This document shows positions 1-64,000 of a DNA stretch of 64,000 nucleotides, piece after piece. Every line of letters starts with the position of its first letter. Within the stretch, counting starts at the first letter, position 1. The DNA is taken from positions 1-64,000 of the forward strand of contig JBHIFL010000005.1 in the NCBI GenBank assembly GCA_046761065.1, read 5' to 3'. The position numbers were made by a program, and so were the translations under genes. The notes under the pieces were generated by a model. The model saw only the letters and a program-made list of their open reading frames with translations, made no database searches and was not told the origin of the DNA. The DNA is from Candidatus Heimdallarchaeota archaeon. Lineage in GTDB: Archaea; Asgardarchaeota; Wukongarchaeia; Wukongarchaeales; JBHIFL01.

Positions 1-101
1 GCGAGGCGATCTGGGCGGATGGGCGGAAGGGGCTCTGTGCCCGGATCAATCCGCATGCGACCATTCCGGAGCGACGAGTGGTCTTGCGAAAAGTAATCTA
101 G
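1..101 (+). repeat. Phosphoesterase 3'-end repeat, copy 1 (cut by window edge)
   Basis: Reads EAIWADGRKGLCARINPHATIPERRVVLRKVI*; homologous to copies ending at 2556, 10819, 13476, 15600, 17147. Confidence 0.9.
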
Positions 102-463
102 GGAGAAGTTAGGAGGGTGGAAGAGGAACGGAAAGAAAATTATTAAGAGGTAGATCATACACAGGAGGAGATTGTACGGTGAGAAAAAGGCTAGCACATT
201 ACGAATCATTGCAGAGAACGTATGCTGTTCAATCATCGTTCCTATTCCCTAAGTTCAATCCATTCTATATGCAGAAGGAGTCAGTGATGGCAGGTCACCC
301 GTTGTGGGTGAACCGAAAAGTAAACCATACATTGGAATAAAGCGATGAAGGAGGTTTAAACAGAATATTTTGAGTATTATGATACTATCCAATCTTTAAG
401 AAGGAAAGAAACGTTTAATAAAAAGTTTATTACATCATATTCAAACTGGAGAGTTGAGAGTAG

Positions 464-1483
464 ATGGGCCGAAATGAAAGAATGCAACTCATCCGTGCTA
501 TTGAGGAAGAAAGAAATTCACGAATGCTTGTATATCTTGCAGGCGATCGGAGAGGTTTGGAAACAAAAATTGCTGCAGATATCTTCCCTTTTATTTTAAA
601 CCATCTATCAAGGATGGATCGCCAAGAAACGATAGATCTATATATCTACAGTACTGGGGGAGTGACAATGGCTGGTTACGCCCTCGTAAATCTCATTCGC
701 GAATTTTGCAACACCCTAAATGTTATCATCCCCTTCAAAGCGTTGAGTTGCGCAACCCTCATTGCCTTAGGAGCAGACAGTCTAATTATGACCGAGATGG
801 GACAGCTGAGTCCAATTGATCCATCTGTTAATTCACCCCTTGGTCCTCGTGCTCCAGCGCCTGGGCCCCCGGGAGCATCTAGGGTTATCCCTGTAAATGT
901 CGAAGATGTTGTTAGCTACTTGGACCTTGCCAGAAAAGAGTTAGGAATAGCGGATGAGGAATCCCTAACAGCGGTCTTTGATCACCTAGCAGAAGCTGTT
1001 CATCCGCTAACGCTTGGAGCTGTTAACAGAGTACGGGAACAAATAGCGTTTCTAGCCAAAACTTTGCTATCATATCATCTAGATGACCAAGAGCAAATTG
1101 AGAAGATAGTTAATATCATCACTACAGGTCGCTTTTCGCATGATTACTTGATTGGGCGGAAGGAGGCAAAGGAAACTCTTGGTCTGAATATCATTGACGT
1201 ACCAACAGATCTCGCTGAGAAAATCTTTAAATTATATCGTGAATATGATCAGGTAATTGAATTGAGTGTACCATATCATCCTGAAACTGTACTTACCACA
1301 ACTGATGTGGCGGTTGGAACTTTTAATCGTGCAATTATTGAATCAATTGATATGACTCATGTCTTCCGCACAATAAAAGAGGTAACAAGAGTTGAAGTTG
1401 GCCCCCCACAAATTCCTGTTCCAACTGTGGGCTATCAAGAACGTATAATAAGTGAAAAATGGGTGGAAGACAACACGATTTAG
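464..1483 (+). CDS. SDH-family ClpP-fold serine protease
   Basis: LYIYSTGG, ALSCATLIALGAD...GQLSPIDP and SHDYLI motifs typical of SDH_sah/ClpP-like proteins. Confidence 0.8.
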   Translation: MGRNERMQLIRAIEEERNSRMLVYLAGDRRGLETKIAADIFPFILNHLSRMDRQETIDLYIYSTGGVTMAGYALVNLIREFCNTLNVIIPFKALSCATLIALGADSLIMTEMGQLSPIDPSVNSPLGPRAPAPGPPGASRVIPVNVEDVVSYLDLARKELGIADEESLTAVFDHLAEAVHPLTLGAVNRVREQIAFLAKTLLSYHLDDQEQIEKIVNIITTGRFSHDYLIGRKEAKETLGLNIIDVPTDLAEKIFKLYREYDQVIELSVPYHPETVLTTTDVAVGTFNRAIIESIDMTHVFRTIKEVTRVEVGPPQIPVPTVGYQERIISEKWVEDNTI

Positions 1484-1533
1484 AGAAAAGTTAAAAAAAG
1501 GAAAGGACCTAAATTAAGGTAGGGGATCTGAAA

Positions 1534-1812
1534 ATGGCCGATGAAAAAATTATTGAGAATCCAGAACAAGGAACTGCGGGCTTAACTTCTGCGCTCCAAC
1601 TAACCAACACAACAAGTGCTATTAGTTATGCTAGTGACGCTTGTTCCGATTCCACAGAACTATTGATAATCATTCCTGCAACAAAAGAAGAACACATTCA
1701 GTTTCCCCAAAAACCAGAACCATATCTCTCGCGAAGGCAAAAGTTCAGAAAAGCTCTGGAAGAATCTTCAAAAAGAAACAAAGATATTTTTGAGGAGCTT
1801 GCAAAGTACTAG
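1534..1812 (+). CDS. Putative antitoxin of the downstream Doc toxin
   Basis: Small ORF directly upstream of Fic/Doc; C-terminal helix KRNKDIFEELAK resembles Doc antidote tails. Confidence 0.45.
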   Translation: MADEKIIENPEQGTAGLTSALQLTNTTSAISYASDACSDSTELLIIIPATKEEHIQFPQKPEPYLSRRQKFRKALEESSKRNKDIFEELAKY

Positions 1813-1822
1813 TGAATTTGAA

Positions 1823-2227
1823 ATGATCTATTTGACTAAAGAGGAACTAATAGAAATTCATGATCAACTCATCAAGCAATTTGGAGGCAGTTCAGGTATA
1901 CTGGCCCCAGAAAAGATTGAGCTATGTATCAAAGCTCCTCGTCGTATTATTTTTGGAACTATGGTTTATGAGACCGTATTTATGAAGGCTGCGGCTCTAA
2001 TCTACGAAGTCTGCAAACTACATCCTTTTGTTGATGGAAATAAGAGAACCGGCTATGGAGCAGCAGATGTGTTTTTACGATTGAATGGATATATCTTGAG
2101 AGCTGATAAAGACGAGGCAGTAAAAAAAACTATAGCAATAGCAAGGTGCACCATGGATCGTGATGCGACTGCTGAATGGATAATTGCTCACGTGCAAAAA
2201 AATTTCGATGGTTTGTCTGAAGATTGA
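1823..2227 (+). CDS. doc: Fic/Doc family toxin
   Basis: HPFVDGNKRT Fic motif; MIYLT..ELIEIH..LI..FGG N-terminus; start placed at ATG 1823. Confidence 0.9.
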   Translation: MIYLTKEELIEIHDQLIKQFGGSSGILAPEKIELCIKAPRRIIFGTMVYETVFMKAAALIYEVCKLHPFVDGNKRTGYGAADVFLRLNGYILRADKDEAVKKTIAIARCTMDRDATAEWIIAHVQKNFDGLSED

Positions 2228-2406
2228 ACCTTGAATAAGTAAAAAACGCTAGTTCTTGCTATTAATATCAAGCAAAACCGTAAGAAGAGTATTATTGCTA
2301 CTTTGGCAATGAACATTATGTTGAAGGGTTAAATAAAGGATACTCCATCTGACAATCGGGAGTTTGAAATGGCTCTTTCAGAGGAGGAATTGTATCTTTT
2401 CTTGAG

Positions 2407-2556
2407 GAAGTGTGTAGCACGACCGATCGAGTTGTGCGGGTTGGGGTCATGGCGGACGAGGCGATCTGGGCGGATGGACGGATGGAGCTCTGTGCCCGGA
2501 TCAATCCGCATGCGACAATTCCGGAGCGCACCGTGTGGTTGAGAAAAGTGATCTAG
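2407..2556 (+). repeat. Phosphoesterase 3'-end repeat, copy 2
   Basis: Ends ...CGLGSW..EAIWADG...ERTVWLRKVI* (aaagtgatctag). Confidence 0.9.
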
Positions 2557-2673
2557 GAGAGGTTTGGAGGATTAGGGAGGGACGTACCGCAAGAAAAGGT
2601 GTTCACGGAGAACCTTAGGAGTCTCGCTGGAAGGTGGTAAATCATTATTTTATCAGCCATATAGGTAGGCGGT

Positions 2674-2849
2674 ACGCAGTCAACTATCACGCAGTCAACT
2701 ATCACCATGCGGTGAACTGGCTCAAGAAGGCTTGTGCTGCATACTTAGTCGCCGATCGCCAAGCGGAGTGGGATAAATACTTGGCTGATCTCCTCACCCA
2801 GCACAAGCGCAAGTACAAACTGGTACCGATGTTAAAGGAGTTGCAGTAA
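2674..2849 (+). pseudogene. C-terminal fragment resembling SWIM zinc-finger family proteins
   Basis: YHHAVNWLKKA...W..YL..L...HKRKYKLVPML; 5' part missing; preceded by a 15-bp tandem duplication ACGCAGTCAACTATC. Confidence 0.5.
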
Positions 2850-3015
2850 ACTCAAGAGAGTAGAAATCCCTCCACGGAGCGCACCGGGATGCAGATAAGA
2901 GGCAGACGCTTGAGCGCCTGTGGAACTTTGCCAGGTGTTCAAATAAAAGTCTTATAGCACCATAGTTTCAAACCAATCTCCTTTTTCCATATCCTTCCTT
3001 TGTTGGAGAAAGATG

Positions 3016-3090
3016 ATTTGGATAACGTATTATCCAAATTTTTTAGAATATGGATATTCTATTATCCAAAAATTCAATAATATGGATAAT
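3016..3090. promoter_or_regulatory. Repeated palindromic operator-like sites upstream of the AAA ATPase
   Basis: ATTTGGATAA-CGTA-TTATCCAAAT (3016-3039), TGGATAT-TCTA-TTATCCA (3051-3068), half-site TGGATAAT (3083). Confidence 0.5.
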
Positions 3091-3103
3091 GAATTAGCCA
3101 AAT

Positions 3104-4609
3104 ATGGTGAGAATTAGCGAGATCGTAAGCCAAAATCCTTGGTGGAAACACGAGAAAGGCTTCGTCCGTTACGATAGACTCTTTTCCAAAGCTCGAGATA
3201 ACCTTATTTTCTTTACAAGAAGGAGTTTTGAGATCATTAAAGAGAATATCTATGTTATTAGAGGATGTAGACAAATTGGTAAAACAACCTATCTTAAAGA
3301 ACAAATAAGACGTTTAATTAATGCTGGTTTTGAGCCTCAAAAAATCTTGTATCTCTCTTTGGATTTCTTCATTTCAAGAAGGGAATTAAGGAATGCTGTG
3401 AGCTATTTCCTTGACATCAACCGGGAGGCGGAGGAGCTTTACATTTTCTTGGACGAGATAACAAGTGTACAGGATTGGAACCTTGAATTAAAGTATTTTT
3501 CGGATTCGGGCGCCATAAAGAGAGCAAAAATTATAGCTACGGGTTCCAGCGGTGCAGCCTTGAGGCGAAGAGGCGAGCTCTTACCGGGAAGAGGGTTAGA
3601 GGGTAACGAATATCATCTAAGACCTTTGAGCTATAGAGAATTCGTCTTGCAGACGATAGAGTACATAGTGCCCTATGTCCACGAAAAGGAGTTTCGTGCG
3701 TCCCTGGATCGCTTAAAAACGAGTCTTCCTGAGGCCACCATCGTCTTAGACTGGGATCTGGATAGAATATACAAACAAGTGAGTCGAATCACTCCTTTCA
3801 AAAAGGAGTTAGAATACCTTCTGAGAATTTACCTCACCACCGGGGGCTTCCCACAAACCGTAAACAATTATTTGAGAAGCAAATTTACCGAAGAGAAGGA
3901 AGTGATTGATCCCGATTTGGTAGAAATATTCGTTAGAAACGTGGTAGGAGACGTGACAAAGCAGGGGAAACAAGAGGCATTTGTCCGCCAGCTCCTCCAA
4001 GAAATTATCGATAAATATGGAACACGATACAGCTTTAGAAAGCTCGCGAAGGATGTCGGGATCACCCACTCCACAACAATCGAATATTTGGAATTGTTGC
4101 AGGAGTCCTTTGTTTTTACCGTACTGTATTCCTATGACTTCAACAAGAAAGCCATCAAATTCCGCGGCGCCAAGAAAATTTATCTCCAGGACACCTTCAT
4201 CTACTTTTCCTTGGCGAGTTTTCTGACCGGCCGGGACCTCAATGACATCATTGCTGAAACGCTGCAAAATGAAGAATCATTAAGCAAAATAGTCGAGAGC
4301 GTCGTCTGTTCCCATTTAATAATGAACCGAGAACGACCAATTTTAAGGGAGCCCAACACATTTCTCTGGTTCTACTATGAGGCAAGAGGCAAGGAAATCG
4401 ACTATATATTATTAAGATCCGATGCATCTTACTTAGGACTCGAGGTAAAATACCAAAGTCATGTAAGTTTTAAAGATATTTCGACGGTCTCTCCAGTCAA
4501 ACAATACATAATTCTCAGCAAAGAAGACATCAGCAAAGAGGAAGACGTTCTGATGGTGCCTATAGAGCTTTTTCTAGCCTTACTAGAAACATCTAGCAAC
4601 AATTTATAA
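3104..4609 (+). CDS. AAA_14 / DUF4143 ATPase
   Basis: QNPWW, Walker A GCRQIGKT, Walker B IFLDEI, TGSS, GGFP, C-terminal EIDY...EVK. Confidence 0.9.
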   Translation: MVRISEIVSQNPWWKHEKGFVRYDRLFSKARDNLIFFTRRSFEIIKENIYVIRGCRQIGKTTYLKEQIRRLINAGFEPQKILYLSLDFFISRRELRNAVSYFLDINREAEELYIFLDEITSVQDWNLELKYFSDSGAIKRAKIIATGSSGAALRRRGELLPGRGLEGNEYHLRPLSYREFVLQTIEYIVPYVHEKEFRASLDRLKTSLPEATIVLDWDLDRIYKQVSRITPFKKELEYLLRIYLTTGGFPQTVNNYLRSKFTEEKEVIDPDLVEIFVRNVVGDVTKQGKQEAFVRQLLQEIIDKYGTRYSFRKLAKDVGITHSTTIEYLELLQESFVFTVLYSYDFNKKAIKFRGAKKIYLQDTFIYFSLASFLTGRDLNDIIAETLQNEESLSKIVESVVCSHLIMNRERPILREPNTFLWFYYEARGKEIDYILLRSDASYLGLEVKYQSHVSFKDISTVSPVKQYIILSKEDISKEEDVLMVPIELFLALLETSSNNL

Positions 4610-4869
4610 AGAACATAGACTAATTAACTGTATTTACTTCTTTTCTAACCCCAATTAATCAATTGATGACATATTTCTAACCATAAATCATCCATCTGAG
4701 GGTATCTCAGTATTTTCATCAACTTTTTCTCACATCCATCAAATCCTATATCACGATGATCGAATACGAGAAAACGGTTTGATACCCGAGGTTCTCCTCA
4801 TGGACCCAGTGGGTTGCATTAAGCCGCCCCATTTCCAACCTTCTTTCTTATTAAGATGATTCGCCAAGT

Positions 4870-4963
4870 GGATCGAGACGTTGACCAGAATGAACCGAGT
4901 GGGATTGAAAAAGCGCCCTGAAGACAAACAAGCAAAAGGAAGAGACGATACGTGCCCAATTAA
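4870..4963. repeat. ~95-bp diverged dispersed repeat, copy A (partner at 7315-7408)
   Basis: Both copies share GGATCGAGA..CAGAATGA.CCGA.TGGGATTG...CCTGAAGACAAA...AGACGATACG.GCCCAATTA. Confidence 0.75.
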
Positions 4964-5521
4964 CTTCTTGGTTTTACAAAGCAAAGATGACAGGAAGGAG
5001 AACACGAAGGAGGAGGAAGAGAAGATGGAGCACGGCGATGATACTGACTGAGACAACGAGGACGACGAAGAGGAGTCGGTTATTCGGTTTCCCCTCAAGG
5101 AAAGGAGGGTTAGGGGATTGCCGAAGGATCCAGCCAGCGCCCCGGCTGAAATTCGCATAAGCAAAAAGATCGACAAGCAAGGGAATGAAGCCATGGAACA
5201 GACGAAACAGTCAGGAAGAGAATGGGATTCTTATCTAATAGAGCCTATAAGTTTCGTGGCTCGCTTGAGGGCCTGAGCACAGCCATAAAGGAGCAATCCA
5301 ACAGCGAGAAAAAGGAAAAGTTTATAGAGGCGAGGAAAGACAGGGCGTAGTCGAGAGAGATGAGATTGACGTAAACCAGTTTCCTAGGGTGCATATCCGA
5401 ACACAAGGCAAGTCCCTCTCTCAAACACTTCGGAATATTTTGGACTCACGCTCAATCTGTCCATAAGATTGATAAACAGGAAGCTTAGTAAAGGAGTTTC
5501 GAGAAAAAAAAGGCGAAGAGA

Positions 5522-6610
5522 ATGAGCTGGGACGAATTCTGGGCGCAATTTGAAGCAGCGGACTATGGGGAGAAGCTCTCAATTTCTCACGAATATCTTA
5601 ACGGTGTCGATGCAACTAGAAACATGGTCTTCGAAATGCTCTCGGTGCTGCTGACCGAAACTAGAACGAGAGGGGACTATGAGACCTTCGCCGAGCTGGT
5701 TGAGCGCGTGAAAACCATGCATCCCGGGATATACAAGGAGGATGCGGTCTTTTACAGCATGTTCTTGGTGGAGAACATGGCCCTAGAAGGGGAATTCAAA
5801 GACCTCGCGATTGTCTTGGAGCCCTTCGCTCAAGACCCCGAGGCAATTGACGAGTTCATCCGGGTCATCGAACTCTTGATGTACCACTCACGTACGGAAC
5901 CACTCCTCGAGGTTATGAAGGAGGTCTATCCGAAGGTCATGCGTTCTGATGAAATCATTCCTCCGGGGAAGGACGAGTTCGCCTACCGCCTAGGTATGTT
6001 CATAATATTCAAGGGACTGGAGAAAGGTGTAGATCGGAACACGATTCATAGCGAGGTTGCCAATTATTGGAGTGCGGTATCCAAGACCTACGTAAAAGAT
6101 CTAGTTGCGAGGCTGCAGGGTGAGATTTCGGAGAGCTGGCGTCGAGAGGAGTTCATCAAAGGCATTTTGAAGAAGAAGGAGATAGCGGAGAAAATCCTCA
6201 ATCTGACCCTAGACTATATGCGCAGGTTAACTGAAAGGGGCATGAGCTTCAGTAGGGCATTGCTCGCGAGGGATTCCCTGGTGGAATACCTCTTAGGACG
6301 TGAGCATTACCCGCGCGTTAAAAAAGGCGGGCATTTACTCCTCCCGATGAAGGCACCCCTCGACAGGCACTTCGCAAACTACCTGAGCTTCCTGAATCAC
6401 CTACCCTATCGCGTCGCAAGCCTGATAGAAGCATTACCCGGATACTACGAGTACCTCATCGACAACGGGCTGATAGATGAGACAGAATTCAGGAGGAAGC
6501 TAAAAGCCATTAAATCGTTGAAGGAGGACGTCATGAACTATTTTAGTAGCGCATCCGACTTGGAAAAAGAGATCCTCAGCGACATAGAAGCCGCTTGGAG
6601 GGAATATTGA
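5522..6610 (+). CDS. Hypothetical alpha-helical protein
   Basis: 362-aa ORF with protein-like composition; no recognised motif. Confidence 0.7.
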   Translation: MSWDEFWAQFEAADYGEKLSISHEYLNGVDATRNMVFEMLSVLLTETRTRGDYETFAELVERVKTMHPGIYKEDAVFYSMFLVENMALEGEFKDLAIVLEPFAQDPEAIDEFIRVIELLMYHSRTEPLLEVMKEVYPKVMRSDEIIPPGKDEFAYRLGMFIIFKGLEKGVDRNTIHSEVANYWSAVSKTYVKDLVARLQGEISESWRREEFIKGILKKKEIAEKILNLTLDYMRRLTERGMSFSRALLARDSLVEYLLGREHYPRVKKGGHLLLPMKAPLDRHFANYLSFLNHLPYRVASLIEALPGYYEYLIDNGLIDETEFRRKLKAIKSLKEDVMNYFSSASDLEKEILSDIEAAWREY

Positions 6611-6664
6611 GGGGATGGTGTGCTTTCCCTTGATCACACGATTAACAACAAAAAAGATCAAGAA

Positions 6665-6841
6665 TTAGTGTTTTTCCTGTTCTTTCTCGTGCTTTGCTTT
6701 CTCATCAAGTACTGTCTCTAGGGCTGCATCCAAATATTCGAAAAGGCCTTCCCAGTCATCAATAATGCCTGATCTTTAATGTTTCAGAAATTTTTACTTT
6801 ATTTATTCAAACTAAGACATTCAAACCACTTTCTTCGCAAC
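6665..6841 (-). pseudogene. Degraded copy of the JAB-protein tail (VAKKVV*) plus its ~52-aa partner gene
   Basis: MS*FE*IK*KFLKH*RSGIIDDWEGLFEYLDAALETVLDEKAKHEKEQEKH*, homologous to 19233-19403. Confidence 0.7.
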
Positions 6842-7001
6842 CCTCTTGTTTTTTTCTCGTTCTTGTTCGTGTCCCTTTCCATGTCCTTACGTTTCATGCC
6901 ATCCTCGAGGGATTTGTCCTCATCATTGTTACGGATGGATCACAAAGCGGTTCAATCCTTAGGGTTTCATTGGTGGCTATAGCTATTCTGGGTTGGAGTA
7001 T

Positions 7002-7215
7002 GTGAACTACTCCGCCACAAGGGACGGGGCTTCATCCCTTGCACGCTGCACCACTACCAAGTTCCTTTGGGGGACGATGTTCACTGGGGAGGTTCTGGGG
7101 GGTTCACGGCTCCCCCTGCGGCTCAGCATGTAGCCGAGCAGCCTGGCTCCAATGTGGATGGTGGCATTCAAATCGCGATTATAGTTTGACCCATATACAC
7201 ACACGAATCTTATTT
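7002..7215 (-). mobile_element. IS200/IS605 remnant: tnpB 3' end and right end
   Basis: FVC...NRDLNATIHI (RuvC-III-like) and terminal hairpin GAAGCCCCGTCCCTTGTGGCGGAGTAGTTCAC. Confidence 0.8.
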
Positions 7216-7314
7216 TGCTCACCTTGCTATAGTTGCAGGATCCGAGTATATAATCACAATTGGCAACTTGCGAGTCAAAGATTCTGCTACGCGTTTATCA
7301 CACCTGTCTCCAAA

Positions 7315-7408
7315 GGATCGAGATGTCCAGCAGAATGATCCGATTGGGATTGTAATAGCGGCCTGAAGACAAAAATGCAGCAAGAATAGACGATACGCGC
7401 CCAATTAC
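7315..7408. repeat. ~95-bp diverged dispersed repeat, copy B
   Basis: Homologous to 4870-4963. Confidence 0.75.
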
Positions 7409-7659
7409 ATTAATATCGATCTTGCCATAATTTATTCCTGCCATTAACGAGTTCCGAAGCAAATTATCGAGTTTGTCGGAATCCAATTGGCTTGATATGA
7501 TTTGATTGTGTACCATTGATTCATTGTTACTCGATCTTGTCGACGCATTGGGAATTAAAGGGGAGATTATATATTTTTCCCTATTCATTAGTAAATTGTC
7601 AAGAAATTCTAATAAAAAAGGAAAAAATTATAAAACAAATTAAATCTATTGTTCAATAG

Positions 7660-8898
7660 GTGCAGGAAATGGACCGAGCTCTAGAGGCATATGTTTCCCG
7701 GAACATTCGAACCATTTTCGGAGAATACTCGCTCGTAGCCGTAAATGAGGGCTTGCCGGGTCGAATTAGAATAGATTTTCACTTCAAAAAGCAGGATGGA
7801 ACCGACGTATTCATTGAAGTTTCTACCCGGAAAATAGGGCGAACCAAACTTGGGAGCATAATTGCCATGTATTCGGCAATAGCCAGTATGGAGCCACCAC
7901 TTAAGAAGTTTGAAATGATTGTGATAGGACCCGAGGTGGGGGCATCTGCAAAAAAAGAACTCGAGAGACTCCCAATAAAGGTACTGACATACGAACAAGT
8001 CGGAATAATGCGTCAAAAGCATCTGGAAATGCGGGGAGAAGAGTGGCGACGACAAGAGAGACCGCAGGAGAAGGCACCATTGGCACCGGACGAGGCCAAG
8101 CTGGTAGCTAGATGGGAAGCTGAGAAGAAAACGACGATTCGCGCTTCGGAAGTACAGGTGGCTCTGGGTTGCACCCGGAATTACGCGCGGGGCCTTCTTT
8201 ACAATCTTGAACGCAAGGGCTGGGTGGAACGAATCACGCGAGGGCTCTATCAATTTATCCCGCTAAGCTATGGATTTCCGAAAAAAATGCCTCCGTCAAA
8301 TGCGTTCGCAATAGGGGCGGCGCTCGTAGAACCGTACTATTTCAGCTACTATACCGCGAATAGCCACTATGGATTCACAACGCAGATACCGTTTACGATC
8401 TTCATTGCAACGACTAAGAAGAAGCCGGAAGTTGAATGGGCGAGCAGTACATTCAAATTTGTCACCCTCACCGAGCGAAAATTCTTCGGATACAGGCGAG
8501 AAAAGGTCTTCGATAGGGAGGTGAATATGGCTGAGCCGGAGAAATCCTTGGTAGACTCATTTGACAAGCCAAGATATAGTGGCGGCATAGAACAGCTGGT
8601 CAGGATCACGTGGCGTGGGCTTCGCAGAATAAACCCGGAAAAGCTTGTGGACTATGCAATAAAGATGAGATCGCATGCGCTAGTCCAGAGAATGGGGTTC
8701 ATTATTGACTTTCTGGCAAGGGAAGGACTAATAGAACCATTCCATCGCAGTCTCCGAGATGAGCTTCTAGCCCATGTTGGAAAGGGAATAATATATCTGG
8801 ATTCGCGAAAGCCAAAGACGGGGAGATTCAGAAAAGAATGGAAAATAATGAACAACGTCCCAAAGTCCCAGCTACTGAGCGAAATCGAGGTAAGGTGA
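7660..8898 (+). CDS. Type IV TA antitoxin AbiEi with an extra N-terminal restriction-endonuclease-fold-like domain
   Basis: wHTH LERKGWVERITRGLY, YFSYYTA...YGFT.QIP, EPEKSLVD; N-terminal IDFHF...VFIEVS. Confidence 0.8.
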   Translation: MQEMDRALEAYVSRNIRTIFGEYSLVAVNEGLPGRIRIDFHFKKQDGTDVFIEVSTRKIGRTKLGSIIAMYSAIASMEPPLKKFEMIVIGPEVGASAKKELERLPIKVLTYEQVGIMRQKHLEMRGEEWRRQERPQEKAPLAPDEAKLVARWEAEKKTTIRASEVQVALGCTRNYARGLLYNLERKGWVERITRGLYQFIPLSYGFPKKMPPSNAFAIGAALVEPYYFSYYTANSHYGFTTQIPFTIFIATTKKKPEVEWASSTFKFVTLTERKFFGYRREKVFDREVNMAEPEKSLVDSFDKPRYSGGIEQLVRITWRGLRRINPEKLVDYAIKMRSHALVQRMGFIIDFLAREGLIEPFHRSLRDELLAHVGKGIIYLDSRKPKTGRFRKEWKIMNNVPKSQLLSEIEVR

Positions 8899-8904
8899 GT
8901 TGAA

Positions 8905-9798
8905 TTGCTGGAGAGAAACCACGTTGCGTTTTATGCGAGGACCAGCGGAGTTCGGGAGGAGATTGCCAAACGAGACGTGGTTCTAACGTATGTGTTACGG
9001 ATCCTGTTGGACAGTATATTGCCACATCTCGCGTTAAAGGGTGGGACCTGGTTTAAAAAAACATACTTCGGCAAAACTGGGAGATTTTCAATGGATCTTG
9101 ACTTTACAAGCGTGGACCTAAGCTGTGAGAAACTCCAAAGTCGGATTCAGGATTCACTGGACAATAAAACGAGCTACGAGTTGGATTTTAAGATAGTCGA
9201 AGAAAATTTGCGACCTGACGCGTATCTGGCTGTAGTTAGATATGCACATCATTGGAACGAGGGCTCCCAGTTCGAGCTCCAAGTCAGTTGCCGAGAGAAG
9301 CCGCTCTTGGAAGCAGTTAAATAGCGGCTTATCGACGAGATGTACTGGAAATACTGTGTCCATGAGTTTCAAAGATTTTCGGTTTGGTGCCTGCAAAAAG
9401 AAGAGGCTCTTGCCGAAAAGATCAGGGCAGCATTCCAAAGGATGCGAAGCAGGGACTTGTACGACCTTTACCTATTTACCGAAGTACCCCATGATAAGGA
9501 TGCTGTAAAGACATTGGTGGTCATAAAATGCTGGAATGCTAGAGTCGTGTTTGATCCCGGAACACTTCTGGACAAAATAGTGAATGCGGGTCAGGATTGG
9601 GACAATCTACAAAGGCTTGTCCGGAGGGGGAGTCTCCCTTCACGAGATGAAGTAATCCCCGCAGTATTGAACCACTATGGATTCTTAGAAAATTTGGATA
9701 AACAACTTATTAAAGTCGTAATAGACTCTAAGGCGCACCGAGAGCGCAAACTTGTAGAAAAACTTGTTTTGGACTTATCAAGGCAGTTTGGAGCATAA
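8905..9798 (+). pseudogene. AbiEii nucleotidyltransferase toxin with one in-frame TAG at 9322-9324
   Basis: LKGGT, RFSMDLDF, AEKIRA, RDLYD motifs; the two ORF halves share one frame. Confidence 0.85.
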
Positions 9799-10164
9799 AA
9801 TGTTTTTTCCATTTAAGCTAAGGCAAAAACGGAGGATAGCTAAAACAAGAAGGTCAAGATCTGGTACATGTTTCAGTTCACTCTTTCAGAGAAAAGGAGC
9901 CAACCCCATTGGGAAATCGTGAAACGTGCGATCATGAGAGAACCAAAGGCAGAATTGTATGTAAGGACTCTCCTAGGGGATATTGTTCGGGCTATCACTT
10001 ATCAATGAGGTGTTTTAAGCTGGTCAAGGTACCCAGCCCGTGGTTGCTTGGCTCCTAAGCAACTGTAGTCTTCGAACTAAGACCTGTGGTCTTTCTACGA
10101 AACGAAAGTTACCATCCAAGCGATGTGAAGCAAGTGATGGAGGTATTAAGGGAGACGGTGGACC

Positions 10165-10819
10165 ATGGTTAGAGAGTTGAGCTATAAGATAGGGATCTGC
10201 ACATTGGAAATCCCAAGTCGCAGTGGCGGTTAGCGCTCGCCTATCTGCGAACCATCCGGAAGCCGAAGTCCCAATTAGTGATTTTCAACGGCGACACCTT
10301 TGAATGCCGATATGCGGAACACAATCTGGAGGAAGCCTAAGAGGACTTCCAAGATTTCTGTGAGACCCTAAACACGATAGGGCTCTTGACGCGGACGGTA
10401 TTTGTAAGGGGAAATCACGACAGCGCGGTGGAGGAGGTGGACGAGTGGGGGGATGGGGTGGTCGAGTCCCATGTCCTGGTGTGGTGTGGGGACTGCGATG
10501 TGCTAGTGATCCATGGGGATGGGGTGAGGCTCGAAGCGGCGGTGAACAAATATGGCGGGGCTAACACGAAAACCCTCATAGAGGTGAGGCAAGGGTTAAT
10601 TGAGAAGGGCCACCTGCGATTCCCAGCCATCACCGAAAAGGACTGGTTGATGACAAGCCATTTCGATAGTGGGATGTGCAACGCCACGTATCAGGTGTGT
10701 GGTTGGGGTCATGGTGGGGCGAGGCGATCTGGGCGGATGGGCGGAAGGGGCTCTGTGCCCGGATCAATCCGCAGACGAAAATTCCGGAGCGACGAGTAGT
10801 CTTACGAAAAGTGATCTAA
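10165..10819 (+). pseudogene. Calcineurin-like metallophosphoesterase, full-length but disrupted (repeat copy 3)
   Basis: DLHIG, FNGD, GNHD, IHGD, SHFD motifs; frameshift near 10192, TAA at 10338-10340, frameshift near 10702. Confidence 0.85.
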
Positions 10820-11618
10820 CAAGCTAAGGACCTTTTCCTTAACTTTCCAACCCTAAAACGTTTTAAAGTTAAATGAGCTAACACATCGAGCAAATACCTA
10901 AATTGATTTCTTCCATGATACTGTTCGATAATTTTAGGCATATTAGGCCCCCGCTTAGGGAATAAAAATTTGTTGTTGTTCAATTTCAGCTGCCGAATAG
11001 ATACATGGACAATTTATGGGGTTTTCCTTTTTCCGATTTCTTGTTACCCTTCTGCAAAGGCAATATTACGAATTATAACTTAAGGGGATTCCACACAAGG
11101 GACATTTTAACCGGCATTGCCCACATCCTCAGCATATATAATGCCCTCTTTCGTACACTTTCCTCCATAAACATCTTTTCCCTGTCACAAGAATCTCATA
11201 TTCTTTTTGGATTGATTTTTACCTCCTTTTTACTGGCCAAATAATCTTTTAAAGTAATTTCTGGGTTCTTCTTTTTTTCCACAGTTCAACTTTGCCTTAC
11301 ATGCTCCACAAAACTCGATGAGTCGGATCTTTCTTAAAAAGGATCGAGAAATAGGGCTTCTACATTTGTTAGCAAAGCTTCAATTTCTTCCCGAGGTCGG
11401 ATACGAAGGAATTCGATAAAATGTTCCTTTGACCAGAACTGAAGCATGGCTTTTACAAGGTCCAATTGCGAAAATGGTTGATTCACTATTTAAAAGTGGT
11501 AAGGGATGGTTTCAAACAAGGCGCCGGTGGCACACATCGTTCGCCAATATAACAGGCTTTTTTTTAGGCCATCTTTTTACTTGGGTATATATGATTTTTT
11601 AGTTGGAGAGTCTTACTC

Positions 11619-13010
11619 ATGAGCCTCTCAGACCTCTTAACCCAACCGGAAGGAAAAAGTCTCGAATTCAAAGAGAAGGTTCCTGAGTCTTTAACCCTAG
11701 CAAAGACGGCCTGCGCCTTCGCCAACGGCGGTGGGGGGACGATAATAATCGGGATGCGAGACAAGGACCGAGCCATCGTAGGACTGGAGGAGGGGAAAAT
11801 CCCCGTACTGGAAGAGAAAGTGGCGAACATCCTCCATACCACAGTTGAGCCCATGGTGGCGAGCTACATCACAGTACACAACCGCGAGGGAATGCTGATT
11901 TTGAAGGTGGACATCTTCCCTGGCAGCATGAAACCCTACCACCTCAAGGGCAGGGATGAAGTGGAGGGGACGTATATCAGGGTGGGGTCCACCAACCGGA
12001 AGGCAGACCTGGAAACAGTAGAGGAGCTACGCCGCCAAAGGATGAATATATGTTTTGATGAAGTTGCGGTGCTTGAGGCCAGGGAAGAGGAGCTTGACCA
12101 TGAAAACATCAAATACTACCTCAGGAAAAGGCGAGAGGTGAGGGATATTCCTGAGGTTGAGATGACCAGGGATTTTCTAGTGAAAATCAGGGCATTGAAG
12201 AAAATCGACGATCATGCTTATCCGACGGTTGGAGGGCTACTCCTCTTTTCGAAGGATCCCACGAAATATCTCTCTAGTGCTGTGGTGAAGTGCGCCAGGT
12301 TTAAAGGGCAAGAGATGGATGAGTTCTTGGACCAGAAGGAAGTGGTTGGGCCCCTCTTCAAGCAGGTCGAAGAGGTGATAGCTTTTTTCAGAAGAAACGT
12401 CCGGAGAGGGGCAAAGCGAGAAGGAGTATACAGGAAGGAAGAATACGAATATCCCTTGGGAGCAGTGAGGGAGGCAGTAGTCAACGCGATATGTCACCGC
12501 GATTACAGCAGGAGGGGCGCTGACATCAAGTTTGCCATCTTCGACGACCGCCTAGAAGTGACGAGCCCGGGACCCCTACCACCTCAGATTTCCCTGAGGG
12601 ACCTGGGCACTGGGGTCTCTGAGTTGCGCAACAGGGTAATTGGCAGGATATTCAATGAGATAGGGCTGATAGAAGGTTGGGGAACAGGAATAAGGCGCAT
12701 CAAGCAACTTCTTGAAAAGAGAGGGTTAAAACCACCGGAATTCCAAGAACAAGCAAACTTCTTCAAGGTCATCTTTTTCAGCGAACCCATAATTTCGGAT
12801 TTGGATGACGATGAGAAAATAATCTTGAAGTATATCAAGAATCATGGAAGGGCGCAAACAAAAGAGCTAGAAAACGAAACAGGGAAAAGCGCCTCCACAA
12901 TCAAGAGAAAAATCAAGCGCCTCGTGGGTAAAGGCCTCCTCCAATGGAAAGGCAAGAGCCAGAAGGATCCAACAGGATACTACGTCCTGACAAAACATGA
13001 GCTAGTATGA
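11619..13010 (+). CDS. Schlafen/AlbA_2 domain + RecG-like C-terminal ATP-binding domain + HTH
   Basis: EGKSLEFK, AFANGGGG.IIIG, REAVVNAICHRDY, SPG, RN..I...F...G.IE..GTG. Confidence 0.9.
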   Translation: MSLSDLLTQPEGKSLEFKEKVPESLTLAKTACAFANGGGGTIIIGMRDKDRAIVGLEEGKIPVLEEKVANILHTTVEPMVASYITVHNREGMLILKVDIFPGSMKPYHLKGRDEVEGTYIRVGSTNRKADLETVEELRRQRMNICFDEVAVLEAREEELDHENIKYYLRKRREVRDIPEVEMTRDFLVKIRALKKIDDHAYPTVGGLLLFSKDPTKYLSSAVVKCARFKGQEMDEFLDQKEVVGPLFKQVEEVIAFFRRNVRRGAKREGVYRKEEYEYPLGAVREAVVNAICHRDYSRRGADIKFAIFDDRLEVTSPGPLPPQISLRDLGTGVSELRNRVIGRIFNEIGLIEGWGTGIRRIKQLLEKRGLKPPEFQEQANFFKVIFFSEPIISDLDDDEKIILKYIKNHGRAQTKELENETGKSASTIKRKIKRLVGKGLLQWKGKSQKDPTGYYVLTKHELV

Positions 13011-13046
13011 GCTAGTAATACTTTTTTGAGCTAGTATGAGCTAGTA
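12997..13046 (+). repeat. Four copies of (A/T)TGAGCTAGT overlapping the stop codon
   Basis: ATGAGCTAGT x2, 9-bp gap, TTGAGCTAGT ATGAGCTAGT. Confidence 0.7.
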
Positions 13047-13143
13047 CCCGTTGGATTCTGTGATTCTTTTTGATATTTTGCCAGAATGGGTGTCCCTTCA
13101 CTTGGAACGCTCCCAAGACATCCCACACCTAGTTCGAGCCATA

Positions 13144-13476
13144 TGGGGACTGCGATGTGCTGGTGATCCACAGGGATGGGGTTGGGGTCGAAGCGGCGGT
13201 GAACAAATACGATGGAGCCAACACGAAAGCCCTGCTAGAGGTGAAACAAGAGCTAATTAAGAACGGCCACCCGCAGTTTCCGGCAATTTCTGAAAAAGGC
13301 TGGCTGATGACGAGCCATATCGATAATGGAGTGTGCAACGCGTCCCATCAGGTGTGTGGTTGGGGTCGTGGCGGGGAGAGGCGATCTGGGCGGATGGGCG
13401 GAAGGGGCTCTGTGCCCGAATCAATCCACATACGAAAATTCCGGATCGACGAGTAGTCTTGAGAAAAGTAATCTAG
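13144..13476 (+). repeat. Phosphoesterase 3'-end repeat, copy 4
   Basis: GDCDVLVIHRDG...WLMTSH...RRVVLRKVI*. Confidence 0.9.
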
Positions 13477-13603
13477 TCAGGAATTTGGTTTTAGTGATTT
13501 CCCCAACTCGGCTTTCAAACATTAAATATCCCGATTCTTATAGGAAATGAGGATAACATCTTGAAATCGAATGAGCGGGATTCGGAAGACCTCGAACATA
13601 TTA

Positions 13604-13662
13604 TTTTCGCTGCCGTTAAACCAGTGAATGGAAACGGGATGAGAACTATTTTTTCCCTTCAA
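13604..13662 (-). pseudogene. MazF/PemK toxin N-terminal remnant
   Basis: MKGK/IVLIPFPFTGLTAAK with a +1 frameshift in an A run, then truncated; overlaps the upstream gene stop. Confidence 0.65.
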
Positions 13663-13847
13663 TGGTATCTAACCTTGAGATCCTCAATTGAGTACAGGTT
13701 TGGTTCGCGTTTGAAGGACTCTCGAAGAGATTTCTCTGCCAATGTCATTATGGACAAAGTCTCTTGGTGCTCAAGCAATAAATCCAGCTTCATGTTCAAT
13801 GCCACAAGAAGTTCCTTGATCTCTTTAACATCCGCGTCAATTGTCAT
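13659..13847 (-). CDS. Small putative antitoxin of the MazF remnant
   Basis: 62 aa ending LAEKSL..F..EP.LYS.EDLKVRY, translationally coupled to the MazF remnant. Confidence 0.6.
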   Translation of the reverse strand: MTIDADVKEIKELLVALNMKLDLLLEHQETLSIMTLAEKSLRESFKREPNLYSIEDLKVRYH

Positions 13848-14580
13848 TGTTTTCCCTCTACATATTATAATGAAGAAAACCAAGGGAACTTATTAAATTT
13901 TATGATAACTCGGCAGGTATTCCTAAAATTGGAAGGGAGCCATACGGTTTAACCGCGATTAAGGGATAATTCTTTTGTAGTCTGAACATGTAAAAAATAA
14001 TCTCAAAAATGTTCTTTACTCGACAAAAAACCAGTTGTCCCTTCCACACACCAAGAATCCATCATTTGACCGTTGGGAGACATCAGATCCTCCTTCCCCC
14101 AGGGGATTAGAAGCATCATGTGCTACTAAATAACCCATCTCCTCGTCACCACTTGACCCCAAAACTGGTCTTAACTTCCGTGGGGGGGGTGGACTTGTAC
14201 GGTACCACAATTCCCCTTTTTCATCCAGAAATTCAAGATGAATCCACAACACACACTCTAATGGTAGGAAGCCAGCCACTTCAAGCGATCCAGTAAAAAA
14301 AATGGAATTTACACAGACCCCGTTCATTGTATCAGCCTTGTACCACTCATAGCTCTCATAATTCCTTCTAGATGGGAATCACATATAGTGTTTGACTTAA
14401 TGCGTCAGAGGATGAACTATGTAGGTTCCTATGGGAAAAAGTTCCAATCCCAACTCCTAATCCGTCAAAAGAAGAAAGGGAGATAGTCAAAACTTTTGTG
14501 ACTTGAGTTCGATGAAATTGAATTAGAGTATTTCCAGGTAAACTCTTAAATATTCGAAAAGACTAAATTTATCTGGTGAA

Positions 14581-14826
14581 TTGCTCGTGACAGAAGAAGG
14601 GGTGGTTGGCTCGAAAGGGGAGCTGTTTCCCCCCAAGAAGATTCGGCAAGAGGTCGGACTGATTCCAGGTCGTCGGATCAAATATGAAGTGAAGGATGGG
14701 CTTCTGATTGTAAAACCGATCCTAGAGATCCTTGAAGTGTTGGAAGAACCACCAATTGCAACAATCACCCTTGAGGAAGAACGTAAGCTGCGGAAAGAAA
14801 TTTCGAAAGAGATAGCGGAGCAATAG
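14581..14826 (+). CDS. AbrB/MazE-type antitoxin
   Basis: VGSKGELFPPKKIRQEVGL.PG; directly upstream of a PIN gene. Confidence 0.85.
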   Translation: MLVTEEGVVGSKGELFPPKKIRQEVGLIPGRRIKYEVKDGLLIVKPILEILEVLEEPPIATITLEEERKLRKEISKEIAEQ

Positions 14827-14829
14827 CCG

Positions 14830-15294
14830 TTGCGAGTCTTTCTGGATACAACCTACCTCATGCCAGTTTGTGGGGTGAAGATAAAAGAAATCCAAAACAC
14901 ACACCTAACACGCCTCTTTGAGCAGCGAAGGACTATGATCAATCAAGTCTCTTTACTTGAACTGTGGGGCAAGGGCAAGAGGCTCCTCCGTGACGACCCG
15001 GAATCTTGGCCTCGCTTCCTGATAGGCTATCGGAGTATCCTTGAATCCCAGACGATCCAGAAGCAAGCCATAATTGAACCAGAAACGCTCCCGTGGGTGG
15101 ACAAGCTGTCGAGGGAGGGGCTTAGAGATCTTCTTGATTGTTTCATTACAGCCTCGGCGATTTATCATAGCGATGTCTTGGTAACGGAAGCCCAAGATAT
15201 CACCAAAATTGTGGAAATCCTCAAAGAGAAAGGGGAACCGGAAGTCAACCTTCAAGCACTGCCGCTGAGAGACTTCCTCCAGCAGTATGCTTGA
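14830..15294 (+). CDS. PIN-domain (VapC-like) toxin
   Basis: FLDTT, SLLE, DLLDCFI.ASA, LVTE. Confidence 0.85.
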   Translation: MRVFLDTTYLMPVCGVKIKEIQNTHLTRLFEQRRTMINQVSLLELWGKGKRLLRDDPESWPRFLIGYRSILESQTIQKQAIIEPETLPWVDKLSREGLRDLLDCFITASAIYHSDVLVTEAQDITKIVEILKEKGEPEVNLQALPLRDFLQQYA

Positions 15295-15373
15295 CAGACA
15301 CATCCGTTAAATTCCTTGATCTAATATGTTGTGTGACTCTCTACAATTATTTGCTTAAATGAACTTTGGAAGA

Positions 15374-15600
15374 AGCTGATTAAGAACAGTCACCCGCAAC
15401 TACCAGCTATCTCCGAAAATGACTGGCAGATGACGAGCCATTTCGATAGTGGGGTGTGCAACGCCACGTATCGGATGGGCGGGTTGGGGTCGTGGCGGGG
15501 TGAGGCGATCTGGGCGGATGGGAAGACGGGGTTCTGTGCGTGCATTGATCCGTAAACGCCCATTCCGGAGCGAACGGTGTGGTTGAGAAAAGTGATCTAG
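15374..15600 (+). repeat. Phosphoesterase 3'-end repeat, copy 5
   Basis: LIKNSHPQLPAISENDWQMTSHFDSGVCN...GLGSWRGEAIWADG...TVWLRKVI* in one frame, with an internal TAA. Confidence 0.9.
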
Positions 15601-15995
15601 GGAAAGGAGTGGAGAGCTGGAGAGGCCCATGCTCCAAGTTTAGTGCTCGCCATTCTGTCTCGCGTGTCTTGCCCTAGTAAGATGAGTGAAGTCAATTCTC
15701 GATACGTTCAGACGAAGAGGAAAGACTTCTTTTGATATCTCACCAAGGCATTTGGGACATTTGGCTTTCTTGCCACGCAAAATGATGCTGTTTGCGGCCA
15801 TGATATGACGTAGTTCGGGCTTGCAGGAGATGTTTATCCTGATAGTTGGTTTCGATGCTGAATCTTTTACCAGACTCCTGTTCTGCTTACGTTGGTGACA
15901 TATCCAGGAGTGGCGAGATGCTTAAAGCTATAAGTTTCTTCTTAACTCGTTGAAAAGTGACATGCACCGTGCTTTCTTTTAGCATTATCTCTTTC

Positions 15996-16544
15996 TTATC
16001 TAATAGAATCAATAAGTTTCGCGGCTTCTAAAATTTCAGTGCCTTGTTCTGCTTTCAGCTTGTATCTCCGCTCACCAAGCTCGTCGATTGCGGATTCGAT
16101 GCCAGAGAGTTCGATGAATCCTTTGCGGAGGGCTTCTAACAAAATAGTCCAAGTGTTCCAGACCTCAAACCCGTACATCTTTGCGAGATCGGAGAGAACC
16201 TTCTCATCAATTAAGACAAGCTCCGCCTTATTTTCCTTGGCGACCAAGAGTGTCTCTGCGTCGGATTGCGATATGTTTTCGCCTTCCACCAGCCTTTTGA
16301 CGGTTGAAACCGCCGCCTTAGGAATATCTTTAATGAAAATCCAGCCTTCATCGATGGTTTGTTTCACGAGCATAGCATCATCGTGGCCGCATTTGAGTCC
16401 CTCATCAACAACTTCCCTCTGAACTGCCGGGGTAATCACTACGCGATTGAAAAGCGTCTTAAGAAGGAGCAGCTTGTTTATCTGAGCTAAGTGAATGAGT
16501 GGTCCCGCATCGGATACCACCAAAGGCAAGGGCTTATTCCCCAT
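15996..16544 (-). CDS. PIN-domain protein (DUF3368 type)
   Basis: VVSDAGPLIHLAQI, PAV..E, DAE.L, LIDE. Confidence 0.85.
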   Translation of the reverse strand: MGNKPLPLVVSDAGPLIHLAQINKLLLLKTLFNRVVITPAVQREVVDEGLKCGHDDAMLVKQTIDEGWIFIKDIPKAAVSTVKRLVEGENISQSDAETLLVAKENKAELVLIDEKVLSDLAKMYGFEVWNTWTILLEALRKGFIELSGIESAIDELGERRYKLKAEQGTEILEAAKLIDSIR

Positions 16545-16836
16545 ATCTTGTTTTCAAGTAATCCTTGACGATTTTCGAATCCCAGTTGACAGGGATCCCT
16601 TCCCGCTCCAGTAGCTCCAGGAACTCCCGGAGGGAGATTTTGAGTATCTCAGCAGCTCTTGAAGCCGTTAATCGCCCGGTTCTGTAGATGTGGATGATCC
16701 TTCGGCGGAGGCCGTCCTCAATGAACTCCTTAAGTAACCGTGTTCGGTCAATGTCCTCGAGGGCTCTCACATCTTCTATGCGTTCTAACTCCCGGCGGGA
16801 AATCCGCATAGTAATTACGGTACTCTTTTTTGTCAT
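16534..16836 (-). CDS. UPF0175 family antitoxin
   Basis: Y..G.LT.SRAAE.L.ISLREF.ELL; overlaps the PIN gene. Confidence 0.8.
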   Translation of the reverse strand: MTKKSTVITMRISRRELERIEDVRALEDIDRTRLLKEFIEDGLRRRIIHIYRTGRLTASRAAEILKISLREFLELLEREGIPVNWDSKIVKDYLKTRYGE

Positions 16837-17011
16837 ACCTATCAAAATAGGGTATATTACATTGTAATACATAAGTCTTTCCCAAACGGTTAGAAGTGCC
16901 ATTCGTCGGGGTGGGAGCATCCAGGGTCACCTTCCACAGTCACACTAACACCCGCACCTCATCCTGGGGCGCGACGCGTATCTTGAAACCCCCGCGCACA
17001 TAGTTTGCGGT

Positions 17012-17147
17012 GACCGATCGAGTGTTCGGGTTGGGGTCGTGGCGGAGAGAATCGATCTGGGCGGATGGAAAGAAGGGACTCTGTGCGTTCCTTGATCCGC
17101 AAACGACAATTCCAGAACGAACCGTGTGGTTAAGAAAAGTGATCTAG
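17012..17147 (+). repeat. Phosphoesterase 3'-end repeat, copy 6
   Basis: TDRVFGLGSWRRESIWADGKKGLCAFLDPQTTIPERTVWLRKVI*. Confidence 0.9.
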
Positions 17148-17802
17148 TAGGAATTTAGAGGGTTCCAATATGAAACGGGATGCCTTAGCTACTGACGACA
17201 TTGCTTATTTTCACAAACTAAAATTATAAAAAGGTAGAAACCCGCGGAGTACGCTTTCTGTGTAAGGTCGCGAGCCAGTGTTTCCGTAGTCGGTGCAGGA
17301 GCATGAGAGTATCGCAAAGAATCGCAAAGGGAAGAATTCGCAGCGCATTTGGGAACAGGACGGCGGGAGCGGGAGCTTCGCGCTCAAGGTGGTGAGAAAA
17401 TCCCTGATGAGATGCTCATCCAGTTGTTTACCACGCGCGAAGGGATAGGAAAAAAGGATAAGGTCACCTTCCGCTAAGATCAGAAGAAGCACTGGATAGA
17501 ATCAAAGCGTTATAAAGTTAGTAAAACGGACTGCTCCCACGTCCCAACCTCCACACGCGACTACTGTTTTCCAAGAAAAGGTTAGATATTCACCATCCAG
17601 CAAGGGGGACTAAAAAATTTGTGGACCAATGCATAATAGCATCAATTCGCACCTCAGGCTATTTTAAGTGCAGGAGTTGAGGGAGAAAGCGGTTCCAGTG
17701 AGACAACCACGATGGAGGAGATAAAAATCCATCAGGGGAATTTTTCTCATATTACCATAAACTTTATTTTTCTCCTGTTTTTAGATATTTGGAGGAAAAA
17801 AA

Positions 17803-18045
17803 GTGGTCATGGTAATAAAGGTGGGTTCGGGGCGAAGGATTTACTTACCAAAAACGATTCAACTAGAATCGGATCGTTTGATCCTGCTCCCCTTCGGAAC
17901 GGGATATCTGTTAATTCCCGTACCGGCCGAAATCAGAGAGATTGAAACACCATTGACGCGAAAAGAGTTAAAGGAGCTCCGGGATCGAGCTGCTGCGGAG
18001 GATGCTAAACGAATCCTCGATGTTCCGCCCCCAGAGGAGGCCTGA
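17803..18045 (+). CDS. AbrB-like (VapB) antitoxin
   Basis: KVGSGRRIYLPK; 2 bp upstream of a PIN gene. Confidence 0.75.
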   Translation: MVMVIKVGSGRRIYLPKTIQLESDRLILLPFGTGYLLIPVPAEIREIETPLTRKELKELRDRAAAEDAKRILDVPPPEEA

Positions 18046-18047
18046 AG

Positions 18048-18470
18048 ATGTTAATTGAAACGGATCTTCTGTTTGCATATCTCAAAGCGGCGGATTGGCT
18101 AAAACAGGTAGCCAGCGAAATTATTGAGCAAATCGAACGGGGGCAGTTAGCTCCCGTCCAAGCAAGCGCGGCCGTCTTGCATGAGCTGTTTTATGTCCAG
18201 ATTGAATATTTGTCGCTGGATGCGACGATTGGAAATTCAGCACAAATTATGGCGCTAAGTAACCTCGAGTTTCTGCCAGCAACAGCTGAGACTTATGTCT
18301 CTGCCATGGCCCTAATGAAGACTTATGCCATCTCTTCCATATTTGATGCCATTCATGCGGGGACCGCCCTTGGAGCATTAGCGAAGGATAACAAGATCAT
18401 CTCGACCGATCCAGTCTTTGATCGCATTCCAGATTTGGAACGAATTGATCCGAGAGATATAATCTCTTAG
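18048..18470 (+). CDS. PIN-domain (VapC-like) toxin
   Basis: MLIETD, LHEL, FDAIHA.TA, IISTD..FD. Confidence 0.85.
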   Translation: MLIETDLLFAYLKAADWLKQVASEIIEQIERGQLAPVQASAAVLHELFYVQIEYLSLDATIGNSAQIMALSNLEFLPATAETYVSAMALMKTYAISSIFDAIHAGTALGALAKDNKIISTDPVFDRIPDLERIDPRDIIS

Positions 18471-18506
18471 GCACGAAGCAGATTATTATAGGGAATCTCA
18501 TTCATA

Positions 18507-18624
18507 TCGAAGAGGTGATAGCTTTTTTCAGAAGAAACATCCAGCGAAGGGCAAAGATAGAAGGAGGATACAGGAAGGAAAAATACGAATATCCCTTAGG
18601 AGCAGTGAGGGAGGCAGTTGTCAA
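18507..18624 (+). repeat. Orphan internal fragment of an AlbA/RecG-like gene (homologous to 12368-12485)
   Basis: Both loci share TCGAAGAGGTGATAGCTTTTTTCAGAAGAAAC...GAATATCCCTT.GGAGCAGTGAGGGAGGCAGT.GTCAA. Confidence 0.85.
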
Positions 18625-19232
18625 AGGCGAGACGTGTTACGGAGTTACCGAAAGATCCGGGTAATGCTCCTCGCGCAATTCGTTTAAGCGACGAGCTCCA
18701 TAAGAAAAGCCATGAAGCCTGGAAATGTGCCAAAGAGTCTGGGAATGAATGGGGCTATTTCATTCATGTAGCTGAGGAGGGACAGCTAATTGCGGGGAAA
18801 TTGAAAGAAGGTACCCCTCACGAGTGGATTCGCTTTGAAGAGTATATGAAAGCACGAAAACAAGATAAATCCATCCAAGGCCTTATGCATACACATCTCG
18901 AAGAAGAAACCGTATTTAGCCCCTCCAACATCGGGTTTTTCCTTGCGGCGAAGGAGTCCATCTGTAAGAGCATAGATCTGCAAGGCAATTACCTCATAAT
19001 ACTGCAAAACGAACAAACAGATCCTCTTCGGGAAGGAATTTTTGAGGAGGTCACCCAAGTATATACAGCTGTGGCCAGAGAAAAAACAAAACAACATATC
19101 ATGGAAAACGAGCTGGATAGGAAAGAAACCATAAGGAGAGGCATGGTTGAAGCGATGATAGAAGTATGCAAATAATATAATATCGCCTTGTATAGAGGGA
19201 TGATCAAGAAGGTTGCAAAGAAGGTGAGGTGA
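18618..19232 (+). pseudogene. JAB/MPN-like domain protein, 5'-truncated, internal TAA at 19173-19175
   Basis: E-W-G...HTH-x6-FSPSNI (canonical Asp replaced by Asn); reads on as YNIALYRG...VAKKVR*. Confidence 0.6.
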
Positions 19233-19403
19233 GTGTCGAAGTCAGAACAACTAAGGCAAAAATTTCTGAAGCGTGCAAAAGAACAAATGGGCATATATGA
19301 TGATTGGGAAGGCCTGTACGCCTATCTGTTGCGGTTGTAGATGAGGCGCTGGAAGGAAAAAGCTAAAAAAGAGAAAGAACAGAAGGAACAGGCCAACACT
19401 AAT
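19233..19403 (+). pseudogene. Small partner gene of the JAB protein (frameshifted)
   Basis: MSKSEQLRQKFLKRAKEQMGIYDDWEGLYAYL...; starts immediately after the JAB stop codon. Confidence 0.55.
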
Positions 19404-19584
19404 TCTTCCATACATGCGGCTACTTAGGACACACCTCCCGAAGTTCTTCTGGGGCATTTTTGGACACTCATTTCTGAATCTCCTTTTCAAAATGAACGTC
19501 TCTCCAAAGGGTGAGAGAGGTATGCAGTATAATATTGCCTTGTATAAAGGAGAAAGGGGGATAGCCGCCAAGAAGGTGGTCTAA

Positions 19585-19743
19585 ATGTCGAAGGCACAAC
19601 AACTCTTACAAGAGCGGTTAAAGCGTATCAGTGAAGGAAAGTATGGGTGCGGCATCAAAGGCTTTTATGAGCTTATGGAAGCCTTCGCAGAGGAAGCTTT
19701 GGAAAAGATAGCCAAGAAAAAGAAAGCACAAGCCAAACACTAA
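19585..19743 (+). CDS. Intact 52-aa paralog of the JAB partner, preceded by an orphan JAB tail (QYNIALYKG...AAKKVV*)
   Basis: MSKAQQLLQERLKRISEGKYGCGIKGFYELMEAFAEEALEKIAKKKKAQAKH*. Confidence 0.6.
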   Translation: MSKAQQLLQERLKRISEGKYGCGIKGFYELMEAFAEEALEKIAKKKKAQAKH

Positions 19744-20192
19744 TGGTCCGCCTTTAGAGCCACTTAACTCCCTTGAAATGCTTTTTTCAAAACAACTTCA
19801 ATTTTCAATGTCCCGTAACACTTTGCTGAAGAGGTACCCCACCATTGGACTGCGACATATATTTCCCGTACAAGCAAATAAGATGGTCTTTATCATCCGG
19901 ATTCCTTCTTGAAATATAGCAGAAAAATGTCCTCTGTGGATTATAATTCTTTTAGTATCTCAACGAAATGCACGGTAGAACTGTATCTGGTTCTTTTTTC
20001 AAATGTTAAGAAAAGACATGAATGCCCGAGATTTCCTCTCCCAGAGTAGACTCCTTCGAAACGTTAAATGAAGGGAAATGTTAAATTGAAACCAAAGCTT
20101 TATAAAAGTTAGCAAATTAATAATTATATGAACCAGAATGGAGAAAACTCCATAGAAAGTGATCACCTAAAATTAGAAATTGGGAGAAAAAA

Positions 20193-21332
20193 ATGGCAGA
20201 AACAACAATTGCTGGCAAACCGGTAGTGGTTGACAATGGAGACGGATTGAGTAAGAACGGATACGCGGGGGAGGATCAGCCACGGAGTGTATTTCCGACG
20301 ATCATCGGCTTTCCGAAATACCAGAGTATCATGAGTGATGTAGAACACTACGTAAGGGAGTACTACATCGGCGAAGAAGCGATGAACATCCGAGGAGTCT
20401 TAAGACTGCTATATCCCATTGAACATGGGCATATCACCGATTTTGATGGGATGGAAAAGATTTGGCATTATTCCTTCTATAATGTCCTCCGAGTGAATCC
20501 GAGTGAACATCCGATTCTGTTGACTGAACCGCCGCTGAACCCACTGACCAATAGAGAGAAAATGGCTGAAATCATGTTTGAAACGTTCAATGTCCCTGCA
20601 GTCTATATCTCGATGCAAGCCGTGTTGTCTCTGTACGCCTCGGGCCGAACCACCGGTCTGGTGGTGGACAGTGGAGACGGAGTCACTCATATCGTCCCGA
20701 TCTATGAGGGCTTTGCGATCCCACATGCAATTGCGAGGATTGACATCGGCGGTCGAGACATCACAGAATATTTACGACGGCTACTACGCCAGAGAGGCCA
20801 CAGTCTGACAAGCAGTGCCGAGAAAGAAATTGTACGGGACATCAAAGAACGCCTCTGCTATGTTGCGTTAGATCCAGAGAAGGAACTCACACTGGCAGAA
20901 AAAGTCAGCGGGATGGAAAAGCAGTACACACTTCCAGATGGCGAAATGATTGCCATCGGACCCGAACGATTCCTTGCAGCTGAAACCCTGTTTAACCCAT
21001 CGCTCGTAGGGCGAGAAGACGCGCCACTGGACGATTCGGTCTATCGCGCGATTCAAGCGTGTGATATCGACTTACGAAAGGAATTGTATGCTAATATCGT
21101 GTTAAGTGGCGGATCTACAATGTTTCCAGGTTTGAAAGAACGGTTGCACAAAGAGATCAGTGAGCTAGTTCCTGAGGGGATTGAAATTCGAATTATTGCA
21201 CCCCCCGAGCGCCGATACTCGGTTTGGATTGGTGGGAGCATTCTATCAAGTCTCAAAACGTTCCAAAAAATGTGGGTCTCCAGAAAAGAGTACCAAGAGC
21301 AGGGAACATCCGCCATTCATCGCTGTATCTAG
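20193..21332 (+). CDS. Asgard actin (Lokiactin-type)
   Basis: [74 protein letters not shown]. Confidence 0.97.
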
Positions 21333-22105
21333 ACTAAACCCTTTTTCAAGTCGCCACTCTCTCTTATCTTCGGTTCCTCTCGGACACCTTGGCGAGACAG
21401 GAGTTAACGGCTGATCCTACAAACTTCAGGGTCGTATTCAAACTCGTTATCCCCCCAATACGCAAGCAGATCGCTTTCACTTTTTCACCACAGAACTTTC
21501 CAGTCAGGATGTGGTGAACTATTTCACAAGGGGTAATTCTGACTCCGAGTCCCCTTCTCTGTCGTAAAGGGGTAAAGGGCTACTCCTCCTGTCCAATCGA
21601 GATGCAACGATCCATTTTCTGTCTGCCAATCGGGAGTATCACTGGTTCCAACCCGCATGAGAGCAGGTGACGCTGCAGGTTCGGCGCAAGGAACAAACTA
21701 AACTGATCTATAAACAGGATGATGGCTTTACTGGTAGTGCAGTGGCCGCGTGATCGAGGTCATTGGCGCGTGATCATCCCAAACATCTCCAGCTACATGG
21801 TGGCACCAGGGAGTAGAATACTTAGGACTCGTAAACACATTGAAAGAGCAGAACCACAGTAGCCTACTCAGATGACAGAGTCCGCACATTGTCCATTGAA
21901 GCCTTGATCCCAGCCGGGCCGATTTTTGAGCAATCAAGGGGAAGGGGGGAAGTTCTGCTTGGGTAAGGTAATAACCGTACTTCGAACGTTTTTCGATTTG
22001 CATCATCAATGGGAAGTATATACGGGGGAGCATGCCTTGGTGAATAAATTTCCAGTATCAAGGTGAAAAGCATGAAGAAAAGAAGAGGAAAAATAAAAGG
22101 GGCAA

Positions 22106-22441
22106 TTACAGAGTACAGTTGCGGTTTGCTTGTGAGAGGTCCATTGCCTTACCCCGAACACAATAATGGTCCCACCGGAGACTCATTGTCCGCGAAATTG
22201 GACATTGGGCACACAGGCAGCTTTTTTGCTCATGGATTATCGAGCTTTTACCTAAGGTACAAAAGCCGAGAGCAGTCTCCCCCGTTCCTTGATAAGATGG
22301 GCATTTGCCACAATAATCCTCACAGAAGCCGATTAAATTTTCCATGCTTCTTTTCTGATCCATTTCTGACATGCGCGCCAGCATCTTAATTTTTTCTTCG
22401 AAAGTGCCACTAGCGAAGTTCTCATCAGAATTTGACATCAT
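22106..22441 (-). CDS. Cys-rich DUF2769-like protein
   Basis: C.KCPSY, FC..GKS, SCLCAQCP, YC..G. Confidence 0.7.
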   Translation of the reverse strand: MMSNSDENFASGTFEEKIKMLARMSEMDQKRSMENLIGFCEDYCGKCPSYQGTGETALGFCTLGKSSIIHEQKSCLCAQCPISRTMSLRWDHYCVRGKAMDLSQANRNCTL

Positions 22442-22736
22442 ATCACCTTTTTTTCGTTTTTTTGTTAAACATGTACTTTAAAAAAGATCGATTTCCCTAA
22501 ATAATAAAGTAAGCGATAGATTTTGGTATTCTGCTTTTTCGGTTCTTTTCCCATTTCTTCAGATCGTTACTATGACCGTGCCCTTAAAATGACCTAGTTT
22601 AGTCAAAGAGCCCCAGAAACCTGTACATTCGCTTGTTACTGATCTCGAAGAGCAAGGCGACCTCATGCATTATACATCAACAGATGATTCCAAATTTTTC
22701 TAAGAAGATTCGTGGTAGTTATTGCGTAGTTCAATG

Positions 22737-23157
22737 AAGGCCAGACTATTATTTGAAAACAGGATCTAGTACTTCAATATCAGCAACTCTCTTAAATAAT
22801 TGATCAGGGGTCATTATTTTCTTAATGTTATTGGCTTTCATTGCAGTAATGATCGTAGCATCTCTTCCTCCAATTCCAAACTAAGAATTGAGCACAAAAT
22901 GCTTTAAAACATCTTCCAAAGTTCCCTCAGCTAGAGGAATGATTTCAAAATCATAGTTAAGAAAAATATCCGCTTTTTCTTTGCCAATCAAAGGTCCTAA
23001 CCGTTACCCAGATAATAAAAGGTCTCGACAGCAATTATGACAGTTATCATAATTTGTTCTTCATGTAACACTTTTCTCAACGTTTTGGCTACGGGTTTAT
23101 GCTCAGGAAGAGTTTGATCAAAGAAATATGCCCAATGTTCGAGTCGATCATGATCAC
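22737..23157 (-). pseudogene. PIN/VapC toxin, frameshifted
   Basis: MIDSNI/WAYFFD..LPEH and GRDATII.AM...I..IMT.D pieces in broken frames. Confidence 0.75.
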
Positions 23158-23387
23158 ATGGTGAGCCCCCAAATCTTCTTTAGATCTAATGGGTCAACAT
23201 CTCCCGGGGTTTGGATACAACCTTCTAGTTCAGCAATTAGTGTATCTGCATTAACAACCTTCTCTAAGATGATTTTTTTCCGTTCTACTTTTATTCGTAA
23301 CTTATCACCAACTTTTATTCCTGCTCTATCTCGATCTTCCTTTGGAATAGTCACTCTCCCTCGGTCATCAATCGCAATTATGCCCAT
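23154..23387 (-). CDS. AbrB/MazE-type antitoxin
   Basis: IDDRGRVTIPK..R...GI..GD. Confidence 0.88.
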   Translation of the reverse strand: MGIIAIDDRGRVTIPKEDRDRAGIKVGDKLRIKVERKKIILEKVVNADTLIAELEGCIQTPGDVDPLDLKKIWGLTM

Positions 23388-23727
23388 TTATATACCCTAA
23401 CCCACATGGATACCCATTCTTTTATGTGTTTCAGGATGCGAATAATTTTGTATCGGTCATCGTTCTATGATTAAAGGTGAATCCAGGAAATCTAGCTCAG
23501 ATTCTGGAGTTAATCGAGAGGCATGGATGAAAGCCGGCATCTCCCAGATGCCCCTGCTAGCTAGCGATCCGTGGTTGCCAACGTGTGGACCGTCTGCAAT
23601 GTTCTTCCAACCATTGACTAACGAAGCATTGAATCAAGCCAGACCCTTTTTTGAGTGATTGGCAGGGAAGAGTGAAAATAAGTAATGTCTCAGATATTGA
23701 TTAATCTGGAGATAAGCAGGTGAAAAC

Positions 23728-24912
23728 ATGTTAGTCGAATTAAAACCCGGAATTTACATGTTGAGAACGCTAGATTGGGAAAGACGTCTGTTTGACGAAT
23801 TAATTCCTTTACCCGATGGAACGAGTTATAATGCCTACGTGATCAAAGGAACAGATGGAGTGGCTTTAATAGATTCCTCGGATACCAGGAAAATCGAACC
23901 CTTTCTGAAAGATTTACAGAACTTATCTTTAGACCGGCTTGATTACATCGTGGCGAATCATGCGGAGCCGGACCATTCAGGAGCCATTCCCGCGGTATTA
24001 GACATGTATCCTGATGCGAAAGTGGTTTGTACCGAAAAATGCAAGGATATCATGGCTGACCTGCTCCATATTCCTCTTGAACGCTTTCTCACGGTGACAG
24101 GGGAGAGTACGCTTGATCTGGGAAATCTTACCTTGAAGTTCATCATTGCCCCGTGGGTTCACTGGCCAGAAACCATGTTTACTCATTTACCCGAAGAAAA
24201 GACCCTCTTTACATGTGATTTCCTTGGGAATCACATTGCTTCTAGCGAGATTTATTCATCTAATGATGCGTGGGTGTATAACGCGGCAAAGCGATACTAT
24301 GCGGAAATAATGATGCCATTTAGGAAAATGATCGCAAAACACCTAGAAGTTGTTGGGAACATGGATCTAGACCTCGTAGCGACCAGTCACGGGTTAATCT
24401 ACAAGGAACCGGAGTTCATCATCAATGCCTATAAAGAATGGGTATCGGATACCGTGAAAAACGAAGTGGTTATCCCCTATGTCTCGATGTACGGTAGCAC
24501 GGAGAAGCTGGTGAAATATCTCGCGGAAAGCCTTATTCGCAAGGGAATACCTGTAAAACCCTTCATGTTGACAGCGACGGACATTGGCGAGTTAGCAATG
24601 GCGCTAGTGGATGCGGCGACGATTGTTATTGGCTCGCCTACGGTTCTCACGGGGGCGCACCCCGCCGTCATCTATGGGGCCTATCTTGCAAACTTGATCC
24701 GACCTAAAGCCAAGTTTGCGACTGTTGTTGGGTCCTATGGCTGGAGGGGAAAGCTCGTGGATCAGATCGTGAGCTTGCTACCGAATCTCAAGGTCGAATT
24801 ACTCGACCCTGTCGTGGTTAAAGGCAAGCCAGACGAGGAAGATTTCCAGAAAATTGACAGGTTAAGCGACGACATTGTGGCTAAACATCGTGAGCTCGGA
24901 TTATTAACTTGA
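23728..24912 (+). CDS. fprA: Flavodiiron protein (FprA/A-type flavoprotein)
   Basis: GTSYNAY, HAEPDHSG, VHWPETM, FTCD, flavodoxin SMYGST. Confidence 0.92.
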   Translation: MLVELKPGIYMLRTLDWERRLFDELIPLPDGTSYNAYVIKGTDGVALIDSSDTRKIEPFLKDLQNLSLDRLDYIVANHAEPDHSGAIPAVLDMYPDAKVVCTEKCKDIMADLLHIPLERFLTVTGESTLDLGNLTLKFIIAPWVHWPETMFTHLPEEKTLFTCDFLGNHIASSEIYSSNDAWVYNAAKRYYAEIMMPFRKMIAKHLEVVGNMDLDLVATSHGLIYKEPEFIINAYKEWVSDTVKNEVVIPYVSMYGSTEKLVKYLAESLIRKGIPVKPFMLTATDIGELAMALVDAATIVIGSPTVLTGAHPAVIYGAYLANLIRPKAKFATVVGSYGWRGKLVDQIVSLLPNLKVELLDPVVVKGKPDEEDFQKIDRLSDDIVAKHRELGLLT

Positions 24913-25359
24913 ATTGTGCAAGAGGGGGGATCACAGTGAAAAGGAGCCAAGAGAAAACCGTTCACGCGGTGCGTTCAAGATGGGATTTACGATTAACAGC
25001 CAAGTGGATGAAGACCAGGCAAAACAATGTAATCAGCTCATGAACACTGTAAAAATCGACGTCCTGTTATTGACCAAACCCTCTACATGTATTACTTGAC
25101 GGATGACCGGATGTTTATGTGCGTATACGATGATTACAGCAGTAATGGGAAGTCCTATTCATTATTGCCATAAAAACGTGGTCTGCTGGTCTTGCTTTCA
25201 AAGGTTCAAAACATTGTGGATTCTGTCACATTACCAATGAATCATTAATTCCATCCAGACAATTTTTTTCTTGTTCCTTCACTTTTTTTCATTTTATACT
25301 CGACTTTTTTAAGATCAATGGTAAACTCCATGATGAAGCTCGTGCGACATGAAGCACAC

Positions 25360-25446
25360 GTGACGGTGGGGACACAACATCAAGGCTCGGGAGCTTTGCG
25401 TACTAAGGAATTAAGATAACCCCTCCTTCAGGGGCGTGCTGCTCAC
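25360..25446 (+). mobile_element. Degenerate IS605-type right-end remnant
   Basis: ACGGTGGGGACAC...AAGGCTCGGGAG...CCCCTCCTTCAGGGGCG...CTCAC resembles tnpB 3' ends. Confidence 0.45.
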
Positions 25447-25539
25447 GGTTTGAAGTTGAAGAATCCTATTTACCTGATACTAGCGAAATGAATTAGATGA
25501 ATAAGTATATTGTTATGTTATTCTATCAAGGGAGGTGTA

Positions 25540-25767
25540 ATGTTGTTCAAAAATCGCATTACAGTCAATCCAAAGGTCATGGGAGGGACTCCTTGTATTC
25601 GAAACACGCGAATCCCCGTCTCAATTATCCTGAAACTCCTAGCCAAAGGTGAAACCCCAGAACAACTTCTCACCGATTATCCGGAACTGACGGAAGAAGA
25701 TATTCGATCCTGTTTAGAGTATGCCAGTTGGAGTGTGTCTGAGACTTCTCTCCCGATGGAAACATGA
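25540..25767 (+). CDS. DUF433 antitoxin
   Basis: RITVNP.VMGG.PCIRNTRIPV, YPELT.EDI. Confidence 0.9.
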   Translation: MLFKNRITVNPKVMGGTPCIRNTRIPVSIILKLLAKGETPEQLLTDYPELTEEDIRSCLEYASWSVSETSLPMET

Positions 25768-26130
25768 AATTCCTGATTGACAAAGCGCTTTCCCCGCGAA
25801 CAGTGGTTTACTTAATAGAAAGCGGCTACAACGCTGTGAGAGCAGACACTGTAACTCCAGGAACCGTTGTCGAAGATGAAACGATTTTTAATTATGCCAT
25901 TGAGAATGGTTACTACATTATTACCACCGTCTTGGGTTTGGAGCGATTTTAGCCTATACAAAAAGCAAAAGCCCCTTCACTATTATTCTTCGCTTAGAAG
26001 ATCAAAGAATAGCTAATGTAAACCACCTTTTACTCCAAGTGTTATCTAAAATCGCTAAAGCCCTAGAAGACGGTTCTAATATCATCATCCAGGAAAATCA
26101 GATCCGCATTAAACCCCTTCCTATTAAAAC
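25764..26130 (+). pseudogene. DUF5615 PIN-like toxin, frameshifted near 25930
   Basis: MKFLID..LSP, D..IF..A, ITT, then FGAILAY...IILRL...IRIKPLP in another frame. Confidence 0.8.
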
Positions 26131-26245
26131 ACCCCAAGCACAAAAGAAAATCTCCGGAACACAGATGAACCATCACCTACACCTACAACGCCCCTATCAT
26201 TGATGGTTTTGAGAGTTGGAACTCAAAAGTTGAATCCGTTTATAA

Positions 26246-26413
26246 TGGTGCGGTCGCCGGGAGTTTCAAAAAGACGCAAATCATCCTTTTTTTGAACCCG
26301 GGTTTCCCGTCGGCACATTCCAACGCACAAATACGAGCTTGGAAGGCTCGAGTCCTTACGGCCGAATCAGCGACCTACGGCCTGACTCGAAGACCTGGCT
26401 AGACAACGACCGC
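26246..26413 (-). tRNA. tRNA-Gly(TCC) with three introns: D-loop (~26357-26390), 45/46 (26304-26331), 59/60 (26263-26290)
   Basis: Acceptor GCGGTCG/CGACCGC + ACCA; anticodon arm CGAGC-CTTCCAA-GCTCG; T arm CCGGG/CCCGG; BHB motifs at 45/46 and 59/60. Confidence 0.88.
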
Positions 26414-26832
26414 ACAGTTATTTCCAGTAAAAAATTAACCCGTTTAAATTCTCTTTTATCAATATTCATGGGTTGAAATTAATTGCTAAAAAATTATAGT
26501 TGAGGGCGAACTTCCCAGATCATGTCCTTGAGGGATTCGATCAGAAGTATAAGAGACCATGTCCAAGTGTTCCCCTCTCAGAGAGCTCTCCATGTTATCA
26601 AATGTTTTTAACAGAGTTGTTAGGGCTCTTGGTAATGCCAACAAAGCTCGACAATATACCAAGCAAATAAGCCGAAAATTGACCTATTTACCAGAAAAGA
26701 TTTACAATTCACTCGTTTATGGCCCAAAAAAGGTTTACAAGGGAATTGATAATACAATCATAACCTGCCAGTACCAAACCATACCTCAACATAAGGATAA
26801 ATTGGAATTGGAGCTGGGATTTCAGGAGATAT

Positions 26833-27591
26833 TCATTTTTTTGCAATAATTAGAAATCTATGGCCATGGGTTGTGAATTGTCCCGTTTTCTGGATTTTAA
26901 AATGTAATTCTTTAAATCTGTTAACATTTTTATCAATATCAAAATCGGGGATCTGCCAGGAGATCATACGTAGATAAAATACTACTGCCCCGATATCTCT
27001 AAAATGCTCTTTAAACACCACTTCTTTACCATCAAGTATATCGAATCCATTCTCCTTCAATTGCAACGATGCATATTTTAAATCCCATTTTGCCTTTTTG
27101 TAAGTCTTATCTCCAAAAAATTGATTTAATTCAATATTGTCATATTTTCCTACCTGTTGGGTAATAAATATCCCATTAGGTTTGAGTATTCGATAAACTT
27201 CATGAGGATAATAGTATTCATGCCGATTTATTATTAGATCGAAGAAATCGTTAGGCAATGGGAGTTTTTCATGCTTCATAACCAATACTACCTTAATACC
27301 TCGTTTTTCAAGGTTTTTTTTTGCAATTGGGATATTAGGGGGATATGCTTCTGTTGCGTATGTATTCTTGGGAAGTGGTTTTAATGTTGACAGAAATTCA
27401 CCGCCCCCAGTGCCCATGTCTAACATATAAGTTGATTTTTTGACAAAAGGGAGAATTAACTTCCCATATTCCCAGGGAGGAAGATCTGAAATCATTCTAT
27501 CTTTAATATATGAAAAATCCCATCCTTTGATATCCGCGGCTTTAGCATCTTTAAAAAGGCTGATAAAATCCTCTTCCGCGGTTTTACCCAA
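26833..27591 (-). CDS. Class I SAM-dependent methyltransferase
   Basis: GWDFS, LDMGTGGGE, FDLIINRHE, LKPNG.FITQQV. Confidence 0.9.
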   Translation of the reverse strand: MGKTAEEDFISLFKDAKAADIKGWDFSYIKDRMISDLPPWEYGKLILPFVKKSTYMLDMGTGGGEFLSTLKPLPKNTYATEAYPPNIPIAKKNLEKRGIKVVLVMKHEKLPLPNDFFDLIINRHEYYYPHEVYRILKPNGIFITQQVGKYDNIELNQFFGDKTYKKAKWDLKYASLQLKENGFDILDGKEVVFKEHFRDIGAVVFYLRMISWQIPDFDIDKNVNRFKELHFKIQKTGQFTTHGHRFLIIAKK

Positions 27592-28128
27592 AAATTGAGC
27601 CTCCAGTTAGATGTAATGAATTAATCAATGGTATTGAACTCGCCTTACATTACTTATGATTACTACTTATAGAGGATTATGATTAATGGAGGTATCTCTA
27701 TTTCGCCATTCTCTCCATCTTACTCATGATACATATATGTTGCAACCATAAGCGGACAATGTGTAAAAAAAATACTGGGCTTATATGTCAATTGTAAGGC
27801 GAGAAAAGGCGTACATGGTGAATTTTCGCATCGACTCGCTCCAAGGCGATTTTGGCGGGCATATTCAGAAGTTTCCTGATGTGATTGATGGAATTCCCAG
27901 AAAAACGGAGTGGGAGAATACCATTTCCCAGGGCGGATTTAACAGTTCTTCTTCGCTTCTTCTTTTGGTTTCAATTTCTTCTTTTTTTTCTTTTCCTCAT
28001 GAAGGCATTCGATACACATTTTTTCTTTCACCTTACTTTGCATTAGATCTGGTAGTAAGTATGTAAAGTGAAGCTTTTAAATTGATAAGTTATTTTTCCA
28101 AAAGAAATGGATTTGGAGACTACTCACT

Positions 28129-28515
28129 ATGCAAAAGGAAAGTAACATCTGTTTAGTCCAAGAAGGGAAAGATGAAGTCTGTTTATGCCCCCTCGAAGGG
28201 ATCATTGAGGTCATCAGCAGGAAATGGACTCTCCAAATCGTTGCAACTCTCGGCAATCATGGAACCCTTCGATATAACGAGCTCATGAACCACCTGAGAG
28301 GCCAACATGGGGGAATCAGCCCACGAACGTTGACAGATAGGCTGAAAGACTTGGAAGGTCACGGTTTGATCAGCCGAAAGGCGTTCATGGAAATTCCCCC
28401 AAGAGTAGAATACTCCCTGACTCCGAGAGGACAGGAATTGAAGCACGCAATGATCCCCTTGATGAATTGGGTGGTTTCTGCTTCAGAAGGAATGTCTTCC
28501 ACGCCCACAAGGTAG
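28129..28515 (+). CDS. HxlR-family winged-helix regulator
   Basis: CP...KW, ISPRTLTDRLK.LE, EIPPRVEYSLT. Confidence 0.92.
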   Translation: MQKESNICLVQEGKDEVCLCPLEGIIEVISRKWTLQIVATLGNHGTLRYNELMNHLRGQHGGISPRTLTDRLKDLEGHGLISRKAFMEIPPRVEYSLTPRGQELKHAMIPLMNWVVSASEGMSSTPTR

Positions 28516-28582
28516 CAACAAGATGAACACAGAGCAGATATTTGACACCAACTATAATAAACCCTGTAAAATGGTGTTTAAT

Positions 28583-29815
28583 TTATTTGAATCGTTTCCT
28601 GCGAACAATGACAAATCCTAGCCCTAAGATCAAACCAACCACTACAACTGCAATCAATAATCCCTCGATACTCAAACGAGGGACAGCGCTCTTTTCGACC
28701 GAGGCGAAAATATACTGACCCAAGAGATCAAAATACGGCCAATGAGTTAAATCGCTCGATGCGAATACAACCACCAGATCATATTGCGGAATTACAAAAA
28801 TGAACTGACCAACAAACCCCAATGCATAAAACGCATGTAAATCTGGCTTTCTCCACCAACCGTAGCAGTAATCGGTACTAGTATCGACAGAAGAGTAGCT
28901 CGAGGTCGATATTGCCACCCAATCTTTAGGGATAAGTTGTTGAGCACCCCAGGTGCCATTATTCAGATAAAGAAACCCAAACTTTGCCATGGAACGGGGC
29001 GTTAATTCTAAACCACTTCCACCAAACGGAATCCCGTGGGAATCAGTCTGCCAGAACGCATCGACGATTCCCAGAGGAGCAAATAGAGAATCAATGGCAA
29101 AATCCTCAGTTGAGAGACCAGTAACATTCTGTAGAAGGGCTGATAAGAGATGGAATTCTCCTGAATTATAGTTCCAGACCTCTCCAGGAGCTGCAACCAT
29201 AGGTCTATCGAGAACAAATTGAACCCAATTAGGACTGGTCACAAGTTGGGTAAAACTATTATTTGGTGCTCCATAGGAGACATCGAACTCATGCCATTCA
29301 AGTCCCGAGGTCATGGTTAAGAGGTGTTTAATTGTGAGATTCTCTTTCCGGGAATCAAGATTTGCAACCGTTTGATTCGGGAAAAAATCAAGGATCTTTT
29401 GATCAACACTGTCAATATACCCCTTGTCAATTGCAATACCGATAAGCGCGGAAAGAACACTTTTAGTGCAGGAGAAGATGGGACGGAGGGAATCCTGATT
29501 ATAGTCAGGATTCAGATATTGCTCAAAGACTATGTACCCATTTCGAACGATGAGGATACTATCAATGGTAAACCCTTCGTCTTTAATATGCACAGTCATA
29601 GCGTCTAAGCGGGTTTCACTCATATTTTGGGCAGCAGGAGTCGAGACTTGCCAACCATCGGTAGGCCAATAGTCCCGTGTTAAATCTTTATTAACTATAG
29701 ATCGAGGTAGGAATTGGCAAGTATAACCAACACTGGTGGAAATTAAAGTATGATTACTTATTAAAAGCAATAACACGAGGACAATGAATTTAATCTTTAG
29801 TTTTTTAGCTATCAA
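28583..29815 (-). CDS. Serine hydrolase (beta-lactamase/AmpC family), exported with a C-terminal membrane anchor
   Basis: SCTK, LLTMTSGL, YNS; hydrophobic N- and C-termini. Confidence 0.9.
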   Translation of the reverse strand: MIAKKLKIKFIVLVLLLLISNHTLISTSVGYTCQFLPRSIVNKDLTRDYWPTDGWQVSTPAAQNMSETRLDAMTVHIKDEGFTIDSILIVRNGYIVFEQYLNPDYNQDSLRPIFSCTKSVLSALIGIAIDKGYIDSVDQKILDFFPNQTVANLDSRKENLTIKHLLTMTSGLEWHEFDVSYGAPNNSFTQLVTSPNWVQFVLDRPMVAAPGEVWNYNSGEFHLLSALLQNVTGLSTEDFAIDSLFAPLGIVDAFWQTDSHGIPFGGSGLELTPRSMAKFGFLYLNNGTWGAQQLIPKDWVAISTSSYSSVDTSTDYCYGWWRKPDLHAFYALGFVGQFIFVIPQYDLVVVFASSDLTHWPYFDLLGQYIFASVEKSAVPRLSIEGLLIAVVVVGLILGLGFVIVRRKRFK

Positions 29816-30138
29816 ATTTTGACCCCCCGATTTTCAACATCTATCCCTTTCTTATATTCGATTTCAATCGGTTTTTCATCTAGTATTTTAGAATTTTTAA
29901 ATTTTACTTGCAATTATTGACTAATTCGATGATGATTCGTTGTATATTTGCTGATCCCCTTATGAAGTTCGAAGATCTCTGATTACGTAATAGGAAATCA
30001 GAAATTCTTGTAGTAATCATATTTTTAGCGAAATAGGCAATTGATTGCAAGTTGTAAATCAAAAACAATAAAACCAATTAGTTTGCAATATTTTGCGTAA
30101 TAAGAACAAGTATATTCTATCTAGGAAGAGGCTTCGAA

Positions 30139-31251
30139 GTGGCCTTGAGACATTACATTCTGTCACGACCCATGATGAAATATACGCGGAGGATCGGCGT
30201 GCTCAGCGTGCTCAGCGCCCTTGTCGCAATTATTGCGAATACCATCATGGGTTATGCGACATATGAAGCGATTTTACTTGCGCTCAGTATCACTGCCGGG
30301 AGTGTAATAAACTCGGTGAAAGAATACTACATGATCCAATCGTATGCGGCCAAATATACTGCTCAGCGATATTACACATACCAATTATCCATGGGTGCGC
30401 TAATTGCTCTTGTTTCAATTCCAGGAGCGGAGCTCATTCTCCGAGGAATGGGAGCCGATCCAACGGTCAGACCGGAGGTAATCCTTCTAGAATTATTTAT
30501 CATTTATCTGTTCTTTCAAGAAGTCTTCGATACGTTCTTGAAAGATGCCAATGTCCGGTTTTACAAGATGGAGCATGGCATTTACTCCCCCACTTCAAGT
30601 GTTCATAACATCATTTCCCTCAGCCCGAGCTTCGACAAAATGTTTTCCATTAGATCCCACACAACAAGAGGCTCTCCTGCCCATGTCAAAACCTATTGGA
30701 AAACGATATTAAAGCTTTCCACAGGGAAAGGCTTGCTCGCGATCACCCTATCTTTGATTGTGCGGTATCCCATTACAAACAGCCAGGAACTGCGGCTTTC
30801 CGTCCTCTTTGGAATCTCGTATATGAGTTATGCCCTCTGCCAAATTGGGAAAGATTACGCGATTGTCAAGGCAACAACCGAGCAAATGAGTCGAGATAAG
30901 GCGGTACGAATCTGGATACTTCTGAGTCTCTTGCGAACCGCCATTGCGGGCCCTATGGCCGCGCTAGTCGCGAGTGGCTTACAGTTTAGCCCAAATATTG
31001 GGTTACCTGAAGAATTCGTTACATTTCTAAATAGGAACATTGCTTTGATAAGTGCTAGTGCCTTTGCCCTCTATACCCTAATTGATCAGCTGATAAATAA
31101 TAAAAAACAAGCCGCGAAACTTGACCTCATAACCGATGAGATCTACGCAGAAAAGACAATTGCTCTCTTCTTTCCTTCAGAAGAAGAACTCCGGTTCCGG
31201 ACATACGTGCGAGGTCCCGATGGCACATTCTACTTTCGAGAACGATCATAA
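30139..31251 (+). CDS. Hypothetical multi-pass membrane protein
   Basis: 370 aa, about 8 hydrophobic segments in two similar halves (KEYY/KDYA after the second helix). Confidence 0.7.
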   Translation: MALRHYILSRPMMKYTRRIGVLSVLSALVAIIANTIMGYATYEAILLALSITAGSVINSVKEYYMIQSYAAKYTAQRYYTYQLSMGALIALVSIPGAELILRGMGADPTVRPEVILLELFIIYLFFQEVFDTFLKDANVRFYKMEHGIYSPTSSVHNIISLSPSFDKMFSIRSHTTRGSPAHVKTYWKTILKLSTGKGLLAITLSLIVRYPITNSQELRLSVLFGISYMSYALCQIGKDYAIVKATTEQMSRDKAVRIWILLSLLRTAIAGPMAALVASGLQFSPNIGLPEEFVTFLNRNIALISASAFALYTLIDQLINNKKQAAKLDLITDEIYAEKTIALFFPSEEELRFRTYVRGPDGTFYFRERS

Positions 31252-31625
31252 CATCGTGTAAGAGTATAAGTCGTCTCAAAGAGCATTAACTTCTTAAGAA
31301 CACTCCTGCGGTCTTGGGCAGGGAGGGGAGCGGGGTTTCAAACTTCTCGGTCTTGGGCATGAAACCAAGGGCCAATAACTAATTAACAAAAGCTGTTTCA
31401 CTCATCACTTTCTTCCGCGTTTTCTCCCTTAGGTTTTACCTCAATTCCATACTTGCATCCATGGCATTGTAACCGTCCCTTTCTATAGTCACAAACGACT
31501 ACCCAATCCCAGCTCAATTCCCCATGGATCCAACGCATTGCATTAACTTCACATCTATATAACGGCATAAGCTGTAGCTCCTGCTTAGATCGGTATGCTG
31601 CACCATCCTTTATGAATTGATCTAA

Positions 31626-31863
31626 GTGAACTACCCCGTCCTGCCGGACGGAGCTTCGTGCGAAGGTTACCGCCCAACCACCGTCGGCAGTCTTATTCGC
31701 ACCGGGCGATCCACACGCCCCCGACTTCCTATCCGCACGGATTCAGAAGCTACTTGGAGGAGGTTGAGGGCCCCGTTGACATCTGCGTTTCGAACCATGC
31801 CACATTCAGCACAGATATACAGGCCCCGATATTTGCGATTCCTCTTGCGGCGGAGCCCGCAGT
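31626..31863 (-). mobile_element. IS200/IS605 remnant: tnpB 3' end and right end
   Basis: CG..RKRNRKYRGLYICAECG...NADVNGALN; end GAAGCTCCGTCCGGCAGGACGGGGTAGTTCAC. Confidence 0.88.
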
Positions 31864-32127
31864 TGGCTCCTCATTTACTATGGCGTAGATGACGATCACC
31901 AGTACCGCGCGGGGGCAGCGCTGCTAGACCTTCAGAACCCAGCAAAGGTATTTGACCGGCTACCTGAACCATTCTTCGAACCAGAGGCACCATTTGAGCG
32001 AGAGGGTGATGTGCCGATGGTGGTGTTCCCCGAGGGCGCGGTGGTCCACGAGGATAAGCTCTTCGTATACTATGGTGCCGCCGACAAGGTCTGCTGTGTG
32101 GCTACTGGTACCATCCGTATCTTTTAA
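31864..32127 (+). pseudogene. GH130-like glycosidase C-terminal fragment
   Basis: WLLIYYGVD...YRAGAALLDL.NP...EPE..FE..G.VP.VVFP.G...YYGAAD. Confidence 0.8.
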
Positions 32128-32465
32128 TGCCGAAGGAATGACTATATCGTGTGATTAGGAGAACTCTTCACGCTTGGCTCTTTGGGAAATTTCTGGCAAA
32201 TTTGATAACGTAAGTTGTTCGTTCTAGTTCGTTCCATAGTGTCAACAAAACTGGCACTTCGGTTGTCTGGATAGTGGACTAACAGATCTGCATTTGTACC
32301 ATTGGGAAATCGAACTCACTCAGAGACTAAGATTATTTAAAAAATTGTTTAATTATGAATGGTTATCCGAAATGAGTTTATTCAATCAAAATTAAAATTC
32401 CCTGTGTAAATTTACCCCTTTTCAAGTTTGACTCCTGACATTTTTCGAATTCGACTGATTAGGGA

Positions 32466-32724
32466 TGGTGGGGCCGATGGGATTCTCAAAGGGAGAGAAG
32501 CCCTCTCTATTTCTTGAACCCATGACCAGTCCCCGGTTTTCCGTGTCGGAATGACCAGCAGGTTTCTCCGAGGCTCCTTGCTCCAGAAGTTCATCATCTT
32601 CAGGATCGGCAAACCCAACTGTCAATCATCGCGCAAGGAGAGCTTCTGGAGCCTTGCGGGCTGCCATGAGCAAGGAGGGTAGTACATGGCGGCATGCCGT
32701 GCTACCTAGCTACACTACGGCCCC
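32466..32724 (-). tRNA. tRNA-Trp(CCA) with four intervening sequences: 29/30 (32654-32694), 37/38 (32564-32645), a 29-nt insert in the variable loop/T-stem region (within 32522-32558), 59/60 (32483-32512)
   Basis: Removing 41+82+29+30 nt gives a 77-nt cloverleaf: GGGGCCG/CGGCCCC, GTGT/GCAC, GCAGG-CTCCAGA-CCTGC, ATGGG-TTCAAGT-CCCAT, ACCA. Confidence 0.88.
32564..32645 (-). ncRNA. Box C/D guide RNA inside the tRNA-Trp 37/38 intron
   Basis: ATGATTGA (C-like), guide CAGTTGGGTTTG + CCGA (D'), ATGATGA (C'), guide CTTCTGGAGC antisense to the anticodon; box D degenerate. Confidence 0.75.
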
Positions 32725-33018
32725 GAATATCCAAAGGAACCTTTGGCAAATTCCCTATTGGGTATTCCTCGATTGACTTTAAAGAATTTTTGTTTTTCCC
32801 TTCTTGATGGACTATAGTTCTGTAGAGGGAGAACTATATCCAATCCACCGGGTGCATGTCCTTTCGTAAGGAACTTATTATGAAGTAGATTGCTCATCTA
32901 CGCTCCAAGAATCTTACATCTCGACAAACCGCTTCTTGTAGCGAGCTTCCCCCGCTGTTAGCTACCTCTAGAAAATCAGCCATAACACTCTTAATGAAGA
33001 GCCAATCGCGTAAAGGAT

Positions 33019-34554
33019 ATGAAAGATAAGTTTCATCGTGAAGGAGGAGTTGAAGTTTTGAGTGGAATACCGGATGAAAAAAGAACAGCATTAAATTGGA
33101 TCATAGCGAATGAGAAGAGAGTTACAGGTTTGAGCGATACCATTTGGGAGTTCGCCGAGCCAGCCCTGCGGGAGTACAAGTCAGCGAAGGCTCACTGTGA
33201 GTTCCTGCGTGAGCATGGGTTCGAGGTAGAGATGGGCATTTCAGGTATGCCTTCCGCATTTGTAGCCACTTATGGTGAAGGAAAGCCAGTTATTGCAACT
33301 TATGCGGAATATGATGCGACACCTGGAAACTCGCAAAAAGCGGTTCCGTATAAGGAGCCGGTTGTCCCCCATGCACCAGGCTTTGAAGATAAACACAATA
33401 TGCTGGGGGTGGCCGCATCGGCAGCGGCCGTCGCGGCGAAAGTTACTATGGAGGAATTTGGCCTACGAGGGACGATCAAAGTTTTTGGGACACCGGCTGA
33501 GAAGATTTGTATAGGCAAGACGTTTCTCGCGAGAGCTGGGTATTTTGATGACTTGGACGCCGTTGTGGCGACCCATCCCTGGTCGGGGAATACGGTATCC
33601 TGGGAGGATTTACCAGACGCCTACATGGCGGTCGCATTCCGGTTCCATGGGTTACAGGTCTACGGAGGGACGCCGTGGGACGGAAAGAGCGCCTTGGATG
33701 CGATAACCCTGATGAACGTCTTGGCGAACTATATGAAGGAGCATCTAATGAGGCCACCCCACTCCCTCAACGAGATCGTAAGCGTCGGTGGTCAATGCCT
33801 AACCAACCTTCCAGAGTTCACCGAAGTGTTCTACGCCTTCAGAGCGCCAAATGAAGAGGGGGTTAAACGGATTTTAGAGGTTCTAAAGGACTGTGCGGAG
33901 GCGGCGAGCAAGGTAACTGGCTGTTCATATCAATTGCGATACATGGGTGCAAGTCGAACAGGGATACCCAACCTAGTATTATCTCGGCTCGCCTTTAAGA
34001 ACATGGATCTCGTTGGCCCACCGCAATTCACGGAAGAGGAGAAGGAGTTCTGTAGGAAGATCCAAGAGAACATAGGCATGGAGCCCATGGAGGAGCCGCT
34101 GGAGGAGACCCTGATGCCTCCGGAAAAAGGGGCGATGCAGTTTGGGTCTAGAAGGCTAACTTGCGTGACGGGCTGTGACGATTTCAACGAATTCACTTGG
34201 TATGCGCCATCCACATGGGTTCACACCACCCAATGGTTCAGTAGCCCAGCAGATGTTCATCCGCCCAGCTGGTCGATGGCCGCTCTATCAGTGACAGGCG
34301 TCACCCATAAAGGGGGGCTCCTCGCCGCGAAAACAATGGCATTGACCATGGTCGATCTACTAACTACCCCTTCCGTGTTGGAGGAAGCAAAAGCCGAGTT
34401 CGAGGAGCGGTTACGGAAAAGGGGAGGAAGAGAACCCTGCTTGATCCCTCCCGAGGTGAACCCGCCCATCGACCTGGCACTTCCAGAATTCAACGGAACA
34501 GAGACAATAATACGATATCCAACCAGTGGAAAATCCCCTCTGTTCAACGTTTAG
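33019..34554 (+). CDS. M20 amidohydrolase (AbgB-like)
   Basis: EYDA.PG, HN.LG, FGTPAEK, PW.GKSALDA. Confidence 0.88.
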   Translation: MKDKFHREGGVEVLSGIPDEKRTALNWIIANEKRVTGLSDTIWEFAEPALREYKSAKAHCEFLREHGFEVEMGISGMPSAFVATYGEGKPVIATYAEYDATPGNSQKAVPYKEPVVPHAPGFEDKHNMLGVAASAAAVAAKVTMEEFGLRGTIKVFGTPAEKICIGKTFLARAGYFDDLDAVVATHPWSGNTVSWEDLPDAYMAVAFRFHGLQVYGGTPWDGKSALDAITLMNVLANYMKEHLMRPPHSLNEIVSVGGQCLTNLPEFTEVFYAFRAPNEEGVKRILEVLKDCAEAASKVTGCSYQLRYMGASRTGIPNLVLSRLAFKNMDLVGPPQFTEEEKEFCRKIQENIGMEPMEEPLEETLMPPEKGAMQFGSRRLTCVTGCDDFNEFTWYAPSTWVHTTQWFSSPADVHPPSWSMAALSVTGVTHKGGLLAAKTMALTMVDLLTTPSVLEEAKAEFEERLRKRGGREPCLIPPEVNPPIDLALPEFNGTETIIRYPTSGKSPLFNV

Positions 34555-34580
34555 ATTCCCCACTACAAAGCGGATGGTTT

Positions 34581-34865
34581 ATGTGGAGGATTATCGCAAT
34601 ACTCATTGACTGCCACAGCACTAATATGGCCAATGCAGCCGCGTACAGAGCTGAAAGCAGGGAAACCCGTACAGAGCCGCTTATCGGCTATGCAACTGGA
34701 TCGCTTTTTGCCAAGTACCTGAACCCGACACCAGTCGATAAACCGGTAGTTCTGCGAGCACGAGGCAAGGAAATGAAAGATCGAACAATCGCCGTAACCT
34801 GTTCACTCTACTCCCAAGACATGGAGTGTGCCACGGGAAAGGTTATTGCCGTGAGAATAGTATAA
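34581..34865 (+). pseudogene. PaaI/hotdog thioesterase, 5'-truncated
   Basis: IIA.LIDCHS, KYL.PTP..KP..LRAR. Confidence 0.6.
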
Positions 34866-35000
34866 ATTAACAGTTAATAGCAACGAAACCGATTCCTAGA
34901 AATAAAGCTCATTTCAGTTCTTTCGAAATAGGATATTTCTCTAACTGACCTTGTTCCACCCTCCCATAAGGGATTCATGCATGAAACAATATTGTAAAGA

Positions 35001-36065
35001 TTGGGCTTATTTTATAGCAATATGAGAAGTCTAGAGAATTCCAACATTGGAAAAGAGGGATCATCCATTCAAGCCGTGAACACCTTACAAAGCTCATCTC
35101 CCCCAAGCAAGTTGCGAGCACTCCTCAAAAAGCAAAAATACCAACTGTACAGTAAAAGCGTCGCAGTGAAGAAGTGTTTATGGACTCATAAGGCTCTTCG
35201 AGAAGAGGATATGTGCTATAAGGCAACCTATGGGATTCAAAGCCACCGATGCGTCCAAATGACCCCTGTTCCCACGGATTTATGTTCCCATCAGTGCCTT
35301 TACTGCTGGCGGGTTGAACCGAAAGATCTAGGAATCGTACCGTGGAACCCCATGGCGGTGCCTGAAGAGCTCTTTGATACCCCAGAGGTCGTATTTGAAG
35401 GCCTGCTCTGGTGTTGGAAGCGGATTATTTCCGGATACAAGTCATATATTGAAATAAATCGATATCAAGAAGCTGAAAACCCAAAACATGTTGCTTTGAG
35501 CTTGGCAGGAGAACCGACGCTCTACCCTTATCTCGGGGAGCTTCTCAACCTCATCCATACACATGGAATGACGAGTTTTCTTGTGACGAATGGGACCTTT
35601 CCTGAGCGGCTCCAGCAACTTATCGATAAGGAGACGTTTCCCACCCAGCTCTATATCACAATCCCTGCCCCAGATGAATCTACATACCGTCAAACCTGTA
35701 GACCACTGATTCGGGATGGCTGGCAGCGGCTCCAACAAAGCTTAGAGCTTGTTCGTTCGTTAGATTGTCGTACAGTTGCACGGCTGACTCTTGTGAAAGG
35801 GATAAACATGAAAAACCCCCAAGCGTTTGCAAAATTAATAGATTGCATGGATCCAGCTTTTATTGAAGTGAAAGGAGCGGTTCACGTAGGATTTGCACAA
35901 AAACGAATAAAAAAGACAGCGATGCCATATTTTGAAGACATCATTTCCTTTGCGAATGAACTACGTCGCGATCTTGGAGATTATGAGCAAATTAGCCAAA
36001 AAAGAGCGAGTCTAATCTCCATTCTCTCCAATGGAAAGCACCCGGCGCGAATCCCGGGGTTATAA
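35001..36065 (+). CDS. taw1: 4-demethylwyosine synthase Tyw1/Taw1 (radical SAM); start uncertain
   Basis: AVKKCLW, CYK..YGIQSHRCVQMTP, CxxxCxxC, HVALSLAGEP. Confidence 0.93.
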   Translation: MGLFYSNMRSLENSNIGKEGSSIQAVNTLQSSSPPSKLRALLKKQKYQLYSKSVAVKKCLWTHKALREEDMCYKATYGIQSHRCVQMTPVPTDLCSHQCLYCWRVEPKDLGIVPWNPMAVPEELFDTPEVVFEGLLWCWKRIISGYKSYIEINRYQEAENPKHVALSLAGEPTLYPYLGELLNLIHTHGMTSFLVTNGTFPERLQQLIDKETFPTQLYITIPAPDESTYRQTCRPLIRDGWQRLQQSLELVRSLDCRTVARLTLVKGINMKNPQAFAKLIDCMDPAFIEVKGAVHVGFAQKRIKKTAMPYFEDIISFANELRRDLGDYEQISQKRASLISILSNGKHPARIPGL

Positions 36066-36455
36066 CTTCGTGTTAAAATGAAGGAAATCAGCAAGCTTAT
36101 CAGAGACGCGGTTCACTAAGATGTAGAGAAGGCCGGGTTTTGCGGATTTACTTGCAAGAACAGCGATGACTGCTGATGTACCAATTTCCTGCACGACCAA
36201 GTGCCCTTGCTCCCCCTGGACAATGACTGTCTCAAGTAGGCCTTTCTGCAGTTCCTCCATGGCTTTTTCAGACACGTTATTTAATGTAGCTGTGATAGCA
36301 CTAAGAATTGCTGGGTCTATGGTACTAAAAATAGAGGCTATAGGGAGGCCTTCTTTTGTAAGGACAGCGATGCCTTCGATTTCAGGCATTTCAGCCTTGA
36401 GGTCATTTAATTGTTGCTTGATTCGCTCTGTCTCTTCGGCAGACATAAAATGCAT
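36060..36455 (-). CDS. Roadblock/LC7 domain protein
   Basis: IEGIAVLTKEGLPIAS, SAITA, EL.KG.LE..IVQGE.G. Confidence 0.9.
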   Translation of the reverse strand: MHFMSAEETERIKQQLNDLKAEMPEIEGIAVLTKEGLPIASIFSTIDPAILSAITATLNNVSEKAMEELQKGLLETVIVQGEQGHLVVQEIGTSAVIAVLASKSAKPGLLYILVNRVSDKLADFLHFNTKL

Positions 36456-36739
36456 AACAAACTTTACCTCCCAATGGAGGATTCATCGTTCCGAGAGCAT
36501 GAATCTTGGAAGGACACTCCCATAGAGCCTTCTTGCCACATATACCCATCACATATTTTAAGCTCTTCGTTTTATTATTAGCAGCTTGTACCTCTCGACC
36601 CACGGAAGTTGGCGTAAAAAAAAATTTTGCGGTTCCCAGTGAGGCGGTATTCTTTCGAATTATTTATTATAGCTGTAAAAGTTCGTAACTCAAGTCAAAA
36701 ATTCATTTTGGCATACACACAACTGAGGCGATTTATATA

Positions 36740-37378
36740 ATGATCTTTGACAACTTAATGGAGCCGATAAGAGCAGACCTTGAAGAACTTGATCGAGCTC
36801 GTGAAGAAGTCCTACGCTTGACCCGATTAATCATCCGATCTTCTGGTGAAGCCATAAAGGCCATCCATCGAAAAAATTTTCAAGTGGCAGAGGAAAAGCT
36901 TGATGCCGCACGAAAGCAGATGCAAGCGGTTTATAGTATAACAGAGAGACGCGCCGAATTACGTTTTCAGGGCTATGTGACAAGCGCAGCACAGGAATTG
37001 GGTGAAGCTGCCCTTCTTCATGCATATATCTATGAAAAAAGACTCCCATCGGCGTCGGAACTTTCAATTCATTCATACCCCTATCTTATGGCTCTTACGG
37101 ATTTTATTGGCGAGCTTCGGCGATGCATTCTTGATGATTTGAGAAAAAATGAGTTCGATCGAATTGAAATGATTCTAGAGACGATGGACGAATTAATCAC
37201 GGCCCTATTTTCTCTTGATTTTGTTGAGGGACTATTACCTGGGTTCCGAAGAAAAGTGGATTATGGGAGAATACTTGTAGAACGAACCCGAGGGGACGTA
37301 ACGAACGCTCTCCCAAGAGAACAACTCAGGAAAGAACTTCAAAGACTTTCTGATCTGCTCTCAAAACATCACAAATAA
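36740..37378 (+). CDS. Translin family protein (archaeal C3PO-like)
   Basis: DRAREE, QELGEA, YLMALTDFIGELRR, FRRKVD. Confidence 0.9.
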   Translation: MIFDNLMEPIRADLEELDRAREEVLRLTRLIIRSSGEAIKAIHRKNFQVAEEKLDAARKQMQAVYSITERRAELRFQGYVTSAAQELGEAALLHAYIYEKRLPSASELSIHSYPYLMALTDFIGELRRCILDDLRKNEFDRIEMILETMDELITALFSLDFVEGLLPGFRRKVDYGRILVERTRGDVTNALPREQLRKELQRLSDLLSKHHK

Positions 37379-37578
37379 CTATCCCATTGAATGATTTCAT
37401 TTTACTTCGATTAGAAACCCAATGTTCATTTTAAAACCGCTAAAAACAAATTCACAAGTCATAAAAGGCGAAAGCTCGCATCTAGAGATCGAAAAGCCAT
37501 AACACTTTTATGGGTAAATATACACATTTTTGTTTGGGAACAGAATTGAGAGCAAACCTAAGACCAAGAACTTTACTG

Positions 37579-38277
37579 ATGAGAAAGCAAAAGATCTTGG
37601 TCCTGCTTGAATTGGCTAAAGAAGGAGGTCTTAACGGCTTAATGATAACAAGTAAAACATTAGGACAACTTTTAGGTGTTGCGCAGCAAAGCGCCTCGCG
37701 GTATCTTGTTGCCCTTGAAAAAGATGGCCTGATTCACCGCACTGTGGTAGCTTTCGGCCAAAAGATTACTATCACACCAAAGGGAAAACAACTTCTTCAA
37801 GATCTCCATTTCGAGTTGGCAAAGGTCTTGGGTAGTTCCTTTGCGGAAATCACGTTAAAAGGAGAGATCGTTTCTGGTTTGGGGGAGGGGAGGTATTACG
37901 TCTCTTTACCGGGATATTACACTCAGATCGTAGAAAAACTCGGGTTTAACCCATTCCTCGGAACACTCAATGTAAAACTTGCAACGTTTCGTGACATTCA
38001 AAAGTTCCAACAGCTCCGATCGATTCCGGCTATCCAGCTTGAACCCTTCTCAGCAGATGAGCGTACATATGGTTATGTTGACTGTTACGTTGTCATGATC
38101 AATGATCAAGTAGAAGGAGCTATCTTGCGCTCGGAGCGAACCCATCATGGGGAGAATATCATCGAGATCATAAGCTCTATCAACCTACGGGAACATCTTG
38201 CCCTCCAAGATGGCAGCAGTGTAACTGTTCGTTATTTTGGGGGAAATATCAACCGCTTAAAGATGTCACAGAGCTAA
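37579..38277 (+). CDS. ribK: CTP-dependent riboflavin kinase with N-terminal HTH
   Basis: QQSASR.L..LE, VSGLGEG.YY, FLGTLNV, RTHH. Confidence 0.92.
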   Translation: MRKQKILVLLELAKEGGLNGLMITSKTLGQLLGVAQQSASRYLVALEKDGLIHRTVVAFGQKITITPKGKQLLQDLHFELAKVLGSSFAEITLKGEIVSGLGEGRYYVSLPGYYTQIVEKLGFNPFLGTLNVKLATFRDIQKFQQLRSIPAIQLEPFSADERTYGYVDCYVVMINDQVEGAILRSERTHHGENIIEIISSINLREHLALQDGSSVTVRYFGGNINRLKMSQS

Positions 38278-38539
38278 ATACCCTCGATCACCTTTTAACG
38301 ATCTTAAGATTGCGATTACTGCTTTGTTCCAACTTTTACAGCCAAATTAAACCGATTCGCAATAGAAAACGCCTTAATGAACAGGATATCCATCTTCGAA
38401 GATATGATACAAGAAAAGGGCATTATGATTGGATTGATTCGTCAGAAGCTCTTTTATATCTGATAGGGTACAGCGAGAATGATCAAAAGCAATCCAGTCC
38501 ACGTCAAGATCTAGAAAACGGTCAGTTGGAGAAGAAAGC

Positions 38540-39322
38540 ATGCTAACCTTTGTAGGTTTAGGATTAGACATAAAAGATTTATCTATAAAAGCTGTAGAAG
38601 AGATACATAAAGCCGATAAGGTTTTTGGGGAGGCTTACACGATTGATATTTCGGAACAGACCCGCTATGAGTTGGAACACCTCATCAAAAGGGAGATTAT
38701 CTGGCTAGATCGAAAAGACCTAGAAGATCTTGCAGATCAATTTATAATGAAAGCTAAGCACACAACGATTGCGCTCCTCGTTGGAGGAGATCCCTTTATC
38801 GCAACGACTCACCTAGCATTACGGATACGCGCCGTAGAGTTGAATATCCCCTGCCAAGTGATTCACGCGCCATCCATTTACTCGGTAGTGCCTAGTAGTA
38901 CTGGATTGTTTAGTTATAAGTTTGGTTGTTCAGCCTCCATTCCTTTCCCAGAGCAGGGAAGTCTGTCAGAAACGCCTTACCGAGTCATATCTCGCAATCA
39001 AGCAATTGGTGCACATACATTAGTCTTTTTGGATTTGAAACCAAAACAAAATAGGTATATGACTATTAAAGAGGGACTGGGAATTCTTGAAGAGTTAGAA
39101 CAAAAAAGAAGAGAAAATATGATCCAACCAAACACATTGGTGATAGGATTGGCACGGATTGGGATGGAATCCGCAGTCATTCGGGCTGATAAGCTAAAAC
39201 GAATTAAAGAACTAAGCTTTGGATCCCCCCCTCATGCAATAGTGATTCCAGGCCCCCTTCATTTTGCTGAAGCGGAAGCTTTGGTCAAGCTTTGGGGCGC
39301 ACCAACAGAAATAATTAACTGA
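38540..39322 (+). CDS. dph5: Diphthine synthase
   Basis: LTFVGLGL, E.YT, GDPF.ATTH, YKFG, HTLVFLD. Confidence 0.95.
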   Translation: MLTFVGLGLDIKDLSIKAVEEIHKADKVFGEAYTIDISEQTRYELEHLIKREIIWLDRKDLEDLADQFIMKAKHTTIALLVGGDPFIATTHLALRIRAVELNIPCQVIHAPSIYSVVPSSTGLFSYKFGCSASIPFPEQGSLSETPYRVISRNQAIGAHTLVFLDLKPKQNRYMTIKEGLGILEELEQKRRENMIQPNTLVIGLARIGMESAVIRADKLKRIKELSFGSPPHAIVIPGPLHFAEAEALVKLWGAPTEIIN

Positions 39323-39376
39323 AACCAACGATATGACAAGAAAGTTATTTGAATGGGAAAGTGTAAGGACTAGAAA

Positions 39377-39853
39377 ATGATGTCAAAAGGGCTAACAAAG
39401 GTTTGCGCATTTGGAACCTTTGATGTGCTGCATTTGGGGCATCTTCGATACCTAGAAGCAGCAAAACGCTTGGGAGGAACCCATTCCGAGCTAATCGTTG
39501 TCGTCGCACGAGACAGTTCGGTCAAAGAGATCAAAGGACGTGCTCCTGTGTTTCCCGAACAGCATAGAGTTACACTGGTCGCCGAGTTAAAACCAGTAGA
39601 TCGAGCTGTATTAGGTGATGAAGATCCAGATAAATTTAAAATCATTGAAACACTGAAACCACACATATTAGCTATAGGATATGATCAATGGGTTGATCTC
39701 AACTACTTAAGAGAAGAGTTAAATGACCGAGGACTTGAACATATCCAAATCGTTCGACTAGCCAAGTTTGAGGACGAGTTAGGCGGCAGTTCAACTTTGA
39801 TCAAGAAACGAATTGCCTCATTACATAACAAATGGAAAGAAAAATCTGATTAG
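39377..39853 (+). CDS. ribL: FAD synthase (cytidylyltransferase family)
   Basis: GTFDVLHLGH, VVVARD, IGYDQ, SST; near ribK. Confidence 0.85.
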   Translation: MMSKGLTKVCAFGTFDVLHLGHLRYLEAAKRLGGTHSELIVVVARDSSVKEIKGRAPVFPEQHRVTLVAELKPVDRAVLGDEDPDKFKIIETLKPHILAIGYDQWVDLNYLREELNDRGLEHIQIVRLAKFEDELGGSSTLIKKRIASLHNKWKEKSD

Positions 39854-40136
39854 AGTAGAGCGGATTATTTTGGAAAAGAGATCGAAAGAGAAGACGTAAA
39901 AGCAAGAAAAGCAATTATAAAGATTTAAGTAAAGATAATACTTTTCCTACTACTACTTTTCCGCTTTACCATTTCCTTGTATGAAGGTTTCTCTTACACT
40001 TTGAATATGATCGTCCGCACTATTTTAACATCAGATCCTATTATCTTTCTCATTTCAGAGGGTTTCATCCGTTTCGATAGATTTATTTGCTCACCAGTAG
40101 GTTGTTTGGGGTAGTAGGATATCCCGGCTCTACGGC

Positions 40137-40294
40137 GGGCCTGTAAGGGTTCTTATTCGTTAGGGGATGAACTCCAGGAAGCTCAGCTAGGTAGAGCGGC
40201 GGGCTCTTAACTCCTATGGGAGAGACCCGTTGGTCAGGGGTTCAACAAAATCTTAAGAGCTGCTTTGGTTTGGGAAATCCCCTCAGGCCCGCCA
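40137..40294 (+). tRNA. tRNA-Lys(CTT) with three introns: 9/10 (40146-40180), 37/38 (40210-40224), 59/60 (40247-40277)
   Basis: GGGCCTG/CAGGCCC + GCCA; GCTC/GAGC; GCGGG-CTCTTAA-CCCGT; AGGGG/CCCCT; BHB or relaxed BHB at each junction. Confidence 0.9.
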
Positions 40295-40417
40295 TCACTC
40301 CCATTTAATTTAAGCCCTTTTCTTTTTTCACGAGTAAGAATATATACTCATCAATTAAAATATTGAACAAAGTTAGTTTCCCCTGTTATAAAATAAATAA
40401 AATTGGTAGAAAGGTAT

Positions 40418-41500
40418 ATGCTGTTGGAACGAACGTGTGTTAAAGTCCTCAAAACAAACGGTGAGACAGTACGTAGATTTCTCTTAAAGGAAGGTTTACT
40501 TGACTTAAAGCTCCTGATAGAACAGCAGGGAGAGTATCTTTATCTTCCTACACATCCACTTCCAGATAAAGTGGTTAAAAAAATACATGAAAAATATAGG
40601 ACGCACATTGAAACACACCGATTCTCCACGATTCGACAAAAACCAAAAACGTTTCAGGAACTCCTCAAGGAAACGCTCCCAAAAGAGGAGTTTAGCTATC
40701 TACCCCAAGGATTTGATAGAATCGGTGACATTGCAATCGTTGGTATTAAGGACCGTCTCAAACAATTTGAGAAAGAAATAGGAATGGCTATATTAACGGC
40801 AAATTCTAGCATTAAAACGGTCTTTACAAAGGACAGTAAGGTTTTCGGGTCGCGACGATTACAAAAGCTGCGTTATATCGCGGGACAAGAAAAATACCGG
40901 ACGATCCACCGAGAGTTTGGAGTATACCTCTGTGTTGAGATTGGGAGGGTCTACTTTAGTCCACGTCTTGCACAAGAACATGTACGGATTGCCAACCAAG
41001 TCCTCCCCAACGAACTTGTGCTCGATATGTTTACTGGTGTCGGGCCCTTCGCTATTCATATTGCAAACCAGATTGAAGGAAAAATCTATGCCGTTGATAT
41101 TAATCCTACCGCTATTACTTGTCTGAAAGAAAACATGACGCTGAATAAACTTCGCGGAGAGATCATTCCCATTCTTGGAGATGTCCAAGAGATAATCAAT
41201 CGCGAGCTTCAGGGTTTATGTGATCGAGTGATCATGAATCTACCTAGTAAGGCAGCAAACTATATTCCTGCGGCTATTTCTGCTATTAAGCCGCGCGGAG
41301 GAATACTCCATTTTTATAAATTTGAAAAAGAACCGGCTTCCAAAGAGAAAGGGGTTTCTATTTTACGCGAACGTGCAAAGAAAACCAGAGCAGCAATCGA
41401 AATCCTGAGATCACACATCATAAAAGAAATTGCTCCTAGAACGTACCTTCTGGTAGTTGATGCTCGAGTTCGACCAAAATCAGAGTTAAATTCTGATTGA
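40418..41500 (+). CDS. trm5: tRNA (guanine37-N1)-methyltransferase Trm5 family
   Basis: FDRIGDIA, YFSPRL..E, DMFTGVGPF, DINP, MNLP. Confidence 0.9.
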   Translation: MLLERTCVKVLKTNGETVRRFLLKEGLLDLKLLIEQQGEYLYLPTHPLPDKVVKKIHEKYRTHIETHRFSTIRQKPKTFQELLKETLPKEEFSYLPQGFDRIGDIAIVGIKDRLKQFEKEIGMAILTANSSIKTVFTKDSKVFGSRRLQKLRYIAGQEKYRTIHREFGVYLCVEIGRVYFSPRLAQEHVRIANQVLPNELVLDMFTGVGPFAIHIANQIEGKIYAVDINPTAITCLKENMTLNKLRGEIIPILGDVQEIINRELQGLCDRVIMNLPSKAANYIPAAISAIKPRGGILHFYKFEKEPASKEKGVSILRERAKKTRAAIEILRSHIIKEIAPRTYLLVVDARVRPKSELNSD

Positions 41501-41535
41501 TAGTGCGACGAATTAAATTCCTTTGAATCATTTGA

Positions 41536-42018
41536 TCATTCAGTTCTTCTTGCAACTATTTTTATGTGTAATTGAGCTTTTTTGGCTTGAAGTTGTTGGA
41601 TTAACGCACGGTTTAAATCTAAGGCCGCTTTATTGGCATAAATTGCAAGGGTTCGAGGGCATATAAAATCGCTCTTTCGGATTACCATATCTCGTTTGTG
41701 GGAAAATGTAAGTCCTGGTCCGCCCCATGCATGGACTGTATCCCTTTCTCCTCCTGCTTCAAATGTTATCACAATTTTTGTAGTTGAAGACCTTGCTAAC
41801 TTCTTGAAAGTGGGAGAGAAGTCTACCAAGCCCTTAGTTGCTCTGACACCAATCACACAATCTGCCCTTCGGGAAATGGCCGAAGCACGTGTTATTTCAA
41901 TAGTGGAGGCATGTGTGCCAAGGATGTTCTCATGTCCCCGCGCGTTTATTGTTTCTTGATGCACAAAGGCCTTCTGAAAGGAGTTCGTATCTGCACTGTC
42001 AAATTCATGTCTTTTCAC
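41536..42018 (-). CDS. DUF371 family protein
   Basis: ARGHENI...H..T.EIT, DCVIGV, MVIRKSDF...RTL. Confidence 0.9.
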   Translation of the reverse strand: MKRHEFDSADTNSFQKAFVHQETINARGHENILGTHASTIEITRASAISRRADCVIGVRATKGLVDFSPTFKKLARSSTTKIVITFEAGGERDTVHAWGGPGLTFSHKRDMVIRKSDFICPRTLAIYANKAALDLNRALIQQLQAKKAQLHIKIVARRTE

Positions 42019-42416
42019 TGGGATTCACCACGAAATAATGGCTCATTTGTGCTTTGGGGGATCTTTAAGCTTGACAGAGCAAAGGATAGCACCTTACTGT
42101 CCCACGAGTGCTACCAAAGCAGAAGGTATGAGACTCAGATCTACAGCAGAGATTAGGTTGTCCAAATTGAAATGCTTCAGGGTATCCATGTGCATATATT
42201 CTTTAAGAACTTTCGTTTGAAAGGGAGCTGAAAACTGCAAACCCCAGTGAGAATGCAATTGTTTGCATAAGTAAAAAGGAGGGACAAGGAGATGCGCTGA
42301 AACCAGGGGAGAGCGAAATATTATTATCTCTCTGGCCGATCCGCCGTCTCCATTTTTAATGATCATTGCATCAATTCTGAGGATAGATCAGGTACGCTTT
42401 CCCATCTTATCTTTTT

Positions 42417-43106
42417 CTACTTTTTCCATCCATATTTACCAATAAGAGGCACAAAGGCTACCCCACAAAGTTTTTTTTGCTCGAGTTTTCCATTTGCTTT
42501 CTTTCGAACTTCGACAAGGGCTTGATTAAACCGTTTTCCACCCATAGGTAAGACGAGACGTCCACCCACTTTCAATTGCTCAATAAGAGGATCAGGGACA
42601 TCTGGAGAAGCGGCTGTCACTAAAATCTGGTCGTAAGGAGCCTTTTCAAGATAGCCCAATGTACCATCTCCCTCCAGGACGGTAACACGATCAGTATAGC
42701 CTGTTCTTTCAAGGTTTGCACGGCCAAACTCGACAATGCGTGAGAATCGTTCAATGGTATAAACATGACCCCACTTTTCCCTCCGACATGAGAGTGGAGC
42801 GACCATCTCAGCAATGAGAGCAGCTTGATACCCACTCCCAGTTCCGATCTCCAAGATTTTCTCGCCACATGGGAATTCGGTCACTCCAGGCCAGAGCGAT
42901 TCCAATAACATCACACACATGTGAGGAGCGCTTATCGTTTGTCCCTCGAGGATCGGCAATGGGTGGTCCTCATATGCCTGTTTCCTTTGGTTTGGGAGTA
43001 CAAATTCTTCGCGAGGAACGTTTAGGAATGCTTCGAATACCTTCTGAGATTTTGCGACTTTAATTAGCTGGAAATACGAAATCAACTTCTTTTTCCTTTG
43101 TAGCAA
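42417..43106 (-). CDS. pcm: Protein-L-isoaspartate O-methyltransferase
   Basis: VPREEF, QTISAPHM, LEIGTGSGY, APYD.I.VTAA, FVPL. Confidence 0.95.
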   Translation of the reverse strand: MLQRKKKLISYFQLIKVAKSQKVFEAFLNVPREEFVLPNQRKQAYEDHPLPILEGQTISAPHMCVMLLESLWPGVTEFPCGEKILEIGTGSGYQAALIAEMVAPLSCRREKWGHVYTIERFSRIVEFGRANLERTGYTDRVTVLEGDGTLGYLEKAPYDQILVTAASPDVPDPLIEQLKVGGRLVLPMGGKRFNQALVEVRKKANGKLEQKKLCGVAFVPLIGKYGWKK

Positions 43107-43455
43107 AGCTTCCTGATCTTCTTTCTCATGTGGTTTTGTTCCTACCCTGTTCTCCTCCTATATTAGGACTTGCTTTATTGGAAACGTTAAATTGGGGACC
43201 CCTCAAGGAAGCCGCTGTTGAAAAGGCGTATTAATCCATTAAACCATGTTCTTGATAAATAAGGTTTTTGTGATCCTCAAGATTACCTTGATATCTGAGG
43301 GCATACATTTCCCCTCGCCTCCTCCGCTATCTTGCCAATATGTTTACGACTTTAAGACTCTTATTTCTTATTTAAATGGGTTTAAACGGAGATTTTGGAT
43401 TGTTGCTTATATAGGCCTATTCTTGAGACTGATTCTATTACACTTAGGTAAAAGC

Positions 43456-44478
43456 TTAAGCAAACCACGAATCTAAACTTACCTGCCCAAGGGCCTTTTC
43501 AGCTCGGTTCAAGGCTTTTTCTACTCTTTCTTGGGAAAACGTATGTTCTACGACTAAAAACTCCATAACCTGATCGTGATCAGGCTTTGACCATTTGAGG
43601 GAGTAATGAGGAGTAACATGTTTCTCAATATCCTGGAAAATCGCCCTGATCTCTTCGAATGGTATTTTAACCTCAAATCCACCAGCTTGTAGAGCTTGTT
43701 CGAGGTTCTCATATTTTTTAATGGCTTTCAAGGCCGTTTTTGGCCCCACGCCTTTCACCCCGGGGTGATAATCTGTTCCGACGAGGATACCAATGTCAAT
43801 AAGTTGCTCTGGAGTCACTTCGAGTGTTTGAAGAACATCAGTCAATTCAATGACTTCGGGCTTCACTTCTACGTATTCCGCTCTACGGGGGAGTTTCCGG
43901 CGTCCTGTGATCGTTAAATTCCGAACCATTCTAGGAGCGCCAAAAAGCAGAGCATCAAAATCTTGGCTACCAGCAGCCCAAACATCCCCCTTTTTCGCCA
44001 TATATGCTGCCTGTGCTTCCCCCTCACCTTTAGCTTGCACCCACGGTATATTCATGGCAGTTAGCAACAGTTTAGCATCCTGAACAATGGGTTGATCCAC
44101 CTTTGCTGCCGCTTGGGCATATACTCGTGCATCTTCGAGCCGTCCTTCTGCTAGAGCAAGTTCCCATTGTTCCTTTGCCTCTGCTCGGTGTTCACCACGC
44201 TCTCGAAGGGTTTCCGCCTTTAATTTTGGGGGTTGGCCATCAAAGACGTAAACAGGGCGGAGCCCTTCTTCGATCAGATTAATGGTGCGATAGAAAAGCC
44301 CCGCCAAGTGACTTGTAACCCGACCTTGATGGTCTTTGAGTGGTTGCCCATCGACACCTCGAATAATCGAAAGAAACTGATATAATGAGATGAGGGCATC
44401 GATTGCAATCTTCTTTCCACTTAGTTGCTTTAGCTCCATCACCCTTGGAGAAATAAGATCTCCAATCTTAACACCCAT
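43456..44478 (-). CDS. fen: Flap endonuclease 1
   Basis: MGV, YQFLS.IR..DG.PL, VFDG, EGEAQA, SQDFD, GTDY, C-terminal PIP box QVSLDSWF. Confidence 0.97.
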   Translation of the reverse strand: MGVKIGDLISPRVMELKQLSGKKIAIDALISLYQFLSIIRGVDGQPLKDHQGRVTSHLAGLFYRTINLIEEGLRPVYVFDGQPPKLKAETLRERGEHRAEAKEQWELALAEGRLEDARVYAQAAAKVDQPIVQDAKLLLTAMNIPWVQAKGEGEAQAAYMAKKGDVWAAGSQDFDALLFGAPRMVRNLTITGRRKLPRRAEYVEVKPEVIELTDVLQTLEVTPEQLIDIGILVGTDYHPGVKGVGPKTALKAIKKYENLEQALQAGGFEVKIPFEEIRAIFQDIEKHVTPHYSLKWSKPDHDQVMEFLVVEHTFSQERVEKALNRAEKALGQVSLDSWFA

Positions 44479-44609
44479 TTTTTCCACACCCTTTTTGGGG
44501 AGGACACCTCTTTTTAAGCCATCTATAAGAATTATTTGCAAAAAATATTTGTCGTTATTGATTTAGGTGATCTTGTACCAAGTTTAAATTATAAAAAAAT
44601 GAAAGAAAC

Positions 44610-44744
44610 TGGTGCGGTCGCCGGGAATTTCAGAAGGAACTGCTTTTTCCATTCTTTCGAACCCGGGTTGCCGGCGTTCTTCAGAGACGGGAGCTCCGTT
44701 CTCTCTGGCAGGCCGATGTCCTATCCAGACTAGACTACGACCGC
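44610..44744 (-). tRNA. tRNA-Gly(GCC) with two introns: 37/38 (44677-44705), 59/60 (44627-44655)
   Basis: GCGGTCG/CGACCGC + ACCA; TCGGC-CTGCCAC-GCCGG; CCGGG-TTCGAAT-CCCGG after splicing. Confidence 0.92.
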
Positions 44745-45041
44745 ACCCTTCATGTACTTGCCTGTTACTCTCACTCCGTATTAATTTTTTTCTATGAGCT
44801 ATCCCACATGCGCGCCTAGGGTTTTCTGTGAGTGCAATCCATTGAGAATTCTTGGTTGTTGTATCATCTACATAAATGAGAAGAGCCCAGCCACAATGGT
44901 GTTTTCTTTTCTTTTACCATTATGTATTAGTACACTCATTCAACATTAAATTAGTTCCCTAGAAGCCAATCAATACTATCAACACGTATTTTCCCATTAC
45001 TGAAGCTCGAGTATTGCCCGCTTCCATATTTAGACTGTTTT

Positions 45042-45731
45042 TTATTGTTTTTGTTTCACTTCTCGTTCGATTCGAAGTTCCCGGAGGAAACGATATAATT
45101 CCCCCAACTTCCGGAAAGTTATTGCGACGTAAAAGAAGGGGAAGGATATTAGAAAGATGAGTGGTGCCCAAAGACCGAGGGGATTGAGGACCCATGCAAT
45201 GGCCATTTCGAGAAAGAGGAATCCGAATACCCAGATTATAGGAAATCCGAATACCCATTTGCGACGACTCTGCGTTGTTTTTAAGTAGCTGGCATACTCA
45301 ATTTTAAGCCCTAGTTCACCGGGGGAGTACCGATAAAAGCCCTCGAATTGTACTCTTGCAATGCGGCCGCCAAGATACCGGCCGAGAGGATACACGCCAT
45401 ATAATGCAAAGATGCTTAGGAAGAAAAGGATGGCATTCAGTAACAAGATGTGAAATTCTAGAGACAAAAGAACCCAGATGAATGCTACATATGAGAAGAG
45501 AGCAATGAGAAAAAAGATGAGAAGTCCTTTACTAACACCCATAATCACTGGTTGACGAAAAAGGCGGTTCCGGATTTCAGTGGCCTTATCAATTTCCGCA
45601 ATAGTCACTTCAGAAGGGGCTCGCCGTTTCATTTTTCCGACGATTCGCCAGAAGGCGTGTCGAACTTGTTTTGAATCCCCTTCAACTTCTAACCGGTTCT
45701 CAATTTGCAACAAGTCATCGAGGATTGACAT
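45042..45731 (-). CDS. Hypothetical membrane protein
   Basis: 229 aa, about four hydrophobic segments. Confidence 0.7.
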   Translation of the reverse strand: MSILDDLLQIENRLEVEGDSKQVRHAFWRIVGKMKRRAPSEVTIAEIDKATEIRNRLFRQPVIMGVSKGLLIFFLIALFSYVAFIWVLLSLEFHILLLNAILFFLSIFALYGVYPLGRYLGGRIARVQFEGFYRYSPGELGLKIEYASYLKTTQSRRKWVFGFPIIWVFGFLFLEMAIAWVLNPLGLWAPLIFLISFPFFYVAITFRKLGELYRFLRELRIEREVKQKQ

Positions 45732-45841
45732 TCTCGGGGAACTCCGCTGAATGGGGTATTTCAGGACTGTTATTTCAGAGTGTAATTAATTTTGATATTT
45801 AGTATTATGAACCCATCGGCCTTCTCGTGATCCAAGATGTA

Positions 45842-46249
45842 TTATCGTTCTTCTCCCTGTTTTCTAGGTGGAGTTCGTTCTCTAGTCAAATACTCATGAT
45901 ACTTGTCGGCTCGCCCAATCGATTCGGGAATCGGATATTTTCCCTCATTTTCTTTGAGTTTAGCTATTACTTGGGCGCCCAAATCGATTTCTAGTTTGTT
46001 TGCAAAACTGATCACATAGATGACAATATCTGCTAATTCTTCGCTGATTTTCTGCATTAATTTTGGCGCGTTCCGCAAATCACAGGGAGCGGGATCTATC
46101 CATTGGAAGAGTTCAAGCAGTTCCGTCACTTCTAGCATGATTGAAATAGCAAGATTTTTGCACGAGTGAAATTGATCCCAGTCGCGTTCTTCAATAAACG
46201 TTACAATACGCTCTCTAAGATAGTTTAAATTAGTCGATTGGGGAGGCAT
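45842..46249 (-). CDS. MazG-like nucleotide pyrophosphohydrolase
   Basis: ERDW.QFH..KNLA....EV.EL.E.FQW, EELAD. Confidence 0.9.
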   Translation of the reverse strand: MPPQSTNLNYLRERIVTFIEERDWDQFHSCKNLAISIMLEVTELLELFQWIDPAPCDLRNAPKLMQKISEELADIVIYVISFANKLEIDLGAQVIAKLKENEGKYPIPESIGRADKYHEYLTRERTPPRKQGEER

Positions 46250-46317
46250 GAGTGTAGTAGTGGTATATGATAGGAAAAAGTTTGTGCCTCATCAGATTTT
46301 TCCAAGGAATCAAAGAA

Positions 46318-47145
46318 TTACACATTAATTTCCATTCCATCGTAAGCAAACTTTATGTGTAGGTTACTATATTGCATTTCCAGTTGCTTATAGTCATGAT
46401 AGCTTCGCTGATAAACCTCTTCTAACCCAATTAATATGGTCTGTTTAGGTCGTAGTCGTGTCACTCGTTCAAGCGTTTCTTCAAACTGTATCTCTTGGCT
46501 CCAGAATTCAGGCTTGTTAACTAAAACATTACCTAGTGGATCGTTAGGAAACCAGCCACACTCGTGTATCAGAAGATCTAAATTCGGTAATGTTTCTTCT
46601 TGGAGGAGTTTCACATCACATGGGGCGAATAAGACAGTTTTCCCCGCATATTCGAAGAGAAACCCGCCAATATCTTCGCGTTCTTTTGGTATAAAAGTAA
46701 CCTACCAGTTCTTAATTTTGGTAGGGGTAGTACTCGTTATCTGATGCACTCTTACCCCTTGAACTTCTTGAAAGTGGTGTAGGGCTCCAAAAATGTCAAG
46801 TAGTTTCTGATAAGCAAGCTTAGAGATGTAGAGATCTATGTATTTCTTAATCCGAAACTGGTTCCAATTGTAATAGGCTTGTAAAACGCGTCTTAAACCG
46901 AAGGTGTGGTCAGGATGCCAATGTGGAAGAAAGATGTAATCAACATCTCGAATTTCCCATCTCGTCAAAGAATCGGAGATGTCTTCTGGTGTTTCAAGGA
47001 GCGCTTTAAGATCCTCTATATAAACCGTTAGGGCATTGCGGGAATAAGGGGTTCCTTTTTTCAATGCTTCCTGACAAATTCTACATTGGCAAAATGGACG
47101 GGGGATTTTTGTTCCCCCACCAGAGCCTAAAATGACAATTTTCAT
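46318..47145 (-). pseudogene. PhnP-like metallo-beta-lactamase-fold hydrolase with one in-frame TAG at 46702-46704
   Basis: LGSGG...P.P.C.C..C, HWHPDH; both ORF parts share one frame. Confidence 0.8.
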
Positions 47146-47286
47146 TGTAGTGACGTACCTGATATTGTTAATAGGTAATCTCCCTCGCTTCACTATTTTG
47201 ATTTGCTAAAATCAGGGTTAAAAATTCTCATCAGTAGTGCTTTAACCATCTGTAACTGGAACTTTAAAATCGTGCTCTGTGTGATT

Positions 47287-48054
47287 TTAATAATGGAAGT
47301 GATCAATTTCTTCTTGGATAGCTTGCTTCACGTCTTCCTCAGAAGCTGGACCAAGTAATTTGATTTTTCCATTGATTAGAGGATCTATGGTTCCGTATCT
47401 CCGCACCGTTTCAAGAGTTGCCTCAACCTCAACTAGTTTAACCTTGTTCCCAAAGCTCTGAGCAACCTTCTTGATTAAGTGATACATATAGGCTCCCACT
47501 GGACAGAAAAAGTTGTTAAACAAGGTTACTTCAACCTGCTCTTTTGCAGGTGAATAATTCAAATCCACCAGCTTAACGTCAATGCTTTCCTTTGTGAGTG
47601 GAAAATACATGAGTTTGAAGGAGTTGTGTTCTTTGATGATGTGGAATCCCTGTTTCAGAAAGTGCTCATAATACATGTATTCATTGAAATCGGTTGCGGC
47701 AACGATTATTCCTTTAAATCCCTGCGTTTTAAGATCCTCTTTCACATAGTCAAACATCATTTTGCCATAGCCTTTGTTCATGAAATCACGTAACATCTCG
47801 GTGCAGTAAATGCAAGCGATGTGTGACTCCATTTCATAGGGAAGTAGTGCCTTTTCTGATGGCGCATAATAAATATGCCCCACAACATTGTCTTCATCTA
47901 GTAAATGATAGCCTTCAACAAATTTTCCCATGTTTGTTTTGAACCATTCCTTGGACTCTGGTAAAGCTTCAGCCCAGGAAACACCCTGAGGTACCTCGCT
48001 CATACAACAATAGGTTGTTTTTACATCGGCTTCGGTTACTTTTTTGACTTGCAT
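47287..48054 (-). CDS. GNAT-family acetyltransferase
   Basis: VGHIYY.P, NKGYGK.M, FLKQGF; C-terminal FCP domain. Confidence 0.75.
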   Translation of the reverse strand: MQVKKVTEADVKTTYCCMSEVPQGVSWAEALPESKEWFKTNMGKFVEGYHLLDEDNVVGHIYYAPSEKALLPYEMESHIACIYCTEMLRDFMNKGYGKMMFDYVKEDLKTQGFKGIIVAATDFNEYMYYEHFLKQGFHIIKEHNSFKLMYFPLTKESIDVKLVDLNYSPAKEQVEVTLFNNFFCPVGAYMYHLIKKVAQSFGNKVKLVEVEATLETVRRYGTIDPLINGKIKLLGPASEEDVKQAIQEEIDHFHY

Positions 48055-48593
48055 GCAAATTCATCACTTGTGGAATAGAAAAAAGTTTGGGATGCCCCAT
48101 ATCAAAAAATCATCCATCTGGTTTTCCGATTCCGCCTTTTTGCTAAAAAGAATTCACCTGAAATCGGACCTTGGGCGGCTTCATGCAATTGAAGATCGTT
48201 TCAAGGGTTGTCCAAATGATTCGCTAAGCATTGAGACAATATCTGAGAGGGGGCAAATGGAGCCTTCATTCCGGGCTTTTCCTCCAAAATGGGGGTTCCT
48301 CGCAGCCATGGTATTGATGATGTTGTGAAAGCATCAGAGGAAGCCACGGGCTAAAATATTACAGAATAAGGCCTTCCTGGTAAGTGGCGGCGTCCCACTT
48401 AAAAAATGGACGAAAAAAGTGTCACAGGAGGTAATCGGCACATAGGTCATCTATCCTGTAACTGAAGAGGGATACTTCTCGATTCAGTCTGATCCTAAAC
48501 CCATGCTCCATTTGGCATGAAATTCCTGAATTCCAACTGTTTCCAGCCTTACAAGAGATTTGCTCCGGTATTTTCAAAGGGTGGCGAATTTTT

Positions 48594-48791
48594 TCATTTA
48601 TCTTTATACCTAAAAACCGCTTTCTTGCCATTTCGAAGTACTCGAGTATATCCGTCAATATGCTTTTTGTTCCGCTGGTTTTCTTCAGCACTCAATTCCT
48701 CCCATTCTGGATTTCTTCCATAGTATCTGTAGGTCTTTGATTTATCATCCACTTCATATAACGCTTTGTCAATTTTGAGTATTTTGCCCAT
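48594..48791 (-). CDS. Small hypothetical protein
   Basis: 65-aa ORF with GGAG upstream. Confidence 0.55.
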   Translation of the reverse strand: MGKILKIDKALYEVDDKSKTYRYYGRNPEWEELSAEENQRNKKHIDGYTRVLRNGKKAVFRYKDK

Positions 48792-48984
48792 TTCGTTCTT
48801 ACCTCTATACTCCCCTTTTGTTAAACCGGGGTGGCACGGCTTTCGGAAAGTCCAGACTATTTTCTGTTTGCTATTATTTAACTTTAACCAGCAAAAAGGC
48901 CCCCACATTCGGGAGGGAGAGACTGAAAAAATCAACTAAACCCTTTAGAACAGCGGAGGAGTCCACCGAGTCTTTTTTCCGACT

Positions 48985-49281
48985 TCATCCCACACTGGTG
49001 CTGACAGTTTCAAGTAAGAGGATTGTCTCATAGAGTCTTCGTTCTAAGTCCACTCCAAGCATCCCCGCAAGAGCTAATAGGTTAATGAGAGATTCCACGA
49101 GCTCCTCTTCAATCCGTTCTCTCTGACACGCCATATAAGCTTGCCTACTTAAGTTTGTTGAAAAGTTGTTCACGAATTCGGCCTTTATCATATCTTCGCA
49201 TGCATCTGAGCTGTTAGCTAACTTATAGATCAAATCTGACACCCGTGCCTGAATTTCAGATAGGGTTAGTGCAAGGTCCAT
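48985..49281 (-). CDS. Degenerate MazG-like helical protein
   Basis: TLSEIQ ... IEEELVE.LI.LL.LA.MLGVDLE. Confidence 0.55.
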   Translation of the reverse strand: MDLALTLSEIQARVSDLIYKLANSSDACEDMIKAEFVNNFSTNLSRQAYMACQRERIEEELVESLINLLALAGMLGVDLERRLYETILLLETVSTSVG

Positions 49282-49508
49282 TATGATGTCCCTCTTTCTT
49301 TTCCTGTTAGATACCAAACCAGCGCGGCACCGATTTGTTGACAATCTAAGAGGTTTCGTTCCTTTAGAACAGAGGCATTCGCAACAATTCGGCTGCGATA
49401 TGTCCCTACCGCCTGTGCAATCTGGGTCGTTGTCAATCCCAGTTTTCCTTCCCCTCTAGCTGACCGCAAGGCTTTGAGGATTTGTTCTTGTACCTCACTG
49501 GAGATCAT
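49281..49508 (-). CDS. Small winged-helix DNA-binding protein
   Basis: IL.AL...GLTTTQIAQAVG..R..I....VL....L....IGAA.VW; TAATG overlap with the next gene. Confidence 0.7.
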   Translation of the reverse strand: MISSEVQEQILKALRSARGEGKLGLTTTQIAQAVGTYRSRIVANASVLKERNLLDCQQIGAALVWYLTGKERGTS

Positions 49509-50152
49509 TTTCATCCACGCCCTTCGATGCCGCCCTAACGCGCTACCATTCCAATTGATAGAGGACATCTTGAGGTATTTAATATTGATTACTATTTCGA
49601 TATAGTTTCTGATATTATTATCGTTATTGTAAACGACATTATTCAGGTATTCCCTCCAAAATGTGTAACTTCGTTCCATTGGAAACAAGGGGGTCTCTAG
49701 GTCAAGGTTAACATCCAAAAGAGAGAGTCCGACCATAATCTCCTTGGATTGAATCCAACTGACTTCGTTAGCTGTAATCACCCAGCCGGCAACAGCTTTC
49801 TATTATCGAATATTTTTGATTGAAATTACCACGGATCGCTGTGTTACTACTAAATACGGCATATTTGGAACATTAGAATCAGTAGAACTATTAAAAATGA
49901 CAGAGAGCGCGTCATAAGTGAAAATAATAGAAAATTATTACCTTTTAGAAAAAACTCATTGAATTATCAGATTTTTCTGACTTCAATGAGGAGATTATCA
50001 TCAAACATTCAAATTTACTAATATTCCTAAGGAATATTGGAATAACAAATTTTCACTAATTATAAAATTAAATACGATAACTGCTGATATTGATACACGA
50101 TCAAACTCATCATTCATATAGAAGTGAGATTTATAAACAAGAGGTTCATTTT

Positions 50153-50839
50153 ATGGCCAAATCGAAAAATATCGATGCTGTGATTAAGGCATGGAGTGCC
50201 ATAACCAAGGGTGTACCGCAAGAGGCCCTTGACCTTGAAGTCCGGCTCCAAGCTCTGACCGTGCGGTTGCTGGCACAGGGTAAGCCGGTCTCAGCTGAAC
50301 AACTGGCGGAAAACTGGGGATTCCCACTGGGAGAAGTACATCGCATCCTGAAACAGGCAGAGGCGAGAATAGAGGTTGACAAGAATGGTCACCTAATTGG
50401 AGCCGGTGGTTTGAGTATCCCGCCTACCCAGCACTGCTTTCGGGTTAACAGTAAAACACTCTATGCTTGGTGCGCTTTGGATGCGATTTTCTTGCCAGCC
50501 TTTTTAGGGAAGACCGCTGAGATCGAGTCAACCGACCCAGTCAACAATGAAACCATTCGGCTTACCATCACACCCCATGGCAGTATTTCTATGTCCCCTG
50601 ATGACGTAGTGTTGTCGATTGCCACTCCAGGGGTCTCTTGCACATACGATCGAGTTGGGCGGGATAGCGAGGTGTGTAGCCAGATGCACTTCTTTAGTTC
50701 GCCTGCATCGGCGGAGGTTTGGCTGAAGAAGCATCCCGGTACCTTGGTGCTGACGGTGGAGGAAGCATATCAGGTCGCATATAATCTCTGGCTCGTCCGC
50801 CTGCCTGAAGAGCTGAAGTACCCGAAGGGCCAATCTTGA
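50153..50839 (+). CDS. merB: Alkylmercury lyase MerB family
   Basis: GLS..PT.H, YAWCALD, C..MHFF. Confidence 0.85.
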   Translation: MAKSKNIDAVIKAWSAITKGVPQEALDLEVRLQALTVRLLAQGKPVSAEQLAENWGFPLGEVHRILKQAEARIEVDKNGHLIGAGGLSIPPTQHCFRVNSKTLYAWCALDAIFLPAFLGKTAEIESTDPVNNETIRLTITPHGSISMSPDDVVLSIATPGVSCTYDRVGRDSEVCSQMHFFSSPASAEVWLKKHPGTLVLTVEEAYQVAYNLWLVRLPEELKYPKGQS

Positions 50840-51175
50840 AGGACACTAGGTCCATGCGGCACACGATTAGGTCTAAGGATAGCCTAACTATTCTCAATTA
50901 ATCAATGTAGTATATCCTTTAGCAATCCGACTGTGATACCATTTTTCGTCAAGCCATCTCCACTCATCGACTCAAGAGTGGATATACAATTCGTGATAAG
51001 TCACACGATTTCTCATAGCACATAATGCGTTTCAGAAGCCCCATATCTTTTTTTTACCTCTATGGGCCAATTTACTATTTGGTTGATTTATTTCAAAATT
51101 TTCTCTCCCTAATTGATTCCATCATCTGTAGCATTAAGTTATTAAAATAGAGACCTTTCAGTTGACATGGTCGGT

Positions 51176-51544
51176 TCATCTGTCTTTTACTAATTTTTCA
51201 GCTAGTCCAGGTAAGATGATATAGCAACAGAATAAAATAATGCTCAACACATATAGGAACTCACCGATGAGACTTCCAGTAACAATAAAGATTGCATACG
51301 CGCCTAAAATTGCTATTAGAGCCGTATAAAAGGTGATCTCCGACACTAGATGCATTCGTGTATTCGCAAGTTTTATCCCAGAAAAGTAACGTTGGAGTAC
51401 GACCAAAAAAACCATTATAATGATTACGGGGACCCATAAAAACATAGGGGGATTGGGTAAGAGAAGGCTAAGCACAATAATGGTCAAAAGGGCTATACCT
51501 ATGAACATGTATGTTCGAGGTTCCATTGAGATTCGATGTTCCAT
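51176..51544 (-). CDS. Small membrane protein
   Basis: Four hydrophobic segments. Confidence 0.6.
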   Translation of the reverse strand: MEHRISMEPRTYMFIGIALLTIIVLSLLLPNPPMFLWVPVIIIMVFLVVLQRYFSGIKLANTRMHLVSEITFYTALIAILGAYAIFIVTGSLIGEFLYVLSIILFCCYIILPGLAEKLVKDR

Positions 51545-51588
51545 ACTTGACCCCTTGTTTGTTCAAAGATTGGAAAAATCAAGGAAAA

Positions 51589-51737
51589 TGGTGGGCGGGC
51601 CCGGATTGCCAGAAATTTGCGCAATGCAAACTTCTTTTGAACCGGGGACCTCCTCCGTGTCCCGGGAGAGCATCGTGGATCTGTCACGGTATTTCTCCAG
51701 TCAGGGAGGCGTCATAACCGGGCTAGACCACCCGCCC
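51589..51737 (-). tRNA. tRNA-Val(GAC) with two introns: 36/37 (51659-51699), 59/60 (51606-51635)
   Basis: GGGCGGG/CCCGCCC + ACCA; CCTCC-CTGACAC-GGAGG; CCCGG-TTCAAAT-CCGGG after splicing. Confidence 0.9.
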
Positions 51738-52079
51738 AGCTAGAGTGAAACTTAATATGCTCTATCAAAGAGCATCGAGGATCTGTTGTGGTAGGTGACA
51801 ACAACTAGGCAAACCCTAGAAGAGGACTTATATAATTTGGTTTTTGCATTTGGCACGCCGAATATAAGAATGGATGAGATATAGGCTAGCGAAGAGTCAT
51901 ACACACCCAGATCGGTTCTGTGGAGGTTCTAAGTTTGACCTCCTCAAAAGGAAGGATCCAGGCCGTAGAGTGTATGAATCGACCTTAAGTAAGATTAATT
52001 CGATTTTAAGCAAGACAATAAATGTAATTAAATTGGATAGAGTACAAGGTGTTAGAATCGACTCAAGAAGAGTGTTTCT

Positions 52080-52853
52080 ATGACTGAGCCTTCTTACAAG
52101 ATAATTGATGTTAATGAGTCTAATCTCGATGAATATGACCTTTTTTGTCATAAATCGAAAAAGAACACCAAGGGATATCAATCCAAAGTAAGATGGGTAA
52201 AAAATCGGTTTAAAGAGGATTTACGCATAAAATTGCTTATGATACGCGAAAGAAAGGGGTTCACATCAAGGGGTTTTATTGAGTACATTCCGGGAGAATA
52301 CACATGGCGTGGAATTGATGCGAAAGGCTACATGGTGATTCATTGTATATGGGTTGTTGATAGAAACAAAAGAAAGGGTTATGGGACGAAATTATTGGAA
52401 CACTGTTTAAATGATGCCAAGGGCATGCTTGGTGTAGCTGTTGTAACATCGAAAAAAACCTGGTTACCAAAGGACAAGCTATTCGTGAAGCAGGGATTTG
52501 AAAAAGCAGATACATTATCTTATTTTGATCTGTATGTAAAACGATTTTCGAGCACTACTCCGCTCCCACAATTTTATCACGTTTCACAAGAACAGCTAAA
52601 ACGGTATGAGAACGGATTAACAATTTTTAAATCAGGTCAATGCCCATATGAAAGTAACATGGTAAAAGCTGTTTGTGAAACTGCTAACCAATTGAATATT
52701 CCTGTACAAATAGAACACATCGAAAGCGGTTTAGACGCACAAACCGGAGTCCATCCTTACGGCACATTTTGTGTGCTATTGAATGGAAAGGAACTGACGT
52801 ATCATTCTGAATCCAGGAAAACTATAGCCCAATTACTCGAAAAACATAGGTGA
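52080..52853 (+). CDS. GNAT acetyltransferase (YoaP-like)
   Basis: GFIEYIPGE..WR, IHCIWV, KGYG, QCPY. Confidence 0.88.
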   Translation: MTEPSYKIIDVNESNLDEYDLFCHKSKKNTKGYQSKVRWVKNRFKEDLRIKLLMIRERKGFTSRGFIEYIPGEYTWRGIDAKGYMVIHCIWVVDRNKRKGYGTKLLEHCLNDAKGMLGVAVVTSKKTWLPKDKLFVKQGFEKADTLSYFDLYVKRFSSTTPLPQFYHVSQEQLKRYENGLTIFKSGQCPYESNMVKAVCETANQLNIPVQIEHIESGLDAQTGVHPYGTFCVLLNGKELTYHSESRKTIAQLLEKHR

Positions 52854-52914
52854 ACTACCCCGCTCTGTCGGTCGGAGCTTTGGGCGAAGGGTGTTGTCCC
52901 ACGACGGTTGGCAG
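52850..52914 (-). mobile_element. Isolated IS605-type right end (same family as 31626)
   Basis: CTGCC.AC.GT.GT.GG...CCTTCGC.C.AAGCTCCG.CCG.CAG..CGGGGTAGTTCAC shared; supplies the GNAT stop codon. Confidence 0.8.
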
Positions 52915-53023
52915 CCATTTAAACTCCTTGGAGGCAATTTATCTCTCTGCTGTTGCAGGGAGTCTTCTCGCCATTTTCAGATAAAATTCACTGAAAGTTA
53001 CAGAAATACTAGGGTTCATGGGA

Positions 53024-53160
53024 TGGTGGACCGGCCGGGATTTTCGGAAGGAAAAATAAAGTCTTTCTTTCACTTGAACCCGGGGCATAAGGCCTTCAAT
53101 CGAGATGAGATGAGGTCTCCTCGGTGCGAGCGAGGCGATCTACCACTGATCTACCGGCCC
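53024..53160 (-). tRNA. tRNA-Ala(CGC) with two introns: 45/46 (53087-53116), 59/60 (53041-53072)
   Basis: GGGCCGG/CCGGTCC (G3:U70) + ACCA; CCTCG-CTCGCAC-CGAGG; BHB-like motifs. Confidence 0.92.
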
Positions 53161-53192
53161 TCCTACATGTTTTGGATCTAGAAGAAACGGAG

Positions 53193-53270
53193 TGGTGGGC
53201 CCGCGGGGCTTCGATCCCCGGACCTCACGGTTATCAGCCGTGCGCTCTAACCAAGCTGAGCTACGGGCCC
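53193..53270 (-). tRNA. tRNA-Ile(GAT), intron-less, atypical T-loop ATCGAAG
   Basis: GGGCCCG/CGGGCCC + ACCA; CACGG-CTGATAA-CCGTG; CGGGG/CCCCG. Confidence 0.95.
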
Positions 53271-53299
53271 GTATCTACAAATATAGGCGTTTTGCCTCT

Positions 53300-54124
53300 T
53301 CAAATATATAATGCTTTTGAATGTTTTACTAAGTCGAGAGTCAATAGTATGGCGTATCCCCTCAAGAAGCATTGGTATCGATGAATTACTTTCTCATTCG
53401 CATCACATAATAAGGAGGAAATACCCCCCCCATGATTTTGGTGGTCTTCCCAAATTCTATTAACTACTTTCCTGAATGCTGCCTTAAGCTCTTTATCGTT
53501 TATCTTATGAATCATCTTGGATATAACTTCACTCCATTCATTCATGGCCTCTTCTGATAAGGGAGCTCCTTCAAACTTCTTCCATTCAATGTTCTTAAAC
53601 CCTGTGAACTTCGCTGCAAACTCTAACTCTTCAGGGTATATTTCTGTGTAATGTTCCCCTTCGATAAGTTCTGCCAACGCTTTGTAGGTCTGCCATCTTT
53701 TGACTTGCACTTCTTCTTTAGAGGTTAGTGCCTTAGGCAGAGGATATTCATCATCGATTAATAGCCAGCCTCCTTTCTTTATAACTCTAAAAAATTCTGA
53801 TAATGCTTTTACCGCTTTTAGAGGGCGATCATTGATTGCACATATGGTAGCATGGCAGACGATTAGATTGATAGATCCATTCTTGATAGGTAAACAGGTG
53901 AGATCAGCAGTTACAAAGTCAACTGGCTTTGTAAGCTCACCAAGTTTTTTCTTAGCGCCAGGGAAGATTTCTGAGTCATGATCGATACTTATGATTTCAC
54001 TCCCACTGACGACTTTGAGTTTTTGAGCTAACCAGAAGGTTGTGTTAGCTGCACCAGTCCCAGCGTCCATAACAACCAAAGTTTGAAGATTTATACCTTC
54101 AAGCATAAAATCGTGGGAGCTCAC
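53300..54124 (-). CDS. Class I SAM-dependent methyltransferase; probable +1 frameshift in a G8 run near the 3' end
   Basis: MDAGTGAA, ADL..LP, RV.KKGG; with G7 the tail would read HGGVFPPYYVMRMRK*. Confidence 0.8.
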   Translation of the reverse strand: MSSHDFMLEGINLQTLVVMDAGTGAANTTFWLAQKLKVVSGSEIISIDHDSEIFPGAKKKLGELTKPVDFVTADLTCLPIKNGSINLIVCHATICAINDRPLKAVKALSEFFRVIKKGGWLLIDDEYPLPKALTSKEEVQVKRWQTYKALAELIEGEHYTEIYPEELEFAAKFTGFKNIEWKKFEGAPLSEEAMNEWSEVISKMIHKINDKELKAAFRKVVNRIWEDHQNHGGGISSLLCDANEKVIHRYQCFLRGYAILLTLDLVKHSKALYI

Positions 54125-54218
54125 AGCTATTCCCTTTAACCTACCAAGTAAATCTTTTATTAAAAATTATTTTACTATGAAGGTTCTCCAGAGTCGCCTG
54201 ATTGAAGGGGCAACCGAA

Positions 54219-55355
54219 TCAAAAACCCTCATAGACGAAGGGCGGGAGGATCAATTCGATAAGCGCTGCGAAAATCAAAAGGGCACCCGTGAGAAGGCGA
54301 ATTGCTCCCCGATGGGACTCAGTGAATGCTTGGGTTCGAGAGAGCCCAATAAAGCCCAGGGCCACTGCGCCCATGATGATAAACAGCGGCAGAATCAAAC
54401 TGATATTGAACAAGCTAAGATACAATGACCCTTGAACGGGGTGGGTGCGAATCCGATTGAGTAAGATAAGGTATAAGCCACCGATACAGGGGATTTTAAC
54501 GGATGCAAAGACGAATCCAAGCGAGAAATCATAGCCAAGATTGTCACGCTCTACCACTTGTTGAATGAGGTTCTTGAAACGATCAGGAGTGCGGAACAAG
54601 CCCCATTGTACTTTTTTATAGAAGACAACATGATAAATGCCTAATAACAACAAGATGAGGAGTAAAATGGGGCGGATTTGATTGAAAAAGGCCGCAGGGA
54701 TCTGGAAAAAGAAAAATCCTACGAGAAGGTAAAATACCAACACTCCCAAACAAACGACCCCGATTCGCATGAGGACCCGGGAACGCCCCTTAGAATTCGC
54801 GCTCCCATCGCTTATAAGGAGGGATTTGGAGATCAGGAACAAGATTAAAACAAAAAGGCATGGGTTGATTCCGGTTACTAGCCCGATCAATATCACATAA
54901 CTTGTAAAGGCAACGTTCAGGGTCTTCGGTATGAAAATCCCACTTTGAAAGCTATTGTAGGTGGCGATCAAATTTTCTTCTGAGAGATCATCATACCCCA
55001 AGACTTGGATTATCTTTCCTTTGACAAAAACTACATAGGGCGGATCCTTGCCATAGAGCTGGTCTTCGCCAACAAGAGCGGTAAGAATCTCAAAATTGTC
55101 AGAATTATCTAATGTATAAAAATGCCAAGTGGCATTTGCTTGATATTGCTCAAAAAAGGGATAAACCGTCTCATTCATCTTCCCGGACATCGCTGGATAG
55201 GAGCATAGCTCGCAGGGCATATAAAATACGTGAATCTCTAAGGGTTCTTCCTGTAAGGATTCGGAAAAAACTTTAGAAGTTGCAGATCCTGAAACACAGA
55301 AAGAAATCAACAATAAAATGAGAAAACGGTCAGGGTTGTTACGCGGCATAGACAT
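54219..55355 (-). CDS. Thioredoxin-like domain + CcdA/DsbD-type membrane domain
   Basis: CELC, GINPC, PC.G..Y; multiple TM helices. Confidence 0.75.
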   Translation of the reverse strand: MSMPRNNPDRFLILLLISFCVSGSATSKVFSESLQEEPLEIHVFYMPCELCSYPAMSGKMNETVYPFFEQYQANATWHFYTLDNSDNFEILTALVGEDQLYGKDPPYVVFVKGKIIQVLGYDDLSEENLIATYNSFQSGIFIPKTLNVAFTSYVILIGLVTGINPCLFVLILFLISKSLLISDGSANSKGRSRVLMRIGVVCLGVLVFYLLVGFFFFQIPAAFFNQIRPILLLILLLLGIYHVVFYKKVQWGLFRTPDRFKNLIQQVVERDNLGYDFSLGFVFASVKIPCIGGLYLILLNRIRTHPVQGSLYLSLFNISLILPLFIIMGAVALGFIGLSRTQAFTESHRGAIRLLTGALLIFAALIELILPPFVYEGF

Positions 55356-55760
55356 GGATCATCATACCCGGCTGGATAGATATCATTTTTGCTTTTGGGT
55401 AATGAATTTACAGAGTACAAACCCCTTTCTACTGACTCCGAAGAGAGTCACCGTGTTGGTCTAGCTCCGCCAGTAGGGTATATCCAAGTTCCGAATTAAT
55501 CCAAGAGTTTTTCTCGTTTTGATGTGTCTGTAACACAGTCCCAACGTGCTTGAGGGTCAAATTTTGACCAATCCTTCAAAATATGAATTTTGTGCGGTAG
55601 ATAGGCCTACTAACCAAAACTAGATAGAACTTCAAGTTAAAATCAAATAAAGTTTGTATTTTACCTGGAATAAAGTTTGATTGTTGAAGTATGCCACGAA
55701 GGCTGGGATGGAATTTTTATCTACGCGTGGCAGAGAACTGCGGACTGTTGGCTAATGGCT

Positions 55761-56800
55761 TCATGTAATATAACGTTCGTCGCTGAAGTATCTGTCTCCC
55801 CGATCAACCGCTACAGTAACCACATTTTTTCCAGGGCCAAGCTTTTTCGCTTCATTTATGGCCACGAAGACATTTGCTCCAGTTGACATCCCACAAAACA
55901 TGCCTTCTTCCCTAGATAATTTATACGCCATATTTCTTGCATCGTCATTGCTGACAAAGACGACATCATCAATTAGCATACTTTCTCTTATTTGTTCTAT
56001 AATTCCCCCTGTAATTCCTGGGACGAACTTTGCTTCTGGGGAAAGAGGATCTATCCATCCGGGCCATCCTCCGGGTTCAGCGGCAATACATTTCACATGA
56101 TGAATCTTATCTTTTAACACCTGGGCGACACCCAGGAAGTTCCCTCCGGTCCCTATAGAGGACACGTAGACGTCAATATTACCGCTGGTTTGTTCCAAGA
56201 TCTCTCGACCCAAGTCATTATGTGCAAGGACATTACTGGGATTACTAAACTGGCGGGCCCACCACATATCAGGATTTTTTTCCTCCATCTCCTTACACTT
56301 GACCCTCCCAGGAATCTCAACTCTCGCGCCATGAACCCCCGCTTTACGTGCAACTTCCGTCTCAACTAACAGTACCATTTCGATATCTGCTCCAAAACGA
56401 GATAGTATCTTTTTCTTTTCCTCTTTCCACACCTCATCTGGAGCATATATTCTTACTTTATATCCTTTTACCCCACCAACAAAAGCCAAAGCAATAGCAG
56501 TATTGCCTGAGCTAGACTCGACTACGGTGTACCCTGGCTTAAGGCGACCAGCTTTTGTCGCATCTTCAAACATCCGGAGGGCCATCCTATCCTTGTAACT
56601 GCCGCTCGGATTGAGAAACTCCAACTTCACTAGGACATTTACTTCGATTCCTTCAGTTACTTTATGGAGTCGCAATATGGGGGTGTGCCCAATGAGTTCA
56701 AGAAGGGTTTTACAGTATTCTATGATCTTATCAATGGTTTCTTTGGTCGCAATATGGGGGTGTGCCCAATGAGTTCAAGAAGGCTATCCACAACTTTCAT
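55761..56800 (-). pseudogene. Cysteine synthase-family PLP enzyme; 5' end disrupted by a 77-bp duplication-insertion (a downstream TTG start at 56675 is possible)
   Basis: KLEFLNPSGSYKDR, ESSSGNT, GTGG, GMSTGA. Confidence 0.75.
56669..56783. repeat. Perfect 38-bp direct repeat flanking a 39-bp insert
   Basis: GTCGCAATATGGGGGTGTGCCCAATGAGTTCAAGAAGG at 56669-56706 and 56746-56783. Confidence 0.9.
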
Positions 56801-57204
56801 TCTATCCACCGGTTTCATTTGTATCTAATCTCCCTAATTAAAAATTAATGATTTATTCAGCTGTACTCTGAAAAGCAATTTGGTAGGCGATTCGCTCCCA
56901 GGAGTTTTCTTCTTGAGAGCTTTTGTATGATTCGGTTTTGGGGGGAAGTTGAACCCAAATCAGCCTGATATTAGGTTAGAATGGTTTTTAATCATTCAAT
57001 CTGACCAAACAAACACCTTGTAGCCATTGCCGCATATGTCTATTATGAGCTGATAACTTCAATAGGAATTGGCTTTAACTAGAAATTGGTTTCAATCAAT
57101 TGAAACCAGAAATCCGTAACCTACCTGATAGATTTGTTATTCACAATAAATGCGCTTGTGAGGAAGCCAAAAAAGATCTTTGCTGTAGTATGTCTTAGAG
57201 CATT

Positions 57205-58480
57205 TTATAATAGATAATTATAGACGTTCTTCAATACTGCAGAAAGTTCCTGCATATCTGGTTTTATTATGGGGACCTCAGGAAGTATTTTCCTCGTCAC
57301 ATCTGGATCTTTCAACCCACCGGAGGTCACAATAGCAATCACAACCTCATCTTGGTCTATTTTTCCTTGTTCAACGAGTTTCTTGATCACAGCTAAAGAA
57401 GCTACGGAAGAGACTTCGGCATATATTCCTTCTCGCCCAAGTTTTTTTTGCATACTAAGAATTTCTTGATCCGTGACAGTTTCAGCAAATCCCCCCGATT
57501 CAGTGATCGTCTTTAAGCCATGAAAAGAGCTAATATTACCTGCAATGGAGACTGCCACACTCGGTTCTAACTCTACGGGTTCGGGAAATTGGATTTGCTT
57601 TTCCAAAGCATTTTTCAGAGGCCCAAAACGCTCTGCAGCAATGATTTTTGGAGTAGAATCAATAAAATCTAGCTTATAGAACTCGTTGAACCCCTGCCAG
57701 ACTCCAGTTATCCCATTCGCGTAACCTGTTGGTTCAACAATCAGATCAGGGGATTTCCAGTCAAGTTGCTCGCACATTTCAAAAGCCATCGTTTTGTAGC
57801 CATCAATCCCATAAGGATTAGCACCGACCATAAGTGGGGCGGCATAGTCTCCAACAAGGGCCCATCCAAATTTTTCTATGCATTCATTCATTATTTGCCA
57901 ACGTTCTGGGTAAGTTTCAGTGGCTACGAGTTTCCCATTGAAGATTTGCATCAACGTCTTCATGGTTTGAGGGACATGAGCGATTGGTGAAAATAACGCA
58001 ATCCATCCCAGCTCTTGCCGCGTATGCAGCGGCAGAAGCGCCGTGATTGCCAGTTGATGAGATGGTGGAAACTTTGAACCCGAACTCTTTGGCCTTTGAT
58101 GTTAAGCTGGAGCATAGACGATCTTTGAATGACCAAGTGGGATTCTTCGACTCGTCTTTGACATAAAGATGTTTAAGGTTTAATTCACTTCCTAGCCTTT
58201 CCAATTTAATTAGTGGGGTCATTCCTTCTCCTAGAGTAACGATGTCTTCTTTCTTCTTGACCGGAAGGAGTTCCCAGTATTTCCACATCGTAGGGACTCT
58301 ACCAGTGAAAGTCTTCCTAGTCAATTTTTTGGAGATTTTTTGAAGATCGTAGACTGTAGATAGATTGGAAACAAAAGTGTCCGTTTTGCATTGTGGACAT
58401 CCTTTGAACATCCATTCTGGGGGATATTCCTTTTCGCAATTAAGGCACTTAAGGTTTGTAGGTTCACTTAAAGAATCCAT
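57205..58480 (-). pseudogene. Threonine synthase-like PLP enzyme, frameshifted near 57980
   Basis: TLGEG.TPL, KDE..NPTWSFKDR, STGNHGAS; second frame NPY..DGYKT, GGLKD. Confidence 0.85.
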
Positions 58481-58521
58481 TTGCCTTATCCCTCTAAATA
58501 TTCCTATATTGCGTGAGCAAG

Positions 58522-59589
58522 CTAGACAACATAGATTTCGTTTGGATACTCACCTAGATATCTATCTCTCCTATCAACAATGACGGTGACAACATTTTGG
58601 CCATCTTTCATTCTTTCAGCTACCTTCAATGCTGCGGTAACATTTGCGCCTGAGGACATACCACACCAAATCCCCTCTTCCCTAGCCAGCCTATTTGCCA
58701 TATCTCTTGCGTCTTTGTCGCTGACTCGGAACAATTCATCTGGATAACCTATTTTTAACATCTCTTCTACAATTGATTTTTCTGTCTGCCATTTTTTCAA
58801 GTCCATTAACTCTACAATTTTCTGCTTTGCACTAGATAACCTGAACTCTCCTTTCTTCGTCTCTCCCTTATCAAGCTCAAGATATACTTCGCTTGTAGAG
58901 GGAACTACTCCGAACACCCATGGTTGTTCCCCATTTTCTTTTAACGCGTTTGCAACTCCGAGAAGTGTTCCTCCCGAGCCGATAGAGCATCCCCAGGCAT
59001 CTATTTTCCCCTCTAGTTGATTATATATCTCATCCCCCATTTTCATTTGTCCAATATAGTTATATTTGTTATATATCTGATCCACCCATACGGCATCCGG
59101 ATTGCTTTTTTCTAACTCTTCCATATATTTTTTTCCCGCTATGACCCAGCTAAGGTTTTTCTCATCTTCCGAAAGCTTCCTCCAAACGTTTTCAGAAAAA
59201 TACTCAGTTGGATGAGGGCACTCAAAAACATCAGCGCCATAAATTCGGGTAATCTTTAACCTAATATCGTCTTTGCGAACCATGGGCTTATATATACCTA
59301 TTTTCGATTTTAATCCCTTTACTCCGCAAACAAATGCCAAGGCAGGTGCCGTATTCCCTGAAGAAGCATCACACACAATGCCCCCAGGTTTCAACTTCTT
59401 GCGGTTCCAAGTAAGACCCTGCTCCGCCGCCTCAACCATTGCAAGAGCCATTCTATCCTTATAACTTCCACTAGGATTCATTAATTCGAGTTTAACAAAC
59501 ACACTTGCCTCCAAATCTTTAGCGACCTTATTCAACTTTAATAGAGACGTATTTCCTATCAGTTGCAACATTTTATTGGCATATCTCAT
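58522..59589 (-). CDS. Cysteine synthase-family PLP enzyme
   Basis: KLELMNPSGSYKDR, ASSGNT, GSGGT, GMSSGA. Confidence 0.88.
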   Translation of the reverse strand: MRYANKMLQLIGNTSLLKLNKVAKDLEASVFVKLELMNPSGSYKDRMALAMVEAAEQGLTWNRKKLKPGGIVCDASSGNTAPALAFVCGVKGLKSKIGIYKPMVRKDDIRLKITRIYGADVFECPHPTEYFSENVWRKLSEDEKNLSWVIAGKKYMEELEKSNPDAVWVDQIYNKYNYIGQMKMGDEIYNQLEGKIDAWGCSIGSGGTLLGVANALKENGEQPWVFGVVPSTSEVYLELDKGETKKGEFRLSSAKQKIVELMDLKKWQTEKSIVEEMLKIGYPDELFRVSDKDARDMANRLAREEGIWCGMSSGANVTAALKVAERMKDGQNVVTVIVDRRDRYLGEYPNEIYVV

Positions 59590-60187
59590 TGAAATTCCCC
59601 CTTTTCGTTTTAGATCCTTTTTTTTAAAACTTTTCGCCGCATATCAAAGTGTCAATTGGGCTTTGAGATATCATAACATAACGAGAGGCAGCTACATTTA
59701 GGAAGAGATGCGATCAAATTTCTTTGGAGAGGTCATCTTACATAAAGAATTTAATCATCTCTCCTTTGACAAAAACATCATAAAGAGATTCTTTCCATAG
59801 AGCTGGCATAGCCGAGGATCATCAATATGGCTTATCTTCTTAAGTAGGCGGCTAGATAGATATTCTTATTGTTTACGGGTGACGAATTTATAAAGGACAA
59901 ACCGCTTTGACATTATGCTCAGCATGGAATCCGGCTTTAGCTGTAAATATCTTTAAACTTCCTAGCGAAGAGAAGGGATCAGAAGCCCCGGAGTCGCAAG
60001 GGTAAATTTGTGAGAAGTATCCTCCATCATTAGAACACCATGCACCTATACTTAATTAACTTCTATATAAAAAATCTAATATTTGAAAGTTACAAGTTAC
60101 CCTTATTTTATAAAATATAATGAGACGAAAATTTTATATACGAATAATTATCTCTCTCCACAAAATTGAAAAAATGAGGCTTTTCTT

Positions 60188-60601
60188 TTGATAGCTCGAG
60201 AAAAACTAAAAAGAATCCTAGTATTGAGTATGTTGCTTGCTCCAGGTGCCATCGTCGGTGTTTACTTTATGTTCCCTCCTTTAGATCAATTAGTGACTGA
60301 TACTGATGAGCATTTGGGCGTGGCCCATGCCTCTTCGTTGCAGGGTTTTACAGATTGTGCATCCTGTCACACTGAGCCGATAACTGTAAATTGTGCGGAC
60401 TGCCATACTTCGCCACCTACGACAGTCGATAATAATATTTCCTTCCCACACCACAATCCGGAACCAGGTGGACCAATTGATAACTGTCAACATAGTAAAT
60501 GTCATGACGGGGGCACTGATGCTCGGTTTGTCGTGGAGTTAGAAGCAGACCATACCTATTGTGGTGGCTGCCATGGTTTTGAGCATGGCTCGCCGCCGTA
60601 G
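60188..60601 (+). CDS. Membrane-anchored multiheme cytochrome c
   Basis: N-terminal TM helix; CASCH, CADCH, CQHSKCH (CX4CH), CGGCH. Confidence 0.85.
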   Translation: MIAREKLKRILVLSMLLAPGAIVGVYFMFPPLDQLVTDTDEHLGVAHASSLQGFTDCASCHTEPITVNCADCHTSPPTTVDNNISFPHHNPEPGGPIDNCQHSKCHDGGTDARFVVELEADHTYCGGCHGFEHGSPP

Positions 60602-61138
60602 GGGCACTTTATTATTGTATGGATATATTTCATATTTCGGTAAGGATTGAAAAGGTTTACCTAACTCTGGGCTAACTCAATCAAGAGTCTGATAACACTC
60701 CTAATTTTAAAAACCCAAGTATGAGGAGTTCTTGTCAAGAGTAAAAGTGTATAAACTCTTCTCAACATCGCTTGTGGGTACAGCCGAAACCACAACAGTA
60801 ACAATCGAGCATTTGTTCCAAGTTTCGCATCCTAGGTCTTGCGGTTTTACTCTTAGAAGTTCAGAGATCTAAAAATTACCCTCTTGTGTTGCAAAAACAC
60901 CCTTTTCTCCTTTATTTGTGTAGTGGACGTTAAGTCTTTTGAGTAGAGCAGATTATGTGAGAATTGACTGGCGAGAACGGATATTTACAGTGAAAGAACC
61001 TTCGAGGTGTGTTATTGTAAGCGATAAGACAGAAATACAAGCTAATTTTGTACCACATTCTTTATTTCTAATTCCTCCGTTATATTAATTTGAGTTATTA
61101 ATCCATCAAGCGGTTAGGATTAAGATGGAGCGATTGAC

Positions 61139-61624
61139 ATGAAGGATCTATTGGCACGATTAGGTAAATATCAGATTTGGGCGAATGATAAGTATCGCGA
61201 GATAATTTCGAACATTAGTGAGGAAGAATGGGAAAAAGATTTGGGAAAACCCATTACAAATGTTAAGAGTATCTGTACTCACATTGTTTCAGCTATAGAG
61301 CGATGCCTTACCATCATGAACCAAGAAAGAGATCTCGAACGAGAAGATATCACCCCCCTCTGGAAACTAAGCAAGGGGGACCTTTTGGAAAAATGGAGAC
61401 TGAACGATTATACTCTGCACAAATTACTGGAAACCAAGGCTGAAGGGAAAGTAATATTTAAGGAAATGAGCTTCATAGAAGCTGAGGATTTCCTGTTCCA
61501 ATATATAAATCATTCAAGTTATCACCGAGGACAACTTGTGATCGCTCTCCGTCTGCTTGAGAAAGAAGCTACCAACACGGATTACTTGTTTTACCTTCAT
61601 TACTTGCATGAAAAACTGGATTAA
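61139..61624 (+). CDS. DinB family protein
   Basis: Y..WAN, H, NHSSYHRGQ. Confidence 0.9.
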   Translation: MKDLLARLGKYQIWANDKYREIISNISEEEWEKDLGKPITNVKSICTHIVSAIERCLTIMNQERDLEREDITPLWKLSKGDLLEKWRLNDYTLHKLLETKAEGKVIFKEMSFIEAEDFLFQYINHSSYHRGQLVIALRLLEKEATNTDYLFYLHYLHEKLD

Positions 61625-61906
61625 TCTTAATACCTCAGTATTTCAATTTGTCATATCACAACTGAAGAGGTCTACACTGATTAGCTCACCCTATCCAGAT
61701 TCTTGTTTTTTGAAAAAATTAATTCCTACAAACAATAGTAACTCCCACGAAAAAGTTTCACTTAAGAGAAACCAAAATGCTCTATGTTTTTAATGCAATT
61801 CGAAAGAATTAGCTAAAAGAAATTTAAAAAAATGACAGTTTAAAACAAAAGCATTAAACATGAAGTTATAGGTCCAACCTTCAACCAAAAGGACAAACCA
61901 GTTACG

Positions 61907-63592
61907 GTGATCATGACTATGCCACACTATAAACCAGAGCGGGTTATCCTTTTATTGGTTTGTTTGATGAGTACATTGTTTTTGTTTGAAGGAACTTTGG
62001 GTATTCAGGGGAAGGAGTGTCTAATTCGAGTTTCGGGTCTTCAAACCCCACCAGTATTACAAGATGGAACCCTTCTACACGAATATTTTCCTGTTATACT
62101 CCGTGGTTCCAATGTCCCCCAGTTGGAGGGATTATGGGACAATAACATTCGTGTTGCATTCTATAAAGAGGGATGGCATCTAGAATCATTCCAAATAGAC
62201 GAACGGGATCCCAACCAAAGCGACCTATTTAAACAAGGAGGTTTCGTGGCTACAGAACCGGGACATCCCCACCGGACGGAGGATACATCCGATCAAACAA
62301 ACCAATTGGGGAAAGATGATGAACTCGTCTTCTATGCGCGCCAAGGAGACAGAGTTTCTGAGGGGAACTGGTGGAACCCCGCATATTCGAACCGGATGGA
62401 AATCGAGATTCATGAACCCTCCGAGACAGGGAATGGGACCGCATGGATGTACATCTACTATGACACCCAAGATCACGGGCGGTGGCAGGAAGATCCAACC
62501 TATTATGATTACACCACGTGGTCTGGAAAGTCGAATGACTGGTACACGATTGAAACCGATTTGTTCCTCAGTAGTTTGCAGGATAAGAACCCGGGTCTCC
62601 AAGACCGCTTACAGCTTGCTTTTTCGAGCGAAAATAAGGGGGTAGATTTGATAGAAGAAGGCGTGAAAAAGTATACCGAAGTGTACGTGGATCTCCCGAG
62701 GGAAATTGGGGCTATACGAGCTCATGTTCGGGAAGGGCATTGGAACGATACGTATTTCGATGATATTGTAGATAACATAGGCTATGGTGGATCTCGAACC
62801 CAACAAAACTCTGCAGATGGGGTGGCGTGCATTGATGGGCCGGTTCGTGCAATCTATTTTTCCAGACACTATTACAGCTACACGATCCTGGGATTACCCA
62901 CTGTGGAGCTTGAAGTTGAGAATTGGAGTGCGGCTTATTTGATGGGCAGCTTCAATGGCCCGATCCCTGCTACTAACAAAATTGGTCCCGTAAGCTATAT
63001 CGAAGAGATCACCACCGCTTCGTTCTCCGAAGTGGAAGAAATAAAATTTATGGATGAAACGGGGAAGCGGGGAATCATCGATGGAAACCCCCTCAATGAC
63101 GGGTTTACATCTTGTCTTAACCCTCCAAGCCATTGGGGCTTTTATTACGGCTCTCACGGGAGTATTTGGGTTGCGATGCCCTACGATTCTTTTGTGATCC
63201 ATGGAGGGGAAGCAAACCTCTATTGGGCAGACTCCGGGAAATGGCACCTTGGCGAAGCAGGCCAATTCATAAGAATAACTCCCGGAAACTCAACATGGTG
63301 GACGACTCCGATTTGGTCTTTTGTTGGGGAACCCATTCTGTCAGACACCGTTGCCCAGACTAAAGCATACGAATATTATGTGCTCTACAAAAACTGGCTC
63401 AAAACAGGGAACTTCTTTCAAATCAGTTGGGATTTGGCTCCTTTGGAACCTCATAGCTGGAATGAAACACTCCCACCCCTTGAACTGCCCTACACGAGGA
63501 CCATTCTAAAGTGGGCTCCCTTGCTGGTTCTTGTTGTTCTAACCGGGCTAATTCTCATATGGAAGCGAAAATGGATACGCTTCAAATTTTAG
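61907..63592 (+). CDS. Exported, C-terminally anchored hypothetical protein
   Basis: Signal-like N-terminus, FQIDE...DDELVF, C-terminal TM helix + basic tail. Confidence 0.75.
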   Translation: MIMTMPHYKPERVILLLVCLMSTLFLFEGTLGIQGKECLIRVSGLQTPPVLQDGTLLHEYFPVILRGSNVPQLEGLWDNNIRVAFYKEGWHLESFQIDERDPNQSDLFKQGGFVATEPGHPHRTEDTSDQTNQLGKDDELVFYARQGDRVSEGNWWNPAYSNRMEIEIHEPSETGNGTAWMYIYYDTQDHGRWQEDPTYYDYTTWSGKSNDWYTIETDLFLSSLQDKNPGLQDRLQLAFSSENKGVDLIEEGVKKYTEVYVDLPREIGAIRAHVREGHWNDTYFDDIVDNIGYGGSRTQQNSADGVACIDGPVRAIYFSRHYYSYTILGLPTVELEVENWSAAYLMGSFNGPIPATNKIGPVSYIEEITTASFSEVEEIKFMDETGKRGIIDGNPLNDGFTSCLNPPSHWGFYYGSHGSIWVAMPYDSFVIHGGEANLYWADSGKWHLGEAGQFIRITPGNSTWWTTPIWSFVGEPILSDTVAQTKAYEYYVLYKNWLKTGNFFQISWDLAPLEPHSWNETLPPLELPYTRTILKWAPLLVLVVLTGLILIWKRKWIRFKF

Positions 63593-63835
63593 CACTACAC
63601 AGGATTAATTATATTAGATAGACACAGTAAAATCCAGGGTTTGATTCGATGTTCACTACATTTATAATCCAAAAACACTAGGAAATGACCCTGCGGTTTG
63701 TCAAGGTAATGATACTGGTTGTAGGTTGGAAATAAGGGAGCACTAAGGTTAGTATCGGTCTTTGCCACTTGTTAAATATTTCTGAAATTTTTGGAGTCAA
63801 TTATTTTACATCATCCTTGCTACATCACATTGAGA

Positions 63836-64000
63836 TTAATTTCTTCGATTTGCATGATAGATGGACTGAAAAAGGCGATCACACTGATTATCGCCATAGC
63901 CAATCCACCAATTAAGAACCAAAATTGAACACCTAAGACATCTGCTATAGGTCCCGCCATAGCCAACCCTATTGGCGTCATTGCTGCACTACTACTCGCC
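63836..64000 (-). CDS. MFS transporter C-terminus (partial)
   Basis: AMTPIGLAMAGPIADVLGVQFWFLIGG...SIMQIEEN*. Confidence 0.75.

Follow-up and report, generated by a model that had tools for sequence, protein, structure and literature searches.

Behind a phosphoesterase gene of an Asgard archaeon, displaced 3' ends (tails) of that gene alternate with unrelated toxin-antitoxin and defence cassettes. We propose, with a probability of about 0.55, that the array consists of gene tails with their cargo, DNA of relatives that was added by host homologous recombination and then eroded and shuffled. The gene that anchors the array closes an ARAMP (Asgard RAMP) operon and is not a housekeeping gene. 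Asgard archaea would thereby have a route to build and reorder defence islands without a dedicated integrase, in which diverged gene tails serve as portable homology. The array sits directly behind a CRISPR-derived Cas1 system that itself has no CRISPR array.

Gene tails and cargo cassettes

The window (the whole 64,000-nucleotide stretch of Candidatus Heimdallarchaeota archaeon DNA that was analysed) holds six copies of the phosphoesterase gene end, all on the same strand, with pairwise identities of 74-93% and the common end AAAAGTRATCTAR (Table 1). The six same-strand copies with a common stop that the initial annotation described were borne out, with slightly refined coordinates; 200 shuffled windows gave 0 matches, and a check for copies scattered genome-wide found none outside the array in the rest of the 4.4-Mb assembly. 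Copy 3 is, as had been claimed, the only full-length copy and a pseudogene: it matches Metallophos (PF00149) and is broken by frameshifts near gene nt 26 and 539 and by a stop at codon 59. Copy 1 matches the terminus of strain C's intact gene at 95% identity, shares its 168-nt tail, and is probably the terminus of the intact phosphoesterase gene. An intact-looking start of this gene is present as a loose end in the source sequencing run; a search of this MAG did not recover emg1, which flanks the locus on the left in strains B and C. The mosaic copy 2 is of strain-C type in its 5' part and of strain-A type in its last 30 nt and tail.

Table 1 Phosphoesterase gene-end copies, cargo cassettes and further variable DNA in the window
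Feature	Position	Strand	Description
Copy 1	1-101	+	Last 101 nt of phosphoesterase gene, truncated at contig start
Cassette a	464-2227	+	SDH-type protease (464-1483), 92-aa ORF, Fic/Doc (1790-2227)
Copy 2	2410-2556	+	Begins at gene nt 511; mosaic
Cassette b	3104-6610	+	AAA_14/DUF4143 ATPase (3104-4609), 362-aa ORF without assigned family (5522-6610)
Cassette c	7315-9839	+	AbiEi (7660-8898), split AbiEii (8905-9324, 9340-9798)
Copy 3	10116-10819	+	Whole phosphoesterase pseudogene and ~48 nt of helicase 3' end
Cassette d	11619-13010	+	AlbA_2/RecG-C/HTH protein
Copy 4	13144-13476	+	Begins at gene nt 324
Cassettes e and f	13606-15294		MazEF remnant (13606-14429); AbrB/PIN pair (14581-15294, weak Pfam matches)
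Copy 5	15367-15600	+	Begins near gene nt 422
Cassette g	15996-16920	-	UPF0175 (16534-16920), PIN-like protein (15996-16544)
Copy 6	17010-17147	+	Begins near gene nt 520
Cassette h	17803-19743	+	AbrB-like ORF, PIN (18048-18470), 127-nt AlbA-gene fragment, 185-aa ORF, 52-aa ORF
Further variable DNA	19750-23700		Includes actin gene (20193-21332)

Most of the earlier cargo calls were confirmed by Pfam (SDH protease, Fic/Doc, AAA_14 with DUF4143, AbiEi, split AbiEii, AlbA_2 with RecG-C, UPF0175 and the PIN at 18048). The PINs at 14830 and 15996 and the AbrB at 14581, however, scored under the cut-off, and family searches gave no match for the AbrB at 17803 or for the "JAB" protein (the 185-aa ORF), which is JAB-like by eye only. 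The MazEF call is supported solely by the PemK gene that strain A retains in its matching block (94.7% identity over 13606-14429). The array had been taken to end at 19,750; variable DNA extends instead to about 23,700, strain C being collinear with the window again only from about 23,612-23,700.

Arrays stand behind the phosphoesterase in all four strains (5, 3, 5 and 1 displaced tails), and cassette-order variation, looked for across them, was found: common cassettes are 92-96% identical and differ in order, while the core operons are only 87-91% identical, with different DNA behind each phosphoesterase. The region around cassette b (2426-6688) is 96.4% identical to strain A, cassette c is 93-95% identical to strain B, strains A and C keep cassette d joined to the copy after it, with the breakpoint at gene nt 322-324, and the 52-aa ORF of cassette h is found again where units end in strains A and B. 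Block reordering between strains is most likely ordinary recombination through the tails. A DNA search among 40 related GTDB genomes, JGI metagenome scans by protein and by pattern, and Rfam on five loci gave no match.

The parent ARAMP operon

In three related strains the intact phosphoesterase ends an operon composed of a 1404-aa Cas1-family protein (aCas1), a YprA-type helicase and the phosphoesterase, with a Cas7 gene adjoining (resident layout: emg1 - [Cas5-like, Cas7] <-> [aCas1, YprA helicase, phosphoesterase]); this is an Asgard ARAMP locus. From the end of the aCas1 gene to the intact phosphoesterase stop there are 2.9 kb in all three relatives. A 36-sequence aCas1 profile found the casposase 6OPM as its best solved-structure match in the PDB (E 1.5e-7), and the top 50 Foldseek matches were all Cas1-family; Pfam and PADLOC searches with the single 1404-aa protein missed Cas1, and a 4-sequence profile against the PDB gave nothing. 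All strains and 35 of the 36 relatives retain residues E1152, H1241, D1254 and E1257 (E/H/D-x-x-E), and judged by this conservation the active site is intact, as seen in relatives and not on this MAG's contig. A Cas7 profile built from 11 homologues matches RAMP/Cas7 chains (E 2.5e-5 and 3.4e-4). The 324-aa Cas5-like partner has a homologue as partner gene at every locus of this kind and no NCBIfam match.

The array had been described as integrase-less. This stands for the array itself and for tyrosine recombinases on this contig, but not for the locus: the check left of the window for an intact phosphoesterase or a recombinase was answered by the relatives, 3 of 3 of which carry the intact gene with a Cas1-family integrase gene upstream. 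ARAMP with its distinct Cas1 goes back to Makarova et al. 2020, and the locus agrees with the part of PMC8730458 that summarises it in having a divergent Cas1 and a Cas7-like gene with a partner, and in lacking a CRISPR array; that summary mentions no cassette array, whereas here the operon's last gene anchors kilobase-scale cassettes. General repeat inspection found no CRISPR-like repeat family in the window, at paralogous loci or by self-BLAST, and no guide directed at the phosphoesterase was found in the flank of a 180-bp repeat. ARAMP-type loci are restricted to Asgard (13 of 400 genomes). For aCas1, its element ends and the phosphoesterase gene tail are concrete candidate substrates, which makes the question of what the ARAMP Cas1 integrates testable.

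Divergence and recombination of the tails

The copies had been thought to have diverged as coding alleles, with which the codon comparison agrees: over 109 codons, copies 3 and 4 show 29 synonymous and 22 non-synonymous differences (dS 0.53, dN 0.09, dN/dS 0.17). Intact genes have a dN/dS of 0.22 and tail fragments of about 0.27, both at dS about 0.44-0.45; since the ratios are similarly low, each tail stems from a different functional allele. Between a tail and the intact gene of the strain that carries it, identity nowhere exceeds about 83-88%.

Within the last 86 nt of the tails, 213 of 528 informative site pairs show all four gametes, a count to which recurrent mutation can contribute, and nearest neighbours switch along the tail. 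There are 11 different 5' breakpoints, 89-706 nt from the stop, and the downstream tail homology varies from 0 to 271 nt, which together argue that there is no fixed crossover. The junction that precedes tail B5 derives from that preceding copy 3 by a nested deletion, and in B1 a few bases of microhomology mark the fusion of the tail to an inverted fragment of a Cas5-like gene. A unitig of another sample is 100% identical over 286-2528, then crosses a hybrid anchor and continues with the copy-5 tail. This read-assembled anchor-to-anchor joint and the mosaic haplotypes uphold the proposal that the tails are recombination anchors. The tails were also said to lack attC sites, and tests of attC-like folding (z-scores -1.3 to +1.2) and of compensatory change (0 of 18 pairs) were both negative.

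The layout is not special to this gene. In the same assembly, a second, diverged 3' end with pN lower than pS lies 1-6 kb downstream of each of four housekeeping genes (asnA, radA, an NAD synthetase and a subunit of a 2-oxoacid oxidoreductase), separated from the gene by PIN or other cargo. These cases, with one tail each, were chosen by eye among 26 raw matches, and that of NAD synthetase is based on 18 codons; the control orientation gave 15 raw matches, none a housekeeping gene by eye. Cas1 is therefore not required for the layout.

Origin of the array

For accretion by host recombination we count the reordered cassettes, which are more alike between strains than the core operons, the distinct functional alleles, four-gamete mosaicism, scattered breakpoints and nested deletion, and the hybrid-anchor unitig together with the four housekeeping-gene tails. 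The start would be the resident ARAMP locus, seen in many allelic versions, each with different downstream DNA. A relative's gene 3' piece with its downstream cargo would be added, not swapped in, most simply through a circle that formed when the cargo end was joined illegitimately to a position within the gene, followed by a single homologous crossover in the gene tail; the gene would acquire a new 3' end and the old end would be displaced downstream. Afterwards, as the arrays show, deletions have shortened or removed tails, and crossovers within tails have carried cassettes between strains. Addictive toxin-antitoxin cargo would favour addition over replacement, and long repeats would collapse, leaving only short tails. 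Cas1 could have conferred mobility on the locus and could be a source of some circles. Against host recombination we count that no circle and no integration event was seen, that a Cas1-family integrase with a conserved active site is encoded in cis, that one genome carries ARAMP blocks at more than one locus, that the Cas5-like fusion of B1 and the helicase DNA in copy 3 point to whole second elements, and that the housekeeping cases are single-tailed and picked by eye, one on few codons.

Some of these observations would suit tandem ARAMP elements, each with its own allele and cargo, which were moved by aCas1 in a casposase-like manner and stacked, their 7-10 kb cores being later deleted down to the gene tail. 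This origin is possible, though we regard it as doubtful. Genome G040 carries ARAMP blocks of 5.4-7 kb (77-87% identity) at three different loci, and the source genome has paralogous operons on contigs C12 and C36 and, on C87, a remnant with both ends; the element's other arm is truncated likewise at about 44 places, six of them in tandem on C115; the joint of B1 to the reversed Cas5-like piece has the geometry of an internal deletion; tandem casposons are known (PMC9939771); and the low dN/dS is accounted for equally well. Yet 11 of 11 breakpoints fall in the final 706 nt of the 7.1-kb core (for a uniform distribution, p about 1e-11), none of the arrays contains a remnant of aCas1 or Cas7, and the Cas5-like piece at B1 is only 71% identical to the resident copy, as against 87% for the tail. 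Terminal inverted repeats or a short target duplication were not evident at paralogous loci or in the window, where the ends are old and eroded, the ARAMP operons at the other loci examined have no cassette array, and the housekeeping-gene cases are left unexplained.

A site-specific recombinase acting in trans (from a helper virus, a plasmid, or a host tyrosine recombinase) is an unlikely source. It would integrate small elements replacing the gene's 3' end, the att sites being blurred later by erosion, as in ICE/IME/CIME accretion at gene 3' ends (model of Pavlovic et al. 2004, reviewed in PMC5704250). The geometry fits: units are stacked behind one gene with co-oriented gene-end copies between them, older units are decayed, the gene's final 13 nt are nearly invariant, and three tyrosine recombinases score above the cut-off on other contigs (PF00589 matches occur in this genome only on C94, C32, C178 and C216, with none among called genes at the relatives' loci). 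Here, however, no unit has a cognate recombinase, the called genes of the four arrays include no integrase remnant, and the tails, 89-706 nt long and from many functional alleles, are reshuffled internally. They share no left-hand attachment sequence upstream and cross over at several positions, although the erosion seen in these arrays could mask an original boundary; five unrelated target genes would require five specificities.

We consider it improbable that the aCas1-helicase-phosphoesterase operon is a whole-gene adaptation module, capturing or re-inserting kilobase defence cassettes at the operon end with the gene tail in the role of a CRISPR repeat. Still less do we favour construction by aCas1 in CRISPR style, in which gene-sized DNA is inserted at its own operon end and a long, variable target is duplicated with help from the helicase. 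A protein with a Cas1 fold and a conserved E/H/D-x-x-E is indeed encoded in cis to an array of repeats and cassettes, and the system has no CRISPR array. A duplicated target, though, should start identical and then drift neutrally, whereas the tails are at most about 83-88% identical to their own strain's gene with a dN/dS of about 0.26; known casposase duplications are about 15 bp (PMC9939771), and genes without Cas1 show the same layout. Repeats of 89-706 nt at 74-93% identity and spacers of 1.4-7.6 kb are unlike a CRISPR array, and the sequence argues against Cas1-dependent polar acquisition.

A chimeric or collapsed assembly is highly improbable: the source is a 234-contig MAG with 8.2% contamination whose contig begins within copy 1, but unitigs assembled independently from the source run cover the region with hardly a gap (34-53x, at most 1 difference each), copies 2 and 6 are each crossed by a single unitig, the copies are 7-26% diverged, and three other assemblies have the same architecture.

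Helitron/IS91-like rolling-circle transposition (CTAG end) was rejected on a large ORF with a Cas1 domain and no HUH match and on homology continuing past the stop; retroposition of 3' ends leaves the strict clustering behind the parent gene unexplained.

No description of this layout in archaea was found, most subscription papers lying outside the search. Casposons share with it tandem stacking at one site and the Cas1 domain closest to 6OPM; unlike them, it has no PolB (the genes called up to 10 kb from aCas1 in strains B and C include no family B DNA polymerase), no evident terminal inverted repeats or short target duplication of fixed size, and units without transposase. With integrons it has its output in common, toxin-antitoxin and defence cassettes that are arrayed in order and vary between strains, but there is no IntI and no attC hairpin, and the multi-gene cargo blocks lie on both strands. 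As in the lpl tandem paralog cluster of Staphylococcus aureus (PMC2568036), a conserved coding segment is where homologous recombination takes place, so that the gene's 3' part is shuffled together with downstream DNA; the lpl repeats are intact paralogues, whereas here dead tails flank unrelated foreign cargo.

Gene tails and cassettes of the array

The cassette array on contig C5, whose first 64 kb form the window, is real. The contig belongs to a 4.42-Mb MAG (234 contigs) from a hydrothermal-vent metagenome, and NCBI labels its nearest relative by protein Candidatus Heimdallarchaeota. All six same-strand phosphoesterase gene copies claimed by the initial annotation were located by BLASTN on C5 1-17,147, with no further copies elsewhere in the assembly and zero matches in shuffled control sequences. 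As had also been claimed, 6/6 end at the same stop and copy 3 spans the entire metallophosphoesterase gene in broken form; most of the cargo assignments stand, while that of JAB is without family support.

Cassette order, a comparison proposed at the outset, has changed among four strains. The shared cassette blocks are 92-96% identical between strains, versus 87-91% for the core operons (Cas1-family protein, helicase and phosphoesterase), which suggests that the cassettes moved after the core operons diverged. The tails are mosaic: cassette d moves together with the 5' portion of the tail that follows it, and cassette b with the 3' portion of its preceding tail, the pattern expected of crossovers within tails. 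A further joint comes from run X4, a different sample from that study, where a unitig matching 286-2528 at full identity passes via 13 letters of a third anchor type to the copy 5 tail. This hybrid-anchor joint is contig evidence from a single run.

Arrays, displaced tails and neighbouring features (C, contigs of this assembly; L, loci; lower-case letters, cassettes; -tail-, displaced phosphoesterase tail)
Feature	Location	Content or remark
Window array	C5	a (protease, Doc) -tail- b (AAA_14, 362 aa), c (AbiE) -tail- d (AlbA) -tail- e (MazEF remnant), f -tail- g -tail- h
Strain A array	GCA_046758425.1	e -tail- b, HEAT, d -tail- 281-aa ORF, 52-aa ORF -tail- second AbiE, JAB-like
Strain B array	ERZ23499107	two ORFs + Cas5-like remnant -tail- second AbiE -tail- NosD -tail- NosD -tail- HU, c -tail-
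Strain C array	ERZ23499174	HEAT, d -tail- repeat proteins; identical to SRR10836661 across 11.9 kb
NAD synthetase tail	C11:7777-7946	behind cargo; named from motifs
2-oxoacid oxidoreductase subunit tail	C13:58503-58893	behind cargo; named from motifs
asnA tail	C23:24980-25125	behind cargo; NCBIfam
radA tail	C140:273-410	behind cargo; named from motifs
Complete ARAMP operons	C12:5803-16079; C36:12840-23553	other subtypes (aCas1 28% identical to anchor-locus aCas1)
ARAMP remnant	C87:1082-2273	only both ends kept
Helicase-Cas1/Cas7 blocks	L037-L040, L042, L053	four blocks in genome G040; duplicated repeats around small ORFs in G040 and G316
1803-aa helicase	L060:1-4258	strain B only; upstream of emg1
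~180-bp repeat sites	C115:1654-9037; window 25326-25410, 32791-32926, 41941-42123
Left-end ~180-bp repeat flank at emg1 (59 nt antisense)	L060:6679-6737; L013:7168-7214
Smaller internal repeats	6660-6848 + 19205-19407; 4870-4962 + 7315-7407; 12367-12484 + 18507-18624
Tandem 32-nt units	3016-3111	just upstream of AAA_14 gene
Possible TnpB remnant	7007-7222 (-)
Actin gene	20193-21332
tRNA-end-like repeats	26246, 32466, 44610, 53024	29 nt
tRNA-Ile	53193-53270

The parent operon and its Cas1-family protein

An intact 218-aa phosphoesterase gene was found in three other assemblies (strains A, B and C), where it is the last gene of an operon with a helicase (756 aa, DEAD/Helicase_C/MZB, YprA/MrfA-type) and, upstream of the latter, a large protein of 1404 aa in strains B and C, truncated by the contig start in strain A. 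Built from 36 relatives of the C-terminal region of this large protein, a profile matches casposase 6OPM (E 1.5e-7) as well as Cas1 chains, 11 of the profile members match PF01867, and in a structure search with the model (pLDDT 82) Cas1-family structures fill the entire top 50. The E, H and D-x-x-E/D residues for metal binding are kept in 35 of 36 alignment rows. A Cas7-like gene and a partner gene lie on the opposite strand, with emg1 beyond them in strains B and C. The locus fits the Asgard RAMP (ARAMP) systems of these archaea in the summary given by PMC8730458, and a search of 400 genomes from the phylum found the family in 13. Copy 1 shares 95% identity with the end of the strain C intact gene and has the same tail, this MAG yielded no emg1, and the source run contains an intact-looking phosphoesterase gene start; therefore, copy 1 is probably the end of an intact gene whose operon is on a missing contig.

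That this Cas1-family protein (aCas1) built the array is improbable. In its favour, it is intact and encoded in cis to the array, copy 3 retains helicase DNA, a Cas5-like piece in reverse orientation is joined to the displaced tail B1 of strain B, similarly truncated ends, six of them in tandem on C115, are left by the element's other arm, and G040 has ARAMP blocks at several loci; however, other aCas1-helicase-phosphoesterase loci have no array, no aCas1 remnant occurs within any array, and the same layout is seen at four housekeeping genes of this genome. Behind these four, a genome search found displaced, diverged 3' tails (pS 0.23-0.40 versus pN 0.09-0.17), with PIN/antitoxin cargo at two of the loci. 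Since they bear displaced tails too, the tail-plus-cargo layout is a general process in this organism.

This genome also contains two further complete ARAMP operons and a remnant. In G040, each of the four helicase-Cas1/Cas7 blocks, which lie at separate loci, ends in a 90-150 bp repeat, and such repeats, duplicated, flank small inserted ORFs there and in genome G316. The 1803-aa helicase of strain B has DEAD, Helicase_C and MZB domains, a set which we take to be Druantia DruE-like.

Tail histories and proposed homologous recombination

The tails are allelic in origin, in agreement with the initial annotation. Because dN/dS is 0.22 between intact genes, 0.26 between intact genes and fragments and 0.27 between fragments, at dS 0.44-0.48, every tail passed most of its history inside a working gene and none was recently copied from the gene of its own strain, which argues against target duplication. 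No fixed site is visible: 11 different 5' ends occur, 89-706 nt before the stop, homology beyond the stop runs from 0 to 271 nt except where a whole cassette is shared, and no stable or covarying hairpin was found in the anchor. Erosion is visible behind the AbiE block, where a full gene in the window corresponds through nested deletion to an 89-nt tail in strain B, and at the HEAT block, whose anchor is present in strain C and absent in strain A. A chimeric assembly is largely ruled out, since source-run unitigs tile the array at even depth.

We propose that tail-plus-cargo DNA from relatives would integrate additively via one homologous crossover, most simply as a circle; addictive toxin-antitoxin modules would keep the cassettes in place and long repeats would be lost. 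The history may be mixed, some incoming circles having been whole ARAMP elements, which would account for B1. The array works like elements accreting in tandem at the 3' end of a gene, as described in PMC5704250, combined with recombinational shuffling of the kind seen in the S. aureus lpl cluster (PMC2568036). On the features tested it belongs neither to integrons nor to casposons or CRISPR arrays. No description of such a layout in archaea was found in the literature; the keyword passages of two Asgard mobile-element papers (PMC8813620, PMC11529989) deal with integrase- or tRNA-linked elements and contain no comparable array.

Other repeats and neighbouring genes

The smaller internal repeats, among them one inverted pair, one direct pair and an AlbA gene fragment, may be additional recombination points. 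The three tandem 32-nt units have a palindromic core and are possibly operator sites. By eye, one reverse-strand stretch resembles a C-terminal remnant of an IS200/IS605 TnpB, for which Pfam gave no match. The actin gene shares 88% DNA identity with a second actin on C42 and sits in the variable region; it is also in strain A and is missing at the same place in strain C. Besides the tRNA-end-like repeats, ARAGORN reported only the tRNA-Ile, so that tRNA genes which are partial or contain introns may have been missed.

Another repeat, about 180 bp long, terminates the Cas5-like gene and is present at some 44 sites in this genome, often directly before a start codon. Its 3' end is sharp and its 5' length variable, it has no match in Rfam, and on C115 six copies stand in tandem between toxin-antitoxin genes. 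After the repeat copy at the left end of the ARAMP locus, 59 nt are antisense to the inside of the adjoining emg1 (83% identity, with differences that seem mostly synonymous), and in strain B a further repeat copy extends over the 5' portion of emg1. Either a guide-like flank or what is left of a previous insertion could account for this.

Follow-up and report, generated by a model that had tools for sequence, protein, structure and literature searches.

The locus examined here raises three questions: whether a tRNA gene that standard programs do not recognise can be the working tRNA-Trp gene of an archaeon, how many introns interrupt it, and whether that number is exceptional. The gene lies in a 64,000-nt stretch of a Candidatus Heimdallarchaeota genome (contig JBHIFL010000005.1, positions 1 to 64,000), which we refer to as the window. 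We distinguished the following segments of the gene, in the order of transcription:

32466-32724, minus strand: whole tRNA-Trp(CCA) gene (259 nt), with four introns, five exons and an encoded CCA end
32695-32724, minus strand: exon 1, tRNA positions 1-29, 30 nt including 17a
32654-32694, minus strand: intron 1, 41 nt, position 29/30, relaxed BHB
32646-32653, minus strand: exon 2, positions 30-37, including anticodon CCA
32564-32645, minus strand: intron 2, 82 nt, canonical position 37/38, central helix 4/4, box C/D guide-type intron
32558-32563, minus strand: exon 3, positions 38-43 (with intron 3 at 43/44)
32529-32557, minus strand: intron 3 in its best register, 43/44: 29 nt, relaxed HBh'
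32524-32552, minus strand: intron 3 in the alternative register 48/49, mature tRNA unchanged
32513-32528, minus strand: exon 4, positions 44-59
32483-32512, minus strand: intron 4, 30 nt, position 59/60, full hBHBh'
32466-32482, minus strand: exon 5, positions 60-76, with discriminator A73 and CCA

Excision of 41, 82, 29 and 30 nt from the 259-nt gene leaves a 77-nt RNA with encoded CCA, which ARAGORN calls as tRNA-Trp(CCA). An intron-aware profile scan, trained on 32 intron-less Asgard tRNAs, found the same four inserts with a score of 52.9 and 21 of 21 stem pairs in the spliced product; on the reversed genome no match exceeded 22. The unspliced gene was detected neither by ARAGORN, irrespective of whether introns were allowed, nor by Rfam RF00005, and at a lowered threshold ARAGORN returned noise only. 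An earlier note on this DNA had given the same coordinates, length, insert sizes and 8-nt direct repeat, all of which we reproduced. Its 77-nt cloverleaf after four excisions was likewise obtained when the in-silico spliced sequence was submitted to ARAGORN (tRNA-Trp(cca), 77 nt, 21/21 stem pairs), and its expectation that standard finders miss the gene was borne out by the blindness of ARAGORN and Rfam to the unspliced form.

We then considered whether the locus could be a pseudogene or an assembly artefact, with a working tRNA-Trp encoded elsewhere. The assembly is indeed a draft (4.42 Mb in 234 contigs, 91.5% complete, 8.2% contamination). However, 800 nt at the locus are identical in two further assemblies (Logan SRR29324586 and SRR29324587), which rules out an assembly artefact. 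The check for another tRNA-Trp in the genome that the earlier note had proposed returned none: in the profile scan the locus is the sole candidate with a CCA anticodon, and the reversed control gave none above threshold. Because of the stated completeness and contamination, and because ten expected anticodons were not recovered, a residual chance is left that a second Trp gene is unassembled. The locus is moreover syntenic and conserved in relatives, where the neighbouring roadblock protein is 78-97% identical to that of the window, and the rare exon changes preserve pairing, as in the T-stem, where pair 50-64 is altered on both sides. We therefore regard a pseudogene or artefact as very improbable.

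In the genome-wide census, the profile scan recovered 38 tRNA genes with 77 introns, approximately 2 per gene. Two genes have none, 10 have one, 14 two, 9 three and 3 four, and the most frequent positions are 59/60 (25 introns) and 37/38 (17 introns). These counts are lower bounds, as ten anticodons were missed, including an intron-less Arg(CCG) seen by ARAGORN, and adjacent introns may be merged. Besides tRNA-Trp, the window contains the following tRNA genes:

26249-26413, minus strand: tRNA-Gly(TCC), 3 introns, missed by ARAGORN
40137-40291, plus strand: tRNA-Lys(CTT), 3 introns, one of them at 9/10, missed by ARAGORN
44613-44744, minus strand: tRNA-Gly(GCC), 2 introns, missed by ARAGORN
51592-51737, minus strand: tRNA-Val(GAC), 2 introns, missed by ARAGORN
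53027-53160, minus strand: tRNA-Ala(CGC), 2 introns, missed by ARAGORN
53193-53270: tRNA-Ile(GAT), no intron

Of the three tRNA-Pro genes of this genome (G000; C1:33456-33630, C2:19916-20071 and C28:4174-4400, all on the minus strand), Pro(TGG) has four introns and Pro(GGG) at least four. All three carry an intron at 33/34, and at 17/17a an insert of 16 nt is common to Pro(TGG) and Pro(CGG); such shared inserts may hint at copying between isoacceptors.

The earlier note had described BHB or relaxed BHB motifs at three junctions, and we see them at 29/30, 37/38 and 59/60. Intron 4 forms a full hBHBh' motif and intron 2 an hBH motif. The motif of intron 1 is relaxed and has both outer helices (exon helix of 3 bp, central helix 3/4, long intron stem). 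At the junction of intron 3 the motif is a relaxed HBh' in the 43/44 register and a full motif at 48/49. According to a recent preprint (bioRxiv 10.64898/2026.10.13.758758), relaxed BHB classes frequently arise by chance. The assignment of introns 1 and 3 therefore leans also on conservation, and that of intron 3 in addition on an empty site in a relative (L138).

Relatives were gathered through the syntenic roadblock gene in combination with an intron motif, which gave eight further distinct alleles. Those with a roadblock protein 91-97% identical to that of the window bear the NCBI label Candidatus Hodarchaeota or Heimdallarchaeota. A protein search of genome contigs for relatives found none, and two intron patterns found no tRNA-Trp in two genomes of the same order (G001 and G002, 87 and 92% complete). 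Among the nine genes of the family the mean column identity is 81%, with the changes mostly in introns. Introns 1 and 2 are present in all related alleles. Intron 1 is not found in more distant Asgard Trp genes, e.g. L004, while intron 2 is present in every Trp gene seen, but those genes were found via intron 2. The last base of intron 2 is changed in L138, in agreement with the position 37/38.

Introns 3 and 4 are distributed differently. Both are absent in L138/L139, and intron 4 alone is absent in L098 and L134/L135. In all of these the empty sites correspond to the predicted joined sequence including G59, which fixes the position of intron 4 at 59/60. Judged from these alignments, gain or loss of introns 3 and 4 is still ongoing among close relatives. 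The two genes L134:12104-12345 and L138:12440-12639, neither of which has the 59/60 intron, also have an A50-U64 pair in the T-stem where most others have U50-A64. They have this pair in common despite roadblock identities to the window of 91% (L134) and 97% (L138); the 3' half of the gene may have undergone recombination or conversion.

The clean absence of the 29-nt segment in the close relatives L138/L139 also bears on whether this segment is an intron at all or, with three introns spliced, forms a long variable arm of the mature tRNA. It sits at the variable loop and makes a hairpin, and its splice motif is the weakest, requiring 7 kcal/mol to form. Retention would, however, produce a variable region of 34 nt, which is longer than the arms of class II tRNAs, and tRNA-Trp belongs to class I. 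Within the insert the BHB elements are invariant and the hairpin loop varies, and a similar variable-loop intron occurs in about 9 other tRNAs of this genome. We thus consider retention most improbable, and treat the segment as an intron.

Where intron 3 is cut is less obvious. It is flanked by copies of the 8-nt direct repeat (32558-32551 and 32529-32522), so that every register from 42/43 to 50/51 yields an identical product in the window gene; the ambiguity that the earlier note had pointed out is real. Its preferred register, 50/51, did not hold up: relatives have G or T at position 49 of the 5' copy, and a T would break the T-stem pair 49-65. This excludes both 49/50 and 50/51, and by folding 50/51 is the least accessible of the registers compared. 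Registers 42/43 and 44/45 to 47/48 lack a BHB-like helix. Since L098 and L147-149 have altered positions 47-48 of the 5' repeat copy, this copy is taken as intronic. Cleavage at 43/44 leaves a normal variable loop in every allele. The hairpin that intron 3 forms in this register shows two-sided changes, with a covariation score that was reached by 13 of 500 shuffles. In this register the 3' bulge starts with A, which is also true of 43 of the 49 canonical introns of the genome; the small bonus for A in the scan covered two other bulge positions. An intron at 43/44 is also found in the tRNA-Trp of another Asgard family (L127), where boundaries placed by hand give a 4/4 central helix and an 8-bp intron stem. 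In the window gene itself the motif is relaxed, with three of four central pairs and without an exon helix.

The main competitor is cleavage at 48/49, which would leave the mature tRNA of this genome identical and forms a hBHBh' motif with an exon helix of 6 bp, a central helix of 4/4 and an intron helix of 4 bp. Across relatives its pairs are retained in 97% of cells, and the 5' copy is hypervariable at position 49, which would be expected of a bulge base. On the other hand, this register implies A48 in L098 and A47/A48 in L147-149, with loss of the conserved U47/C48. Its central helix contains two G-U pairs and no two-sided change, its 3' bulge begins with U instead of the usual A, and in the full precursor the 43/44 fold is more accessible by 3 kcal/mol. 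In addition, the fifth introns of relatives described below form a BHB of their own at the 43/44 3' junction. From the alignment and the folding models together, 43/44 is probably the register used, and 48/49 is an unlikely second choice.

The repeat itself is the longest boundary redundancy among the 77 introns, most of which have 0-2 nt, and it is shorter in most relatives. One ACC triplet that can pair with either GGU copy accounts for part of it. Its reading as a target-site duplication is not supported; it could conceivably be the relic of an old tandem duplication.

In several relatives intron 3 is followed directly at its 3' end by an additional segment, which measures 13 nt in L134-137, 16 nt in L147-149 and 29 nt in L142. 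Each of these has its own BHB, in which the GGGG of intron 3 serves as one strand of the central helix, together with a 3-bp outer helix. Across the extra segments this GGGG faces four different partner tetramers. The number of introns in tRNA-Trp thereby varies from two (L138) over three (L098) and four (the window, L132, L134 and L143) to five (L136/137, L142 and L147-149). L134 has four despite its extra intron because it lacks the one at 59/60. The respective genes are:

L136/L137:12098-12369: tRNA-Trp gene with five introns
L142:5028-5320: tRNA-Trp gene with five introns
L147:3076-3351: tRNA-Trp gene with five introns
L134:12104-12345: tRNA-Trp gene with the extra 13-nt intron and without the 59/60 intron

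A different combination occurs in the tRNA-Trp genes L085-L089 (family f7), which have introns at 18/19 and 56/57 plus a long 37/38 intron whose 3' part resembles an added hairpin or a second intron.

A box C/D guide intron in pre-tRNA-Trp has been described in Haloferax volcanii and at least 29 archaea (PMC2584109, PMC4090602). By its sequence, intron 2 is this guide intron. Its elements, and those related to it, are as follows:

32626-32632, minus strand: box C-like heptamer, 6/7 match to RUGAUGA, invariant in the family
32610-32617, minus strand: D' guide, predicted target C39, weak (5 Watson-Crick and 2 wobble pairs)
32606-32609, minus strand: D' box CCGA
32591-32597, minus strand: box C'
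32580-32589, minus strand: D guide, 10 bp with exon 2 and the start of intron 2, predicted target C34, invariant
32575-32578, minus strand: degenerate D box AGGA (GUGA in Freyarchaeia)
32631-32640, minus strand: 5' arm of intron 2, lineage-specific, with the potential to pair with 32574-32583 (end of the guide plus D box)
32668-32677, minus strand: loop segment of intron 1, 10 nt, 3' side, complementary to 32574-32583 of intron 2

The consensus of box C is RUGAUGA. The C' and D' boxes and the 10-bp D guide, which has C34 at its fifth position, are kept in the family and common to Freyarchaeia. The D' guide, whose target we assigned manually with the N+5 rule, is weaker for C39 than its Freyarchaeia counterpart. 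As in Haloferax, the intron is located at 37/38 and has C' and D' boxes, a D guide at the C34 junction and a D' guide at position 39. It differs from the Haloferax intron in its AGGA D box and its degenerate C box, and position 39 is C here and U in Haloferax. The terminal C/D motif consists of the AGGA D box and the C box with its 6 of 7 matches, both of which an 8-10-bp helix can bury. Because this motif is degenerate and can be buried, guide activity is uncertain; intron 2 would direct Cm34, and perhaps Cm39.

Unlike in the known guide intron, the guide end and D box can here be covered by pairing with either of two segments, one in the 5' arm of intron 2 itself and one in the intron 1 loop. 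The 5' arm was not found in the Freyarchaeia-type introns examined, and it has an 8-nt word in common with the loop of intron 1. The complement between this loop and the guide/D-box segment spans 9-10 nt (shuffle p ~0.003, post hoc). The complementary half of the loop is conserved and its 5' half varies at almost every position. Of the changes that do occur in the complement in relatives, one keeps a G-U pair and one loses an end pair, and among the family alleles we found no two-sided change. As the target is in addition conserved for reasons of its own, we propose functional pairing as a hypothesis. We did not find the complement described in the accessible parts of the Asgard tRNA-intron literature (PMC11291895, bioRxiv 10.64898/2026.10.13.758758).

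The genome contains two EndA paralogues (PF01974), as well as genes for RtcB, fibrillarin and Nop. The catalytic paralogue matches Aeropyrum EndA in a full-length alignment that takes in the CSL-like loop and its lysine; the CSL confers cleavage of relaxed motifs. By homology, a broad-specificity EndA and an RNA ligase are encoded. C32-U33 belongs to the motifs of both intron 1 and intron 2, and C39-U41 to those of both intron 2 and intron 3. Motifs with bases in common cannot coexist, and splicing must therefore be stepwise. We calculated the cost of forming each motif by nearest-neighbour folding, in a model without pseudoknots or proteins. In the full precursor the costs for introns 1-4 are 7.9, 2.3, 7.1 and 4.4 kcal/mol, and when all intermediates were folded the bottlenecks over the 24 removal orders ranged from 6.9 to 11.0 kcal/mol. 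With costs of 2-8 kcal/mol and this range of bottlenecks, no single order is forced. The earlier note had held that four introns would require ordered splicing; the motifs are mutually exclusive, yet folding imposes no order. Obligate nesting was not found in the window gene, since by folding energy each motif can form in the full precursor. A strict order is predicted for the five-intron relatives only, and the fifth intron of L134-137, L142 and L147-149 is predicted to be obligately nested. In Haloferax methylation precedes splicing (PMC2584109), and in red-algal pre-tRNAs the anticodon intron is removed last. By analogy, it is plausible that intron 2 is removed last here.

Upstream of the gene we noticed one candidate promoter:

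32777-32792, minus strand: BRE/TATA-like element, TATA-like hexamer at 32778-32783, ~55 nt upstream of G1, similar in relatives

From its sequence and position, this element is a probable promoter of tRNA-Trp. The leader between it and the gene (32725-32775, minus strand) contains a TAGGG motif ~30 nt upstream of G1, which is present in most relatives, and a perfect 7-bp inverted repeat immediately 5' of G1, which is not conserved. The neighbourhood is partly conserved (window 33019-37378, L132-L147) and comprises taw1, which is a wyosine-forming radical SAM gene, roadblock, translin, a CTP-dependent riboflavin kinase and a TP-methylase that is probably diphthine synthase. In distant relatives roadblock is located directly upstream of tRNA-Trp. 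Short taw1 gene calls in relatives were considered as a sign of introns and attributed instead to start-codon calls. C2H2 zinc-finger-like repeat proteins adjoin tRNA-Trp in L133 (8220-9212), L138 (453-1637 and 12897-13721) and L098 (970-1296), not in the window.

Taken together, we are highly confident that the locus is a functional, single-copy tRNA-Trp(CCA) gene with four BHB introns at 29/30, 37/38, 43/44 and 59/60. Its transcript would start from the TATA-like element ~55 nt upstream, an (alpha-beta)2 EndA with a CSL-type catalytic loop would cut the introns one by one, and RtcB would join the exons. The 37/38 intron would be the ancient box C/D guide intron and the other three later gains.

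The earlier note had taken three introns as the maximum for archaeal tRNAs and four as exceptional. Its first statement agrees with reviews on the Thermoproteales, for which a maximum of three per pre-tRNA is given (PMC4390854, PMC6379350, PMC3728597, citing Sugahara 2008 and Tocchini-Valentini 2009), and has been superseded by Asgard data; the second does not stand. Supp. Data 4 of PMC11291895 contains Asgard tRNAs with four observed introns, namely Atabeya-2 tRNA-Trp(CCA) and Freyarchaeia Arg(TCT), Ile2(CAT) and Leu(GAG), and Goswami et al. 2026 (bioRxiv 10.64898/2026.10.13.758758) give 2.2 introns per Asgard tRNA gene with a maximum of five. The four-intron tRNA-Trp is thus an example of a known, already published kind of gene and not a record.

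In its tRNAs this genome resembles the published Asgard genomes in that most genes are interrupted, with about 2 introns per gene, non-canonical positions, BHB motifs, two EndA paralogues, and recent, patchy gains. According to PMC11291895, 92-95% of the tRNA genes in three complete Asgard genomes contain introns. The profile scan found four inserts in the Atabeya-2 Trp locus (L013) too; its extra introns are located in the D-loop, variable region and T-loop, in contrast to 29/30, 37/38, 43/44 and 59/60 here. With the Thermoproteales, as represented in the reviews, the gene has in common several BHB or relaxed BHB introns per precursor and an (alpha-beta)2 EndA with CSL. It differs from them in having four introns, each with a motif able to form independently by folding energy. 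Nested archaeal tRNA introns, whose motif forms only once other introns have been removed, are known (Tocchini-Valentini 2009/Sugahara 2008, as cited in reviews).

We tentatively suggest, as a possibility well short of probable, that intron 1 acts as a switch, its conserved loop pairing with the D box and the end of the guide in intron 2, and that 43/44 is a hotspot for recursive introns. If so, the switch would couple C34 methylation to the order of splicing, and intron 1 would thereby have become fixed in the lineage. At 43/44 a second intron would land on the 3' junction of the first, borrow its helix strands and have to leave first. This would be recursive splicing with a zero-length exon, and close relatives with 2-5 introns would catch the gain in progress. 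In the preprint many Asgard tRNA introns are described as recent gains by a route that is not known, and closely related genomes are named as the way to study how intron DNA arrives, which it regards as the central open problem (bioRxiv 10.64898/2026.10.13.758758). The value of the present locus lies in such a series: among its close relatives this one gene is interrupted by 2, 3, 4 or 5 introns, in a patchy distribution.

Follow-up and report, generated by a model that had tools for sequence, protein, structure and literature searches.

A three-intron tRNA-Lys(CUU) gene in an Asgard archaeon with a predicted intron at the uncommon site 9/10

A tRNA-Lys(CUU) gene made of four exons and three predicted introns was found in the window, the 64,000-nucleotide stretch of Asgard archaeal DNA analysed here. 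The best explanation, which we hold with high confidence, is that the gene is functional, that its first intron is an ordinary protein-spliced intron at site 9/10, and that this intron is a gain of the lineage that has been kept. This reading draws on sequence comparison and predicted folds. It makes the gene a well-supported, conserved case of a splice signal that draws on the 5' acceptor strand and the D-stem of the tRNA itself, so the precursor would pass through a non-cloverleaf fold before maturing. The genome is a 4.42-Mb draft of 234 contigs with 42% G+C, estimated as 91% complete with 8% contamination, and the host class is represented by three species in the genome collection.

The gene and the splice motif of its first intron

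The unspliced gene gives no call with ARAGORN or with the Rfam tRNA model. After removal of all three introns, ARAGORN calls tRNA-Lys(ctt) on the 77-nt product, which has a standard cloverleaf with every stem intact and with U8, A9, G10, A14, G18-G19 and A21 present. Both programs therefore miss the only tRNA-Lys(CUU) candidate of this genome in its genomic form, which matters for completeness estimates of Asgard bins. The gene adjoining it has no exact protein match on record. Coordinates are collected in Table 1.

Table 1. Features of the tRNA-Lys(CUU) gene and related genes of the host genome (plain numbers are window positions; C15, C2 and C20 are other contigs of the genome)
Feature	Position	Strand	Remarks
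TATA-like box, A/T-rich, putative	40081..40090	+	inferred from sequence reading; leader would be about 25 nt
tRNA-Lys(CUU) gene	40137..40294	+	4 exons, 3 introns, discriminator G, encoded CCA; ARAGORN on spliced product
Exon 1	40137..40145	+	acceptor 5' strand GGGCCTG (G1-G7), U8, A9; 9/9 identical in three orthologous loci
Intron 1, 35 nt, site 9/10	40146..40180	+	strict motif: 4 central, 3 outer, 6 inner pairs
Exon 2	40181..40209	+	D-arm, G26, anticodon stem 5' strand, C32 to A37, anticodon CTT
Intron 2, 15 nt, canonical 37/38	40210..40224	+	central CTCT:GGAG (one G.U), outer 7 bp, inner 1 bp
Exon 3	40225..40246	+	A38, anticodon stem 3' strand, variable loop, T-stem 5' strand, T loop 54-59 (TTCAAC)
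Intron 3, 31 nt, T loop, best read 59/60	40247..40277	+	relaxed motif
Exon 4	40278..40294	+	T60, T-stem 3' strand, acceptor 3' strand, discriminator G, CCA
Intron 1 motif, outer helix	40137..40139 (GGG, nt 1-3) with 40182-40184 (CTC, nt 11-13)	+	G-C, G.U, G-C; both strands exonic
Intron 1 motif, central 4-bp helix	40140..40143 (CCTG, nt 4-7) with 40175-40178 (intron CAGG)	+	four Watson-Crick pairs
Intron 1 motif, 5' bulge TAA	40144..40146	+	predicted cut after 40145
Intron 1 motif, 3' bulge AAG	40179..40181	+	predicted cut after 40180; last base is G10 of the tRNA
Intron 1 motif, inner helix and variable hairpin top	40147..40174 (GGGTTC 40147-40152 with GAACTC 40169-40174)	+	5 Watson-Crick pairs and 1 G.U
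Two EndA paralogues	C15:7589-7843 and C2:24654-24914	-	EndA alpha on C15, putative structural paralogue on C2
tRNA-Lys(UUU) gene	C20:38408-38551

The original prediction described a bulge-helix-bulge motif at 40137-40184. Every element of it lies at the predicted coordinates, and a script verified the geometry: two 3-nt bulges on opposite strands, 4 bp apart, with an outer helix of 3 bp and an inner helix of 6 bp. The motif had been called perfect, which holds for its canonical geometry but not for its flanking helices, where two pairs are wobble pairs. The proposed boundaries also stand, in that cutting after the second base of each bulge excises 40146-40180 and joins U8-A9 to G10. The predicted junction after removal of intron 1 reads ...GGGCCTGTA joined to GCTCAGC..., with the joint between A9 and G10.

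Since 40145 and 40180 are both A, removing 40145-40179 (site 8/9) would give an identical mature sequence, and the same ambiguity is present in the orthologs described below. Only in the 9/10 register, however, do both cuts follow the second base of a 3-nt bulge, with the two bulges 4 bp apart, and the bulge rule that selects it also yields the correct anticodon loop for intron 2. An intron at 8/9 is therefore highly improbable, and the site is given as 9/10 throughout.

The pairing seldom arises by chance. When intron 1 was shuffled with its dinucleotides preserved and the exons fixed, four central pairs together with an inner helix of at least 6 bp were reached in 167 of 200,000 shuffles. 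A scan of the whole genome (4.4 Mb) for the same geometry ahead of an intact D-arm returned the tRNA-Lys(CUU) gene and 17 weak matches, which have AT-rich "acceptors" and inner helices of 2-3 pairs and are chance hits.

Two other kinds of archaeal intron were compared with intron 1. A C/D box guide RNA of the kind encoded by the tRNA-Trp intron of Euryarchaeota has a C box RUGAUGA, a D box CUGA and a guide segment. Intron 1 holds only a C-like GGGATGA with one mismatch, the D box is absent, and the C-like sequence is kept in neither L156 nor L157, two of the orthologous loci. As for a mobile homing-endonuclease intron, intron 1 is only 35 nt long, and BLAST found no second copy of it in the genome. 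An origin by copying or transposition was rejected as well, the sole extra BLAST match being a chance 20-nt hit on contig C4 inside a coiled-coil reading frame.

Intron 3 has the weaker motif, with three of four central pairs (one A.G), five outer and five inner pairs. It is placed at 59/60 because the intron-less T loop of Atabeyarchaeia-2 reads TTCAACT, and because the tRNA-Lys(CUU) gene of Atabeyarchaeia-1 has an intron at exactly this site.

Conservation, splicing machinery and function

A metagenome scan for tRNA-Lys(CUU) genes with an insert at 9/10 returned ten loci. Orthologs had been proposed as a check on the prediction, and three of these loci (L159, L156 and L157) are orthologous to the window gene and have an intron in the identical position. 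Synteny with the window extends over the whole 10 kb of L159, at 81-84% nucleotide identity; L156 and L157 are syntenic at 66-70%. Intron 1 is 35, 33 and 33 nt long in L159, L156 and L157. The exons beside it are nearly invariant, with exon 1 identical at 9/9 positions in all three and exon 2 at 27-29 of 29, and intron 1 matches at 30/35, 20/35 and 21/35 positions, respectively.

Within the intron, conservation follows the motif. The outer pairs, the central pairs and the AAG of the 3' bulge are invariant across the four orthologs, the 5' bulge is TAA or TAT, and the hairpin top varies freely. The inner helix goes from GGGTTC:GAACTC through GGGTTC:GAACCC to GGGTAC:GTACCC. One GU pair has become GC and, in a compensatory exchange, one U-A pair has become A-U, which amounts to few independent events in four sequences. 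As far as four sequences can tell, the pattern is the one expected if selection maintains the fold of a spliced intron.

The 9/10 intron is absent from the tRNA-Lys(CUU) genes of other Asgard archaea, namely Atabeyarchaeia-1, Atabeyarchaeia-2, G004, G005, G011, G045, G012/G042/G051 and G028/G047. This distribution points to a gain within the present lineage, after its split from the other sampled Asgard lineages, followed by retention. The gain can be dated only roughly, because a tRNA-Lys(CUU) gene was not found in G001 and G002, two genomes of the same order. 

The Atabeyarchaeia genes have an extra intron of their own, which lies in the 3' strand of the D-stem at about 23/24, as against 9/10 here. 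It is about 36 nt long in both, sits between ...GGTAGA and GCG, and is missed by tRNAscan-SE (PMC11291895). The coordinates of the two genes (Atabeyarchaeia-1 L151, G013:C1:304457-304624; Atabeyarchaeia-2 L154, G023:C1:320687-320799) match Supplementary Data 4 of PMC11291895. The orthologous genes of L156 (Ga0114923_10030860) and L157 (SDBU01057444.1) are 186-187 nt long and, besides the 9/10, 37/38 and T-loop introns, have a fourth insert, which is about 28 nt long, has approximate boundaries and follows the anticodon stem's 3' strand.

These comparisons also bear on whether the gene works at all. If it were a decaying pseudogene or had taken up an unspliceable insertion, AAG codons would be read by tRNA-Lys(UUU) or by another gene. 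A tRNA-Lys(UUU) gene does exist (Table 1) and the genome is a draft, and both facts speak for this reading. A pseudogene would not be expected to keep its exons identical or nearly so in relatives whose flanks are 66-84% identical, while its introns diverge with their pairing kept; nor would its spliced product be expected to have every cloverleaf stem and conserved base in place. In addition, no second tRNA-Lys(CUU) candidate was found in this 91% complete draft bin, although an intron-less copy may have been missed in it. We thus give the pseudogene almost no credence and continue with a functional gene.

The genome also encodes what the predicted splicing would need. Two EndA paralogues were found. 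The predicted catalytic one, EndA alpha (195 aa), has as its best match 3P1Z_B, the catalytic subunit of the Aeropyrum pernix heterotetramer (E 7e-41), and the solved structures nearest to it are alpha subunits from Aeropyrum, Sulfolobus and Pyrobaculum. Its closeness to crenarchaeal alpha subunits includes the region aligned to the Aeropyrum specific loop. The second paralogue (214 aa) has no catalytic His that we could see and was read by eye as a putative structural subunit. Together they fit a predicted heterotetrameric alpha/beta enzyme in an Asgard archaeon. Enzymes of the heterotetrameric type are known to cut non-canonical sites (PMC5829648, PMC3241643). An RtcB ligase (534 bits) and a full archaeal RNase P RNA are encoded as well. 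At the gene level, then, a predicted broad-specificity endonuclease and an RNA ligase are both present.

Competing folds and the order of maturation

The motif of intron 1 was predicted to sequester the 5' acceptor strand and the D-stem. This is borne out by the pairing, which uses nt 1-7 and the 5' strand of the D-stem (nt 11-13), and the motif is therefore incompatible with both the acceptor stem and the D-stem. The motifs of the three introns, on the other hand, use separate bases and can coexist with one another. Introns near the 5' end in Crenarchaeota, such as those at 3/4, likewise compete with the acceptor stem.

Which fold is favoured in prediction depends on the length of the transcript. 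For transcripts ending at 40184, 40200 or 40235, the motif core lies within the predicted minimum-energy fold. The full precursor has a predicted energy of -58.4 kcal/mol without constraints, -54.5 kcal/mol with the acceptor and D stems forced and -52.4 kcal/mol with the motif forced, and its predicted minimum-energy fold contains the acceptor stem and not the motif. Cutting of a full-length precursor would therefore depend on kinetics or on capture of a minor conformer by the enzyme.

Based on these folds, maturation may proceed as follows. The first 48 transcribed bases would fold with nt 1-3 paired to nt 11-13 and nt 4-7 paired to the four intron bases that directly precede the 3' bulge, while the remaining bases of intron 1 form a hairpin, leaving two 3-nt bulges 4 bp apart. 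The alpha/beta endonuclease would cut after the second base of each bulge, and RtcB would join A9 to G10. Introns 2 and 3 could be removed in the same way, as their motifs share no bases with that of intron 1 and can form alongside it. The RNA would then refold, with nt 1-7 pairing to nt 66-72 and nt 10-13 to nt 22-25. Early, possibly co-transcriptional cutting of intron 1 is likely in this model, since the motif rules out the cloverleaf and its core is the most stable fold predicted for the nascent transcript.

The original prediction went further and held the order to be obligatory, so that intron 1 must leave before the cloverleaf forms and before RNase P cuts the leader. The shared bases of the two folds speak for this, as does the motif core being the predicted minimum-energy fold of the nascent transcript to about +100 nt. 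Yet the two forced folds are only about 2 kcal/mol apart in prediction and may interconvert, and the outer helix forms without any leader, which would allow RNase P to cut the conformer with the acceptor stem first. In the window sequence, the leader can lengthen the outer helix in the predicted fold (40130-40136 with 40186-40195), which would favour an order; however, L159 has only a weakened form of this extension and L156 and L157 have none, and it was set aside as not conserved. We consider an obligatory order possible but lean against it. Early cutting of intron 1, whatever its order relative to RNase P, is the reading we prefer.

Introns at site 9/10 in other archaea

The original prediction did not count 9/10 among the known non-canonical intron sites. 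That novelty does not hold, as at least 28 further tRNA genes with the strict motif were found in public archaeal genomes of several phyla, along with metagenome contigs. The public genomes, one per species, were scanned with a pattern for tRNAs that start with GGGC and have a GCTY D-stem, which gave at least 120 matches. Loci were kept if they had the strict 9/10 motif and if ARAGORN called a tRNA from the predicted first base only after removal of the intron, which left the at least 28 loci; bacterial matches of the pattern failed this tRNA test.

Among the matches listed, 17 are Bathyarchaeia, with the intron mostly in tRNA-Arg(CCU) and tRNA-Met. The intron is found in tRNA-Met in two Nitrosopumilales, in Nitrosothermus koennekii and in one Asgard archaeon of the Hodarchaeaceae, again among the matches listed. 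The list also holds two Hadarchaeota, one soil "Crenarchaeota" bin and one each of Altiarchaeota (in tRNA-Lys UUU), Aenigmatarchaeota, an unclassified archaeon and a contig that is probably mis-binned. This last contig (L057, DASQZS010000223.1, 5 kb, from a Candidatus Acidoferrum bin) has an archaeal-style tRNA gene with two introns, one of which is a strict 9/10 intron, and is probably archaeal. The metagenome scan also yielded tRNA-Lys(CUU) genes unrelated to the present one that have just one intron, at 9/10. Three of them (L155, L160 and L161) are clear cases, and a fourth unrelated locus (L164) is ambiguous, as ARAGORN finds a tRNA in its unspliced sequence too. A narrower pattern run on 400 genomes of the phylum found only the present gene, a result of little weight because the pattern fixed the D-loop length and missed the tRNA-Met of the Hodarchaeaceae.

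Introns at 9/10 in other archaea are built like the one described here. Their 5' bulge consists of U8-A9 and the first intron base, and their 3' bulge has G10 in third place. The outer helix pairs nt 1-3 with nt 11-13, and the central helix pairs nt 4-7 with the 3' end of the intron. They differ in having unrelated sequences and lengths of 19-37 nt, and most are in other isoacceptors. For these reasons, the 9/10 introns of different archaea look like independent gains, as far as their sequences indicate.

The reviews of archaeal tRNA introns that were consulted do not name site 9/10, and a literature search with the site spelled out in words gave nothing relevant. The reviews give other positions followed by "etc." and call the positions "seemingly random". 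For Thermoproteales and other Crenarchaeota, the sites given are 20/21, 22/23, 25/26, 29/30, 30/31, 45/46, 53/54, 56/57, 59/60 and, as an extreme, 3/4 (PMC4090602). Intron 1 resembles the introns of that study in its splice motif, in the heterotetrameric alpha/beta type of EndA (here predicted) and in the presence of several introns per gene. It differs from them in its site, which is unnamed there, in its Asgard host and in an outer helix whose two strands (nt 1-3 and nt 11-13) are both exonic. A 2026 census of tRNA introns in Asgard archaea, the same phylum, reported one to several introns in most tRNA genes, many of them missed by standard annotators, with repeated gains at sites able to form the motif and a few intervening sequences in "acceptor stem and junctions". 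Intron 1 thus adds to the known class of non-canonical, protein-spliced tRNA introns, and its site is uncommon but recurrent across archaea. It leaves current knowledge of archaeal tRNA splicing unchanged, and the site recurs widely in public genomes.

A broader and more speculative idea is that tRNAs with a GGG start and a G10-CUC D-stem are pre-adapted to insertion at 9/10, which would make this site a hot spot, and that introns there force a refolding that orders maturation. We regard this as rather unlikely. If it were true, the outer helix would already be present in the exons, and any hairpin ending in four bases complementary to nt 4-7 would be spliceable at once. This would explain independent gains in the Asgard, Bathyarchaeia, Nitrosopumilales, Hadarchaeota, Altiarchaeota and DPANN lineages, and the refolding from splice motif to acceptor stem would be the step that orders tRNA maturation. 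The GGG...GCUC shared by all 9/10 examples was rejected as evidence for a hot spot, as the argument is circular: the search pattern required GGG...GCUC.

Other tRNA genes of the host genome were recovered in a rough census anchored on the acceptor stem, which returned 31 tRNA-like genes, several multi-intron genes among them being mis-solved. Two apparent "10/11" introns on contig C1 turned out to be D-loop introns. About half of the recovered genes in this rough census have a 27-34-nt intron at a 59/60-type site. The T-loop intron of the tRNA-Lys(CUU) gene has close relatives at the same site in the tRNA-Lys(UUU) gene and in an elongator tRNA-Met gene (C143:2658-2794, minus strand), and the two tRNA-Lys genes are 82% identical over the 3' part of the gene, T-loop intron included. 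This pattern suggests a single family of 59/60-type introns that has spread among genes. Four more tRNA-type genes lie in the window on the minus strand, at 44613-44744, 51592-51737, 53075-53160 and 53196-53270. By putative isotype, one is an intron-less tRNA-Ile(GAU) and one has two introns and the anticodon loop GCC (Gly); the other two are interrupted and tRNA-like, with Rfam scores below or near the cut-off.
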